64,000 nucleotides of DNA from NCBI GenBank assembly GCA_039621445.1, contig CP154954.1:7079425-7143424 (forward strand), written 5' to 3'. A model generated the notes under the pieces. That model was not told the DNA's origin, ran no database searches, and was given only the letters and a program-made list of their open reading frames with translations. This document shows positions 1-64,000 of this stretch, piece after piece (positions within the stretch are counted from its first letter, which is position 1; every line of letters begins with the position of its first letter). The position numbers were made by a program, and so were the translations under genes. This DNA is from Euglena gracilis (Eukaryota).

Positions 1-715
1 TCAGCGACGTCCCTCGGCAGCTTCTTTGGATGATGCTTGCTCTGTTGAATTCCAATTGCTCCTTTTATCAACAGATTTTCCCCCCAACTGCAGCGCACAG
101 CAACAGATATATTTCTGATGACGCACTCTACACTCCACTTTTTTACATTCTGGACAATTCAGCCTTCTTTGCAGAGCTCTTCAACTTTAGTTCTGCAAGT
201 TCTGCAAGATGTGTTGTTCGCTGTAATGCTGGGTCAAAAGGGCCATCACCCCACCTCCACGGGGGAGGGACAAGGTCCGGGTCAGGAATAAGAGGGAAGC
301 AGCACTTATTTACGGGAACCCGTGGAGAAGTTCACCTTTCAAGGCTTTTCATAAACTTGTTTTGAACATGTTTTTCGGAAAACTGTAAACGTCCCCCATT
401 GTGCAACCTTTTTCTCAGGCCTCCAATCATTCACAGGAACCCGTGATCTGCCAACAGGGCAATATTATTCCAGAATTATTCCAGAACACCCTGGGACTTA
501 CAAATTTCCCGGAGATTATTTCGGCACAAAAATGAAAGAAATCGACCCAAATGGGGCAGCTTTCTGAGTGGGCAGACAGGCTGGGTCGCGGCTCGCAAGC
601 ATTGTTCTCCTGTACTTCTCCTGGCAGTCAATCGCCGAATTTTTTTTAGAAGACTGATGGAAACATTTTTGGCCTTTTAATCGCGGTGTGTCGGTCCCTC
701 CGGCGCCCTGCCAGG

Positions 716-3700
716 GGCAGCTGGTGCTGCTGGGGCTCGTGGGGGACTTCCCATTCCGGGAATACCACGAGCACTTCAGCGGGGGCCGCATGATGCTCAT
801 CGGGCTGCTCTTTACATTGCCCAGGTCCACCGACAGCCGGATTTCCACAGCAACAGTCCACGGAAAGTTGGCTGCGTAGTGTGGCACGGAGGTGAGTTTC
901 TTGATATGCTCACCCTACGGGGGAGGTTGGTCTTCAAGGTTTTGCTGACAGGTCACGGGGGGATGGCTGTGCCGTTTGCGGAGTTGCACTCCACAGAGTG
1001 AATTCTGTTTCCACCCCCACCCCAAACAGGGTCCCCAAACAGGGTCTTATTGGGGGTGTCGCTTAAGCCTTATGGTACCCCATCCCCCGGGGGTTGGTCC
1101 AGCCAGCCAGCACCCTATTTCCCAGCCTCAGACCCCCTACCCCATCGACGTTTTATTTTTTCCCCAGCCGCTCAAAGGGCTGCCGGATGGTGATGGTTTT
1201 TTTTTTTGGCTTCCAAAGAGGTGCAAAATGGGCCAAAAAAGCAAAAATGGTCAGAAAAGAGCTGCACGGCAAATTTGGGTGTTTTCTTTCATAATTGACA
1301 GTTTTTTTTGGGGGAGGTAGCATTTCTGCTGTTTCGGTTGTTTTTTTGGTACTTGGTTTGACCCCCAGTCACGCTGACGTTCCAGCTGGAGAACCTGTGG
1401 GTCCATCAGCCTCTCGGCCCCGGTGCTGTGGCCCGAAGAGAGCCATACCTTTTTCCTCCGTCACGGTGGCGTTGGCTGTTCTTAGGGGGCGGTATCAAGC
1501 CAGGTGGGGGTTGGCACAGGTCCCCGGGTGAAGGAGGGGGGACTGCGCTACCTGCGTGAGGGTGGCGCGCACAGAGCATCTAGGTATCTCCTCCACCACT
1601 GTCAACCCGTAGGGCCCGACAGAGGGCCTAGCAAGGAAGATAGCAAAATCTATTTCGAAATTAGTGATGAATTTTTCAACCAGCTTGGGTCATGCTTTGC
1701 ATGCTTTTTGAACTGAGAGAGCTGAGTAACCCACCACCCGAATTTAAGACCCCCCTAAGCGCACTGGGTGGAAATTTTTCCTGGTGTTTCATTTCGTATC
1801 CAAATTTTAGGCGATAATATCGAGATATTTTGAATTTTTGAGACCAAAAAACCTACGAATCTTCACACCGATTTGCACTTTGATGGAATAAAGGATTTTA
1901 ACTGCTCTTGTGAAACCAAAAAAGCATCATGATTCTTTAGGTCAGTTTTAATCATGCAAAAACAAAATCACACCCGCCGAAGTTAGACCCCTGGACGTTT
2001 CCAGCAAATTTGGGCTTCTTTTAGGGGAGGGTATAGTGGCATGGAAAGGGGGTCACTTTTCTCAGCACTGCTGTATATGTGAAAATATGTGTACACATCC
2101 CCCTTTGGGCCTGCTGCCATACATTATTCTGGTTGTCATCCTGCTCCTCAACCTGCTCATCGCCATGATGGGCAACACGTACGCTGCGGTGCAAGAGCAG
2201 GCCGAGAAGCGGTGGTACCTCGAGCGGGCCAACCTCATGCCCAGGCGGCCTTTCCTGCCTCAAATCATACACGCACACGTGGACACACAACCGTGGAAAA
2301 AGGATGCTGTGTTAACATCTGAGGTTGGGGTGCAATAAAATTCATATTTTTTTGTTTGCCAGAAGAAGGCGAATTGTTCTCCCCAAGGTTGACCAATGGG
2401 TGCTGCTGGAGCACAGGGTTTAACAGGAATCTGGAAGCCATGGTGATGGCTTGTGGTGTACATTTATGCAGTTATGGGACGGGGAGGTCGGTGCCCCCCC
2501 CAAGAGGGAGGGGCGTCCGGGGGTGGGTTACCGTAGGAGGAGGTTCGAGCTCGAACGTTCGAGCTCGAACCTCCTCGAACGTTTTTGACCCTCCCCCTTC
2601 GAGGGGGGGGGGGGGGGGCTTAAAATCCTCCTCGAACGACATTCGAGGAGGATATCGATTCTCCTCGAACGACCTCGAACGACCTTCGTGGAGGATCTCG
2701 ATCCTCCTCGAACGACCTTAAACAAAATCTGGATCCTCCTCCTATGTATATGCATTCAGGTATCAGTTGCAAGTCTTTTTTTGGAGTTTGTTACCATGGT
2801 TCATTGTTCTTGATTCTGCTTGTTTGTTTGCTTTTTTCTTACGCAGGAATGCACTCATTCATAAATATTTTATTCAAAAAATATTCCCATACCGAGAGAA
2901 TTTCTGGGGTTATTAGAAGGAATAGGGGTAGGGTTAAGATTTCATCCCCGATGGTTGCAACCATCCCGCTCATCGTTGCTATATTTCCCTCTACAGGGTA
3001 CACAGCGAACCCAAAGAGTCGCCCAACTAGGGTTAAAAACATGGGGGGACCCGGGCGAGGCGCCGAAGGCGCCGAGCGAGGGTCCCCCCATGTGTACCCT
3101 GGGACCCTGGGACCCCCCCATGTGTACCCTGGGACCCTCGCTCAGCACCTTCGGCGCCTCGCTCGGGTCCCCCCATGTGTATTAACCCTAGTTTGGCGAC
3201 TCTTCGGGGTAGCTGGTACCCTGTAGGGGGAAATTTTCCACGCGTTTTAAAAGAAACATATTTTTTCTTATGCAGGAATGCCTTCATTCATATGCATTTT
3301 TGTTCAAAAATATTCCCATACCGAGAGAATTTCTGAGGTTATTAGAAGGAATAGGGGTAGGGTTAAGATTTCATCCCCAATGGTTGCAACCATCCCGCTC
3401 ATCGTTGCTATATTTCCCTCTACAGGGTACGCAGCGAACCCAAAGAGTCGCCCAACTAGTGTTAATGGGGGGGTAAAAGTAGGAGGAGGTTCGAGCTCGA
3501 ACGATCGAGTTCGAACCTCCTCGAACGTTTTTGAGCCCCCCCCCATTCGAGGGGGTGCTTAAAATCCTCCTCAAACGACCTCGAACGACCTTCGAGGAGG
3601 AGCTCGAACCACTTCGAACGACATTCGAGGAGGATCGAGATCCTCCTACTACTGTCCATCCCACTACCGTAACCCTCCCGGGCGTCCGGGACCATCCTGC

Positions 3701-4215
3701 TGCCCCCCTCACTGGATGCCCTGGGGCGGAACCGTCCTCTGCCCCGGGCGGCGTACGAGGCGGAGCACACGGTGGAGGCGATGCAGGAGCTGCGGAAGGC
3801 GTACGCCACGCCATTCGGCCAGCCCGACGCCGCCGTGACGCCGGACACCGAGTTCTGCCTGACCACCACCCTGCCGCAGGCCGTGGCTTTTCCCCCTCCG
3901 GTGAGTGGAAAGAAAGCCACCCTGCTCACATTCAGGGAAAAACGTAACACTGCCATATGACACGTACAACAGAACGCAATGCACACAAATGTTTTATTTG
4001 ATAGAATGGGCCCCGGAATGACTACTGACCATGGGTTTCTTGACGAATGCGAACACTGGCAAACACCTGCATGTTCACTGGGGGGTCAATGAGAGGAGAC
4101 GACGGGGTTTGGGTCGCCTGCCCCCGGGATGAGAGGTGGCCTGTCCCCGCGCTCCGAGGAATGGAAGACACCGCGGCGACCCTCTTTGTTCTCGTCTGAC
4201 CGCTTCAGCTGTTGA
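716..4215 (+). CDS. TRPV/OSM-9-like cation channel, paralogue 1 (3' part only: pore loop, S6, TRP helix, C-terminus; 5' exons lie upstream of the window)
   Basis: Exons 716-818, 2119-2238, 3747-3872 and 4149-4215 join in frame to (W)QLVLLGLVGDFPFREYHEHFSGGRMMLIGLLFTLYIILVVILLLNLLIAMMGNTYAAVQEQAEKRWYLERANLMAAYEAEHTVEAMQELRKAYATPFGQPDAAVTPDTEFCLTTTLRSEEWK... The LLNLLIAMMGNTY..EQAEK.W segment is typical of TRPV/OSM-9 S6 plus TRP box. Introns are non-GT-AG with paired ends. The stop at 4213-4215 is uncertain. Confidence 0.88.
819..2118 (+). other. Non-conventional (euglenid-type) intron
   Basis: TT|GCCCAGGTCCA...TGGGCCTGCTGCC|A; CAG at +4..+6 and CTG at -8..-6 in an 8-bp stem with one G-U. Removal restores LFTL-YIIL. 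Same position as 35698-36291 in paralogue 2. Confidence 0.9.
2536..2742. mobile_element. MITE-like element (TCGAAC/TTCGAG-rich family), copy 1
   Basis: Ends GGAGGAGG...CCTCCTCC, flanked by TA on both sides; related copy at 3482-3649. Confidence 0.65.
2843..3465. repeat. About 190-bp direct repeat (2843-3036 / 3272-3465) overlapping an about 250-bp foldback (2983-3234)
   Basis: AATATTCCCATACCGAGAGAATTTCTG...GAGTCGCCCAACTAG occurs twice. 2983-3110 is the near reverse complement of 3120-3234 and includes GGCGCCGAAGGCGCC. Confidence 0.85.
3482..3649. mobile_element. MITE-like element (TCGAAC family), copy 2
   Basis: Starts TA-GGAGGAGGTTCGAGCTCGAACG like 2534; internal TCGAAC/TTCGAG repeats. Confidence 0.6.
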
Positions 4216-5264
4216 ATAGGTAGCAAACAGTGGACGATGCCCAACAGTGAATGTGTCTGCAGTGAGTTTGCCGAAATGACTCTTTAAAGCTTTAGCCCAG
4301 GGGGAGCGTTGGGGCGAAGGGGTTCTCTACAGCCAGCTTTTTGACCCAGACCTGCAGGCAGGAAATCGTTGCGGGTTTATGCAGCAGCGCCGCAGCTTGG
4401 ACCACCAGTTCACATGGCACTTCTTAGGACATATCCGACAAACAATGTGGCTCGACGGGTAATTCAGCTTCAGATTTTCAGGACATTTGCGATTCGAGGT
4501 GCTGAATGTGTGGTATTTTTGAAGTGTTTTTATAAGGTTTGCCTTTGATAAGCGATATGATATTAGATAACAATTAATACTGGTTGTGAGCTAAACAATT
4601 TTCAGTTTTGAAAAAAAACTGCAGTTGCCCAGTTTTTCCATACCCAGCCAGGTGTGTCTGGCACAGGACATATGTTGCATCATCGGAACCTAGGGCTTCC
4701 ATATGTGTGTGGGGGAGAGCTCTGGCAGGAAAGTCGGAATTCTGACAGTTGTCTGGAGTCAAAATAGACACTCTTCATTTGCCACACCAGCCAATCAGGT
4801 TTTGCCACGACTTTTGGAAAGTGGGTTCCACCACAGTGTGGAACTGGGCACTCCTTTGGACTTGGTTTGTTCACATCAAATCATGAATGGCAAACCCCTG
4901 CAGATTTAGGTTCAGTTTGCCTCGCCCTCGGCCCAAGTGCTGAGCCACTGGCCCTAAGTCCATCCTGTCTCCCCCCATCCGATCACTTATCCTTACTTGG
5001 CTTCTGAGCCCCGATACCAACCGTTGCTGCACTGCCCGGGTGCATAGTGGCTGGGTCCGATCTCATTCACTCTGACACGCCTCCAGCTCCCCTTTGGGCG
5101 CCCCTGATAGCCCTCTACCAAAGCTGTGTAAATATCCACTGGCCCGAACGTAGCTTCTTCTTCTGACCACTCGGACATGCTTTTAATTGCCACCGATCTC
5201 TTACGTGATGCAAAGACACTGCACGCAATGCCTGCAGTGCCACACAGTGCATGGGGTTCCGAAG

Positions 5265-5391
5265 TATGTGTGCGTATATATACATACAATATACACATAT
5301 ATATTATACATATGTATATATATGTATATACATGTATTTACTTCGAAGTATATATATATATATACTTACACGTGTGTGTATGTATATATGC

Positions 5392-5468
<77 letters not shown>

Positions 5469-5530
5469 TATATATATAAATACATACATACACACACACA
5501 CACTTCGTGAGTATATATATAATATATCTA
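5265..5530. repeat. (TA)n/(CA)n compound microsatellite
   Basis: Directly visible dinucleotide runs. Confidence 0.95.
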
Positions 5531-7141
5531 CACTCAACCTGCTTATCCAAAATCTCCCTGGCAGTTATTTGCCAGAGGAAATTTTGGTGCACATTTTTGC
5601 ACGTAACAACACACTCCAGAGTGAGTGAGTGAGTGAGCGAGCGAGTGAGTGAGAGATGTGCAACACGTGCAAACACATGTTCAAAAATGTTATTTTTTAT
5701 CCCCTACAACACACTCAACTGTTCTCCGTTCTGTCCCATCACCATGCCGCAACCCCCCTGGCTTGCCAGATGATCAGAAATTTTGCACATTTACCCCATA
5801 ACCCAATATAGTGAGCGAGTATGTGGGACACGGGTCCCAACAATGTCCCAACACACACTGCCTTTTTTTTTTGTTGCCGAAATCCAAAATTGTCATTCGC
5901 ACCGCCGTTTTTTTTTGGCCTTTTTTTTTCAGCGTGGGGAGTTTTTTTTTTTTTATTTTACCCGGAGGTCTTTATGGGTCCAGGCGGGGGGGTGGGGCCC
6001 GATTTATCCCGCTTTTTAGGGAATATTATTATTGGACCGGCAGCGGCATCGGGGAGGGCTCCCGCTTAATTTTAGGAATCGGTCGGGCCGGATTCGTCCG
6101 GAAGTTCGGTCCCCCTTTTGGAAGATTTTTGAAAACGCCTTTTTGCTTAAAAATGCCCGAATTCGGCCTAAATTCGGCTTGAATTCGTCCGGAGCGCGGC
6201 CTAACTTCCCCCAAACTTCCTCAAAATGGGTGCCCTACAGCCCGCCGGCCACAACCCTAACCTTATCCCAATCCATAACCCCGACTTTCTCCTAAGGTTG
6301 GACCCGGGTCCCACCATACAACCCCCCCCCCCTACTCCCCACCACAGGACCCGTGGGTCCTACAGTGGGAGCTGCCTTTTATTCATACCTGAAGAGTAAC
6401 CCAAATCACCCCCCCCCCCCCGATTTTAGGTGCGGCGGGCCAGGCCAAAAATAGTTTCAGCAACACACCATCTTCAGGGGCACACCTCTTTTGACCAACG
6501 GGGGCAAGTACCGACCAACCGTACATATCAGGCAGTCATCAGGCAGACTGCTGTCCGTCACACCATAACTGCGGGGCAGCACCGTCTATTATCCCTTCTT
6601 TTTGCAGGTGCACATCCCCGACCTCCACGCTGCAGCCACCTTGCGAGCCAGTTGCATGGCCAACCAGGGCAGAGAAAATAGTTTGGTATGTTCTTTTTGG
6701 CTACATTTTCTTTTTGGTGCCATATGAGGCACATTGTGTAGGTTTTGTGGGTGGGTGGGTGTGGGTGTATTACCTGTGTGCCTGCTTGTCTGGGTGGCGT
6801 GTCTGTGTGCGGGCGTGGTGCGTGCGTGTGCGCGCGAGCACGCGCGCGTGTGTGCACACTTGTGTGTGTTTTCCTGTGTGCCGGAAAACACATTTTCTCA
6901 ACGGGGCGATTTTGCCCAAATCAGCGACCAACCCTGAGGGTCGACGCCAATGTTTTGGCACCGATGGCGGGGAACAAAGGACCATCCACCCACATAAATT
7001 CGCCGACAAATTCGCCCCAACAGCCTGGGAGGTCCAGTTGGCAGGCAATGTGCCTCCCACAGCCCGAGGGGGGGGGGTAGGCCAACGCGCTGTGCAGGGG
7101 GGGCGGTGCGTCCATCGCCCGGGGTCCGCCGATGTCCGCCG

Positions 7142-8924
<1,783 letters not shown>

Positions 8925-9011
8925 GAACGGCCTGGATTTTGCATTGGTTTGCCAGCAGTTGGGGCAGAGGGTGGGGTTGTCGTTGGGTTCCTAGATGTGG
9001 CTGGATGGCTC

Positions 9012-9045
<34 letters not shown>

Positions 9046-9189
9046 TCAATGCCCTCAAGTCATCCCTTTCAAAGAATTTCGGATTCCGGACACAACCAGA
9101 AGGCAGCATCCCCAAAACTTGCACTGAAGAAACAAATTCTGACAAATACCCCCGGGCTCAGAACAAAAACCTGCCAAAATGCCATTTAT

Positions 9190-9393
9190 GGCATTTTTTT
9201 TGAGCGTACTCTTGTCAAAATTGCCCAAAAATTTGACCAGTTTTTCTTGGGGTTCCCAGTTGTCGTCCGACGTTTTTTGGACCCGTTGTCATGGCAATTT
9301 TTTTGAGCGTAACCTTGTCAAAATCGCCCAAAAATTTGACCAGTTTTTCTTGGGGTTCCCAGTTGTCGTCCGACGTTTTTTGGACCCGTTGTC
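9190..9393. repeat. Tandem duplication of an about 100-bp unit
   Basis: GAGCGTA..CTTGTCAAAAT.GCCCAAAAATTTGACCAG...GGACCCGTTGTC occurs twice, head to tail. Confidence 0.9.
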
Positions 9394-10574
9394 TAACGCC
9401 CCCCCCCCCTCCCGTCGGAGGACACCCTTTTTTAGTAAAAACGAATTGTCCAGCGACCCCCCCCCCCGTGGGGGATAGGGTTACCGGACACTGGACATAG
9501 GAGGGGTACAATATATGTGCCGAAGAAATGTGTCTGTGCTTATGTGCCCGTGTCAGAAAAACTTTGAAATATGCCTTCAGATGGCCAGGTGTTGCCCCTC
9601 CAGTCCTGTGCCAGACTAGTGTATTCCTTTTGGAAACCCCCACCCTCAAAAAACCTTTGCCGCACAGCATCTTGTCTTCTTATGTGCATAAAATATTTTC
9701 AAGATGTTCATTATCGTTGTGGATGTTTTGTGCATGCATTTGATGGGCTTCCACACAACTGCGGCATCACCTGCATCCCCTCCCCCCGGCATTGACCCTC
9801 CCCTCTGTGTCATCAAACCGTATTTATGCAATTGACTCGGGGCAGAAATGCCAAGAAACCCCGTAATGCAGTTTCTATGGGTAGTTTTGCCGTAGAAAAA
9901 TCGTTCCGCGGCGTTTATTCCCACTGAAATGGAGTAGAATTTGAAGTGGACGCCCCCCCCTCCCCCAAGCTCGCACTTTTCAAACACCACCCTTTGTGTG
10001 TAACCCGATTCATCAACTCACTAGCTTGCCACACGTGCATAGGGTTTGCAGTTCTCACGCGGCCCCTGACCCTAGCCGCTGCATTCCCTTTCCAACATCC
10101 AGCCGATGATCTCATCCAAGACTGGGCCTGCCTGCCAGCTCGCCGTACAGTCTTTGGCGATGAGGGCATTAAAATTGCTGTGTGCAATGGTGGCAAAAAT
10201 TCTAAACCAGGGGCATTTGACGTTGTGATTGATCTCGCTTTGTTGTTTTATTGTAGGTTTTGTGCCTCTCCATCGGGAATTATTGCATTTTCCAAAAGAA
10301 GACTCCCAAAAATGAGAGATAGGACCCCCGCACAAAGAAGAATGAACACCCGATTTTCAGCAAAAAAAACACCAAAAAATTAAATTGTTGGACCTTTTTT
10401 TGGACCTTCCAGCGTGATATCTTTTCGGTGTGAAGTTTCGCTTACTAACCCAGAAAATGGCCCCAAGCTGGGTGGACAAATCAAGGTGGACAACAATCAC
10501 AGTAATAATAATGATTTTTTTTTGAAAATGTGTTTCATTGATTATTTTCTTGAATTTTTTTTTTGGAAACTAAG

Positions 10575-10616
<42 letters not shown>

Positions 10617-13287
10617 ATTATTTTGAGTTTCACTAATTTTTCTTGGTAAAATTGGTATTCAACCGATTCTTGGCACCTTTTGTACCATGTGTCAGGCTGT
10701 TTCAACCCCGCTTTTCTTTGAGAAAACTGAACAAATTCAGATTATCATGTCTCAAATGGTTATACAGGTTTTTTTTGTTTTCGAGTAATTTTAAACTGCT
10801 TTCCGTCTGTTTTTGGTCGTTTTGGGTCCAGGCTTCATAGAAAAGGGTGTTGGAAACAAGTAAAGGTCAAACATTATGGCAAAACATTTTGGTGCATTTT
10901 GGGTTTTTTACCAATACTTACTTTTTTCTGCTGTTTTTTCCACCCTGTGAATATCCCCCGCATAAGACCTCCAAAATTTTCACCTTCTGCAATCAAATCA
11001 AAAAAGAAGACCTGGTTTTTCATTTTGTTGCTTTGGATGTTGCCTCTGCCCCCCCGGGGTGGGGTGCGTTTTGGCCAGGCAGGAAATTGTTTCAGCATTT
11101 TCGACCGATTTTGACTGGATTTTGAGTGGGTGGGTGGGTGGGTGGGTGGGTGGGTTACCCCCAGGGGGTCTGTGGGTGGGTGTTTTTTTTTTCGAGAAAA
11201 AAGCGGGACAGCTTCTCAGGGATTCCATCCATTGGATATTAGGCGAGAAGTCCTGCCTCTTTGTACTCCCAGCCTCTCTTTGAACTCCCAGAATCCTCCC
11301 CTTTTGAAGGTTGAAGGGTGAAGGTTTTTATTTATTTATCTTTTTACTGGTGTTGGCTTGCTCGTTGGATTCCCAATCCTTCCTCTTGACATTCGATGGG
11401 GGGATGTTTGAACTGCTAAGACTCAGGCCAAGGAACCGCCCATCTGTCCCACCCACCTCGCCCCTTAGAAAAGATGTTGCAACTCAAACGTCGCTGCCAG
11501 CCCCACCCCAAGTGCTCCTACTCCAGTTTGTTTGTTTTTATTTTTTATTTTTAAATGCCCATTGCTTGATATGTTCCCTGACGGGGTTGAAATGAAACAT
11601 ATTTCTTGAGTTGAAAAACATTGTTTATGTGCTTTTTTATCACGAATGCACGCCTGCAAAAATGTGTATTTCCCTTTATTTTTTGTGTCTTTTGGATTTC
11701 TGTGTCAGCCCTTCAACCTACGACACCTTCCAGCAGCCTGAGAAGTCAGTACCCCATAGCAAATAACCGCGCCATCCCCCAAATACTCTCTCCGCAGGCC
11801 CGTGATGGACGACGGAATGGAAACTGTGTTTTATTTTGCCCATCAGTCTTTCTCGTGCACGCCTGCCCACCTGGCGTTACACTAACACACGTCTGGCTGG
11901 GGGGGATAGCATTTGGGCCTCTCTGACCTGCACCCCCAGGATGAAACCCTGTCTTGTGTTTTCATAGAGACCTGACTTCTCCTGCTGTTGCCCAGAAAGA
12001 GTTTCCCAGGCTGGGAAGAAGGAGGTCTTTGCTTTTTTTTTGTTGTCTGACCATCATCCATTTGGCGGTGTGGAGATGCCATCACTGTCAGCAGCGGAAG
12101 CGTCGGGGTTGGGTACCATCCCTTTCTCAATGGTGTGGGGCTGCCGCCCTCCCCGGTGGTCGTACACGCCACCGGTACGGTCTGTGGACCCAGCAGATAC
12201 GATGGAAGCGCCACCTGCCGGGAGCTGTGCTTGCCCCCCCCCCTGTCTCCCCTGTCTCATGTGTGTGTGCCGGGTATATGCTTTGGCTGAAATTAAAACG
12301 TGATGTGATGTATTTTTTTTGGCAAGAAACAGATGGAGAGCATTCTATTCGGATTCTGATCACCACCATCTCCTATCATGGGAGTTTCTCTGTCTAATGC
12401 TTTTCTGCGAAAGGCGATGTTTGTGGAGATTTTCATTTCTCATTGACCCTGACCCCGCTGAACAACTCTCTCCTGCCTCCATCCTCCACGATCGGTTCTC
12501 TTGGAACCTTTGTCCTTCCTTTTAGTCAATGTCTCCAAACAAGTATGGCAGCCATCCACCAACGACCACCCTGTGGTCCCCACAGGGGACCTACTAAACC
12601 AAGCCGATGTCGTCACAGAGAACAGGCTGCTGTGCATTTCTGGGAAACTGCAGAGGTGGTGCAATATGGGGGGGAGAACGAGGAGCGTCTGTGAGAGAAG
12701 CAGAGGGAGAGAGTATGTGCGCGAGTTATATGTGTGCACCTCCAATGTGTGTGTGTGTGTGTGTGTGTGTTTGTGTGTGCGTGTGTGTGTTTGTGTGTGT
12801 GTGCGCGCGTAAGTGTCTGTGTGCATGCGCATGTGTGTGTGTTCGTGAGTGGTTGTGCCTGCGTGCGTGTGACCGTCCGTGCATGTGCACGCGTGTTTGG
12901 TTTTCTCCGTCTGTGGGCATATCTTTATTTCCGGATGTGTGCATGCGCGCGTGTGGTACTGGACGGCTGACCAAACTGTCAAAGCATGCCAAAAGGCCAA
13001 AAGAGTCAAAAGCAATAAAAAGTGGTCAAAAGCACCAGGAGTCTTTTCTACGCTTCTGACAGGGGGAGGTTGTTATTCGTATGGAGGTCCGGGGGGTCGG
13101 TCGCTCTGGATGCTTATGGGTGCTTGCCTGTTGCAAACCTTTGCATCCCATTGTTTCCAACGTGGGAGGACACCTCGGTGGGTCTGACTGAGTCTGAACC
13201 CGACAACCCGACAAGGATAGATATTGGTCGTAGAGAGGGGGTGTGCTTTCTTTTGAAGTCGAGCGGCATTTTTCACTCGTACATGGG

Positions 13288-13499
13288 ACTTCAAATATTG
13301 ACAGATGACACATACCGCGCCATTCTCAACGAAAGAGCTGGGGAATGGGGACATTTTGTGATTGGGATCCCTGACTCATTTGTGGTGTTTTCGTGAAAAC
13401 ACCACAAATGAGTCAGGGATCCCAATCACAAAATGTCCCCATTCCCCAGCTCTTTCGTTGAGAATGGCGCGGTATGTGTCATCTGTCAATATTTGAAGT
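13288..13499. repeat. Perfect inverted repeat: 105-bp arms, 2-nt spacer
   Basis: ACTTCAAATATTGACAG...GGTGTTTTC-GT-GAAAACACC...CTGTCAATATTTGAAGT; no mismatch seen between the arms. Confidence 0.97.
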
Positions 13500-13670
13500 G
13501 GTGTTTCCAAATAAACCACCATTACCTCGCCTGAGAGCCGGTACTGGCCAATTTTCCGGGGGGACAACCACCCAACCTCCGAAATCTGGCGACCTCCCTC
13601 ACACAGGACGGGATGCATCGAGCCCAGAAAAAGGGGCCTGGCTGGGCCCAACCTGGACCTGGCGGAGGCG

Positions 13671-16600
13671 ATGTTCGGCTCCTTGCTTGTCAGCAGCCTC
13701 GCCCAGAGGGTGGAGGGGGGCCCTGTGTGGGCGGTTGCCCCCCCCCCCAAGCAGCCAATGAGGGGGCTGCTTCTACCTCCCTTTCCCTTTGCTCAACGAC
13801 TGGCTTGTCCAGCCACCAGCGCCCAATGACCAGCAGTCAGATCAGATCAGATCAGGTCAGATCAGAGCAGAACAGTCAGATCAGATGCAATCTTTTTGCA
13901 CACGATGTTTGGTTCAATAATTGCAGAATTGGGTGATTTACTCTGTATTTTTTTTACATTCCTGTTGTAATTTATTGGGATGACCAATATAAAAAATGGC
14001 TGCAAATGACAAAAAATGGCGTGAGACAAGCCAAAGTCCCCCCAAAATGAACTCGTATTATCCAAATTGACACAATTGATCGTTGAATTGACACAATGTA
14101 ATCGTTCGAGATTGTGACAAACGACCGAACTTTGCAATAAAAATGGCCCAAAAAAATGGGGTAAAACAGTGACCAAAAAAAAGCCCCAAAACGCAATGGT
14201 CACGTGGCCCCATCTGCCGACAATTTTTGCAGACATATGGTCCACCGGCTTGTCCCCAACCCCCTTTGGTCGGAGGCGAACATCAGCTGCTTTAGTGACC
14301 CACCCGTGGTCAGGGACAGATATTGGTTGTCTTTGGACAAGGAGGGGAGGGAGACCGCTTCCCCCCTCCCTCTGAGGGCATATCGTCGGAGGACTCTCTG
14401 GCGGCAACCCCAATGACTGCAACCGCGTCGGCGGACGACGGGGACCGCGACGGGGACCGGCGGGGGAGCGGCGGGGGAGCTCCGCCGTGGCCTGGGGAGG
14501 GCGGCAGCGGGCTGCCCCCCTTCGGGCGGCCCCGGTCCGCCGGGGCGGAGATGGTCAGCCGGCCCCGGTCCGCCGGCACGGAGGCGGCCGAGGAGGCATT
14601 GGCCGGGACGTGGCTGGAATTTCCGCTTGGCAAACCCAAGAATGATGCCAAGAAAACAGGTTTTTGGTGTTTGTGTTATTTCTTTTTTGTGAAACGAAAA
14701 CGAAATAACTTTTTTTAAAATAAATGGAAAATAATTAAAAATAAAATTTTTCTTTCTTTTTTCTTCTCTTTTTTTTAGTTGTGGCAAAATGTGCGTGTTT
14801 TGTGTTTTGTTTCCCATTATTTGCATTTTCGCCTTTTTTTTCTTTCTGCTGGTAAATAATTTTGACTGAATTATTAAATTACATTTTACATCAGTTTACA
14901 GATTTCTCACGTGTCCCTGAGACCAAAATTTTGCATTTTTTGTCGATTTTACCCCAAAAATTACTTAAGAATCAGCAGTGATGAATAACACATTTTGTTG
15001 ACATTTTTGTTGGCTTTTTGCCTTTTCCTTTTTGCTTTTCTGCACGCTTTTTTGTGTTTAGTTTTCGTGTGGAGTTTTCAAAGGGCCCGTGCCCCTCCCA
15101 ACCCTGCTCCATTCCCCTTCCTTCCTTCCTGCAGGGAGGGAGCTCAGGTTCCCTGCAGCAGTTTGCATTTTAGGAGTTTCCTCCAAAGGAATTGAGGATA
15201 ATGAATTCGTATTTTCAAGTGACCGGCAGTAATTTTTTTGATGAGCGTTTGCCTGGAAAAGCAGTTTTTTGGGGGGGAGACCAAATTTGTTTGTACAGAG
15301 GCGGCCGACACCCTATGAGGCAAAGTTACCCAACGTATGCCCCAGTTCATGACCTTTATGGGCAATTAGCCTTGTATAGACATGAGAGGTACAGCCCCGA
15401 AGTGGGCTGCTCGGTGCATTTGGAATAGTCGCGAAAAAGGTTTTGTCAAATTGGAATTTGGTAGTGATGGTGGCAATGGAAATCAAAATAACCAACCAGA
15501 TTTAATAACGGGCAGGAGAGGCCTTGACGGAAACAGACAAAGGTATACATTTTTTGGCCTCGTCCCGTTCAGGGCTGCCATGGAAGGCGCTGCGTCTGAC
15601 AAGGCGCGCGTGTCACTCTGGAGGATGCGGCAGATCATGGCGCAGGAGGCGGACTGCGGCCCAAGCCCCCCCATATGCCAAAGGTTTTGAGTGCGGTGCA
15701 GTTTGCAGCACTCAACCGGAGACCCCAAGGCTCCGGTTGAGTGTTCTGCTCGCCCGGCTGCATGCCCACAGCTGAACCCCCCTTCACCTGTCAATCTTTC
15801 GGGGTCAACTCATCTCACTTTTTCAGTGACTGCTCTGCGCCCAGGAAGCTGGACCCCCAGTGCGGGCTGACCTGTCTGGTGACGTTTACCCCTGAAAGGC
15901 TTATTTTTAAGGAAGTGGAAGTGGACCCAGGGGATAGGTTTGGTGCATAGATTCTTTTAGCACCTGTGTGTACCCCCCGGGGGTGGGTGTGTTTTTGAGA
16001 GTGGGTGAGTGGGTTGGGGCCCCGGGGTGTGGGGTGCGCTGTGGGTCAGGTTTTTGCCCGGCTGAAGGCCGGGCCAGAAAATTTCCCCGCTTTTTTGTCC
16101 GACCTTGGCTGGATTTTGGGGAGAGTGCATGGCTGGGTGGGTGACCCCCCCCCCCCCTGTGGGGGAGGGTCGTGGGTGGGTAGGTGGGTGGATTGTCAAA
16201 AAAAAGCGGGTGGGTGGGTTTGGTCCCAGGAAAAATTCTCTCCCCACTTAGGGGTCACCAAGCAAGTGAATCTGTGGTTTGGTGCTATAGACAGGCACCC
16301 CCCCAAGCACCCCCCCCCAAGTTGATAAAACCGGCTTGACTCGTGCACGGGGGAGTATTTATGGGGAAGGTTGCCCCCACAGTTGCGCGCCGTCAGACAG
16401 CGTGTGGGACATCCCCCTCGTCACCCCGATGATCACCCGCCTGTTCTCCCATCGGTTCCTGGACGGGCGGTGTCTGGCCTCGAGGCGGTGGCGTGACGTA
16501 CCTGGCATTTCCCACCGATGGGTGTTGTCAAAGCTAAGCACGCCCGTCATGCCCAGTCACGCCCAGTCATGCCCAGTCATGCCAGTCATGCCCAGTCATG

Positions 16601-19600
16601 CCCAGTCACGCCATAAAAACGTTTGAGGGCCGCATCAGTTTGACACAGGCCAGGGGGTGGGGGTGGTCCCCAGTAAAACAAGGGGTGGAAGAATTGACCC
16701 CCGTCTGAACAGTTGGTTCTGTGACTCTGGGCGTGGCTGGCTTTGAGGACCCCGAAAGACGTTGTGACTGGGCTTGTCTGGGCGTGACTTGGCGGTTGTT
16801 GTGCTTGGCAAATTTGGGTCCCTGTGGTATCCTGGACAAATTTGGGTCAACCTTAGTAAGTTCATGGCATTTTGGCATTGCAATTTTGGGTTATCCTCTT
16901 TCTTTTCCCTCTTTCTTTGCCGAAAGTGTTTATTCCCGAGGATGAGGGGAAGGAGCTGTCACCCCCTCCTCCCCAGGACAGGGAGCTGCAGTTGAATGCA
17001 GGAACTGCAGTGGTTTTGACGGAGAGGATGCAGGTAATTGGATGGATGGTATGGTTGCCAGTGCGGGAATAGATGACGGTTAAAGGGATTGTGCAGGTAT
17101 TTGAATGGATGGTGGTTCAAGGGTAGATGCAGACTGGAGTGGGTGCAGGTATTGAAGGTACACCATTGGCTTCAAAAGGCGATGTTTGGGTGATTAGGGG
17201 GGTTACGGGGGATGCTGGGAAGGAGGTTAAGTCAAGGAAAATCTGACACCAAAGTCAATTTTTGGGTGGTTTGCGGCCGAAAAAAATTGTCCCCGGCAGT
17301 TTTCATTTCCCGGGGGAGGTTTATCAGTGAGGTTTGGTTGGTCGGTCCAAGGGGGGGGCTTATAAGTGGGGGTTTTTACACGTCTCAATTGCATCGCTGT
17401 TGGGATCAGGCTGTATTTTAGTCGGGTGCCGACCCCCACCCCGGGGGGGGGGGGTGCCTGCCTGGGCAGGCACCCCAAGGCACTCCAAATCCGACCCCCC
17501 CCCGGGAGGGGGCACACGGCCAAAAGTGCCCTAGCACAACCCCGGCGCCGAAGGCGCCGGGGAGCCAAAAATGGCCTATTTTCAAAGGAATGTGCCCGGG
17601 CACTGGCCGAAATCCGACCTGCCAAGGCATCTTCCGGACTGGCGCGGGGGTGCTTGAACTCCTCAACTGCCTCAACGGTCAACTGCCTTCTGGAGGAAGG
17701 TCTTCCTTCCTCCGCTTTGCACCGAAATTCTTTCGAAATTCTTTGAAATTTTTCAACATTTTTTTGACAGAATTTTGCCCAGAAAGTTCTTTAAAAATAG
17801 CCACATTTTGGGTCCTGTTTTTTGGGTTGTGAAAAATTCGCCACTCTGTGCCAGGCCGAAAATCGGTTCGGCAATGGAATTATTCAGGGGGGGGGGTCCG
17901 CCCCCCTCCGTTAATGAAAGGTGACGTCAAAAAAATGAAATCATTGGGCACAGGGGCCTTTGTGGCTATCATCAAATTCCTTTGATTTTGCCCCCCTTCC
18001 TGCCACCATTTGTTCGACATCATACTTATCGCTGGCAGTGAGTGTGGTCCGGCCCCCGCCCCCCGGTGGTCAGACAAGAGGTGGGTTTGATACGTATCTT
18101 AATTCCGGAGTGATTTTGCTGATACCATTCTTAAGTGTGTCTGACCCCCCGGGGGGTGATTGATTGTTCTTTCAGAACACCTGACTGTTTTTGGATCCAA
18201 ACCCTGGCCCAAACCTTTTGATTTTTGGCCATTTTTTTGGCCGAGTGGCAAGATTGATTAACCCCCCCCGGGGTGGAAAGTGATGTTTGGAAAGTGACCA
18301 TGGGGGGGGGTCGGTAAGCAAGGGTATGGTTTCAACTGTGTGTTGAGGCGTCACTTTGGCAGATGTGCTCGGTTCGTTTGCCAATCCACCCGCTTCCTGG
18401 GTGTGTGATTTCAGGGACAAACTGACAGTTTTCAGTTTTGATTTTCGATGCATAAAGGTGAGCCATATGGAGGTGTAAGTCCCTGCCTGTTCTTGTCCAC
18501 CCTGCGCCGGCGGTCCCATTCACACCAGATGCTTAATGTGGCTTTTCCTCAGAGCAGAGACACAGGTTCATTTCAAAAGTTTTGGATGTTTTGGCCTCCG
18601 CCCTCTGCCCCGAATCTCATTCGTCTGTGAGATATGGCAAAAGTGGCTTTTTTTTGTCTTGGAATAGTGTTCAGAAATATTGACGGAGCATACAAAACAG
18701 CAGATTCAGAGTTTTTTTGGGGGGGGAGTGGCCCCAGGACCCATTCCCCAGGCGTTGAATAAGCAATGGAATGCTCCCACTCATTTCTGCAGCTCCCACC
18801 ACGCCATGGGCTCCGCTCCCAGAGTGACCAGCAGCGAATGCACCAGACCCAGACCACTGCCGCCTAGTTCGCGGCTTATGTGAATGCCATTTAATAATCA
18901 GTGAAACTATTGCACAGAGTTTCATCCACGGCATACGGGCATTTGAATTTGTGATGAAGTGTCACAAGGTGTAGTGCAGTAATACTTAGGAGGCATAAAT
19001 TGCCCAACAGTTTTGGACGGTTTGAAGCGGAAAGTGGAAGAGGAGGAAGCGGAAAAACGCTTCGTCTGAACCCCCAAAAATTTTAGCTTTTCTTGGAAGA
19101 GGCCGTATTTGGGCCGTTTCTGCCGGTGTTTTGGCTTGGAGTAACGAACCTCTATAGGAGGCTGAAATGAGCGAAAAGGGGTATAAATTTTTGAGTGCAA
19201 GCCGAAATCGGCGAAAAGTGCACAAAAATTTCACATGAAGCGAAAAACCGCTTCGTCACTGCCCAGTTCTACTGCACTCCGAGGCGCCGAAACCTAAAAT
19301 GACCCAAAATGGGGCCTCACGAGGACAGAGAGGAGAAGAGGAAGCGGTGATTACCAAAAACCGCTTCCTTATTTGACGCCAGTCAGCGGAAATGAGGGGC
19401 AGGCGCAGGTTCCGAGGATGCATACAGCAGAAACCCCCTGAAATTTTCATAGTGGCCAGGAGGAAGCGGAATCACGCTTCCTCCTGACGATTTGAATTTT
19501 TCGAGGCCATGACTTCGAAGGCCTGAGTGGTCTGAAGGAGCATGAAAACAAGGGGGAGATGAAGTTGGAACCCGCAGCCTACATCTGGCACATACACAAT

Positions 19601-22600
19601 TTAATCTAGGCCGTATGTGGGAGTTTCGGGTGTTGGTGAGTGGACAAAGGCTTAGCTTGTGCTGTGATGGAACCTTCATCTTCTCGAGTCGTAGAACATG
19701 CCCAACTGGTCCGGATAGGACCTTGCAAAATGATGTACAAATGCATGGGGAGGGGGGCAGGAGGTATAGAGCCGTTATATGGGAAACCTGGTTGTCAACG
19801 ACATGCTGTGATTTGGCCCAATTGTATTGCGGGACATGGAAAGCCACCTGCGTGCGTTAGTGTTCCCACAGCAGCCATCTTGTTTAGTCCCTGGAAGACC
19901 CGCAGCTGTGCACTTTCAAAGGGGATGCATTTTACCCTCCCAACGAGTGCAGTCATTGTGCACGGTGTGGGGCATTGTGACAATTGATTAACGGCACCGG
20001 AATTGAATCGGGGGGGGGGGGAGGGCCGTCTGGGACAGTTTTCAGCCAAACGTGATAGGTCTGAAGTACTTTGTGGGTTCAATAACGAGCTGGGATGCAG
20101 CATTGTGGATGACACGGCTTACCATGTGGTTCGGAGAGTGCCTCCTCTTTCCTGAGACAAACATGGGGAGTGGCCTTAGACGTCAAGGTTTGATTCAAGG
20201 AAGCGGAAAGCCGCTTCCGTGAACTGATGGAGGATTCAGGGTGTACGATGAGGAGGTGATTGCCTGCCGCACACAGGGACGGCAACAGCAACAGCCGGTT
20301 GGAGGACTTGCCCCAGGATTGAACGAGGAAGCGCAAATCCGCTTCATTTGTGTTTTCCAGAATAACCTGAAACGTGTTTTCGTTGGTTTCTTTGGGGCTT
20401 CTTCATCCCTGGGAATCCTGCAGAGGTTGCAGGGCAGTTCCTGCAGCAGGAGACAAGGGCAGAAGTGGCTTGGTGCGCATTGTAGAGGGGTGTGGTGATG
20501 GTTGGTTTTGAGCAAGGTCGTTGAGAGGAGCAGCGCACATGAGATGACGCACGTAGAAATGAGAATGAGAGGAGATCAGTGAACGCAGCTTGAAGGTGGT
20601 GTTGGGCTTTACCTGTGGCAGTCCATTCCAGAGGACATCTTTGGTGTTCGCAAGCAAATGACAGCCCAGAAGGGGTCAAGGAGAAAGGAGACGTGGGATG
20701 GGGACCGAGAAGGTGAAGGAAGACGGTGGTTTCAAGTGAATGGAGGCAAGTGTCCTCCCTTTTCCATTGTCAACTGTGTATCTGTTTCTTCGGTGGGTTG
20801 ATTTCTGGTGCCAGGAAAGAAAACAAGGCACAGTGAAGGCTGGAAGTGGAGTACCAGACATTTTGCTGAAAATCAAAAAATCTGGGCCATTTCCCCTTTA
20901 AACAGGCCCCCTTTCAACTTGAGATACAATGCAAGCCCCCCAAAATATCCAGCTATGTGGAATTGTGTCTCAAACCCCCCCTCAAGTTCTTTCTTCCCCG
21001 GCCAAAGCGCAGGCAGGTGGGTCTTATCTGTGAGGTTTCGTCCATTTGTTCCTCCCAGGCCATGTTTATGGCCCACCCCTGGCAGTTACTGGTCAGGAGA
21101 GGGGCTCCGGAGGGCTGTCTTTGTCCTCAAGGCCTACCGACGGCTCTTGGCAGCACATGACTTGGTGAACTGCACACTCACCATACTCCCAGAAGGCTCA
21201 CGGAGACACACAGCCAGTCTTATCAGTCTTTGCACGTCCCGTTTCTGCTGTCTCTACCACCTGTGGGTAGGAGGGGACCACTTTCCAAAGAGAAAGCGCA
21301 AAACCGCTTCCCGCATAGGGAGGAAGCGGGATTACGCTTCTTCCCTGACGAAGCTGGTTTCCGCTTCATTCCAACTTTTGTGTGAAGTGTTCATCGGATT
21401 CCACTGCTGGCATAATTCCAGGTGCATTCAACAATTTGATTCTGGCACATCACTCCCACCCCCCGCGCACACCAGGTATTTGGGGACACCTTCACATCCC
21501 AATGACAGAACCTATTCCAGGACGCTGTGTTTAAGCACTGAATGGACCTGGAAAACGGTTTCACAGGGTTTAAGGAGATTGGTTCCAATCTTTAGTGATC
21601 CTCAGCCCCCTCAATTGTGCCTGACCCATTGTCCAGCTCTATGCTGCCTCCCTTCTTGAACAAGACAACTCCGTTGGCTTTCTGCCTGATGGAAACGCGT
21701 TGTTGCTGTAGACACAGTGTCAGCCTCATGCAAAACTAATCCATACCCGGCAATTTTTGTCCTCAAAGGAGCCTCAAAACACGGTGTCCAGCAACCCACA
21801 GCAAAACAGCCCACTCAAAGTCATCACCAAAATCCCTTTACAGAGGCCTTTTTGCCTCCGTTCCCCAATCAATTCTAAACACGCTGCTTGTAAGCCATGT
21901 AAACCCACCACCCATCCGCTCCCAGAACCATCCGAGATGGCACCACAACAATCAGACTGAGTCCAGGCATATTTCAAGCACAGTTCAGGCAGTCACCATT
22001 CAGCCGCCGGAGACCTCTCGTGAAGCCATAACTGACCCAGGGGTTAGACAACAGTAGATGGGCACTGAAGTCGTCACCAATATAAGTCCCCCAGTGGCAT
22101 AGGGCGAGAACGGCCATCGCCGAACCTGCTCCCCACATGCAACTACTTTATCTGGCCCACCCATAGGAAGCGGAAACACGCTTCCCCTGCTTTGTGGTTT
22201 CCAGCAGATGATTGCTGCCATAAGGCTTCTTTGGGTGACAATTGTTTTAATGTAGTAAAGACGTTGGATGATGTCTTATGTTGATGAGGTTGATGCCAGT
22301 TCTAAAGGTGCCTACTTGTTGTGATATGAAGTGGAGGAAGCGGATAACCGCTTCCCTATAAAAAGTTTCACAGGAAGCGGCAATCCGCTTCCGCCGATGT
22401 CAAAATTCAAAAAATATGTGCACTTTTGGCTATTTCAAAAAGTTCAGGGTGAAGCGTTTTTTCGCTTCCCCCAAAAAAGGAAGCGGATTCCCACTTCCCC
22501 TCCTACACCATCAAAAAACCTCCAAAACTTTCAAGTCAACTCTGGCACCTAAAATTTTTTGGGGGTTTTTGTTGCTATTTTTGGGTCGATTTCCAATGCG

Positions 22601-25600
22601 CCCGGTCAATTTTTTCATGGGCAGTTTATGCCTCCTAAGTAATATGTCCTTCTGTCCAATCTCAAGCTTTTGCCGCTAATTTTACCCCTGCAGACCAAAT
22701 GAGGAAAAGTGAATACTCTAACCCCACCAGAAGCTGCTTAATAATTTCCGTGGGAGAGGTTTGATGACTCTTTCAGAAGGTTAATGGTCGTGGTTATGCG
22801 TGTGTGTGGTTTTGGATTGAAAAAGAACCCCCCTCTGGGCCGAAACGGCGTGGCCAGGGTCCTATGACACATGCAAACTCAAGAAAAGACAACGTAAGGA
22901 GACAGGTCAGCAGTGTGTTGACCTTCGGGAGGTGACGATTATTTTGCTTTGATTAATTTACGTGTCAAAACACACACAAAAAACCGGAAGCAGGAAAAGG
23001 CATCATTCAAAGCAGAAGGAGAACATTCTGACAATATTCTGACAATTTAAATTCATTGTCATAAATTCAGGTCCCAGCCAGGAGTTTTTTCAAGGTTGGA
23101 CCCCAAGGGCGGAGGGTGGATAAGTCTGCCGGACCTCCTTCTCCCCCGGCGTACCCCCCAAGGTCAAGGTCTTTGTGGGTCCCCTGCCAGAGGCGTGGTT
23201 TTTGGCCATTTTTCGACCTCTTTTTTTCCCCTGGTTGGGGAACCCCCCCCCCCAGGGGAGAGGGGGTCCAACCAGCGGGTGTGTCCATTAACCAGTAAAG
23301 TCCCTAGCAGGCTTTTTTTTTAGTCGGGTGCCGACCCCACGAGGGGGGGTGCTAGGGGCAGGCACCCCATAGCACCCTATCCGACCCCCCGGCTGGGTCG
23401 GGTTTTTGGGGGTGCCTGCCTGCACACGTAGTAGGAGCTGGCACCCCCCTCCGACCCCGGCGCCAAAGGCACCGTGGCCCGGAAAAGGCCATTTTCAATG
23501 AAAATTTTCTGGGTCCCCCCCCCCTGGACCCCCCCACGGACCCCCCCCCCCGGGGGGTGTGCCTGCTAGGGGCAGGCACCATCTGGCACCCACGCCCCCT
23601 CCCCCCGGTCGGTAAGCACAAGCCTGGTCCCTGCTCCCCAGGGTCTTCTCAGCAAAAACCTGGTTCGGGCGGATGGCCCCCTCAACGCGCAGCCGCCTGC
23701 CAGCGAGGGCATCTACTGGGCCATCAAGGAGGGCCGCCGGGACGCCGTGCGGCGGCTGGCGCAGCAGGACCCCTCCGTGCTGACCCGCCCCGCCCAGGCG
23801 GCGGGGGCCACGCGGTGCGCTCCAGTTTAGCCTCCAGCACACGTTTCCTCTTCAGCAAGTGTGGCTGCTGCCCGTGGTATGGTGGGCATTGCCACCCCGC
23901 AAGGACTCTGGAAGTTCGGCCCCTGAATTTCGCGGTGCGTGTTGGGCGTGCGGCCTGCCTGGGACGCGGTGGGGGCCAACCCGATCCACATCGCCTTCCT
24001 GTACCGGCGGACGGAGATCGGCAAGATGCTCGTCGAGGAGTACCCCCAACTGGCACCCAGAGCCGCAGTCCAGTTCCCGCCACTCGCCATCCACCCGTTC
24101 GTCTTGACACCCTCTGCTCTAAATGCCTGCGACACGCAGCAGCCAAGCGAAGTGTTTTTCACCTGATCGCCCCCGAGAAATTGTCATGCCTCAGAAGAGC
24201 TGGGTCCTCCAGGAAATTGTCTGCATTGCTCTCTGCTCTTGTAAGACGGAGATGTTTTTTTTCCCCCAAAAGTTGGTGTCCTGGCGGGGGGGTTCGGGAT
24301 GTTTCCCAGGTCAAAAAAATTTCCCCGTTTTTTTTTCTTCAATGAGAAAGTCTGTAACAAGACGTCTTCAAGCATCTGTACCAGGAATAGTTCCTCGAGT
24401 AGAAGCACACTGACTTTTGACCATTGGCCCCATCAAACGCCCCCCCCCCCCCCAAGAATTGAAACCCCAGTGCGTCGGTTCAATGTGCACGTGCATGCAA
24501 AGCCCCCCTCCTGAATTGTCGCCCTGGAACCGACGTCGGTGTACGGGGAGGGGGAGTACAGCGGGGAGAACATCCTGCACATTGCCATTATCCACCAGGA
24601 CGTGGAGCTGGTGTGCTGGCTGCTGAATCGCGGCCATATCACTGCTGAGAGTCACCCCCTTTTCCCGATGATACTTGGATGCATTTGCTCAAGAATTGAA
24701 CCAGGAACCGGTGGCATATAACTAGCAGTCCCCACTCTGGTAAGGGCGGAATTGTGGGAGAGTTTTTGTTTTTGGAACTGAGAATGTCGAACGGCCTGGA
24801 CTTCGGCAATAACATGCGTGCGATCCGGAGCTGCTTAATGCGGAGACCACCGGCTCGTTCTTCGCCCCAAGCGGGGACGTGTACTTTGGGGACCCAGGGA
24901 CTCTGGCACACACTGTTCACCGTGCTTTATGTGCAGTATCTCATCCGTTTCACCAACGAGGAAGTTATCGCTGAAAAAGGGTTAAAAAAATTGAAAGTGT
25001 GGCAAAATCTGCCGGGAGGCTGTGCAAAGTGAAAATTTGTGGCCGCTTGCGTATGTGAGTGGCAAAACCGCCCTTGAACAGATACTCTTTGCAACGGAGA
25101 TATCTTCAACAACGACAAGGGGTTGCCCCCCAAATATTCCGAGGCACGCACAGACTCTTGTTTTTTTTTGTGGCCACAGTTTGTGGCTACGGCCGGCAGG
25201 GGCGAGATCCTTTTCTCCCGCCACCAGATGGTGAAGTTGGCCCATGGTTACAAGCAAACACTGAGGTAGCAAGAAAATAATGAGGTTTTTTTTTGAACAC
25301 ATGGGGTTTTGGGTTTGGGTTCAAAATGTTTAACTTTTGCTGATGCAATAATGAAGCTGAACACCACTACAATACATGTGGGGGGGATCGAGTCGAGCCG
25401 CTGGGGTGCCCATTGTGAAGCCTAACGGGTGGGAGGATGCCACCCTTTGTGCTGTCCTATTTGCCATTAGCCGGGGCTGCTCCCAAGAGAACAGTCTGTT
25501 TTGCAACGCAGATTGTTCTGGTATCGACACTCTGCATGGTGGGCTAACCGATGATTAAACAATGTGATCAAACCCAGGGCTGTTCCAGGTTTAATGGTGG

Positions 25601-28600
25601 AATTTTGTATTGACATCGGGCTTTCTGCGGGAGAGAAGAAAGAGGCCAAGGTACAGACTCTCTGCCGCCCGGTTCCCGCTCCTCTTCGCGGCCGCCAGCA
25701 ACCAGGTGGACATCTTGCGGTGCATCCTTGCCACCCGGCGCACGACGCGCCGCCGCAAACAACACCACGTCAAGAATGAAGCCAGGGTGACGGATCAACC
25801 ACAACAGAGACTCCTCTGTGCTGTGCTGTGTCAGAAAGGACGAGCACCCATCTTTGCCTTCTGGCCAGTCAAGATTTTTAAGGCGGTCCAAGGGCCATCC
25901 CTACATCGAACCAGGCTCAAAATCAAAGAGTCGAAAAGCAGGTTTTTTCGAATTTGGATGATAGATACTGTTCCAGCGATTCCAGGAATTATTTTTTCCT
26001 GCAGTTGGCCAGTTTTGGTTGAAGTCCAGTGACTTCATTTTAGGTCAGTTTTTGAAAATTTTGCTGGAATGGCTTTTTAAAGTTTTTTTTAACGTTTTCT
26101 AAGGCATATAAAAAATCAAACTGCATGGAAGCAACCTCGGCGTGATGCAAGATTCAACAGCGGTCAGCAGGTTGTTGGTGTTGGTGAATTATTGGGGCGG
26201 CTTTGGGGGGGGGGGGGGGCAGTCCTCCCTCTGACGACCGATCACAACTGTGGACCGCTTTGGCAACACCGCCCTCCACCTCGCTGTAATCCATGCCCAG
26301 GGGCTCTCTTTGTTTGTCTAGTGTGGGCCACAATCATACAGTCACAAACCGACCCCCCCCCCTCAGGGGTTGGTTTTTTGTCAACCCCCCCCTCCCGGTT
26401 TCAGCGCCGGAAGCTATTTCGGCCTTTCTTTCCCGTTTGTAGACAAGTTTCCTTTGGATCCCAGAGTGACCTCCCTGGGGGGGTGAAGACTGACTGTTTT
26501 TCCGGGGGGAAAAGTGAGCAACTGGCTTTTGGAAGAGTGGAAGTGAGCCCCCCTGAGGGTCGGCAAAAAATTGTATGGCCTTAACTTCACGCAGCCTGCC
26601 TGTCTGCACACCCAGGCATTAAGCTTGGGTGAGCTTAGGAAGCCCACTCACGCAATAAACCACGATCCAGAGGAATGCTGACACACGACTTCAATGTGGT
26701 GCCGTTTGTCGACCAATTATCTTATCTCTTTCAGTAATTGTGTATGGTTTTTTCCTTTGTATTTTTTTTTGTCTGTTGAACCTCGACTTCAGAAAATGTT
26801 TGCCGATGGACGGGAAACTTTTGGCTTCTTAAAAAGTTGTTACAATATTTTTTTTTCAAAGCGATCCATTGGATTTCTCCATCAAGTCAAATAACTGTTA
26901 TGACAGCCCGTTTCGAATGCTTGGACCACGCGTGACCACTGCAGGTCACCAAACCCAATGCAATATTGCCCACCGTGATGGTGACCCTCCCAATCCACAC
27001 GCTGCCCCACCCACCCACGCAAACACTGACCTTGCTCATTTGCTGGTTGGCAAGCCCCTGCGGCTGAGCTGCCAGACATCTACACCCGGCTGCCTCCCCT
27101 GCCCCTGTCTTCATGCATTCTTCTTCTGTGGACGTCTAGAGGTCAAGAGTTTTTTGTGATGAAGTGTGGCACAGCCCCACCCAAGCAACCACCCAAGCAG
27201 CGTTTTCAAAGCGCCTTGAAGGGGACTCCATTTGGGCCCTGAACCGTTCATATTCTCCACCAAATATGCCGAGGGGGGGGGGACGCCCAACCCCTTCCAG
27301 GATCCGTGAGCTTTTGCTGTCACTCCCCCGAGGTGCAGGGGGGATCCTCTGCTTCTCAGTGTCCAAGGCCTCGATTGTTGGAAGTCAGAGGGGCGGTTGC
27401 CCCCGACTTTGTCCTGGAGGAAATGTACCGTTCAGGTTGTCTTTGCCACCAACATTATTACCCAGCTGAGGACCGTTGAAAGGTTTATTCCATGGTCTTT
27501 TTTCCATTAATTTTTCTTTCGTTCGGGTCTTCAGGTGCCAAAGCTTTATCACAGCAATGCTTTTTTCCCGTTTTGGGACCCCAGTGCACGCGCAGTTGTA
27601 TCCTTCATGCTTTACCTCCATGCCAAGGCACACGTTGAACCATCCAGGCTTATGTTTATGGCGTCGTTTGGTGATTGTACGATCAACCTCCAATTCCAGT
27701 CGTCTTCCGGGTCCCTTGTGGTCCCAATCGCTGTGTGTCTAATGCAATCGCTCCCATCTCCTCTCGTCTTGCCCCGTCTCAGCTCACAAAAAATGATAGC
27801 CCCCCCCCCCCCCCGGGCAATTGACGCCCCTGGGCAATTGTCACACCTGGCTGTGCCGGCCAATTTGTCACCCTGGGAAATTGTCACCCTCCTCTGTGCT
27901 GCCCAATTTGTCACCCCCCCACAGAAGATGTTTGCGAACTTTGTTTGGGCCGACACGACTCGATTGATCCTCTATTTCGCCACAACGTGCTGAGAAATGT
28001 CACATACCAAATGCTCTGCACAATATCACAACCATGGCTGCATTTTTGCGTGTTCACTATGTTTCAGATGGTGTTCTTGGTCATTTGGATTTAATGTGGC
28101 CTTCATGGGTGGGCAATTGACGCCCCCGGGCAATTGACGCCCCCGGGCAATTGTCACCCCCCTCTGTGCCGGCCAAATTGTCACCCCGGGAAATTGTCAC
28201 CCCCCTCCGTGCTGCCCGATTGTCGCGTGACAATTGCCCGGGGGGGCGGGTATTTAAAAATCATCGTAGAGGTATTCTCGCCAACTTGGTTGCGCGCATC
28301 ACACACGTGTTTGCACACGTCACATGTATGGACACACGCAGCGACACGCAGTTTGGCTGTGCAGTAACCACCCGGGCTTTACGTTCAGCTTTCAGCTCTT
28401 TGGGGGCCGGCACCTCCTAGAACAGAGGCGAAGCAGCACCAGCCTGGGTCCGCCAGGGGCTCTCCGCGGTGGACGTCCGGCGGCTCTTCAACGCGGAGGG
28501 GCTGACCCCCCTCGCCCTCGCCGCCGCCATGGGGCAGGACCGCATGTTCCGCCCGGCCGGCGGAGGTCGTTAGCCCCCCCTCCCCGACGACAACCCCCGT

Positions 28601-31600
28601 CGCACCGGGTCAGCCAGCCCCCCCATACGACTGCCTCGGTTCATCAGCCACTCCGTCGTTTGTGATGACGAGAAGGACGGCCCCAAGAACCACAGGAAAA
28701 GTTGTGCACGCAATAGGGTTCTGAGCACGCAACCGAGTACAATTTCACCCACATTCAGAAATGCACAACCGTATCTGTGAATTGTGCAGAATAGGTTGCA
28801 TACCAACCCCCCCCCCCCAAGAACCAGTCAGGGTCCTGCCCGGGAAACTGTCAGGGTCCCTAGAACTGGCCAACTTGTCAGGGTCATTTTTCATTGACTT
28901 TCTCTTGAAATGCCATGCCCGGAAAATTGCCAGGGTCCCGCCTGGGGAACTGTCAGGGTCCTTGGTACTGGCCAGCCTGTCATGATAGGAAGTTGTCAAC
29001 GGACCCTGATAACCCTTAATAATGGACCCTTCCAATCATGACAGGTTGGCCGATACCAAGGACCCTGACCGTTTTCCTGACAGTGTGCCGGCCGACCTGT
29101 GAGGAGGGGGGTTAGGTAGCTTGGGGAACGCTTCTTGAAAAGCAGGGGGTTCGTGAACGTCTACCTTCCGGTGGCTGACTGGAGCACATCCTGGCGAAGT
29201 CCTCCGTCGTTGCGTGGGATTACGGCCCTGTTCAGCTTTGGATGTCCAATCACCCCCCGTGAGGAAGTATTCTTTGAAATCGATCCGCTGGTCTGTGAAA
29301 GAAAAACCAACCAAAGATAATTTTCGACGTTCTGTGGAAAATTGGCTTCCACAAGACCCCCCACGCAGTCCACCTCCTGCCTGGGTGATTGACGCTGCTC
29401 TTGTCCACCCCCGTGTGCTTTCCAATTTGTCAAGCAGCAAAAGTCGACCGATGCGGCAAACACGCAATGTACGTGTATATATGGGGAGTTTTTTTTACTT
29501 TTTGAGTCGCGAGCCGTCCGATTCTCTTGCTGGAACCATGCCAAAAGTCGGTCCAAAAGGCATATTATCTCCATTGCAAAATAATATCTCTCTGACAATG
29601 ACAATTTCAACACATGAAAAAGCTGTTAAATTTTTAGGAAAATATTCCTGCTTTTTTAGGAGGTACGTTTAGGTCGGAGGGTCAGGTCTTGGGAGTTGTT
29701 CATAGTGGGGAGGTTCATTTGCCCACCCTTCGAGGTGTTCCTTCCCGCGCAATTTAAAAACGGTACCTGACCTCCTGTCACTTCCAAAAGCCACCACAGC
29801 CCCTAGATGGCCAGTTTTCCAAGGGGTCTGTCCCCTAAAATGGACCAAACATGGACCATGAATCATGTAAACCTCCGCCGTGAAAGGAAGCCCAAATAAA
29901 AGTCCAGAATTAACCCCATTTAAGACATCAGCTAAACGAGCGAAGCGCCGGGATGATGGGGGGGAAATCCCTGGTTATTGTCCAAAAGCCCATTTCGAAA
30001 CACAATAGATGGTGAAAAAACTCTGATGTTTCTAGCAACAGATGCAAAAATAACATTCTTTGGGTTCTTTGGCTGGTTAACCAAAACTTTTTTGCCAATT
30101 TTCCGCAGGGTAAGGGTTTAAGCCAAAGTTTGGCCCCTCCCCTCCCATAACTGGCCCCTCCCTCAAATAGACCTTTGGAAGCAGTGGGTCTTGTCAAAAG
30201 GTGCTGATATCGCAGGCTGACCCCATCACCTGCAAGCTATTTCCCCTCGGAGGCCTTGAGCAGCCGTTCATTGACACGAAGACGGGAGTAGCCGTGAAGA
30301 CTGCCATTGCTTGCCTATGTTCAGGGGCCCAAAATCCCACTCAGGACTGGGGCACAAATTTCAAGATTTCTTTCACTGATTTTAGCCCTGCCCATAAACA
30401 CTCCACAAAGGCATCCAATACCATATTTTTTGGTGCCGGAATAATTTTTGGCTTTTTTTTGGCGCTTTTCTTCACCCCATAATTGACCCCCCCCCAAAAG
30501 TGGGTCCCTGGACCCCCTCGCCCGGGGGTGGGTGTACCCCAGCCTTCGGTATAAGGATGGCTTTGGGGTTTGGGTGGGGGTGCGGTCCCCCCCGGACCTG
30601 AGCGGGGGTCCGGACCCCCCCCCCCCGCCTGCAGGGGGGTTCAGACCAACCCTGGGGGGGGGGGTACCCACCCCCTGAAAGGTCAAAATTTTCCTTTCGG
30701 TGTTTTCCGCCGAAAATTTTTTTTTGCATTTTTGAAATATTGTTGCCCAAAGAGTGCCTAGAATGACATTTTTTGGCCGTTTTGAGTATAATTTTTGGAG
30801 TTGAAAATCGGTCGTCCGGACCGTGCCATTGTTGATCCCACCAGATTCCACCGGATCCCACCGGACCCCACCGGAGACCAAAAGCTGGGGTTGACTGTCC
30901 TTGCCTGCATATGCGCACACACAAACCAACACACACACACACACGCGCGCGCTCGTATGCTCCAACCCACCCACACAAACACACACACACACACATACCC
31001 ACATGTATGTGTTTATTGTGAATATTATATTTTGGTTATACCTTTCGGCATTAGGAAATAAAGTACCATACCGCCAGATTCATACTTCTCGGCTTATCAT
31101 TCCAATGCCTATTTTATTTCTGATTTTTTTGTTATCCTGATTTGGGTGTTACCAGCCAGATTATATTTTACGTCCCATCCCCCGCCTGGCCCCGTTACAC
31201 AGTGCCTCAAACTCGTAGACAGCCGCATCCCCCGTCACGTGGAGCACGCAAAGTGGTTCCGGTTGGCACCCGTAAGGTTTTTTTGCTCAACTGTTAGCAT
31301 TTTTTTGACAGCACACAAATATTGTCAGCAAAATGCAAAAAAAAAAACGAATATATTTATTGGAGTGTGTCTGTTTTTTGGGGTACATTGTGTTCACAAA
31401 TTTTGTTTTCAACCTTGCATCAGAGTTTGTTAGTTTACCTTCGATCTGTGTAACCTGCAGACACAGCTTTGCACCAGCAGCGCCGGAACGAGCATCCCAA
31501 AGTTGACCTGTGTCCTCGTCTGAGCCGGTATCTTTTGCCAGCCCCGAACCAACTCCGGGGCCACGTCCCGCGGCTGGACCTCGTGGTCAGCGCGGAGGTG

Positions 31601-34600
31601 CGGCAGGTGCTGGACAAGAAGTGGGACGCGTTCGGGCAGCGGATGTTCTACCGGAAGCTGGCGGTGGCCCTCGGCACCGTGCTGGCCTGGACCGCCGCCA
31701 GCATCGTGCCCGCCCAGGGGACCTCCGACGCTGTTTGTCAATGAAGCACACTGTGCAAACCCACTCACAAATTTGGGTGTCTTGTTCACAAGTCCTGCAA
31801 ATCTGGATGTGGGTTTCCTCTCGCTGGCATAGTGACCTCTTTCGTTCGCTGTCTCAGCCAGAGAGTGAAGGCTTCCTTTGGAAGGCCCTGTGCGCATACA
31901 TGCGAAAAGCGATTCTCAATCAGGTTATATTTTAATCATTTCGGTCTCGTTGTGTGAGATGTGTCCTGATGTGTTGCATTGTGATACACTTCATATGACT
32001 GCTGGTGGACTCAGTTCAAGAGATGCGCTGTTCGTCACAGATTACTCTGTGTGCCAACCATTATCGCTGCTCCGGTCACAGCCCAGAGGACCATTCAGTC
32101 TGGAGCCGGCATCAGCCGCGGAGGGATGAAAACTTTTTTTTGGTGGATTTTTGTGTTTTTGTTGGTTTTTGGTTTTTGTGATGTACAGTGTGTTTATTTT
32201 AAGGAGTTAACACCCCCCCCCCCCTCGCAGCTCTGGTCTGGGCCCACCCGCTTGCCAACCTCGTCATCCGCTCGCTGGAGCTGCTGGCCCTGCTGCCCGT
32301 CATGTGGCGGGCGGGTTGGTTCGTCTGGAGCTGGCGCCCGTCCGGCGGGCTGCATGTCGCCGAGGGAGACTTCTGCCCCCCCATCCCCTTATTGATGGAT
32401 CGATTTCCGGAACGCCAATAATTTTTTTCAGAGGTATTTCAACAGGCACACAAGCCCATGCTGACGAATGGACCTTCGCGATTGCGGTCACAGCACAGAA
32501 ACAGCCAACTCAGGCTAGGAGCCATCGCTCAATTTCCCCTTCCTCCCAATCCTGCAGCTTCCCAGCATCTGTCCAACGATCACTGAGGCAGTTCCCACTC
32601 TGCTCGGGTTGAAAAAAGTAAACTGCTTGAACGGTCCGAATTCGCTCGGCGAATCACGCGGGTGCGGATTCCGAGCATCACATCACGTCCGTTACAAGAA
32701 GGGTATATTTGGTCACTTGCCCACAGCTGGAGCAAGAGAAGTGCATCGTGGGCATCCGGAGCGCCCCCCTGCCTATATGTCCAGCCCTCGGGCAGAGGGT
32801 GTACCGTGGGTGCCCAGCAACCCCCCCACTCACGCCCCCCTGCATGGGAGACCCACGGCGCTGCATCGGTGGAGGCAGCACTGGGCAACGTGTTCCGCAG
32901 CCTGTACCTGGCCTCCCTGGCCTTCCGCCCAGTGCGACCATCGCTTGTTCTGCGGTAGAAGTGCACATGGAGGGCGATGTTCTTGTTGCAGAAATTTTCA
33001 GTTTTCCCGACTCTCTGAAGGCACGGGGTGTCGATTTAGGTATTTCCCATTTTCCCCCTCATCCTTTCTCCGTGTTTTTTCCCCTTTAATTTCTTTTCAG
33101 TTTCATTTCTTTTGTGTTTTTCATTTTATATGTTCTTCAGTCAATTTAATTCATTCAGTGGTGATTGGAGAATGGAGGATTCCCCGATTTCGGTACAAAA
33201 GCATTGTCCAATTCGGAGGGGTAACGGCAGGCCGGGGCAACCACCTGCACAGGTCTTGCTGCACGCCGGTTCGCGGAAGAGCCAATGCTGGTTGACGTCA
33301 CCGCCGCCTTTGCCGCTCTGACTGGCTGGCTGCATGTGTTCTTCTTCCTGTGCAGAGCGCTTCGGCATTGTTTGATCAATTTTTCGCGCGAGGATGCACA
33401 AGATTGTTTTGCGATGTCGGTGCTGTTGTTGTTGATGTCGGTGTTTGTCATGTCGGTTTTTTCTTTGCACGTGGATATAGGTCTGTGGAGCAGGATGTGG
33501 CCGCCCCTCCAGGCCGTGCAGTGTGGAACTGTGGTGCCAGGGAAGCCGGAGGGTACCCTAAACCCCCCCCACCTATAAGAAACCCCCACCTATAAGAAAC
33601 CCCTGGGGAGCTTTGAACCCAACCACCACCTTTTTTCTTCGGCGCCGAAGGCGCCGAAGGAAATTTTTGACCGTTTTTGGCCACTTTTGGCCTTTTGTCG
33701 GCTCAAAACTTTTTTGGGCATTGAAACCCACCTATAAGAAACCCCCACCTATAAGAAACCCCTCGGGCCATTTTTTTGGAAACCCACTTATAAGAAACGG
33801 GTTTCTTATAGGTGGGGGGGGTTTACCCCCCCGGGGGGGGGTCCAGCCAGCCAGCAGCTCAAATCCAGCCAGCAGCCCAAATTCGGGCTGGGAGCCCACT
33901 CCCCCCCGTCAAGTGAAATAAAGCCGGGTCCAGCCCGGCCAGAGGCTGGGCCAGCCGGCCGCAGGCCGGCCCAGTCGGCCGAAGGCCGGCCAGCCAATTG
34001 GGCTACCCAGCTCACCTGTCCCTTCATTTTTCCCCCTCATCACAGCTTCCTCCATCACAGCCCCCCAGCCTTGACCTAGCTCCACCCATCAAAATATCGA
34101 AAATGGCAAAAATGTGTTGGAAAAATTTGTTTTTCGTCGACCCAGCCCAGCCCCCTCCAGCCCCGGCCCCCCCCTCCCCCCCACCCCCGGGGGGGTCCAG
34201 CCAGCAGCTCATTTCCAGCCAGCAGCCTTTTTGCCAGCCGGATGCTGGACCCCCCCTCCCGGGGGTCCTTAAGAAATTCCCTGTGTGGTGCTCGCCTTTC
34301 TTTTCCCAGCCGCAGCTGCCCTGTCTTTGCTTGGCTTCCGGTCCACGGGACCCTTCGTCATCATGATCAAGGAGATGGTGCAGTATGGGCTGGCCGGGGT
34401 GTTGCAGGACATCGACAGTGATCAGATCCCCCGTAAAATGGCCGGTCGGGAGGGTTGCAGGGGCCCTGACAACTTCCCAGTGCCAAGTTGGCCGGTACCA
34501 CCTGACAGTTTTTTTCCTGGTTGGGCTTTTCCTCAGCATTCCAACGGGTTTTGGCTCAAACAGGTCGGCCGGTACACCGGCAGGGCAGGGCCATGGGGGG

Positions 34601-37600
34601 GGTGGGCCCCCGGGGCCAGGCGGCGACCTCCGGCGCTTCCTCTCCGTCAACCTCGCCGTGCTGTTCGGCTTCACCATGTCGCTCCACATGCTGACCTCCA
34701 GCGCGGAGCATTGCGGCTTCGACGCCTTTGCGGAGCGCTTGTGTCCAGGGTGTGGGATGGGGCAACCACTTTTTTTCTTCTTCAAAGCACACCAACCATT
34801 CATTTATCCACTCCTCCTACCCCCAACATTCACAACCTCTCCCCTCAGTCGCCTGGGCTGCACTTTCAGGGCAAGTACCTCCCCCCCCCCCTTGTCCAAC
34901 GACTGGGCTTGTCCAACGACCCCCCCCCCCGGTCAGAGACGATCTTTTTGTAGACGATCTTGGGGAAATGATACTTGATAATGTTCTTGCTTTTGATTTT
35001 GTTCTTTGCAGCTTCTCCGACTTCTGTGATGAACCACTACCCAGTGGGTTGTTGTGTTCTCTATCGTCGCTCGAATGGTGATGTTGCAAAATGGTCGTGT
35101 GGTAATTTGTTCCATCTTCCTTGAGTCAATATTATGCATGATATTGGCTATTGTCAGGCGCGAAGCGCCAAAAATTTCCAGCGAGACGCGCCGGAAATCC
35201 CCCCCCCCCCTGTCTAACGACCACCCCCCTGGTCAGAGACGAATATTGGCCATTTTAACAACTGCCCCCCCCCCCCGGTCAGAGACGAACATTTGCGGTC
35301 GTTGGACAAGGGGGGGGTATGGACAAATTAATAGTTATGAATGAATACATAGTAGTTTACCAATTTTTTTCATCCCTCTTGCAACAAAAATGGTAATCTC
35401 TCTCTTTTACTCAGCAGGTTTTGACTGGCAGGTTTTTGGTTGGCCAAAGGGTTTTACGCTCCTGTGAGAGTTCGAGCATTTTACTCCACTCCTTCACTCT
35501 TTCAGGCTTGTCCACATGATTCCCCAAAAGGATGCACGGTCCAATCTGATTTTTAATTTTCTTTTTTGGTAGGCATTCACTACCCTCTGCTGTCGGCAGT
35601 TGGTGCTTCTGGGGCTGGTGGGCGATTTCCCGTTCAAGGAGTACAATGAGCGTTTCACCGGGGGCCGCATGCTGCTCATTGAGCTGCTGTTCACACTGCC
35701 CAGGTCACATGGGTGTTCAAGTTCCAGTTTGGCTGTGGTTTTTTGTTCATTGCCACCATCTGATTTCTCATGATGTCATCTCCGTGCATTGACGGGATTT
35801 TTTTCAAGCCACGACTTCCAGAGTCTGACAAACACAAAGCGACCAGGTTTTGATATAAGGAGGGCGTACATGGTTTAGGTGGGGGGTGTCCCCCCCCCCC
35901 CCCCCCCCCCCCTGGCCCGCAGGGGGGGTCCGGACCACCCCCCCACCTGCCAGGGGGGTCCGGACCGACCCTCGGGGGGGGTTCCCGGTACCCCCCCCAA
36001 AAAGGGTCAATTTTTTCCTGCGGCGCTTTGCGCCGAATTTTTTTTTCATTTTTGGCACATTTTTGCCCAAAAAGTGCCCAAAATGGCACTTTTGGTCGTT
36101 TTGGGGGGTCAAAAATTTTCGGCCACCCTGACCGCGCACCTGTTTAGGTGGGGGGGTGTCCTCCCCACCCCCCCCCCCCTCCTGGCCCGCAGGGGGGGGG
36201 GTCCGGACCCCCCCCCCCACCTGTCCTTATATCGAACCCTGAAAGCGACACATGGTCAATATCGTCCTCGGTCCCCCATGGACCTGCTCCCGTACATAAT
36301 TCTAGTTGTAATCCTGCTGCTCAACCAGGCGGACTGTTCGCTTTTCTGTTTCAGTTTTTTTTCTCGTTTATTTTTTCTCATTTTTTTTTACGCTCATATT
36401 TCAAGTGGCGTTGAATCAAGCCCCTCCCCCCCGGATGAACACTCAAGAAGGCACTGGAGGCAACCAAAAACTGAGAAACTCAGGGAATTGTTTCGGCATT
36501 CCCATGAACTCTGAGCAGGCTTCTTTTTGAGGAAGGTCGCACCTTCGGGGAGGGGGGGGGGTGCCATGGACGGTGGGCGGGGTAGGGCATTTTCGACCCC
36601 CACGAGGTTCCCAGCTCGAAAATGGCCATTTTCAGTGGAGTTTTGCCTGGGTCCGTAGGCACCTGGGCCCAGCCCCCACCTTGGGGGGGGGGGGCTATGG
36701 GCAGGCACCTGATATATTAATATACCCCAACCCAACCAATATATGGATTGGGGTATATTACCAACCCATACCCCCGGGTTGGTAAACAGAAACCTGACTC
36801 CCCTCTTCTGGGAAACAGTCAGTCAGTTACATATGCACGCTACCGCCTGCTGGCAACCTGCTCATTGCAATGATGGGCAACACGTACGCTGCAGTGCAGG
36901 ACCAGGCAGAGAAGCGTTGGTACCTGGGGCCAGGGGATTTCTTAGCTGGTGCCGACCCTGGGGTCGGCCATTCTGCACCTTTTCCCCCAGCCAGCAGCTC
37001 CCGTGGGCTCAGGAGGTTGAAAATTGCCTGTGTCTTTATTTCCTCACCAGGCGATGAATGAAATTTTTTTAGAACATTCGAAAAATGGCTTTGTGTGTTT
37101 TGGCAAAAGGTGGCCAATCACTAATTCAGTTTGACCTCACAGGCAGGTGGCCACACCTTTGTCAATTGGCAGTTGGCCACTGGCAAATATGACTTCCCCC
37201 CCTGAGAATCACGGGGGGATTTTTGCTGTCGATTCTTTTAAATTGATTTGTTGTTGATTCTTTTATTTTGAAATTGATCGCTTCAATGCCTTCAAGGCCA
37301 AAAGAATCAAACAAGCTGGTTTTAAGGAAAGGGGTGTTCAGGCCAGCTCCTGTTTCGTCCAGTAAGTTGGCCTATGGCCCACTCAACCCACCTCACATTA
37401 ATGGGGTGATGCCTCACCCTTTGGCACTCCTAAATTTCCGACCCAATGCTCTGGGGGGTTGTGTTCCACGAGCCTGGCAGTCATCCCTCTTGGGGGGGTT
37501 CCCGCCAGCGGTTTTTTGCTCTCAGTGCACTGACTGACACTTCAAAGTCCTTCAGAACTCCCCTGCTTGCAGCGCGCGAACCTCATGGCCAGGGGGCAGC

Positions 37601-38261
37601 CGAGTGCAACGAAATGAGTTTTGTCGGTATTTTGGAGTAATGTCAACTACTGGAGAGCGGGGCATGGCGGCAGAAAATGTGTGAAGATTTTGTATTGCCT
37701 CTGGTTCCGCTTCATGGAAGCTTTTTTGTGGCGAACAAAGGTTTTGAAGGTCCATTGCTTCGTATTCACAAGTTTCTTGGCAAAATTGACCCATATCACA
37801 GGCATATTTGTTAAAGAACTCCAACCTTTCAACAGATGGGACTCTTCCCATCTCATGTGGGGTGTAGGGGTGCCTGAAAGTATTTTCTCCCATTTGGGTA
37901 TGAAAACCCTACCTGTGACGGAATCGGCTGAAGCAGTTTGTACCAAAAGCCTGAGTTGGAACAATTGACCTCCGAAATACATAATTCAAAGAAAAATCCA
38001 AAAATCTCGAAAAGCGTCATTTCTAGATATAAGGACGTGATAGGTTGACTCCCTGCTTTGCTAAATGGGTTATTTGCCACTTATTGGGTTATTTTTTTCA
38101 GGTGTTTTGGGGATGTATTTTGACCTTGATTTGATATCCAACAAAACAATCTCTTTATCTCTCATGTAGGACTGTATGGGACGTGTGTGTGCATGCGTGC
38201 GTGCGTGTGTGCGTGCGTGCGTGCGTGCCTGCGTTTCGTGTGTGTGTGTGTGTGTTTTCTG

Positions 38262-38297
<36 letters not shown>

Positions 38298-40006
38298 ACG
38301 CGCGCGCGCGTGTGTGCGTGCGCGCGTGTGTGTGTGTGTGTGTGCCGGTGGAGTGCCGATTGGACCACCGGGCCGCCCCCTGCCACAGGCGGCATACGAG
38401 GCGGAGTACACGGTGGATCAGATGCAGCAGCTGCGCAAGCAGTTCGCCACGCCCTTCAGCCAGTCCGACGCCGCGGTGACGCGGGACACCGGACAGGGCG
38501 TTACTTGTTTGCCATTGTTGCGCACCTGCTAGTTTGCACGGTTGCACTCTTGGGGCTGTATCATGGAACTATTATGTCAAAGTATTTAACCTTTTTGGCT
38601 AGGATTTTTGTATCCTTTTATATTTGTGTTTCGGAAAAATCTGCACATGGAAAACACACAAAAAAATTCCCTCGAACGCCCCCCCCCCAGGGGGACTAAG
38701 TGGTAGGCGCATGGGTGCTGGAGATATAAACAAAATCACCCGAAGAACACAGAGAAAACCCCATTTCCACCGTGCGTGCAGCGCCGGAGTGGCTGTGGGA
38801 TGTGGGCGAGAAGTGTGCAAATAAATCCTTTTGACACAGATGTATCGTCTCAATATCCCCCCCCCCCCGTCCACTGACCACCTCTAAACAACAACCACCC
38901 CCCCAGATGCAGATGGTTTTGAAAATTGGGTTGTTTTTGACACCTAGTTGTGCGACCACCTGGTCGGGGATCGTAGGTTTGGGGGGCGCGTATGACCTCC
39001 CCCCCTGGTCGGGGGTTGTACCCCGCCCCCCCCCCTATGTCCAACGACCGGAAACCTCTGTCCTCTGACCGGGGGGGGGGGGGCGGTCGTTGGACATAGG
39101 GTAGTGGCCAAAAAGGTGTCCTCTGACCTGGGTGGTGGTCGTTGGACACGGGGTCGGGAAAAAAAAGTTTGCCAAAACCCCCCAAACAGGTCAAAATTTT
39201 CCTTCCGGCGCTTCGCGCCCCCATTTCCAGCCCTGTCAACAAATATTTACTTAAATAGCACCCAAAGCTGGCATCCTTGGACGATTTTGTTGCGGTGATG
39301 ACGTCAAGAGAACATGCAAGGAAAATGCAAACCATCTTCACTCCATCATACAACCTAGCAAACACCCGAAAATGTCACGGTGGAATGTTGGGAGTGTGGT
39401 GAAGCTCCTTCAACAACCGCAGGCACTATCTCCCCGGTGGAGCGCTCATAATGCACAAAACTCCCCGGCGGGAACAATTTAATGGACGATGGGCTGCGGG
39501 GTAGAGGACAAGGGTGGAAGAAAAGCCTTTCAGGGCTGGCAAACCTCCGGTTTTCGCACACCTGCAAAAAAAACATCAAACCTCTGAAAAGGTGTCCTCT
39601 GACCGGGGGGTTGTTCGTTGGACATAGGGGGGTCGTTGGGCATACGGGGGAGGGGGGCAGGCTATTGCTGAATAATAATTTTTTGTGCCCTCCACTTAGC
39701 CAGCCCAAATGTCAGCCATCAGATCAAGAGCTCAGTCGAGTTGAGTTGGGGTCTCAACTCAACAGCCAACTCTTCAGTCGTGGCTTTCCCGTCGCCCAGC
39801 CCCCAGCCCCCCCGCAGCGGAGGGGCAGGCGGGATGAACGCCTTGGCGTGGAGTTCTGCCTGACCACCACCTTGCGGTCCGGGGAGTGGAAGCTGTCGTC
39901 GGCGAGGCGGGCCAGTCCACCCACTGGGCCGCCAACCGCCGACCGCGGAGGACGGTGGACGCGGAAGACACAAGAGGTGACTCTTTTCTTCTGGTCCATT
40001 GGATGA
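13671..40006 (+). CDS. TRPV/OSM-9-like ankyrin-repeat 6TM cation channel, paralogue 2 (about 25 exons)
   Basis: Approximate exons: ..13700, 14380-14600, 15573-15658, 16379-about 16500, (unresolved gap), 23640-23791, 23963-24054, 24532-24631, 24822-24891, 25671-25779, 26240-26294, 27066-27083, 28452-28550, 29183-29229, 30225-30318, 31194-31249, 31570-31711, 32056-32103, 32241-about 32340, 32848-32926, 33268-33349, 34329-34377, 34618-34742, 35595-35697, 36292-36322, 36855-36927, 37571-37586, 38388-38490, 39851-40006. TRPV motifs appear in the expected order: DAVGANPIHIA, YSGENILHIAI, TTGSFF..YFGGFPLLFAAASNQ, DRFGNTALHLAV, NAEGLTPLALAA, WDYGPITCKLFPL, VLDKKWDAFG, GFRSTGPFVIMIKEM..GDLRRF, GLVGD pore, LLNLLIAMMGNTY, WYLERA. 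The start, the link between the 13.7-16.5 kb exons and the ankyrin exons, a few junction phases and the stop are uncertain. Confidence 0.88.
16547..16610. repeat. 10-bp tandem repeat (GCCCAGTCAT)x6
   Basis: Directly visible; inverted units (GTGACTGGGC) near 16764 suggest it is part of a small foldback element. Confidence 0.8.
17421..17618. mobile_element. Dispersed repeat / MITE-like (GTCGGGTGCCGACCCC family)
   Basis: Same start, GGCAGGCACCCC motif and GGCGCCGAAGGCGCC-type motif as 23323-23618. Confidence 0.55.
18985..22639. mobile_element. 3.65-kb TIR DNA transposon (degenerate or non-autonomous) within the span of the TRP gene model
   Basis: TIR CTTAGGAGGCATAAATTGCCCA (18985-19006) vs TGGGCAGTTTATGCCTCCTAAG (22618-22639), 21/22 match. 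TAATA flanks both sides (18980-18984, 22640-22644). 14 internal GAAGCG..CGCTTC dyads. No transposase motif recognised. Confidence 0.85.
27799..28250. mobile_element. MITE-like element (CAATTGTCAC/CAATTGACG family)
   Basis: TA-(G)C(n)GGGCAATTG...CAATTGCCCG(n)-TA with many subterminal AATTGTCACCC motifs. Confidence 0.7.
28803..29116. mobile_element. MITE-like element (CTGTCAGGGTCC family)
   Basis: TA-flanked with oligo-C/oligo-G ends; shares GGGTCATTTTTCATTGACTTT and repeated CTGTCAGGG with 43100-43413. Confidence 0.75.
30480..30830. mobile_element. Dispersed repeat (GGGGTCCGGACCCC family)
   Basis: Similar to 35860-36230 (GGTCCGGACC dyads, AAAGGTCAAAATTTT, GCCGAAAATTTTTTT). Confidence 0.5.
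33559..33825. mobile_element. MITE-like element (CCTATAAGAAACCC family)
   Basis: TIR TAAACCCCCCCCACCTATAAGAAAC / GTTTCTTATAGGTGGGGGGGGTTTA; five further TATAAGAAAC motifs; central GGCGCCGAAGGCGCC. Confidence 0.8.
33826..34266. mobile_element. MITE-like element (CCAGCCAGCAGC family)
   Basis: CCCCCGGGGGGGGTCCAGC...GCTGGACCCCCCTCCCGGGGG inverted ends with repeated CCAGCC. Confidence 0.6.
34878..35317. mobile_element. MITE-like element (GTCCAACGAC family, subfamily A)
   Basis: TA-C(n)TTGTCCAACGAC...GTCGTTGGACAAG(n)-TA; ends match 48125-48889. Confidence 0.85.
36323..36854 (+). other. Non-conventional intron present only in TRP paralogue 2
   Basis: CTC|AACCAGGCGG...CCGCCTGCTGGC|AACCTG; perfect 7-bp stem. 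Paralogue 1 reads CTCAACCTG uninterrupted at about 2146-2154. Confidence 0.9.
36928..37570 (+). other. Non-conventional intron present only in TRP paralogue 2
   Basis: CTGG|GGCCAGGGGA...TCCCCTGCTTGC|AGCGC; 7-bp stem; removal restores WYL-E-RANL. Confidence 0.9.
38183..38344. repeat. (TG)n/(TGCG)n microsatellite
   Basis: Directly visible. Confidence 0.9.
38491..39850 (+). other. Non-conventional intron present only in TRP paralogue 2
   Basis: ACC|GGACAGGGCGTT...AACGCCTTGGCGTG|GAGTTC; 9-bp stem with one G-U. Paralogue 1 reads GACACCGAGTTC uninterrupted. Confidence 0.9.
39021..39657. mobile_element. MITE-like element (GTCCAACGAC family, subfamily B)
   Basis: C(n)TATGTCCAACGAC...GTCGTTGG.CATA.G(n); reverse-orientation relative of 44058-44478. 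Confidence 0.75.
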
Positions 40007-41365
40007 TGGATGTGATTCATAAGCTGGATGTCATCTGGTTGCGGCAAGACATCACAGAAAATTTTTTAGTATTTTGCCGGGAGCACGCTGCATATTGATT
40101 TGGGTTTAAAATGATGATGGTTGGGTGGGCATGGGACTTGCCAAGGCTCTGTAATGACCGGAAATTCACATGCTGACGGCTTTTACGCTTGTTATGCCAT
40201 CCACCTGTTGACCGCATCTCAACCCAAATCCCAATTCATGTTTTTTGTTTATCCCCGGCGTGGGAGGGGGTTCGTCCCTGGGCATTCATGTGCGAGAATG
40301 ATCAAGTTTTTGAAGAACTCAATTTCTGGCTGCATAGCACCCGCCTTGTTCGCATGGACAACCGGCTGGCGGCCGAGTGGCCCTGAACGATAACCCACCG
40401 CCCGCCTCTCCCCCATGACACTCGCCGTCCCTGAACCCAACCCTCCCCCTCCCGCTGTAGTTATTCCGCCCATTTGTCCCGGGGCTCCTCCGGGCCCCGG
40501 TCCCGCACTGCGCGGCTCAGTGCGTCGTCGAAAGCGTTGCGAGGCCCCCTTTCGCTCGCCGACAGGGCGTCAGCCCTGCGGGCTGGCGGCGGAGGGGGGC
40601 TGGCCACCTGAGCGAAACCAACCATCTCCGCGAGCTCATCTGGCCACCTCGATGCTGTCCACCCAAAATCGTCCTGCGTGCAATCAAGGTTCTCTAACAC
40701 CCACTTACCCTCCTCGGTCGCAGGACATTTTTCAGAGTTTGGCCAGATTTTCAGTGTGTTGCAAATCCCGTCTTGAAAAAGTTTTCTGCCAAAAATCACC
40801 TTATGCTTAAAATACCATTTGGGGCACCATATTTTGGCGATTTGTGGTGTTTGAAAAAGGGGGGGATAATTCCCATATTGTGGTTTGCAAATTTGGGAAA
40901 TTGCCTGGGGTGCACCTGTGTCGTAAAGTTGAGCCTCCATTTCGGTTTGGGGAATGTGTGCATGGGTTTGGGAGATGGGTGATTGGGGGGGTTGAAAAGC
41001 TGGTTATGTGCGTGTGGGGGGTGCCAGTAGGTGGTGGTGTGCATGCCATGGTTATGTTTTGAGCATAGTTGGAAGGAAGAGTGAGTACGTGCAAGAGTTG
41101 CTTACAAAGGTATTCATAACCCACTCCACTCACCCGGCAGGTTTGGTTGCAGGTTTTTTTTGATTGAAAGCCAGAGGAATCCCTTCAACGGTTGCTAACA
41201 AAAGAACATTGCTGTGCATTGTCTAATGAGGGTTTGTGTGTGAATGGATGCTCAATCCCCCGATAATTTCTTGTCCTGATGACGATTTGGCGCGTCCCTG
41301 GCAGGGGCATGTTTCCATTGCCCCTGCGCCGCGTGTCCCATTTCCCACCCTGCGCCCCCCCCCCC

Positions 41366-41379
41366 CCCAACTTTCGCAG
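41366..41379 (+). promoter_or_regulatory. Candidate splice acceptor (cis or spliced-leader trans) just upstream of the b561 start codon
   Basis: Pyrimidine tract plus GCAG 12 nt before the ATG, conserved in copy B (CCCTTTGCAG ending at 55438). Confidence 0.45.
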
Positions 41380-41391
41380 GGGCTGTTGAGA

Positions 41392-44300
41392 ATGCAGTTT
41401 GCCGCACAGGCTCCGGAGGTTGGGCAGGCGGAGTACTTCACGCCGACGCCGGAGGTGTACGTGTACCCGGAAGAGCCACAATGTGAGGTGGGGAAGTGGC
41501 CCGAAGGTATGCTCCACTCCTGTCCTTCTGTGTTTCACTCTTGTTCGTATCCGTGTCTCAGTGAATTGACTTTTTTCTTAATTTCAATTTTGATTTGTTC
41601 ACAGGGTATAATGCAGCAACACGATGGTGCAGGAGTGTTCCTGTTTTGAAAGGAATGCAATAATTTTCAGAATTGTAGAATACTTTGTTCCACACGCTTT
41701 TTCATTTGGACAGGCTAATGCTCTTCTTGTTGCATTTCTGCAGAATCCCTTTTTGTGACTCCACAGAGGGCCAGCCAGAAGTACTCCCAGCCTCCCACCC
41801 GTGGCATTGGTGGCGGTGGGTACTGTGGACCAGACCAACATTTGGTGGCAGTCACCAAAGATACCGCAGGCAAATTATTCCATGTTATATTTCAATTAAT
41901 GCATTCATTTTTTCTTTTGTTCGGAATTAATACATTCGTGCTATTTTTATTATTTATTTGAAACAAATTGCACGTTTCAGCTTATGTATATTTGATGATT
42001 TTTTTTAACACGCAGTAATACTCAATGTAATTTCCTCCTTCCCCATCTCCAAGGGCCACCCCGTCCTGACCCATGGCTTTTATATTCTTTCAAAGAGCAT
42101 TCTTTTGTGTCCTTTTGTGAGATATTGCTTTACATTTCGCCATTATCATCAGAATGTTTTAACGAGATTTTTTTGATTTCTCCCCCACTTATTGTTCCCG
42201 CCGTCCAATGTCCAGCACCTCCCTCCCTTCCCTGGTTATGGCGGGATTTATTAAAGGATGGACCCTGGGGGACAGGGAGGGTCGGTGGGTCCGCCCACCC
42301 CCCGGGGGGTTGCTTCCAAGTGCGTTGTGGGTCCCCCACAAGGTTCTGGCTTTTTTGCCTTTTTTTTTTCGGTGCAAGGGCTCCAAATTTTTTTGACCCC
42401 ATATTTGACCTCAAAAATGCCCCCCCCAGGGTGGAGGGGCGCTCTTTGGGTGGGCGGGGTTCCCCCTGGTGTCTGTCTTATGACCACATTTCCGGTGTAC
42501 CCAACCAATGGACCGGGGGTGGGTATTTGTTGGCCCTGGACGCCCGATCCGATCCCCCGATCCCCCCCTAACGTCGCCTCTGCAACGCTGGCCTGAGGTG
42601 GGCGCTGCCCCGCTTGCTGCTCGTGCCCTTCCTCGCCCTGTTCTTCCTGTGGGTGTTCAACGCCGAGGGGGGCGTCGGGCTCGACGCCTCCAGCCTCTTC
42701 GGCCTGCACGCCGTGCTGATGGTCGTCTTTGTGCTGCCCAGACCCCCGGCCCCCACCGATGGCTCATGGTGCAATGTGAATGTGCAGCGAATGAGTCTCA
42801 GGCGTGAATATTTTTTTGGAAAATCGTATTGGGCAGCATGTTGAGGGGGAAGGGGCGCGCGTCACGCAAACTATTTCTTATAGTCTTTTATGTTTCTTAT
42901 AACACATTTTTTCTAGCAAAAATTATTACTTGAATTTCCAAAAAAAAAAAGGTTGCCATTCTTTCAGTTTCCTCAACACAAAGCAGGGGAAAGTGCTTGG
43001 GAAAAAACCTAAAAAAAAACTGGTTGAACGCAATGAGAAATATTTTGCGGCAATATAGCTCTATACTATAAATAATATATATTTAGCTCTATAATCATAC
43101 CTACCCCCCCCCCCCCGGAAAACTGTCATGCCCGAGAACCTGTCAGGGTCCCGCCCGGGAAACTGTCAGGGTTCCCCGGTACCGGCCAACCTGTCAGTAT
43201 AGGAAGTTGTCAGGGTCCCCGGTACCGGCCACCCTGTCAGGGTCATTTTTCATTGACTTTCCCTTGAAGTGCCCTACCCGGGAAACTGTCAGGGTCCCGC
43301 CCGGGAAGCTGTCAGGGTTCCTGGTACTGGCCAACCTGTCAGTATAGGAAGTTGTCAGGGTCCCCGGTACTGGCCAACCTGTCAGGTGACAGTTTCCCGG
43401 GGGGGGGGGTAGGTATCAAAGGTTATTTTTTTTATAAAATTAATTAATAATTTTAATAATATATATATGCATAATTGATAATTGTAATATTATTAATATA
43501 ATCATATAATTAATAATGAATATAAATTTAATTAATTTTTAATATTTTCTAGGCTTTATGTGATTTTTTGGGGGGCTGCATTAACCATTTTCTAGCTGAG
43601 GCTTCACAGAGAGAAGCCAAACACCGGTCGATAACTATGGGAAAATATGTGGGGATTTCAGCGATTTTACCATTTTTGTCTATGGTAATTTTTGTTTGTC
43701 ATGCATTTTAGAGTTCACGCATAATTCTTCGAAGTGGTTGCCACCGACGTAAGGGTTTTCGCCAGCATACTTTTATTGGTGTATCGTTCCTGAACTTTTT
43801 TTTGGATGTTTGATGTATGACTGGCTGGGGCCTTGTTCCGATCTGCATGCAGGAGGCCCTCCTTGTCTATTCCGTTCCACTTTTCGGGCCTCTGCCGGTT
43901 CCCCGAGCTGCCTCCAAGTGTGCCGCCCCCAACTCGACGTGGCTGTGCTGCGGCGAAAATGAATGGGAGGCTGGCCAGTGTTGAGGCCGGGGGTTGCTTA
44001 ACACGGGTGTTGCGTAACGCGCAGAACCCCAACGTTTCCGCAATCAAAGCTGCAGTACCCCCCCCCCCCTATGTCCAACGACCACCCCCCCTCGGTCAGG
44101 ACACCTTTTCGGAGGTTTGATTTTTTTTGCAGGTGTCTGGAAACCGGAGGTTTGCCAGCCCTGAAAGGCTTTTCTTCCGCCCTTCGTTTGCATTTTCTTT
44201 GCATGTTCTCTTGACCTGATCTCCGCAACAAAATCGTCCAAGGATGTCAGTTCTGGGTGCTATTTAAGTAAATATTTGTTGACAGGGCTGGAAATGGGGC

Positions 44301-47300
44301 GCAAAGCGAAGTTTTGGGGGGGTTTCCGCAAAAAAAAAATCCCGACCCTGTGTCCAACGACCACCCCCCCTGTCAGAGGACACCTTTTTGGTCACTACCC
44401 TATGTCCAACGACCGCCCCCCCCCCCTGGTCAGAGGACAGAGGGTACCGGTCGTTGGACATAGGGGGGGGGAGGGGGGTAAGGTGGGTTGGAGTGGGACC
44501 AGGATCAGTGTCTAGTAAATTGGCTGGCCAGGGTCCTCAACCAAAAAGCTGAGTGGGACAGACATTTATTCTACCGTTGAAATATACCAAATGTTAGGCG
44601 ACTCATCTTGCTATTAAGTTTTTTTTCTGGTTGGTTTGTTTTCATCTCCGCCTCCTGGGCCTCACATCACATCCTGCTCGCATTTTTGGATTTTTGGGGT
44701 CATATCTTGTCATTTTCACAGGGGGGGGGAAATTTATATCCGCAATTTTTCCGCAATTTCCGCAAATTTCCGCAATTTCCGCAATTTTCCGCAATTTTCC
44801 GCAATTTTTCCGCAATTTCCGCAATTTTTCCGCAATTTTTCACCGTTTTTTTGAAGAATTTTTTCCCCACCACCGAAGATGGAAGATGCAATGAGTTCAA
44901 GCCATTCTTCAAATGGATCAACAGGTGTGCTATTGTGTTTTGTTGTCCCCCCCCAGTTTACCAATTTTTCTCACAGGTGCACCACTGGTCACAGGATTGG
45001 GTGCGTCCCACCTGTGCAAAGAACATCAAGCGTGTTGATTTGTGCTCGCCTGCATCGACGTGGGTGTTGCGGTGTTCTGAACCTCACAATTGAAAATTTT
45101 CTAAGTCCCCCCAAGCAGAAATGTGTATACCCGATATCAATTTTTCCGCAATTTTTCCGCAATTTCCGCAATTTTCCCGCAATTTTTCCGCAATTTTTCC
45201 GAAGGCCTCCGATATCAATTTCCCCCCCCTGATTTTCATAATAAAAAAAATGTCGATGTGCGCATTTGCGCACATCGGCAAAGAAAAAAAGTGCGAGATG
45301 CGCTGCCTGAGCAAATCTCCGACTGCATTTCCCTCAGCCTCTTTTCATTTCCCTGTTCCCTAGCTTGGGGCATGAAAGGAAAGCATCAGTTTCTCTGCAA
45401 AAAAAAACACTGAATTTTGGCAAATTGATTGGAACAGCAAACTTACGGCAATATCATCCCAAAAATGAAGTGTCAGCAATCCACACAATTTGGAAAAAAT
45501 GAATGCCTGTGTTGATGTTAATTTGGTTTTGTTTAGATTTTGTTTTGTTTAGTTTGAAAATATTATTCCCCAAACAATATATTGTAAATATAAATTATAC
45601 AATTATACAAAAATACATATGTATGTATGTATAATATAATATCAATGAAAATGCTTCAAGAGGTTGTAAAATGAAGAATTTGGCTGCATTTATCATGTAT
45701 GGATGGATGGGAGTAAGGGAAGCAGCTGGGCAGGCGGTCAGGCAAGCAGGAAAAAAAAATGAAGAAGGCCTTTGTGCGGTGGGCTTTTGGCCTCTGGCCT
45801 TCATTTTTTCCAGGGCTTCCCGGTTCCATAAGGTGCTCCCGCGCAGGGCCGTCCACGCTTTCTTCCACCTCGCCGGCCTGGGGTGCGCCGTTGGGGGGCT
45901 GGTGGCCATCGTGTCCTACAAGCGCCAGAACGGCGACAACATCTACCCGAACTACCCGGTGTACACCCCCCACTCCTGGGTGGCCATTGCCTTCCTCGCT
46001 TTGTGGACCATGGATTCATTCAACACCCGTGTGACCCCACCCTCCGGGCGGTAAATGGGTTTTTGTGAGTGGGTGGGTGAGTTGGGGCCTCTGAACCATC
46101 TCAGGGGGGTGGGGTACACTACGGGGCAGATTTTGTCCGAGCCAAAGTCCGTGCCGGAAAAACGTGTTTTCGGCTGATATTGACTGGATTTTGGAAGTTA
46201 GATTTTGGTGGGTGGTTTTGGGCCTAGGGAAAAGGTCCTCCCCCAGAGTCACGAAGTGAATCTATGTTGTAGACCCTCCAGCTGCTGGGAGCAAGCCACT
46301 GCCACGCATGGTGGTGTCAAATGAGGGATAACTGTGCAATCGAATGCACCTTTTCTTCAAGATGTTTGTTTTTTTTTCAGTTTACAGTTGCTTTCTTAAA
46401 GCTATTGAGTTTGAACATTTGACTACAAGACGACTTGCATTTCCACCAGTGAGATTATTAGTTCTGCAGTTAATTTGGGGGGAATGAAAAACCACTTTTT
46501 TGTGTAGCTTTTCTCTCCGGTCCAGAGAGAAACTGCATGATTTGATTCACAAACCTGTCTATCCGAAGCAATTACCACGCCTTTCTGGCCGAGAACCCAT
46601 TATCAGGAAGTATGTCACCACTGGTCATGGTGACTTAACTGAAATTGTTGTGTTTCGTCCCATAGCAGTTGCAGTGGCTTGTCGTGGAGGTGCTGTTGTT
46701 TTTGCTCTCATCAAGGATGAGCAGATCAAGCAACGATGCAGGGCCACCACCCATCTCATGATGATTTCTTTTTTTTTGTCTGCACACGTACACCTATGCC
46801 GCCGAACTCAGAATTACAGAAACATGAAAGTATTTGGTTGAAACATTTTTGTGTCTGATGTCTTTCTAATAAGACAAAATTCATTTAAGTCTGTTGATTA
46901 TTTGCCTTTGTTTATTTGTTGGGGGGGGTAGACGTTCAATTAACCCAACTGCAAATCTCGCGTGGAATATTCACTTTTCGGATTCTCAAATTCTCAAAAA
47001 TAATTAACAGGTGCATTTTTGCACATTTTAGAAATGCAAAAAAAAGGTTCCTTGGGTTGAATCCGACATCTGCGGTTCACCTGCATAAGGGATCCCACCT
47101 TCAAATGGGGACTTCAAACGTGCCCTTAAGTGCGGACATTGAAGAGTTTCTTTTCAACAGTTGGCTGCAACTCGCTGACTGGTGGTGTTGATGTTGGTTA
47201 CGGGGTTCCCCTTCTGCCCCCTCACGCGCTGGAGCCAGTTTGCTACCAGAGGCTGTTGATAATCCTATTAATGACCAGGAGAGTTTGGGGCAAAGAAGTC

Positions 47301-49400
47301 CCCCCGGTGGGGGGCAAATGGGAATCTGCCGACCTCATTTTACACTCTAAGTTTTTAATTCAGATGGATCTGGCCACCCGGGCTGAAAGTGCCAAAAGCT
47401 AAAAAAGTTGCAGTCTGCCAAACCGTTTCATCCCCAACCCGGCATTTTTTTCCAGCCAACTCTTCTCAGCCGGCTGCCGGAATTCCGCTGGGGGACCCCA
47501 CCATCTCCGTTTCCTGTGTGGGGGTTTAAATGCCCTCGACAGAGAAGTAACCCCGAATTTTTCGAATTTTGATCGGGATTGGCGGTGCGGGCGACGTTCC
47601 ACCGCTTCTTCGGGAACGTGACCTACGGGGTCGGCCTCGCCACGTGTGCCTTGGGCTTCCAGGACATGCAGTCCAGCGACCTCTCGTGGCTGGCAACCAG
47701 GGACTGCTTTAATAATACAACATATATTCTATTATATGTTTATTGTATTATTATATAATATTATAATAATATAATATACAATATTATATTATATTATATA
47801 TTTATATATATTTTTTAGATATTGATTTAATAACAATATCGAATATTCATAATTAATTTGGACATCACAGACGCTTCTTCTAAGAATTGGTTTTCTGTAA
47901 AATGTATTTTTCAAAGTCCCATCCCCCACCAGGTCCCCTGCGCTGCTGAATAAAAGTCTCTGCGTCCGATGCCCAACATGACGGACGCAATGGCGTCCAT
48001 GGCGGGCATGGACATGGACATGCCCGACATGCCCACGGGCTACCAGTACAACTCCATCCTGGCCTGCTACGCCAGCGCCTGCAGACCACGGTGGCTGCAA
48101 TTATATGTGACTGATCCCTTCCTACCCCCCCCCCCTTGTCCAACGACCGGGCTTGTCTAACGACCACCCCCCGGTCAGAGACGATCTTTTTGTATACGAT
48201 GTTGGTTCAGTACTGCGAAAAAATTGTGTGATTTTATTTTCGGTTTAGTTGCATTTGCATGTTCCAGTGATGCTTTTTTTTTCGATTTGTTTGGGATTAA
48301 CACCCTAAAATGGCAGAAAATGCCAAAACAGCACAAAAAAAGGCCAAAAGCTCCCCAAAATGGTTACAAATCACCCCAAAATGACTGAAACGTATGGAAA
48401 GTGTGAGATTGTTCCAAACGGCTGAAATTTGATTACAGTTGGCCAAAAATGGGCAAAAATGGCCTGAAATTGGGCAAAAAGTGGCCCAAAATTGCCAAAC
48501 GTGGCCAAAAGTTGCCCAAAATGGCCAGAAGTGGCCAAAAAATGGCTAAAGAAACCAAAAATGGCCAAAAGTGGCCAAGAATGACTAAATGAAACCAAAC
48601 GTGGCAAAAAATGGCCAAAAGTGACCCAAAAATCCCAAGAGTGGCCAAACAATGGCCAAAAGTGGCCAAAAAAATGGCAGAAGTCGCCAAAAATGCCGAA
48701 AATAGCCCAACGTTGTCCAAAATGACCAAATACCCCCCATATGTGGCCAATTTATTGCCGACCTGGGGCCCACCCCCCTTGTCTAACGACCACCCCCCCT
48801 GGTCGGCGACGAACATTGGCCAATTTAGCGACCGCCCCCCCGGTCGGAGACGAACATTAGTGGTTGTTGGACAAGGGGGGGGGGGGAGGTAAGGGAAATT
48901 ATCTTCCCTGAGAAACTGTCGTTTCACCGACGTTTTGGGCTGCAGTGCCCGGGGACAGTTTCCCGAGAGGGGCATATTGTTTATCAAAAGGAGAAGAACA
49001 AAGTTTGGAATTTCACTACATACTGCTCACCCCATTGTTGGCCCACTAGGTGCAAGGATCCTCCACACTCATCAACATCACGCACTCGCAAAGAAAAAAG
49101 AATTGGTTTGCTTTAAATACCCGCGTTCAATATTTCCCCCAAGCTTCTTTTTTGTGCAGAGCTAAATTTTGTAACGGAAGGATTTTGGAAACCCAAAAAA
49201 ATTTCTGGCCCTTCGCTCCAGGGTTTTTCTCCCGGGGGGGGGTGGCACCTCCCCCCTCCTTTAATACCCTGCTCACAAGGCATGAGGGGCAGAGCAAGTC
49301 CGGGCCTCTCCGCATCACATCCATGTCCCAGCCATTGTGCGACTGTCTGTTGCTGGTGTTCATCGGGATCGCCACGTTCTTTGTCCAGCTTTTCAAGTGA
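41392..49400 (+). CDS. Cytochrome b561 family di-heme transmembrane reductase with Met-rich loop, copy A
   Basis: Exons 41392-41506, 41767-41831, 42596-42735, 43840-43917, 45847-about 46010, one unresolved short exon near 47460-47500, 47586-47694, 47968-48083, 49345-49400. Four heme-ligand His occur in b561 context: FGLHAVLM..QEALLVY, KAVHAFFH, YTPHSWVA, TFHRFFG. Introns 41507-41766 and 43918-45846 are GT-AG; the resolved others are non-conventional. Confidence 0.87.
43100..43413. mobile_element. MITE-like element (CTGTCAGGGTCC family), copy-A-specific
   Basis: TIR CCTAC(n)GGAAAACTGTCA / TGACAGTTTCCCG(n)TAGG with TA on both sides; about 11 TGTCA motifs; absent from the homologous intron of copy B. 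Confidence 0.85.
44058..44478. mobile_element. MITE (GTCCAACGAC family) with TA target duplication and a visible empty site
   Basis: GCTGCAG-TA-[element]-TA-AGGTGGGTTGGAGTGGGACC in copy A vs GCTGCAG-AA-AGGTCGGTTGGAGTGGGACC at 57433-57461 in copy B. Confidence 0.92.
44719..45231. mobile_element. Non-autonomous TIR element with 7-bp TSD and CCGCAATTT arrays
   Basis: TIR CAGGGGGGGGGAAATT / AATTTCCCCCCCCTG; ATTTTCA directly repeated at 44712-44718 and 45232-45238; tandem CCGCAATTT(T) near both ends. Confidence 0.88.
48125..48889. mobile_element. MITE-like element (GTCCAACGAC family, subfamily A) with internal TGGCCAAAA tandem repeats
   Basis: TA-flanked; ends match 34878-35317; degenerate AAGTGGCCAAAA array at about 48440-48730. 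Confidence 0.85.
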
Positions 49401-49583
49401 GTCGTGCGACTTAATGATTTGCTTGACTCCCACTCTGTGCTTAAGTGATCTGCCTCCCCTCTGCCTAGCTGGAGGCTGATGCCTGCCTCGCTTGGTGCAC
49501 CCCCATTGTCTGCAGATTGTCTGTTTCCTGCCGAAAGTTTGGGCCGACAAACACACTGCTTCGCTGAACACCCATATTTTTCT

Positions 49584-49584
<1 letters not shown>

Positions 49585-49681
<97 letters not shown>

Positions 49682-49783
49682 CATGTATATGTATATGTAT
49701 ATGCACATGTATATGTATATGCACATGTATATGTATATGCACATGTATATGTATATATATATATATACATATATATAGACATA

Positions 49784-49815
<32 letters not shown>
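49585..49815. repeat. (TATATG)n hexanucleotide plus (TA)n microsatellite
   Basis: Directly visible; absent from the homologous position of copy B. Confidence 0.97.
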
Positions 49816-49816
<1 letters not shown>

Positions 49817-52800
49817 GTGGCAGCGAGTCTTTACTTGGCCCCCCCCCCCGGGGGTCCAAGTAAAGACTCCAGGGGGGGGGGGTCCGGGTAGTATCCCCCG
49901 GGTCCGGCGTTGCCCCCGTTTCGGTCCCAAGTTTTTCACCACTCTGAGCCCTCGTTCAACTGCTTTTCCCCTTGTTTTCTTCTGGCGGTGAACACAAATA
50001 ATTTGCACGTCCCGGTTTTTTTCTAAAAGAAATTGTAACATCATTTTTGCGCACTAAACGTCGCAGCTGAACGTTGTTGAACTGTTTTTTTTTTAAAGAA
50101 AGTTCTTCAAAAACAATTTGGTCAATGCTTTATTCTAACGTGCACCATTTTGCAGTTGTTTTTGAACAACAAGATTTTGAGGTTATGATTGGGAAAACTC
50201 CGAGGAAAAACGCTCTGTGAGCTTTATCTTATCTATTTATTTTTTTTTCGGTTTTATTTGGGTCAATTTTTTTATGGGCGATTTTATGTATTTGTACCAC
50301 ATCATCTGCTTTTTTCCCCCATTCAGTACTCCTGGACAGCAAAGCCACCAATAGCCCAAGCTTTGCACCACTCAACAGCCCAGTTGTGGGTCGGTGAGTC
50401 TTTTGTTCCGAGTCTTCAGGTCTTTAGGTTCTTGGACCATGGCACATGCTCAACCGTTCTGGGATTTGAAAAAAAAATCTTGTTTTTGTTGTTACCTTGA
50501 AAGAACTTCCTCTTCCGCAGCACATTCTTCGAGTTTTTTTTTTTAAACCCTCCTTACTTATAATTTTGCAGTGTCCCAGTTTTTTTTTTTAAATTAATAA
50601 CATTGATTCAGCACACTGAACGCGCTCAACTGAACGTTGTTGCACATTTTTTTAAAGGAAATTCTTCAAAAACAATTTCGTCAATGCTTTCTTCCAACGT
50701 GCACCATTTTGTTGTTATTTTTGAACAACAAGGTTTTGAGGTTGTGACTGGGAACGCTCTGTGAGCTCTTTTTTTATTTTTATTTTTGGCGGGTCTTATT
50801 TGGGGTGTTCTTGTTATTATTATTTTGTGGGCGACTTTATGTGTCTGTTCTTTTTTTTTGCATTTCGGCATTCCTGGATTGCCAAAGAAATTTCTTTTGA
50901 TGATGTGATTTTGGAAGGCTGGAATCAACCCTGCGAGGTAGTGTAAAAAATTATCGTCTCCAGCCGCTGTTTCCCGTGTGCCTGGCAACGAACGCCTGCA
51001 GGCGCCTCGAGTCACCGTCCGGCTCAGCTGGTTGTGTGCTGTGTCCTCCTACGGCGGGGTCATTCAGATTGTACACCAACCAGACTTCCAGTGGGGTACG
51101 CATAGTCCGTTGCACCAACCGTAGAACAATAGACTGGTCACTTTCTTTGGCTTCTGATTTCATTTATTCATTTAGCTATGTTTCAAGTTGCTTAGTCTCC
51201 ATGCGCACCTAAACTCTGGGGTCAAAGTTGCAAAATGGTGTATAGATTTTGTAACATTTTGTTAAAGTGATTTTTTGGTTGTCATCATTTGAACGCAGCG
51301 AATTTAGATAGAGGTCCTCCCTGAAAAAGTCGACCCCCCCCCCAATATTAGAGTTTCGCCGGACCGTCCTGAAGTCCCTCGGAAGTTTCAAAGCCAGGGG
51401 GGTAAAATTATTTTTGATTTTTTTTGCATATCTGGTTTCTGAGGGCAATCAGCCCGAAGAACGTGGCTTTCACAGAGGGAGCATCACGTGTTGAAGGGTT
51501 GACTGTTTTCTAAACATCCAAATATCTTTCCTGATAAGTGAGCAACATAGGATACATTATCCCTACCGTCATCACAGTTACACCCACGTATGTCTGTAGC
51601 GTAAAAATATATGAAAATGTTGTGTGTTTTTGTGAGGGATCTGTTTGTATTGTCTTTTTGTGCTGGCCGAGTTTCACATAGCCCCCTTTGCCCCCTATAA
51701 AGTGTAACTGCCTCTCTTTGATCAGAAGCTGAGGATCTCGGTCTTTGGATAAAGAATTGGAGAGGAAAATTTTCACTGAATATGTTTAATTTTTGCTGCG
51801 GATCGTCAGTGTAGTCTCATGTGCAGTCTGCTATGACGTCGCATGCAGGTTTTTTTTTGGCGCAGTGGTTGTGGAAGAGCCCCGCCATCCCAGTCGCACC
51901 ACTGCCGAGTTCCAGTACTGGCTTCGGCCACGTACTATGATGGAGGCCAGCGCCCCTGTGTAGCCCTGGGCTGCACTCGCGCGAGCCGTCCTATATCGCC
52001 GACTCTGGCGGTGGTGTGGCTGGCGGTGGGGTCGGGAGCAGCCTCCCCAACCCAAGCCCAGACCCACAGTCCAGCGTCTGTTGGTTTGTGCTGGCATCGC
52101 CCTGCGCGTCCCGGGGAAGCTCAGGAGGTCCCGGGCCTGAATTTCAGCTGAAATTTGGTCAAGTCTCGATGGTCCGTCCCAAACCCAGCCGGTCCCAGGC
52201 AAGGCTTCGATATTTGTTGCCATGCTCCCAGGGAAAAGCTGAAACGATCGCCCATGTCAGTGTGTTTGACAAGGGGAACCTCCCTCTCATGCACCTTTGC
52301 TGCTTTGAGCATAGTTGGAAGGAAGAGTGAGCACCCGCAAGAGTTGCTTGCAAAGGTAGTTAAATGCCAGTCTACTCACCCGGCGGAATATTTTTTTGGG
52401 TTGCAAGTTTTTTTTTTTTGATTGAAAGCCAAAGGAACCCTTTCAAAAAAAGGGGTTGCTAACCAAAGAATTTTCATCTTATCACTTTTTCTGCACATAG
52501 TCTAATGAGAGTTTGTGTGTGAATGCATGTGGTGAGTGGCAGCTATGTTGGTGTGTGTGGGTGGGTGGGTGGGTGTATGTGTGTCCCCCCCCCCCGGGTG
52601 CTTGGGCTCTCCCACTTCTTAATATGCAAACTTGGCCCCAGGGCAGAACGGGAATCGGCCAAACAGCCAGGGTGGTAGGTGGGTGGGTGGGTCGACCCCC
52701 CCCCATCCCCTGCATGGTGGGTGTGGGGGTCGACTACCCCCTACCTCTTCCCGTATTTCCGGGATCACCAATTTTTGACCCATTTTGGAACCCATATGAG

Positions 52801-53721
52801 AGGTCCCCCGAAAACCCCCTCAAAACCCCATTTTTTCACACCTTCCAAAAATTCAGCATTTTCACAAAAAGTTGATTTTGAGAGGATTTTGAAGCAAAAA
52901 AAAAGCCATTGAAAATCCAAAAAAATTCCAAGAGAAAAAATGTTAGTAAAGTTTTCATTGTGACAAAAATTTGGTCTACGTTTTTTGATCTTCGTTTTTT
53001 TCACCCCTTTCCTAAAAACTACCAACTTTTTAACCCTGAGTTTTTTTTTTGTGAAAAAATGTGCTTTTCCATCAAAATATCATGTATTTTGGGTTCATTT
53101 TTCAGAAAAAAATCACAAAAAATTTCGGCCCAAATCCCGGTTTTCCCAGAATCGGTGAAATTGCTGTGGTGGGTGTGGGGGCGTCGACCCCCCCCACCTC
53201 CCGGGTGGGCGGGGGGTCGACCCCCCCCCTCACCAGGCCTTCCCGTTCTGCCCTGCTTGACCCCCTAAAGTTGGCCTTTTCTGTAAACCTGCAATCTTGG
53301 CCTTTAGTAAAATTTCTTTTCACGGATCTTGCAGATGTCCCCGGTCGTAATGGTTGGTTCTTTCCCAGCCGTCTCTTCGCGCTAGAAAGTTTTCCCAGGC
53401 AGGCTGAAATGCCATCTGGACCCATTTTCCTTCCTGTTGAAGACTGTTGTTACCAAGGCGGTTCCTGTTGGGGTGGGGGTTACATAGAGTCTGGACAGAA
53501 ATTCACGGGAACCAAAAATGTTGAAAAAATACTGGACCCCCTCCCTCCAATGAACATTCACCGGGAGCGGGGGGGGGGTTCCCTCAGCCGGTGAAATTCA
53601 CTGTTTGAGGGTTTAAGTTAATTTTTTGATTTTTCATTTGTTCTTTTTCCTCCAAAAATGATTATTTTTGGTTCCGTTTGGTCTAAAATCCGATCAAAGT
53701 TTTCGAAAATTTGAGATCAGG

Positions 53722-54072
53722 CAATTGCTTAAGCACTGACCGACCCCCCCCCCCCCCGGGGGGTGGGTGACTGGTTTTTTCAGAGTGACTGACTGGTTTT
53801 TGGCCCGGACCCCCTCCCCCCCTGGGGGGGGGGTCGGCCAGGAGTGGGCAAAAGTGGCTTGAGTGACCCCGGCACCGAAGGCGCCGGAAATTTTTTTTGG
53901 GCCTAAAATGGCCTAAAGTGACTGGAAAGTGGCCGTTTTTCTGAGTGGCCGACCCCCCCCCCCCCGGGGGTAGTGACTGGCTGGTTTTTTGAAAATGAGT
54001 GACTGACTGGTTTTTAAAAAAAAGTGGAGTGACCCCCCCTCCCCCCCCCCCCCGGGGGTCGGTAAGCAATTG
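53722..54072. mobile_element. MITE-like element (GTGACTGG family)
   Basis: CAATTGCTTA..CCGACCCC / GGGGTCGGTAAGCAATTG ends; repeated GTGACTGG; central GGCACCGAAGGCGCC. Confidence 0.65.
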
Positions 54073-55024
54073 TATGGTTGAGATGACATTTTTGGCCATT
54101 TTCGGCCAGAGTGGGTGCTCTTGTGGTGAGCTTCCCCGGTGAAATTCACCATTGGTTTATGGGAGGGAGGGAAGGTGTCCAGGACCCCCCAGTGAAGTTT
54201 CAAGCGGTGAGCCTCACTACAGGGGGGAGGTCCAAAATGACCAATATTGCCTGATCTCCAAGGCCGATGGTGGCCGGGAGTCCAAGATTCGACAGACAAA
54301 CTTCTTCCCAACCCGAAAAAACCTTCCAGTTGCCTTTTTTCGGTGGACGATTTTTCCAAAAATAAATTTGGGTGGTTGTTTATGGGGGGCAGGCCTTTAT
54401 TTAAGGGTTTGCAGCACCCCTCCCCCCGGCAGGGTTGGACTGCATCTAGGCCAAATTTGGGTAGTGGGAATTCTAGACCCCCGGGGGGGGGGTCTGCTGC
54501 CAGGGCTAGTTGGTGGAATTATTATTCTTTTTCCAGTGACTGGCACGAAGCGAAAAAAATTTTGGACCCCCAAAAATGGCCAAAAACGTCCATTTTTGGG
54601 CTTTTTTTGATTTTTTGGAACAAAATCAGCCTAAGAACACACTAAAAAACCTCATTTTCACCTTAGCGCGCAGCAGTGAAGGAAAACTTTTTTCCATTGG
54701 GGACCCTGAACACCCCTCCGATGTTGGTGTCGTTGGCCCCTTCACGTTCTTAACATATGCAAGCTTGGCCCCCTAAGGTTGGCCACCCGGTGTTCCTTTC
54801 AATCATGGCCTGGGCCAAGCGCCCGGGGAGGGGTAAATATGTGTGGGGGTGTGGGGGTGTGGTGGTGTGGTGTCTTGTGTGTATATAGGGCCTGGTGTAT
54901 GAACAGGAAGCCACTGAATTCCAGGTCAGACCTGGGGGACTGCATAAAGTGGAACGGTGCCGGCCGCCCAGTCAGGGTCGAAATCCCTTGGGTTTCTCCT
55001 TGCACACCGTGCCACACGCTCATA

Positions 55025-55284
55025 CCCCCCCCCTAGTCGTATGACCACCCCTCATTTATGACCACCCCCCCGGTCACAGGTTGCAGGTCATGGGGGTGTT
55101 ATGACCACCCCCCCCCCCCGGTCACAGGTTGCAGGTTGCGAAAAATTTTACACCACCTTACCTATGACCGCCACCTCATTTACGACCACCCCCCGGTCAC
55201 AGGTTGCAGGTCATGGGGGTGTTATGACCACCCCCCCCCGGTCACAGGTTGCAGGAACCCGGTCATACGACTAGGGGGGTGGGG
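55025..55284. mobile_element. MITE-like element (TATGACC/GGTCA family), copy-B-specific
   Basis: TA-C(n)TAGTCGTATGACC...GGTCATACGACTAG(n)-TA; four internal ATGACCAC(n)GGTCACAGGTTGCAGG units. Confidence 0.85.
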
Positions 55285-55450
55285 TAGTTTGAATGGTTGC
55301 CAAATCCCCCGATAATGTCTGGTGCTGATGACATTTTGGTGCGTCCCTGGCAGGGGCACATTTCCAGTGCCCCTGCGCCGCGTGCTCCATTTCCCACCCC
55401 GACGCCGGGGAACAGTGATTTCCCCCAACCCTTTGCAGGGGTTGTTAAGA

Positions 55451-58400
55451 ATGCAGTTTGCCACACCAGCTCCGGAGGTTGGGCAGGCGGAGTACTTCAC
55501 GCCGACGCCCGAGGTGTACATGTACCCGGAAGAGCCACAACCTGAGGTGGGGAAGTGGCCCGAAGGTGTGCTCCACTCCTGTCCTTCTGTGTTTCACTCT
55601 AGTTCATATCCGTGTCTCAGTCTGTTGACTTTTTTATTTTTATTTCAAATTCAAATTAATTATAGGTTATAATGCAGTGACACGATGGTGCAGGAGTGTT
55701 CCTGTTTTGAAAGGAATGAAAATAGTTTTCAGAATTGTAGAATACCTTGTTCCACACGCCTTTGCATTTGGAGAGCTAATTCTCTTCCTCTTGAATTTTT
55801 GCAGAAACCCTTTTATGACTCCACAGAGGGCCAGTCAGAAGTATCTCCAACCTCCCGCCCATGGCATTGGTGGCGGTGGGTGCTGTGGACCAGACCAACG
55901 TTCGGGGCCAGTGACCAAAGATGCCGCAGGCAAATTATTGCATATTATATTTAAATTGATGCATATATGTTCATTTGTGTTGGGAATTAATACATTCGTG
56001 CTTATTTGTATTATTTATTTGAAAACAAATTCCATGTTTCAGCTTATGTATATTTGATGATTTTTTTTAACATACGCTAAGACTCAATGTAATTACCTCC
56101 TTCCCCGTCTCCAAGGGCCACCTTGTCCTGACCCATGGTTTTCAAATTCTTTAAAAGAGTATGCTTTTGTGTCCTTTTGTGAGATATTGTTTTATAATTT
56201 TCGCCATTGGCATCAGAATGTTTTAACGAGGTATTGCTGATTTCTTCCCCCACTTTTTGTTCCAATTGTCTATTGTCCAGCACCTCCCCCCCTTCCCTAG
56301 TTATGATGAAATTTTCTGGACTTTTTAAAGGTTGGAACCCTGGGGGACAAGGCATGGTCGGTGGGTCCGTCAGACAGCCCCTCCCCCCCTGGGGGGTTCC
56401 CTCCAAGTTCCTCCAAGTTGTGGGTCCCCCGCAAGGTTCCGGCCTTTTTTTTGGCCTTTTTTTCGGTGCAAGGGCGCCAAAATTTTCGACCCCCCAAAAA
56501 TGGTCCCCCCAGCCTTAAAAAACCTATCTGATATGGCCACATTTCCAGTGTATCCCAACAATGGGCGGGGGGTTGCTTTATCCAGCCCTGGGGTAGTTTT
56601 TGGTCTGGACGCCCAACCAACGCTGGCCTGAGGCGGGCGCTGCCCCGCCTGCTGCTTGTGCCCTTCCTCGCCCTGTTCTTCATGTGGGTGTTCAACGCCG
56701 AGGGGGGCGTCGGGCTCGACGCCTCCAGCCTCTTCGGCCTGCATGCCGTGCTGATGGTCGTCTTTGTGCTGCCCAGGCCCCCTACCGATGGCTCATGTTG
56801 CAACGCGAATGTGCGGCGAATGGGTCTCAAGTGCGACTGCGTTTTTTGGAAAATCGTATTGGACAGCATGGTGAAGGGAAGTGGCGCGTCACAGAACATC
56901 GAAAATTGTATCAACGGTCAAATACTTTCCAAGTTTTATGTGGTTTTTTTTGGGTTACGTTAATCAGTTTCTAGCTGAGCCTCACAGACGAAGGATTCGA
57001 GAAGCCAAACCGGTCGATTATTATGGAAAAATATGGGGGAATTTCAGTAATTTTACCATTTTTGTCTATGGCAATTTTTTGTATGTCCTGCATTTTAGAG
57101 TTCACACATAATTCTCTGAAGAGGTTGCCACCGACTTAAGGATCTTTGCAAGCACATTTTCATTGTCGTATCGCTCCCCAACTTCTCTTTGTTCCCCAAA
57201 ATCTTTTTGGATGTTTGGTGGATGACTGGCTGGGGCCTTGTTCCGATCTGCATGCAGGAGGCCCTCCTCGTTTATTCCGTTCCGCTTTTCGGGCCTCTGC
57301 CGGTTCCCCGAGCTGCCTCCAAGTATGCCGCCCCCAACTCGACGTGGCTGTGATGTGGCAACGATGAATGGGAGGCTGGCCAGTATTGAGGTCGGGGTTG
57401 ACACAGGCACTCAGAACGTCTTCCGCATTCAAGCTGCAGAAAGGTCGGTTGGAGTGGGACCAAGCTTCTGCGGTTCACTTCGCTGCGGTTAAATGCCCTT
57501 TTTTGATTTTTGGGTTTTTTATTTGGATCTGTCTTAAAATTCATTACAAGTCCCATTCTCAGCTCGACACGGAGGAACTTTTTTTTCGAGTCTGGGGACC
57601 CCCCAAGGGGGTCTAGCCAGTGGCTTCGTTGCAGTGATTCGTAAAATGGCTGGTCAGCGGCCCCTGGGGACCTGAAGCAGGAGGCTGAGCGGGACAGGCG
57701 TTTCTTCTACTGTGGAAATCTACCAAATCTCCAACAGCATTTCCCTCAGCCTCTTTTCATTTCCTTTTTCGTCAGAAAAACCCCCCGACTTGGGGCAGAG
57801 AGGGGGAATCATCAGTTTCTCTGCAAAAAGTAAAACACGGAATTTTGGCAAATTGATTGGAATGGCAAACGTAAGGCAATAGCATCCTAAAATATTAAAA
57901 TGAAGTGTCAACAATTCACACGACTTGGAAATAATGTGAATGCCTGTTTTGATGTTATTATAATTTATTTTTTTGTTTAGATTTGTTTAGATTTAGATTT
58001 ATTTTGAATGCCCCAAATATTATTTACCCCTGGCCATAATTTCGCATTCCTAAGTGTGTACCCCCGGGAAAATTATTTTTAGGGGGAGTTGAGGAAAATG
58101 TTTCAAATCGTTTCAACGAGGAAAATATTTCAACAAAGAAAATGTTGGAGAATGAAAGGATTTGGCTGCATGCATCATGGATGGCTGGATGGCTGACTGG
58201 ATGGATCGATGGTTGGGAGAAAGAGTGTAAGGTTGGCAGGCGGTCAGGCTAGCAGGAACAAATATAAACAGGAAGGCTGGGCAGTGGGCTTTTGGCCTAT
58301 GGCCTTCATTTTTCTCTGGTTCCCTACGGTGCTCCTGTGCAGGGCCGTCCACGCCTTCTTCCACCTGGCCGGCCTGGGGTGCGCCATCGGGGGGCTGGTG

Positions 58401-61400
58401 GCCATCGTGTCCTACAAGTGCCAGAACGGCGACAACGTCTACCCGAACTACCCGGTGTACACCCCCCACTCCTGGGTGGCCATTGCCTTCCTCGCGTTGT
58501 GGACCATGGATTCATTCAACACCCGTGCGACCCCACCCCCCAGGGGGCAGGGCACACAGGATATCCTCCCCAAAACCCCTGAAAACCCCACTTTTTTCAC
58601 ACCTTCCAAAGTTTCAACAGTTTCTCAAAATTTTGATTCTGAGAGGTTTTTGATTAAAAAAAAAACGCCATTGAAAATCCAAAGATTTACAAGAGAAAAA
58701 ATGTCAGTAAAATTTGATTGTGCCATATTTTGGTTTCAATTTTTTGACCTGCATTTTTTTCACCACCTCCTAAGAACTACCAAGGTTTAAACCGGAAATT
58801 TTTTTGTGAAAAAATGTTTTCCATGAAAGAAATTTTATTTTGGGTTCATTTTTCAAAAAAATTTTCAAAAAATTTTCCTGTTTTCCTGGAATTGTGAAAA
58901 TGCTGTGGTGGGTGGGTGGGTGGGTGGGGTCGACCCCCCCCACCAGGCCTTTCTGTTCTGCCATGTCCAGGGGGTGGTTGGGTTTTCGACAGTGGTTGTG
59001 TGAGTGGGTGGGACAATTGGGGGGGGGGACCTTTTCCTCGGACCCCAAACCACCCACCAAAACCTATCCTCCCACGACCCCTCCCGAAGGTGAGGGTCAA
59101 CAACCCACCCACCCTTTCAATCTAGTCAGAATCGGCCGAAAGCACTTAAAATTTTCAGGCATGGTGCTTGGCTGGTCCAAAATCTGTCACGAAGTGAATC
59201 TGTGTTGTAGATCCTCCAGCTGCTGGGAGCAATCCACTGCCACGCATGGTGGTGTCAAACGAGGGAGGTTCTGTTCAGTCGAATGCGCGTTTCCTTCAAG
59301 ATGTTTGCATTTTTTTTAATTCACAGTTGTATTTTTAATGCTTTTGAGCTTCAACATTTGTCACCAAGGTTTCATGCATTTCCACCAGTGAGATCAATAG
59401 TTCTGCAGTAACTTTAGGTGGCATGCAAAACCACTTTTTGTGTAGTTTTTGCATCCGGTCCAGAGAGAAACTGCATGACTTGATTCACAAACCTACCTAT
59501 CCGAAGTGAGTTCACTCTGTTCTGGCCAAAAACCCATTATCAGGAAGTTCATCACCGCTGATCATGGTGCTGTTAGTGAAATTGCTGTGTAGCTTCCCAT
59601 AGCAGCTGCAGTGGCTTGTCGTTGAGGTGCTGTTGTTTTTGTTCTCGTCAAGGATGAGCAGGTCAAGCAACGATGCAGGGCCACCACCCATCTCGTGACG
59701 ATTCGTTTGTTTGTTTGTCTGCGCACGTGCACCTATGCCGCCGAACTCTGAATTACATAAGCAATGAAATTGTTTGGTTTAATTGTTTTCTGTTTGATGT
59801 ATTGTGAGTAAGGCACAAATTATTGAAGCCTCTTAATTGTTTGTGTCAGTTTAATCTGTCAGTTTGGGGAAAAGAGGTCCCCGGGGGGGGTTCAAATGGG
59901 AATCTGTGTCGGTGGGGTCTTCTGTCTATCTTTCGTGTGACCTTCTGACCCGCCCCAGATCCCAGGTTTCGCTGGGTTTTGTGACACGATGTCGGATTCC
60001 AGCTCAGCCAGCTGGCCGGAGGTTTTAGGGAATGCTACCAAAATGCTGACAAGTGAGATACATGTAAAATAGACCTCATCTCTCGAACAATTTTCCAATT
60101 CAGATGGATCTGCTCACCCCAGCCAGATCCATCCAACCCCCCCGGCTGAAGTGCCAAAATTTTTTACAGGTGGCAGTCTGCCAGATTGGATCCCCGATCC
60201 GACCACCACACTTTTTTCCAGCCAACTCCTGTCACCCAGCTGCCGGAATTCCGCTGGGGTATTCCGCGATCTCCATTTCCTGTGTGGGAAAGCGTTCAGC
60301 AGAGAAATCACCCGGAATTTTTCAAATTTTGATCGGGATCGGCGGTGCGGGCGACGTTCCACCGCTTCTTCGGGAACGTGACCTACGGGGTCGGCCTCGC
60401 CACGTGTGCCTTAGGCTTCCAGGACATGCAGTCCAGCGACCTCTCGTGGCTGGCAACCAGAGATTGCTTTAGTGATATTTGAGCCCCACGGACGCTTGTT
60501 CTAATAATTGGTTTTCTAAGAAAGTGCTCAATGTCCCAACCCCCTGCCGGATCCCCTGCGCTCTTGAATGGAAGTCTCTGCGTCCGATGCCCAACATGAC
60601 GGACGCAATGGCGTCTATGGCGGGCATGGACATGGACATGCCCGACATGCCCACGGGCTACCAGTACAACTCCATCCTGGCCTGCTACTCCAGCGCCTGC
60701 AGACCACGGTGGCTGGAATCATATATCATATGTGTGCACCCATTCTAAGGGAATGTGTGCCCACGAAATTATCGTTTCACCAACATTTTGGAGTACCCCG
60801 ACGTTTTTTGCAGCACCCGGAGACAGATTCCTGGGAGGGGCGTATGTGACATCAACGGGCGCCTTTATTAAAAAGGCCGAAAAAGGCCGAAGATGTAAGT
60901 TTGGGCTCTACAGGTGGGGGTCCCAAAAATGGCCAAAAATGGCCGAAAATGAAAGAAATTTGTTGCAATTTTGCAATTTTTTTTCGAGTCTTTATTTTGC
61001 TCAAAAGTTTCTTTGTGGTTGTCGTTCAAAATAGAAGGCCACAAGTTTCTTTCGTGGATTCCGGTTGGAGTTGATCTAATTTCCGTCAAAAGAAGCTCAT
61101 TCCCAAAACTTTTCCATATTGCAACAGAAAACTCTTTGACCTCTTTAATCCCTGAGCATTCGTTCCAAACGGATTTTTTTGGATGGGTTTGCTTGATTTG
61201 TTGCTCACACCTGCATGAATGATCAAATGCATTGATGGTATGAAAGGAGTATAAAATAATTAACCCCCCGCGCCCACTTTTCGGAAATTTTTTTACCGAA
61301 AATGGCTGAAAATGGCCGAAAATGGCCGAAAATGACAAAAATCTGGGTGTCAATTATAGGAGCTTGGCCATCAAAAAGAGAAGAACAAAGCTTTGGAATT

Positions 61401-62156
61401 TCTCTACATAACGCTTTCCCCCCGATTGTTAAACCCATCCAGAGGCCCACTGGGTGCAAGTATCTACCACACTCATGAAACTGACACATTTGCGAAGAAA
61501 AAGAAGTAGTTTGCTTCTCCCTGCCTGTGTATTTTAGGACTCTTTTGAGGCTCAACGTGAAATTTTGGCAAAAAAATGAAAAATGAAAAATGAACGTACC
61601 TGGCAACCGACACCGTTATCAAATTGCACCTTTTTTGGCTTTTGTTTTTGTTTTGGCCCCTAGTGGTACGACCACCCCCCGGTCGGGGGTTGCCGGAACC
61701 TGGTCGTTGGACAAGGGGGGGGGGGGGGCGGGTAATTTGGGGCAGGCGGGGAATTGCGTGAAAATCAAAATGCTGTTAGACAGGGCATTTTAAGGGCTTC
61801 AATTTAATATGGTTCTTTGACATTTCCTCTGATTCCCCGCCATTTTTGAGAAATTTCAGAAAGATTAATTTTTTGACCTAAAAAAACCGGCCGAAATTTT
61901 CGGCGACCGAAAAGTGGAGGACGTAGGACGGGGGTCCCCCCCCCCTCGTTTTGGAAGGGGGGCCCCCCCACTCCCACCCTCAGAGATTCCCATACAACCC
62001 TGCCCCTCACCCCCCCTTCAAAACCCTGCTTGCAAGTCATGAGGGGCAGAGCAAATTCCGCCTCTCCGCATCACATCCACGTCCCAGCCATTGTGCGCTT
62101 GTCTGTTGCTGGTGTTCATCGGGATCGCCACGTTCTTTGTCCAGCTTTTCAAGTGA
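55451..62156 (+). CDS. Cytochrome b561 family reductase with Met-rich loop, copy B
   Basis: Exons 55451-55565, 55827-55891, 56631-56770, 57245-57322, 58343-about 58507, one unresolved short exon near 60220-60265, 60346-60454, 60586-60701, 62101-62156. Same intron positions and His ligands as copy A; resolved exons are open. Confidence 0.87.
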
Positions 62157-64000
62157 GTCGTGCGAGTTAATGATTTGTTTGCCTCCCATTCTGTGCTTAA
62201 GTGATCCGCCTCCCCCCTCTCTTGCTGGAGGCTGATGCCTGCCTCGCCTGCCACCCCTATTGTCTTTTTCCTGCCGAAAGTTTGGGCTGACCAACACACT
62301 GCCTTGCTGACACCCATAGTTTTATTATGTGTGGATCGAACGGATGGTGTTGGAAGGAAGATCAGAAGGTTATTTTGATGGGCCACCGATCAGGCCAAAA
62401 GGCCAGATTCCTAAGATCGTTCTTATGTTTCCCGCTATTTTCAGGGATGGTGGTTCCACCAGAAGCCCAACCACATTTTTTTACCTGGTTTTGCTCATTG
62501 TTTCCAAGCTCTCTCATTCCTCATTCTGGGAGGATCTGAGAATTCAACGAACGTTCGATTGGTTTATGCAGTGTACAGCATTCTTGCAATAGAGTTTTCA
62601 ATCGTTTCAGCTCCATCACAAACTGGGGGACCGCATAATCTCAAGTAATCCTCGATAGTCTGCTTTTGGGGGGTGGATACTAAAAGGAAAAGGCCCAGGA
62701 AAGCGTCTGAGACAGTTGTTTTCTCATTTTTTGGATAATATTTAATGTTTTTTTTTGTGGAATTAGAAATTAAGGATTTCCGCTGGCCAAAATTGCGGGA
62801 GGCGATCACGTAATCAGCGGACCCCCCCCAGTGGGTTGAGGGGGGTCCAGCTGGTCCATTTTTTCCAGTGTCTAGCAAAATGGCTGGTCACTGGAACCCC
62901 CCCGGCGTCCTTAAGCAACAGCCTGCCAGTTTCTGGTGTAAGTCAGGGTCCTTGAAAACCACATTGTCTGCATTTTCCCATTCAGTACTCCTGGACAGCA
63001 AAGCCACCAATAGCCCAAGCTTTGCACCACTCAACAGCCCAGTTGTGGGTCGGTGAGTCTTTTGTTCCGAATCTTCAGGTCTTTAGATTCTTGGACCATG
63101 GCACATGCTCAACCGTTCTGGGATTTGAAAAAAGCATCTTTTTTTGTTACCTTGAAAGAACTTCCTATTCCACAGCACATTCTTCGAGTTTTTTTTTAAA
63201 ACCATCCTTTTTGATAATTGTGCAGTGTCCCAGTTTTTTTAATTAATAACATTAATTTAGCACACTGAACGAGCTCAACTGAACGTTGTTGCACAATTTT
63301 TTAAAGGAAATTCTTCAAAAACAATTTCGCCAATGCTTTCTTCCAACGTGCACTGAGCAACGAGGTTTTGAGGTTGTGACTGGGAACGCTCTGTGAGGTC
63401 TTTTTTTTATTTTTATTTTTGGCACATCTTCTTTGGGGTGTTCTTATTATTATTATTTTGTGGGCAGAATTTATGTGTCTGATCATCTTTTTTGCATTTC
63501 GGCATTCCTGGATTGCCAAAGAAATTTCTTTTGATGATGTGATTTTGGAGGGCTGGAATCAAGCCTGCGAGGTAGTGCAAAAAATTATCGTCTCCAGCCG
63601 CTGTTTCCCATGTGCCTGGCAACGAACGCCTGCAGGCGCCTCGAGTCACCGTCCGGCACAGCTGGTTGTGTGCTAGCTGTGTCCTCCTACGGCGGGGTCA
63701 TTCAGATTGTACACCAACCAGACTTCCAGTGGGGGGGGGTACAAAAAATCCGTTTTATTTTCCGTAGAATGATAGAATGGTCCCTCGGCTTATGATTTAA
63801 TTCGCTCAAAGAAAGTAAAACTCGAACAAAAAACAAAACCCACTTGTGTTTTGGATAATGTTTTAAGGTGATCAGTCTCCACGCACATCTGACTGTCTGG
63901 GGTCAAAGTTGATGGGTTTTGTAAACTCTCGTTTTAATGAAAGTTATCCTCATTTGAACGCATCGAATGCCGATAGAGGTCATCCTGAAAAATGTGGCCC

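Follow-up and report, generated by a model that had tools for sequence, protein, structure and literature searches.

Introns with paired ends in a fixed register in a TRP channel gene and a cytochrome b561 gene of Euglena gracilis

Results

The locus and its introns

The window, a stretch of 64,000 nucleotides of Euglena gracilis-like nuclear DNA, was found to hold a TRP/ankyrin channel gene and a cytochrome b561 gene. The former was traced by tblastn with the eukprot proteins EG_transcript_3144 (P0001) and EG_transcript_820 (P0002); in Pfam its ankyrin repeats score over the cut-off and Ion_trans under its own. The b561 exons, fused at the RNA joints, give a single open frame, in which PF03188 (Pfam) matches the exon at 45848-46003 (E = 8.7e-6).

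7736-40006 (+): TRP/ankyrin cation-channel gene, end ~40006, about 37 exons
41392-49400 (+): cytochrome b561 gene, 10 exons, 297-aa open frame

Thirty-eight introns were modelled between 14601 and 49344, namely 35 non-GT-AG introns of the stem type, two plain GT-AG introns (B1 and B4) and one intron (T11b) with no convincing stem. The sequence-only reading, according to which nearly all introns here lack GT-AG, stands for these 35 and needs amending in b561, where conventional introns occur beside stem-type ones: B1 and B4 are the only introns with conventional U2-type borders and no terminal stem, and B2 can be read either way. None of the 35 depends on GT-AG, and only B2 also slides to it. 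Three upstream introns (T1, T5 and T8) were added to the 35 to give the stem-type set (n = 38) used for all counts over 38 below. The introns are populated by MITE-like inverted repeats, and direct repeats at their ends are common, sliding being possible in 30/38.

RNA contigs and raw RNA-seq reads pin nineteen junctions at this one locus, seventeen of them stem-type and two plain GT-AG. Run X21 is declared RNA-seq, whereas the contig runs X1-X3 are presumed to be RNA, a guess; repeat-free intron bins show almost no depth. All six introns named in the sequence-only reading were recovered with their borders and pairing, i.e., CGG/CCG (T9), CAA/TTG (T10), CAT/ATG (T15), GTG/CAC (T24), CAG/TTG (T34) and CAC/GTG (B8).

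Introns and small exons of the TRP gene:
14601-15572 (+), T9: GGC-CGG...CCG-TTCAG, 7-bp stem; protein-guided, spliced product matches EG_transcript_3144
15659-16378 (+), T10: GCC-CAA...TTG-CCCCC; unique best protein-guided junction
16461-18494 (+), T11a: CGG/CTG, one G.U
about 18495-18513 (+): small exon between T11a and T11b
18514-18783 (+), T11b: about 261 nt, no convincing stem
18847-23704 (+), T12: 4858 nt, ACC-CAG...CTG-CCAGC
23792-23962 (+), T13: CAG/CTG
24055-24531 (+), T14: CAG/CTG
24632-24821 (+), T15: GGC-CAT...ATG-CGTGC; four slide positions give the same mRNA, pairing at only one
24892-25670 (+), T16: CAG/CTG, 3' spacer 6 nt
25780-26239 (+), T17: CAG/CTG, 3' spacer 6 nt
26295-27065 (+), T18: CAG/CTG, 8-bp stem
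27084-27404 (+), T19: CGG/TTG, two G.U, 10-pair stem
27430-28451 (+), T20: GTT-CAG...CTG-GGTCC
28551-29182 (+), T21: CGG/CTG
29230-30224 (+), T22: CAG/CTG, picked by stem among synonymous candidates
30339-31193 (+), T23: CAG/CTG; RNA joint 30335>31191, 29 raw reads
31250-31569 (+), T24: AAA-GTG...CAC-GTCCC, 10-pair stem; RNA joint 31248>31569 in contig runs X1, X2 and X3 plus 8 raw reads
31712-32055 (+), T25a: CAG/CTG, 6-nt 3' spacer; RNA joint 31709>32054, 15 raw reads
32056-32092 (+): 37-nt exon with a stem-type intron on each side, RNA joints
32093-32245 (+), T25b: CAG/CTG; RNA joint 32090>32244, 8 raw reads
32359-32847 (+), T26: GAG/CTG, G.G mismatch at +4/-6; paralogue protein only, junction uncertain
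32927-33267 (+), T27: CAG/CTG, 6-nt 3' spacer; RNA joint 32924>33266, 3 raw reads and 3 contig runs
33350-34328 (+), T28: GTG-CAG...CTG-TCTTT; RNA joint 33348>34328
34386-34624 (+), T29: CTG/CAG; RNA cut 34386-34623, a 4/4 register
34743-35594 (+), T30: GTC-CAG...CTG-CTGTC; RNA joint 34742>35595, 13 raw reads
35698-36291 (+), T31: GCC-CAG...CTG-CTCCC; X2 contig piece stops at 35697, acceptor placed from stem and reading frame
36323-36854 (+), T32: CAG/CTG, 7-bp stem; paralogue protein
36928-37570 (+), T33a: GGC-CAG...CTG-CTTGC; sliding impossible
37571-37586 (+): 16-nt micro-exon with a stem-type intron on each side
37587-38387 (+), T33b: GGC-CAG...CTG-CCACA, 8-bp stem
38491-39850 (+), T34: GGA-CAG...TTG-GCGTG, 9-pair stem; paralogue protein only

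Introns and micro-exon of the b561 gene:
41507-41766 (+), B1: conventional GTATGC...CACAG without a terminal stem; loose ends 41506 and 41765
41825-42600 (+), B2: slides between GT-AG (41825-42597) and GAC-CAG...CTG-AGGTG (41828-42600); RNA joint, 62 raw reads
42736-43839 (+), B3: GCC-CAG...CTT-GTTCC; RNA joint, 69 raw reads
43918-45846 (+), B4: conventional GTGTGC...GCGCAG; RNA joint, 58 raw reads
46006-46271 (+), B5a: GAC-CAT...ATG-TTGTA, 12-pair stem; RNA joint
46272-46288 (+): micro-exon, about 16-17 nt
46289-46686 (+), B5b: GAG-CAA...TTG-TCGTG, 11 bp, Watson-Crick throughout
46742-47592 (+), B6: GGC-CAC...GTG-CGGGC; matching loose ends 46742 and 47593 in X1-X3
47695-47967 (+), B7: AAC-CAG...CTG-CGTCC, 8-pair stem; RNA joint, 96 raw reads
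48084-49344 (+), B8: GAC-CAC...GTG-CGACT, 11-pair stem; RNA joint in 4 runs, 116 raw reads

Both micro-exons are visible in the RNA. The X1 contig joint 36927>38388 holds 16 letters that match 37571-37586 exactly, and the RNA joint 46007>46686 carries 14 letters, thirteen of which are 46275-46287, while the first, C in the window, appears as T in the reads. Other rows carry their own limits. T10 pairs over 3 bp followed by an internal loop and 7 further pairs, at a place where the guide protein differs and many other pairings lie nearby; T11b has 10 equally good start positions (18514-18523) falling in two synonymous groups; and the loose end at 30221 does not decide the T22 junction. The exons flanking T15 show 97% and 100% identity to the transcript protein.

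Splice sites lie at a fixed distance from a terminal helix

An arrangement of a 3-nt spacer, Watson-Crick pairing of +4..+6 with -8..-6 and a 5- to 6-nt spacer is reachable in 15 of the 19 RNA-fixed junctions when slide positions are allowed (at most 6 positions and either of two spacers for each intron), the misses being T29, B3 and the plain GT-AG introns B1 and B4. For stem-type introns this amounts to 15/17, against null rates of 5.5% in 200,000 random pseudo-introns and 5.6% (395/7068) with the acceptor shifted; the probability of at least 15 of 17 is 1.6e-17. The earlier description of three unpaired nucleotides at the 5' end and five, sometimes six, at the 3' end is thereby borne out, the 3' spacer being 6 nt in 4/38 modelled stem-type introns. 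When 88 registers were scanned, 3/5 ranked best with 13/17, and two others fit 3/6 only. Among introns with two slide positions or fewer, 3/5 fits 6/8; two introns do not slide at all, T33a in the 3/5 register and T29 in 4/4. Spliced RNA joints confirm the exact borders of seventeen stem-type introns, T29 being off by one in register; 3/5 would there need 34387-34624, which fits the RNA if the transcribed copy carries C at 34386 (a SNP). The splice sites lie 3 nt and 5-6 nt outside the terminal helix, and no RNA joint falls at a nearby GT-AG site instead, an outcome for which the sequence-only reading had proposed a check.

Triplets, covariation and preferred letters

The triplets of the 38 stem-type introns comprise 32 that are Watson-Crick, four with G.U and two with a mismatch, and 16/38 differ from CAG/CTG; these counts are partly circular for the 21 introns without an RNA joint, as the stem was used there to choose among equal or synonymous positions. 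Two-sided changes confirmed by RNA are GTG/CAC, CAC/GTG (twice), CAT/ATG and CAA/TTG, and 5/7 non-consensus RNA-fixed introns are complementary in register (P = 4e-5). The two sides thus usually change together, as had been claimed, with the exceptions of B3 (CAG/CTT, RNA-fixed and spliced) and T26 (GAG/CTG), where one-sided changes leave +4/-6 unpaired. B3 has a C.U mismatch there, and 6/7 of its next seven positions are paired.

Some positions hardly vary. The +4/-6 pair is C-G in 35/38 (+4 is C in 36/38) and +5/-7 is A-U in 32/38 (+5 is A in 32/38); all four Watson-Crick pairs are found only at +6/-8. A purine occupies intron +1 in 37/38 and exon +1 likewise in 37/38; +3 is C in 27/38, with C.C at +3/-5 in 18/38. 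These pair and letter preferences indicate that the signal combines a fixed-register helix with a small number of favoured letters and is more than geometry. The proposal that geometry rather than sequence is read keeps its helix in a fixed register and is overstated in view of these preferences, of the one-sided changes in B3 and T26 and of the whole-intron folds given below.

Intron ends pair with their own partners at -18.2 kcal/mol versus -12.1 kcal/mol with foreign ends, and 0/20,000 permutations were as good. Over the first six positions G.U outnumbers A.C (24 vs 10, p = 0.024), which lends weak support to selection on the sense RNA. Minimum-energy folds of whole introns contain the full terminal triplet in 12/36 and none of its pairs in 23/36, so that in many cases the calculation prefers some other fold to the helix. 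Constraining the triplet to pair adds a median of 2.15 kcal/mol, with 10/36 introns above 5 kcal/mol.

The code CDG/CH'G of Nomura 2025 describes 26/38 introns. The twelve outside it carry CAA/TTG (three), CAT/ATG (two), CAC/GTG (two), GTG/CAC, CGG/TTG, CAG/TTG, GAG/CTG and CAG/CTT, and 10/12 still pair.

Discussion

We are highly confident that these are standard euglenid nonconventional introns obeying a pairing-plus-register rule, a judgement that covers intron identity and the rule and not the enzyme. They share with that class, as described in Milanowski 2014, Milanowski 2016 and Nomura 2025, the non-GT-AG borders, the terminal helix from +4/-6 with a CAG/CTG majority, the 3-nt and 5-6-nt spacers, the purines at intron +1 and exon +1, the direct repeats, the MITE-like content and the conventional introns in the same gene. 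There is no difference in kind; what stands out here is the 12/38 off the 2025 code and the 4/4 register of T29. According to Milanowski 2016, complementarity at +4..+6/-8..-6 is conserved rather than sequence, CAG/CTG occurring in 33/55 introns (PMC4770533). Nomura 2025 established the code N3-CDG/CH'G-N5-6|R by mutagenesis: single CAG or CTG changes, a 5' spacer altered by +/-1 or loss of inner pairing abolish splicing, and CGG-CCG, CGG-CTG and CTG-CAG are given as working triplets (PMC12501133).

In the mechanism we propose, the two intron ends would pair in the pre-mRNA in a helix beginning at +4/-6, leaving unpaired stretches of 3 nt on the side of the 5' exon and of 5 (sometimes 6) nt on that of the 3' exon, and cuts would be made at those set distances. 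The first pairs are usually C-G, A-U and G-C (CAG/CTG), the first nearly always C-G, while the second may be G-C, G.U or U-A and the third any Watson-Crick pair, with the purines at intron +1 and exon +1 contributing to the signal. Removal by a non-spliceosomal machine is fairly probable, a view drawn from the literature and not from the window, which itself documents the RNA junctions, the register and the covariation; both strands would most likely be cut a set number of nucleotides away from where the helix ends and the exons then ligated, with the intron freed as a circle. Circular intron RNA is credited to Guminska 2021 in PMC12501133 and PMC12621601, and the endonuclease/ligase hypothesis has been in print since 2014 (PMC3935182, section 10; PMC12621601, discussion). 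Among the best 15 of our 86 RNA joints, none is a back-joint at intron ends.

Three known systems offer partial likenesses. In tRNA-type splicing by a bulge-helix-bulge endonuclease and a ligase, structure and not junction sequence likewise sets the cuts, and both are reported to yield circular introns (cited in PMC12621601). However, the bulge-helix-bulge has two 3-nt bulges across 4 bp, whereas the introns here have 3- and 5-6-nt tails and an open-ended helix of 3-12 pairs. An outer helix of exon -1:+1, -2:+2 and -3:+3 pairs no more than shuffles (21/38), and intron +1/-1 pairing is not above shuffles either (18/38). RNase III-type cropping, proposed for diplonemid and euglenid introns (PMC12621601), also excises a hairpin from a longer transcript, and, were the helix extended on paper, the 3-nt 5' and 5-nt 3' tails would leave a 3' overhang of 2 nt, as might result from a staggered RNase III-like cut measured from the helix end. 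On the other hand, the stretch between cut and helix is mostly unpaired here, as the C.C at +3/-5 illustrates, and the exons need ligation, a step absent from RNase III pathways. Ire1 cuts within the loops of two hairpins, unlike the introns here. Its HAC1/XBP1 reaction is nevertheless a non-spliceosomal mRNA intron removal by endonuclease and ligase (PMC3935182, section 10); the same source found no Ire1 orthologue in E. gracilis ESTs.

The complementarity could instead be a relic of MITE-like terminal inverted repeats, with a machine that reads letters (C at +4, A at +5, the purines) and a covariation that is historical. The near-constant +4 and +5, the end direct repeats and the inverted repeats filling the introns agree with such an origin, and PMC4770533 itself asks whether the pattern is a 'fingerprint' or a signal. 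We nevertheless consider it unlikely, as proper splicing stops when the inner pairing of a synthetic intron is broken (PMC12501133), G.U exceeds A.C, and compensated variants with 10-12-pair stems get spliced. Removal by the ordinary spliceosome, with the stem merely drawing the ends together and the end letters being degenerate splice signals, appears quite improbable. B2 is readable as GT-AG, GT opens four stem-type introns and AG closes one, and a spliceosomal route is kept open for diplonemids in PMC12621601. Yet 0/35 in-range stem-type introns need GT-AG, the cuts keep a constant distance to the helix and not to GT or AG, and the plain GT-AG introns B1 and B4 do without a stem; a lack of U1 complementarity has been published (PMC3935182), and circular products are reported through citing papers. 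A mere choice of pairing positions among equivalent slidable junctions has next to no chance despite the freedom allowed and the synonymous alternatives in the protein-guided set, being ruled out by the random and shifted-junction controls, which had equal freedom, while non-sliding T33a fits 3/5 (T29 does not) and introns with few slide positions mostly fit as well.

The pairing-plus-register pattern is already published, and the sole small increment of this work is a set of naturally occurring introns that are spliced and fall outside the code of 2025. All four Watson-Crick pairs at +6/-8 in spliced introns, the flipped +4/-6 pair in GTG/CAC and the pairing kept in 10/12 off-code introns form the basis for a tentative suggestion, that CDG/CH'G may be a special case of a broader rule, under which pairing of any triplet in the 3/5 register suffices. 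If this broader rule holds genome-wide, it would account for a large share of the 28.9% of introns in E. agilis that Dataset S8 of PMC12501133 lists as 'unclassified'.

Gene models and splice junctions

With the EukProt proteins EG_transcript_3144 and EG_transcript_820 as tblastn queries, an ankyrin/TRP-like channel gene was traced on the + strand from 7736 to approximately 39900 in about 35 coding pieces. Several of these exons are 100% identical to EG_transcript_3144, and exon 31571-31741 matches both transcripts with 94-96% identity. Ankyrin repeats were found by Pfam in both transcripts whereas Ion_trans scored 20.8 bits against a cut-off of 25, so that the name 'channel' reflects a weak match only. 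The second gene was recognized by a cytochrome b561 match (PF03188, E = 8.7e-6) in exon 45848-46003, for which a longer relative was sought in the protein collection and none was found. Its gene model is based solely on RNA, and its exons, when joined at the RNA joints, give a single open frame of 297 codons.

All frame-compatible donor/acceptor pairs between adjacent exons were scored against the transcript protein. The intron boundaries that the sequence-only reading had proposed were recovered in this way, 15659-16378 as the unique best junction and 14601-15572, 24632-24821, 31250-31569 and 38491-39850 within groups of positions that score equally well. Exactly one of the protein-allowed positions has, in most introns, a stem that begins at +4 and at -6 or -7. 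Introns with such a helix, with 3 unpaired nucleotides at the 5' end and 5-6 at the 3' end, are referred to here as stem-type, and T and B denote the introns of the TRP and b561 genes respectively. No clear stem or GT-AG was observed at the protein-guided junctions of TRP introns 2, 3, 4, 6 and 7 (8.5-13.6 kb), where the guide is poorer, and no convincing stem was observed at those of T11b. These six introns were excluded from our table of 38 introns, which comprises 35 stem-type introns in 14601-49344 together with T1, T5 and T8 upstream.

The search for sequencing runs gave 19 contig runs (X1-X19) that were guessed to be RNA (shares of 0.11-0.14; none on record as RNA), one probable DNA run and four declared RNA-seq runs of raw reads. 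Three of the guessed runs (X1, X2 and X3) and one declared run (X21) were aligned to 29500-49499. Depth in repeat-free intron bins was almost nil (0.11, 0.15, 0 and 0 at 29500-30166), which is RNA-like. Nineteen introns were defined by RNA joints and by letters that the aligner left unplaced and that were then located in the window, and the RNA mapping thus shows the junctions to be real. No joint was found for T31, T32 and T34 among the listed best 15 of 86 joints. The exons and introns revealed in this way are as follows.

Short exons and GT-AG or intermediate introns defined by RNA
32056-32092, + strand: 37-nt exon between two stem-type introns
37571-37586, + strand: 16-nt micro-exon between two stem-type introns, from letters within the joint that the aligner left unplaced
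46272-46288, + strand: 16-17-nt micro-exon between two stem-type introns, from letters within the joint that the aligner left unplaced
41507-41766, + strand: B1, plain GT-AG intron of the b561 gene
43918-45846, + strand: B4, plain GT-AG intron of the b561 gene
41825-42600, + strand: B2, 'intermediate' intron that slides over five positions and reads as GT...AG or as GAC-CAG...CTG-AGGTG followed by a purine

Many base differences are common to the runs, for example at 34711, 35647-35665 and 45890-45941. At least two more expressed alleles or paralogues were observed, one of them as a joint at the T24 site (31246-31574) with seven replaced letters.

Register of the terminal stem

Fifteen of the 19 RNA-fixed introns contain, at an allowed position, three nucleotides, a Watson-Crick triplet (+4..+6 with -8..-6) and then five or six nucleotides before the exon; the misses are T29, B3, B1 and B4. 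The same arrangement was found in 5.5% of 200,000 random pseudo-introns and in 5.6% (395/7068) of cases when the acceptors were shifted by 15-200 nt, and the probability of at least 15 of 17 is 1.6e-17. Among 88 registers scanned, 3/5 (5'/3' unpaired nucleotides) was the best with 13 of 17 introns, its sliding neighbours 2/6 and 4/4 scoring 10 and 9. The 3/5 register also fits six of the eight introns that have at most two positions. In T29 (34386-34624), the RNA joint 34385>34624 allows no sliding and the CTG/CAG helix is thus in register 4/4 and not 3/5. The expressed copy may carry a T>C change at 34386, which would yield identical reads; allele differences occur elsewhere in the same runs.

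Covariation of the triplets and sequence constraints

The CAG/CTG triplet pair is the most common in our table with 22 occurrences. The remaining 16 introns consist of ten with full Watson-Crick pairing of the two triplets (three CAA/TTG, two each of CAT/ATG and CAC/GTG, and one each of GTG/CAC, CGG/CCG and CTG/CAG), four with a G.U pair (CGG/CTG twice, CGG/TTG and CAG/TTG) and two that are mismatched (GAG/CTG and CAG/CTT). Seven of the RNA-fixed introns are non-consensus, and five of these seven pair in register, for which P = 4e-5 when the number of positions allowed to each is taken into account; the stems of four of the five extend to 10-12 pairs in the same register and that of B6 to only 4. 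Duplexes formed between an intron's own ends are stronger than those with foreign ends (mean -18.2 vs -12.1 kcal/mol; none of 20,000 permutations was as good), the own partner being the single best duplex in only 7 of 38 introns.

The three pairs of the triplet differ in their variability. The first pair (+4/-6) is C-G in 35 of 38 introns, G-C in one and mismatched in two, and the second (+5/-7) is A-U in 32, G.U in three, U-A in two and G-C in one. The third pair (+6/-8) is G-C in 29, A-U in three and U-A, C-G and G.U in two each. The view that geometry rather than sequence is read therefore stands for the pairing and the register but is overstated in making the letters irrelevant, as only the third pair varies freely. 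Purines occupy intron position +1 and exon position +1 in 37 of 38 introns each, C is found at +3 in 27 and a pyrimidine at -1 in 29. The ten introns with A as their first base all have C as their last, which may be due to chance since C occurs at -1 in 25 of the 38. Pairing at +4/-6 is also not universal, as 69 raw reads show abundant splicing of B3 despite an unpaired C.U there.

Minimum-energy folds of whole introns contain the fully paired triplet in 12 of 36 cases and no triplet pair in 23. Forcing the triplet to pair costs a median of 2.15 kcal/mol, with a cost of at most 1 kcal/mol in 16 introns and above 5 in ten. Within the first six stem positions, G.U exceeds A.C (24 vs 10, p = 0.024), an excess that is not significant across eight (p = 0.09) or ten (p = 0.13) positions.

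Structural class and intron content

No outer helix was found beyond the terminal stem: exon positions -1 and +1 pair in 21 of 38 introns against a shuffle mean of 22.9, and intron positions +1 and -1 in 18 of 38 against 21.9. The bulge-helix-bulge motif was therefore rejected. Tails of 3 and 5 nt would correspond to a 2-nt 3' overhang, in agreement with a published RNase III suggestion. No Rfam match was found within the window.

The introns contain inverted repeats whose ends are rich in C or G, for example 33559-33585/33799-33825 (27 nt, 100%) and 43106-43128/43387-43409. Contig depth reaches thousands in the intron bins 33502-34168, 35503-36169, 42840-43506 and 44174-45507, where inverted repeats have poly-C/poly-G ends and plausibly represent multi-copy MITE-like elements. 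The proposal that the introns are filled with MITEs is thus plausible on the basis of the repeats and the depth. Long di- and tetranucleotide microsatellites occur at about 12.7-13.0, 30.8-31.0, 38.15-38.4 and 49.5-49.85 kb, where they show up as HTHT/CVCV and YMYM runs in ORF translations.

A second TRP copy lies in tandem, with its 3' end at 718-3873. Compared with 35597-39886, this upstream copy is uninterrupted coding sequence across the T32, T33a and T34 sites and retains introns at the T31 site (819-2118, GCC-CAG...CTG-CTGCC) and the T33b site; neighbouring paralogues hence differ in their stem-type introns.

Relation to published splicing rules

Both the pairing rule and the endonuclease idea have been published previously. 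Milanowski 2014 (PMC3935182) described a conserved pairing core of +4,+5/-7,-6 and proposed an endonuclease resembling the tRNA-splicing ones, and terminal pairing is reported genome-wide in E. gracilis (PMC11170887). Candidate routes named in PMC12621601 are RNase III plus a ligase, a tRNA-derived machine or the spliceosome, and circular intron RNA is cited there from Guminska 2021. Nomura 2025 (PMC12501133) probed the splicing signal by knock-in: single changes in CAG or CTG abolish splicing, the 5' spacer is obligatorily 3 nt while a 3' spacer of 5-6 nt is tolerated, a purine is preferred as the exon start, inner pairing is required, and CGG-CCG, CGG-CTG and CTG-CAG are functional. The resulting code (N3-CDG/CH'G-N5-6|R) covers 61.2% of nonconventional introns; 28.9% of all introns are unclassified in Dataset S8 of that work, and its main text reports no tests of compensatory changes in the first or the third pair.

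The 2025 code does not accommodate 12 of our 38 introns. Pairing is kept in ten of these 12, five of them being confirmed by RNA (T24, B5a, B5b, B6 and B8), which suggests that a wider paired-triplet rule contains the code. For the question of how most Euglena introns are removed, the locus offers clean natural examples only, and what these add is small: RNA-backed splicing of introns outside the code when the triplets at the two intron ends are altered in concert, and 16-nt exons that are able to stand between two stem-type introns.

Follow-up and report, generated by a model that had tools for sequence, protein, structure and literature searches.

Two tandem TRPV-like genes on the forward strand of a 64-kb stretch of Euglena gracilis DNA (the whole stretch analysed, hereafter the window) differ by five nonconventional introns. 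Four are present only in the copy we call P2 (36323-36854, 36928-37570, 38491-39850 and 39919-40384) and one only in the copy we call P1 (3873-4148, equally 3874-4149). This difference is real and fits the published pattern for such introns; it does not demonstrate ongoing intron creation. The best explanation is probably that both copies carry ordinary Euglena nonconventional introns, placed at differing sites in two old, tandem and constrained paralogues, and that turnover of these introns after the duplication left five of them in one copy only. The result is a clean, fully mapped case of nonconventional-intron presence and absence between Euglena paralogues within a single 64-kb stretch, and among its features are a 16-nt micro-exon and an intron using CAC/GTG, a variant of the splicing code. 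As it stands it adds one more case to the published pattern and leaves the overall picture unchanged, and it would become informative on intron origin only after other paralogues and other Euglena species are compared and the whole genome is searched for relatives of the intron ends.

To align the paralogue exons, we compared the window with itself and with Euglena transcript proteins by blastn and tblastn. P1 is represented in the window by its 3' end alone (716-4215), and P2 spans at least 18.8 to 40.4 kb. Window exons cover residues 503-1144 of a transcript-derived Euglena protein, P0008; Pfam identifies Ank_2 (E = 9e-16) and Ion_trans in this protein and in a second, P0007. An E. mutabilis-like homologue (P0009) matches TRPV6 (phmmer, E = 1e-39), and structure matches of the protein family are to TRPV6, TRPV5 and Nanchung. 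Judged from sequence, the family is TRPV-like, with ankyrin repeats followed by a six-transmembrane ion-transport domain with a conserved S6. Ankyrin repeats and the six-helix domain are the features in common with TRPV channels (TRPV5/6, Nanchung/Inactive); unlike these, the Euglena genes form a protist family with several paralogues, and in a tree of it the EG_transcript_820 and 25325 types branch earlier. A transcript protein identical to P2 was absent from the protein collection, which returned EG_transcript_820 (88%) and 44968 (82%).

Joining the aligned exons in frame gave 122 alignable codons with 17 amino acid and 54 nucleotide differences, in agreement with the original prediction of about 120 codons, about 17 differences and three shared intron positions. 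Over these codons dS is ~0.56 and dN/dS is 0.13; the coding sequence is under purifying selection. The duplication is old, because introns at shared positions retain only ~10 nt of similarity between the copies, their interiors having none.

The three shared introns occur at the same codon phase. At position 0, the P1 intron ends at 715 (CTG-N5^G, the caret marking an exon-intron border) and its P2 counterpart occupies 34743-35594; the exons that follow, P1 716-818 (QLVLLGLVGDFPF...FTL) and P2 35595-35697, align with each other. Position 1 holds P1 819-2118 (GCCCAGGTC...CCTGCTGCC^A) and P2 35698-36291, the latter with two poly-C/G repeat copies inside. The next P1 exon (2119-2238), which encodes S6 and a TRP-box-like stretch, is uninterrupted. 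The same sequence in P2 is divided among a 31-nt exon (36292-36322), a 73-nt exon (36855-36927, NLLIAMMGNTY...WYL) and a 16-nt micro-exon flanked by two nonconventional introns (37571-37586). The first of the intervening P2-only introns, 36323-36854, reads AAC-CAGGCGG...CCGCCTG-CTGGC^A and has a 7-bp stem and a c^AACC junction repeat; the second, 36928-37570, reads GGC-CAGGGGA...TCCCCTG-CTTGC^A and has a 7-bp stem without a junction repeat. At position 2, P1 2239-3746, whose interior is crowded with local direct and inverted repeats, corresponds to P2 37587-38387, which has an 8-bp stem and an internal (GT/GC)n microsatellite.

Downstream of the last shared intron, P1 exon 3747-3872 pairs with P2 exon 38388-38490 and runs uninterrupted through the site of the third P2-only intron, 38491-39850 (GGA-CAGGGCGTT...AACGCCTTG-GCGTG^G), which has a 9-bp stem with one G-U (TTG for CTG). 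The P1-only intron, 3873-4148, carries a CAGGCC/GGCCTG stem, and P0007 reads TTTL^RSEEWK across its site. The last coding exon of P1 (4149-4215, stop codon included) pairs with P2 39851-39918, which is uninterrupted at the P1-only intron site. The fourth P2-only intron, 39919-40384 (ACC-CAC...GTG-GCCCT^G, with a stem of ~13 bp), had not been listed before. At the site of each of the four originally listed introns the other copy has unbroken coding sequence, and so have the transcript-derived proteins P0006, P0007 and P0008, which read without interruption across every paralogue-specific site; exon alignment and transcript proteins thus bear out the earlier assignment of 36323-36854, 36928-37570 and 38491-39850 to P2 and of 3873-4148 to P1.

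Nonconventional splicing in Euglena follows a genetically defined code, N3-CAG...CTG-N5/6, with a purine opening the downstream exon (Nomura et al., 2025, PMC12501133). Under this code, excision would proceed from an intron in which three free nucleotides precede a CAG whose pairing with CTG opens a short stem, followed by five or six free nucleotides and a purine-starting exon, and removal at these fixed distances would restore the reading frame exactly. All eight introns first compared fit the code or its G-U variant TTG, and the same holds for 17 of 22 P2 intron intervals checked; nonconventional introns here range from 276 to 4858 nt. CAG...CTG is exact in 36323-36854, 36928-37570 and 3873/4-4148/9, and 38491-39850 has TTG. 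The CAC...GTG of 39919-40384 falls outside the published CDG/CH'G formula, yet RNA loose ends indicate that this intron is spliced. Borders of the five specific introns are AA..GC, GG..GC, GG..TG, GC..CC and AC..CT, none of them GT/GC-AG, and the downstream exons begin with A, A, G, G and G, all purines, the P1-only intron conforming in register 3873-4148. Borders, code, purine and stems all support the original classification of these introns as nonconventional. They match the euglenid nonconventional introns described by Tessier, Canaday, Milanowski and Nomura et al. (2025, PMC12501133) in their non-GT/AG borders and code spacing, in the pairing of CAG at +4 to +6 with CTG at -8 to -6 between 3-nt and 5-6-nt spacers, in the downstream purine and in the frequency of slidable junctions (13 of 20 here; 69% reported for E. 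agilis). We see no essential difference from the introns so described, and two variants: the G-U pairing of TTG and the long stem of CAC...GTG.

We then considered the stems themselves. In the three originally listed P2-only introns, uninterrupted pairing from intron position +4 onward extends over 7, 7 and 9 bp (one G-U among the 9), as had been noted, and the terminal stem formed in all three whole-intron minimum-free-energy folds, two P2-only introns among them. Across 21 introns, each intron's own ends pair better than mismatched ends (mean -19.3 versus -15.05 kcal/mol, p = 0.001), and the duplex of 39919-40384 reaches -34.1 kcal/mol. Contiguous stems in the originally listed four (7, 7, 9 and 6) exceed the mean of 5.2 (p = 0.013) in a post hoc comparison for which the stem of 6 was read by eye. 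Greater stem length, had it held, would point to a younger, insertion-type origin; this indication of youth disappears when duplex energy is used, the specific introns pairing no better than the other 17 introns tested (p = 0.35). End stems of 6-9 bp are present because all the specific introns follow the published code or a base-pairing variant of it. They are a generic property of this intron class and no mark of recent transposition here.

Independent DNA and RNA data bear on whether the paralogue difference reflects genuine introns. Contigs assembled from an independent DNA run (X1) match 36875-37588 and 37567-38178 with zero differences; the difference is therefore no assembly error. P2 is expressed: in three raw RNA runs aligned to the window, X21 and X22 among them, depth over exon 38388-38490 is 19-25 reads (X21), and window-exact reads confirm two predicted nonconventional P2 junctions, 18846^23705 and 39918^40385. 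The latter is also marked at 39918 by the loose ends of 15 reads from X21 and 9 from X22, whose continuation letters are found at 40385. Other paralogues contribute some of the RNA, because many mapped reads are just 95-99% alike and loose ends at 24531 and 31705 continue with letters absent from the window. Introns of this class are expected to leave the mature mRNA as circular RNA. Splicing of the three originally listed P2-only introns is inferred from exon-confined RNA depth, from proteins translated from paralogue transcripts and from a reading frame that is restored exactly. That these segments are instead unspliced insertions in a decaying gene copy is very improbable. The lack of a P2-identical transcript protein in the collection would suit such decay, but dN/dS is 0.13, every segment conforms to the code, and taking it out restores both frame and conserved peptide, and the two other P2 junctions are confirmed by exact reads. 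Moreover, the exons are covered and RNA depth falls to 0 in an all-intron, repeat-free bin (37643-38309) and to 0.2 in an almost all-intron, repeat-free one (36976-37642), depth being greater in bins that hold repeats.

How the two copies came to differ is a question of gain or loss, and we modestly favour gain, mainly because of published base rates and local intron density. Fifteen nonconventional intron gains have been counted in tubulin genes, at positions unique to species (PMC3935182), and ongoing gain has been reported within E. agilis (PMC4770533). In the aligned stretch P1 has one intron per 34 codons, a density close to that of P2 outside the stretch (one per 30), whereas P2 within it has one per 19. 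Pure differential loss, from an ancestor with all eight introns of which P1 lost four and P2 one through recombination involving spliced cDNA or through precise deletion from the genome, is a rather unlikely alternative. By event count it fares no worse than gain (at least three or four losses versus five gains, about equal), the sites of the first two P2-only introns are adjacent, so that a single conversion tract could have removed both, four of the five specific introns carry no clean target-site duplication, and nothing in the window polarises the change. Against this, the lost introns would be interleaved with the retained shared introns 1 and 2 and would need several separate tracts, the ancestral density in this stretch would have been one intron per 17 codons, as compared to about one per 30 elsewhere in the gene, and comparisons among euglenids report many gains at positions unique to species or strains (PMC3935182, PMC4770533). 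Two candidate polarisers, both ENA proteins from ~1-Mb contigs, were rejected as too distant: P0010 reads through all sites, and P0011 breaks after RRW, near the site of intron 36928 without coinciding with it. When metagenomes were scanned for genomic loci of euglenids, 118 of 224 stretches were confirmed and 80 retained, none of them a close euglenid locus; the best match, 72% identical over the S6 helix only, was unusable as an outgroup, as were the others. The protein collection held no short genomic ORF fragments of other paralogues.

The original prediction read the differences as possibly recent insertions of introner-like or MITE elements whose terminal inverted repeats became the splicing stem, with CAACC as the target-site duplication. 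The idea of a MITE origin with target-site duplications, and that of ongoing gain, are already in print (Milanowski, 2014, 2016; a 2024 review). For the introns studied here we consider this origin improbable. Inverted ends of 6-9 bp are indeed present, and CAACC does stand at both junctions of 36323-36854 (CTC^AACCAG...GGC^AACCTG), a 5-nt repeat whose length is matched by chance at ~0.7% of random junctions. Mobile repeats whose ends are inverted also lie in the window, at 39019-39632 and 44064-44480, and 8-nt direct repeats have been reported for an E. agilis gapC intron that was gained recently (PMC4770533). The stems, however, are a requirement of the code, and their strength does not exceed that of stems in other introns (p = 0.35); a repeat of at least 5 nt is expected in ~14% of 21-intron sets, and the other three originally listed introns have junction repeats of 0, 1 and 2 nt. 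A short junction repeat, like the stems, is generic to this class of intron and does not mark recent transposition at these sites, and the CAACC repeat, although real, is weak evidence, within reach of chance and general slidability. The four introns show no similarity among themselves. Across the 64 kb nothing else resembles their ends, their interiors have no introner-like relatives, and two of them, 36928-37570 and 3873-4148, have no match whatever. Moreover, 36875-37588 lies on a single contig of run X1 at depth 43.8, close to other single-copy pieces (41-51), and intron 36928-37570 is single-copy in that independent run. The proposed introner-like family thus finds no support in the window, and a dS of ~0.56 between the copies leaves "recent" unsupported.

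A related possibility is that the code spacers, 3 nt before CAG and 5 or 6 nt after CTG, together make up an 8- or 9-bp target-site duplication, half of it at each end, left by cut-and-paste elements ending in CAG...CTG. Elements of the hAT type make 8-bp duplications and have termini of the CAG...CTG kind. Excision would then remove the element together with exactly one duplication's worth of sequence, and an element landing in any exon would at once behave as a harmless intron, an arithmetic that we did not find stated in open-access literature text. The originally listed four introns show 16 of 33 matches in this 8/9-nt register as compared to 40 of 139 in the other 17 (permutation P = 0.042, a weak and post hoc excess), with register 0 the best of 25 shifts, and the sole recent gain described in print has a repeat of 8 nt (PMC4770533). 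If real, this excess would again point to a younger, insertion-type origin. Adding the fifth intron removes it (17 of 41, P = 0.16), all 21 introns together give no signal in the 8-nt register (55 of 172, 32%; shifted controls 22-40%), and no element family was found. We regard this origin of the spacers as improbable.

Turnover of ordinary nonconventional introns, our preferred reading, can be set beside two published systems. The strain-specific gapC intron of E. agilis (Milanowski et al., 2016, PMC4770533) shows the same presence and absence with a direct repeat at its junctions, but between strains of one species and with 8 nt repeated, whereas our copies are old paralogues (dS ~0.56) and the longest repeat is 5 nt. 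Introner- or MITE-derived introns of Micromonas, Polarella, Amoebophrya and others (reviewed in PMC11282704) have the same inverted ends, and the short flanking repeat occurs at one intron here. Introners are defined by many similar copies at unrelated sites, a feature for which neither the window nor the depth of one DNA run gave evidence, and are removed by the spliceosome, whereas the Euglena introns described here follow the euglenid hairpin code.

The window also contains a younger duplication (41.2-51.2 kb versus 55.3-63.8 kb), in which none of seven large indels combined an empty site with the code. One of them, 43993-45311, was rejected as an intron, its candidate borders being at chance level and the other copy having 326 nt there. 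Together with the age of the paralogues (dS ~0.56) and the dissimilar interiors of their shared introns, this count leaves the earlier suggestion that introns are still being created unsupported here. Finally, the third P2-only intron harbours a repeat element with inverted ends (39019-39632), of which a second copy lies on the opposite strand at 44064-44480. Its bin has very high word depth in DNA run X1, and the element is a later insertion, distinct from the ends of the intron that contains it.

The window is nuclear DNA from a Euglena close to E. gracilis. P1 and P2 are neighbouring paralogues on the + strand, with only the 3′ end of P1 inside the window. The best protein matches to the window's exons were the E. 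gracilis transcriptome proteins EG_transcript_44968, 820 and 25325 (82–97% identity), and a related protein cluster includes an E. mutabilis transcript. A domain search of the homologous transcript-derived protein P0008 revealed ankyrin repeats and an ion-transport domain, while the E. mutabilis-like homologue P0009 matched TRPV6 structures (E = 1e-39); the gene family is TRPV-like. Transcript proteins were placed by tblastn and then by spliced fit, giving P1 exons at 716-818, 2119-2238, 3747-3872 and, with the stop, 4149-4215, and P2 exons at least from 18790 to past 40385. Because 7212-7801 weakly matches the N-terminal coiled-coil part of EG_transcript_820 (tblastn, best E = 2.8e-7), with weak matches to the same region of P0008 at 7.2–7.8 kb, P2 may start ~3 kb after P1 stops, which would make the gene >33 kb long. 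In a tree of the C-terminal part, P2 was sister to P1 plus EG_transcript_44968 (support 81/87), EG_transcript_820 and 25325 fell outside this group, and the E. mutabilis group was separate. P1/P2 dN/dS was 0.13.

The original prediction described ~120 alignable codons with ~17 amino acid differences, three shared intron positions, three introns exclusive to P2 and one exclusive to P1, and this observation is confirmed. The joined frames comprise 122 codons with 17 amino acid and 54 nucleotide differences, and three positions are shared in equal phase: before 716 (P1) and before 35595 (P2); 819-2118 and 35698-36291; and 2239-3746 and 37587-38387. P1 is uninterrupted at the sites of P2 introns 36323-36854, 36928-37570 and 38491-39850, as is P2 at the site of P1 intron 3873-4148 (3874-4149 being equally valid borders), and transcript proteins run uninterrupted over all four sites (...LLLNLLIAMMGNTY...WYLERANLMAAYEAE...DTEFCLTTTLRSEEWK). 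Contigs from the independent DNA run X1 match 36875-37588 and 37567-38178 with zero differences, so the intron differences are not an assembly artefact. The comparison also revealed a fifth paralogue-specific intron, P2 39919-40384, where P1 and EG_transcript_44968 continue to the stop; RNA reads break off at 39918 (15 in RNA run X21, 9 in RNA run X22) and resume with the letters found at 40385. A 16-nt P2 micro-exon, 37571-37586, is flanked on both sides by nonconventional (NC) introns.

Knock-in mutagenesis has defined a splicing code for NC introns, 5′-N3-CDG...CH′G-N5-6 followed by a purine (Nomura et al., 2025; PMC12501133). Introns of the compared stretch conform to this code or, in two cases, to pairing variants of it: 36323-36854 reads ctc/AAC-CAGGCGG...CCGCCTG-CTGGC/aac and 36928-37570 reads ctgg/GGC-CAGGGGA...TCCCCTG-CTTGC/ag (slashes mark borders), while 38491-39850 has TTG in place of CTG, giving a G-U pair, and 39919-40384 pairs CAC with GTG in a ~13-bp stem. 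Across P2, 17 of 22 intron intervals examined fit the code, published CGG-CTG and CTG-CAG forms included; the other five are ambiguous or possibly conventional introns. The clean stems attributed to the first three P2-only introns measure 7, 7 and 9 bp. End pairing is specific to each intron (mean −19.3 kcal/mol for own 5′ and 3′ ends vs −15.05 for mismatched ends; 21 introns, p = 0.001), and the terminal stem formed in all three whole-intron folds. Together, the code fit, the intron-specific pairing and the folds indicate that clean stems are a splicing requirement of this intron class.

In X21, exon 38388-38490 is covered 19–25 reads deep, depth is 0 in the all-intron bin 37643-38309 and 0.2 in bin 36976-37642, and bin 36309-36975 has about the depth expected from its 87 exon bases alone. 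From this exon-confined depth we infer splicing of P2-only introns 36323-36854, 36928-37570 and 38491-39850. Two other P2 junctions, 18846/23705 and 39918/40385, were predicted by the code and confirmed by RNA loose ends matching the window exactly. Of 655 X21 reads on the window, 432 are only 95–99% alike, and reads ≥95% alike to P2 exons continue at 24531 and 31705 into sequence absent from the window. Other paralogues thus contribute reads, and transcription therefore extends to at least one more closely related TRPV-like copy, be it a paralogue or an allele.

The junction repeat reported for 36323-36854 (CTC/AACCAG...GGC/AACCTG) is present. Scored by how far each intron can be slid, in positions, repeats among 20 introns were 0 (seven), 1 (seven), 2 (two), 3 (three) and 5 (one), a mean of 1.25 vs 0.70 when window positions are paired at random; 13 of the 20 are slidable vs 44% by chance, and 69.1% are reported to be so in E. 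agilis (PMC12501133). A repeat of ≥5 nt arises by chance at 0.7% of junctions, or ~3% over the four originally listed introns and ~14% over the 21 examined, and the remaining three of the four have repeats of 0, 1 and 2 nt. Duplication of 8 bp by a CAG...CTG-ended element predicts that the last five exon bases plus N3 equal N5 plus the first three exon bases. Identity in this register was 55/172 (32%) over all 21 introns, within the 22–40% of shifted controls. The four listed introns scored 16/33 and the remaining 17 scored 40/139 (permutation P = 0.042), with register 0 the best among 25 shifts; adding the fifth intron gave 17/41 (P = 0.16). The four also have longer contiguous stems than the rest (p = 0.013, the P1 value read by eye), and their duplex energy is not better (p = 0.35). 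We regard the register excess and longer stems as post hoc hints, not evidence.

The proposal that introns are still arising from inverted-end elements is only partly supported: NC introns do occupy paralogue-specific sites, while recency and an intron family find no support in the P1/P2 distance or the window searches. With dS ~0.56, and shared-position introns retaining ~ten nt at their 5′ ends and no detectable interior similarity, the P1/P2 duplication is old, and later intron changes therefore need not be recent. Introns 36928-37570 and 3873-4148 had zero blastn matches elsewhere in the window, and matches of other introns to the window were confined to interior repeats; the X1 contig over 36875-37588 has a depth of 43.8, other single-copy pieces having 41–51. 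Specific introns without relatives argue against a recent element origin; they are weak evidence against an old one, since homologous introns of such age would already be unrecognisable except for the code. Within P2-only intron 38491-39850, 39019-39332 and 39510-39632 are a copy of an inverted-end element at 44064-44480, a secondary insertion.

Gain of the paralogue-specific introns appears somewhat likelier than differential loss. Gain requires five events, and loss three or four conversion tracts between retained introns; P1 has one intron per 34 codons in the compared stretch, resembling the rest of P2 (~one per 30), and P2 here is denser (one per 19), which mildly favours additions to P2. 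Searches of a protein collection and metagenome loci found no usable outgroup locus for polarising these introns. Gain has precedents in 15 NC gains at species-unique positions in tubulin genes (PMC3935182) and within E. agilis (PMC4770533). The element idea is not new and dates in print from 2014: PMC3935182 and PMC4770533 describe inverted ends and frequent direct repeats, propose that the introns have a MITE-like origin and state that acquisition is ongoing, the latter paper (2016) offering double-strand-break repair as an alternative source; a 2024 review (PMC11282704) repeats the idea, terming CAG/CTG a TIR and junction repeats TSD-like, and the discussion of PMC12501133 also raises it. 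New here are a well-resolved TRPV-like pair, the micro-exon and a spliced CAC/GTG variant.

We used a tandem segmental duplication younger than P1/P2 (41238-51164 vs 55287-63802; 71–89% identity, non-coding DNA included) to test for very recent intron birth; none of its seven large indels pairs an empty site with the splicing code. It contains cytochrome-b561-like reading frames (45635-46054 and 58197-58790; family named by eye) and insertions confined to one of its two copies at 42860-43540 and 47718-47865, the latter extremely AT-rich (GC 0.10 vs ~0.5 for the window), possibly organelle-derived DNA or satellite.

The inverted-end repeat family (terminal motif around GTCGTTGGACATAGGG) lies in introns and spacers, at 39019-39632 and 44064-44480, with shorter pieces near 34875-34950, 35206-35317, 48125-48192 and 9383-9506; summed X1 word depth of ~4e5 in a bin with this repeat points to abundant MITE-like elements in the genome. 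A poly-C/poly-G palindromic element has two copies (35873-35949 and 36142-36223, 89% identical) inside a shared P2 intron, in a bin of very high X1 depth, and related pieces at 30579-30784. In a shared P1 intron, local repeats make up most of 2521-3647: 2832-3036 recurs at 3261-3465 (93% identical), an inverted pair spans 2983-3234, and 2537-2576 is a perfect 40-bp palindrome. Introns and spacers also hold long microsatellites of (GT)n/(GC)n type, at 38181-38345, 7993-8353 and 12745-12899, as reported in E. gracilis introns (PMC11170887).
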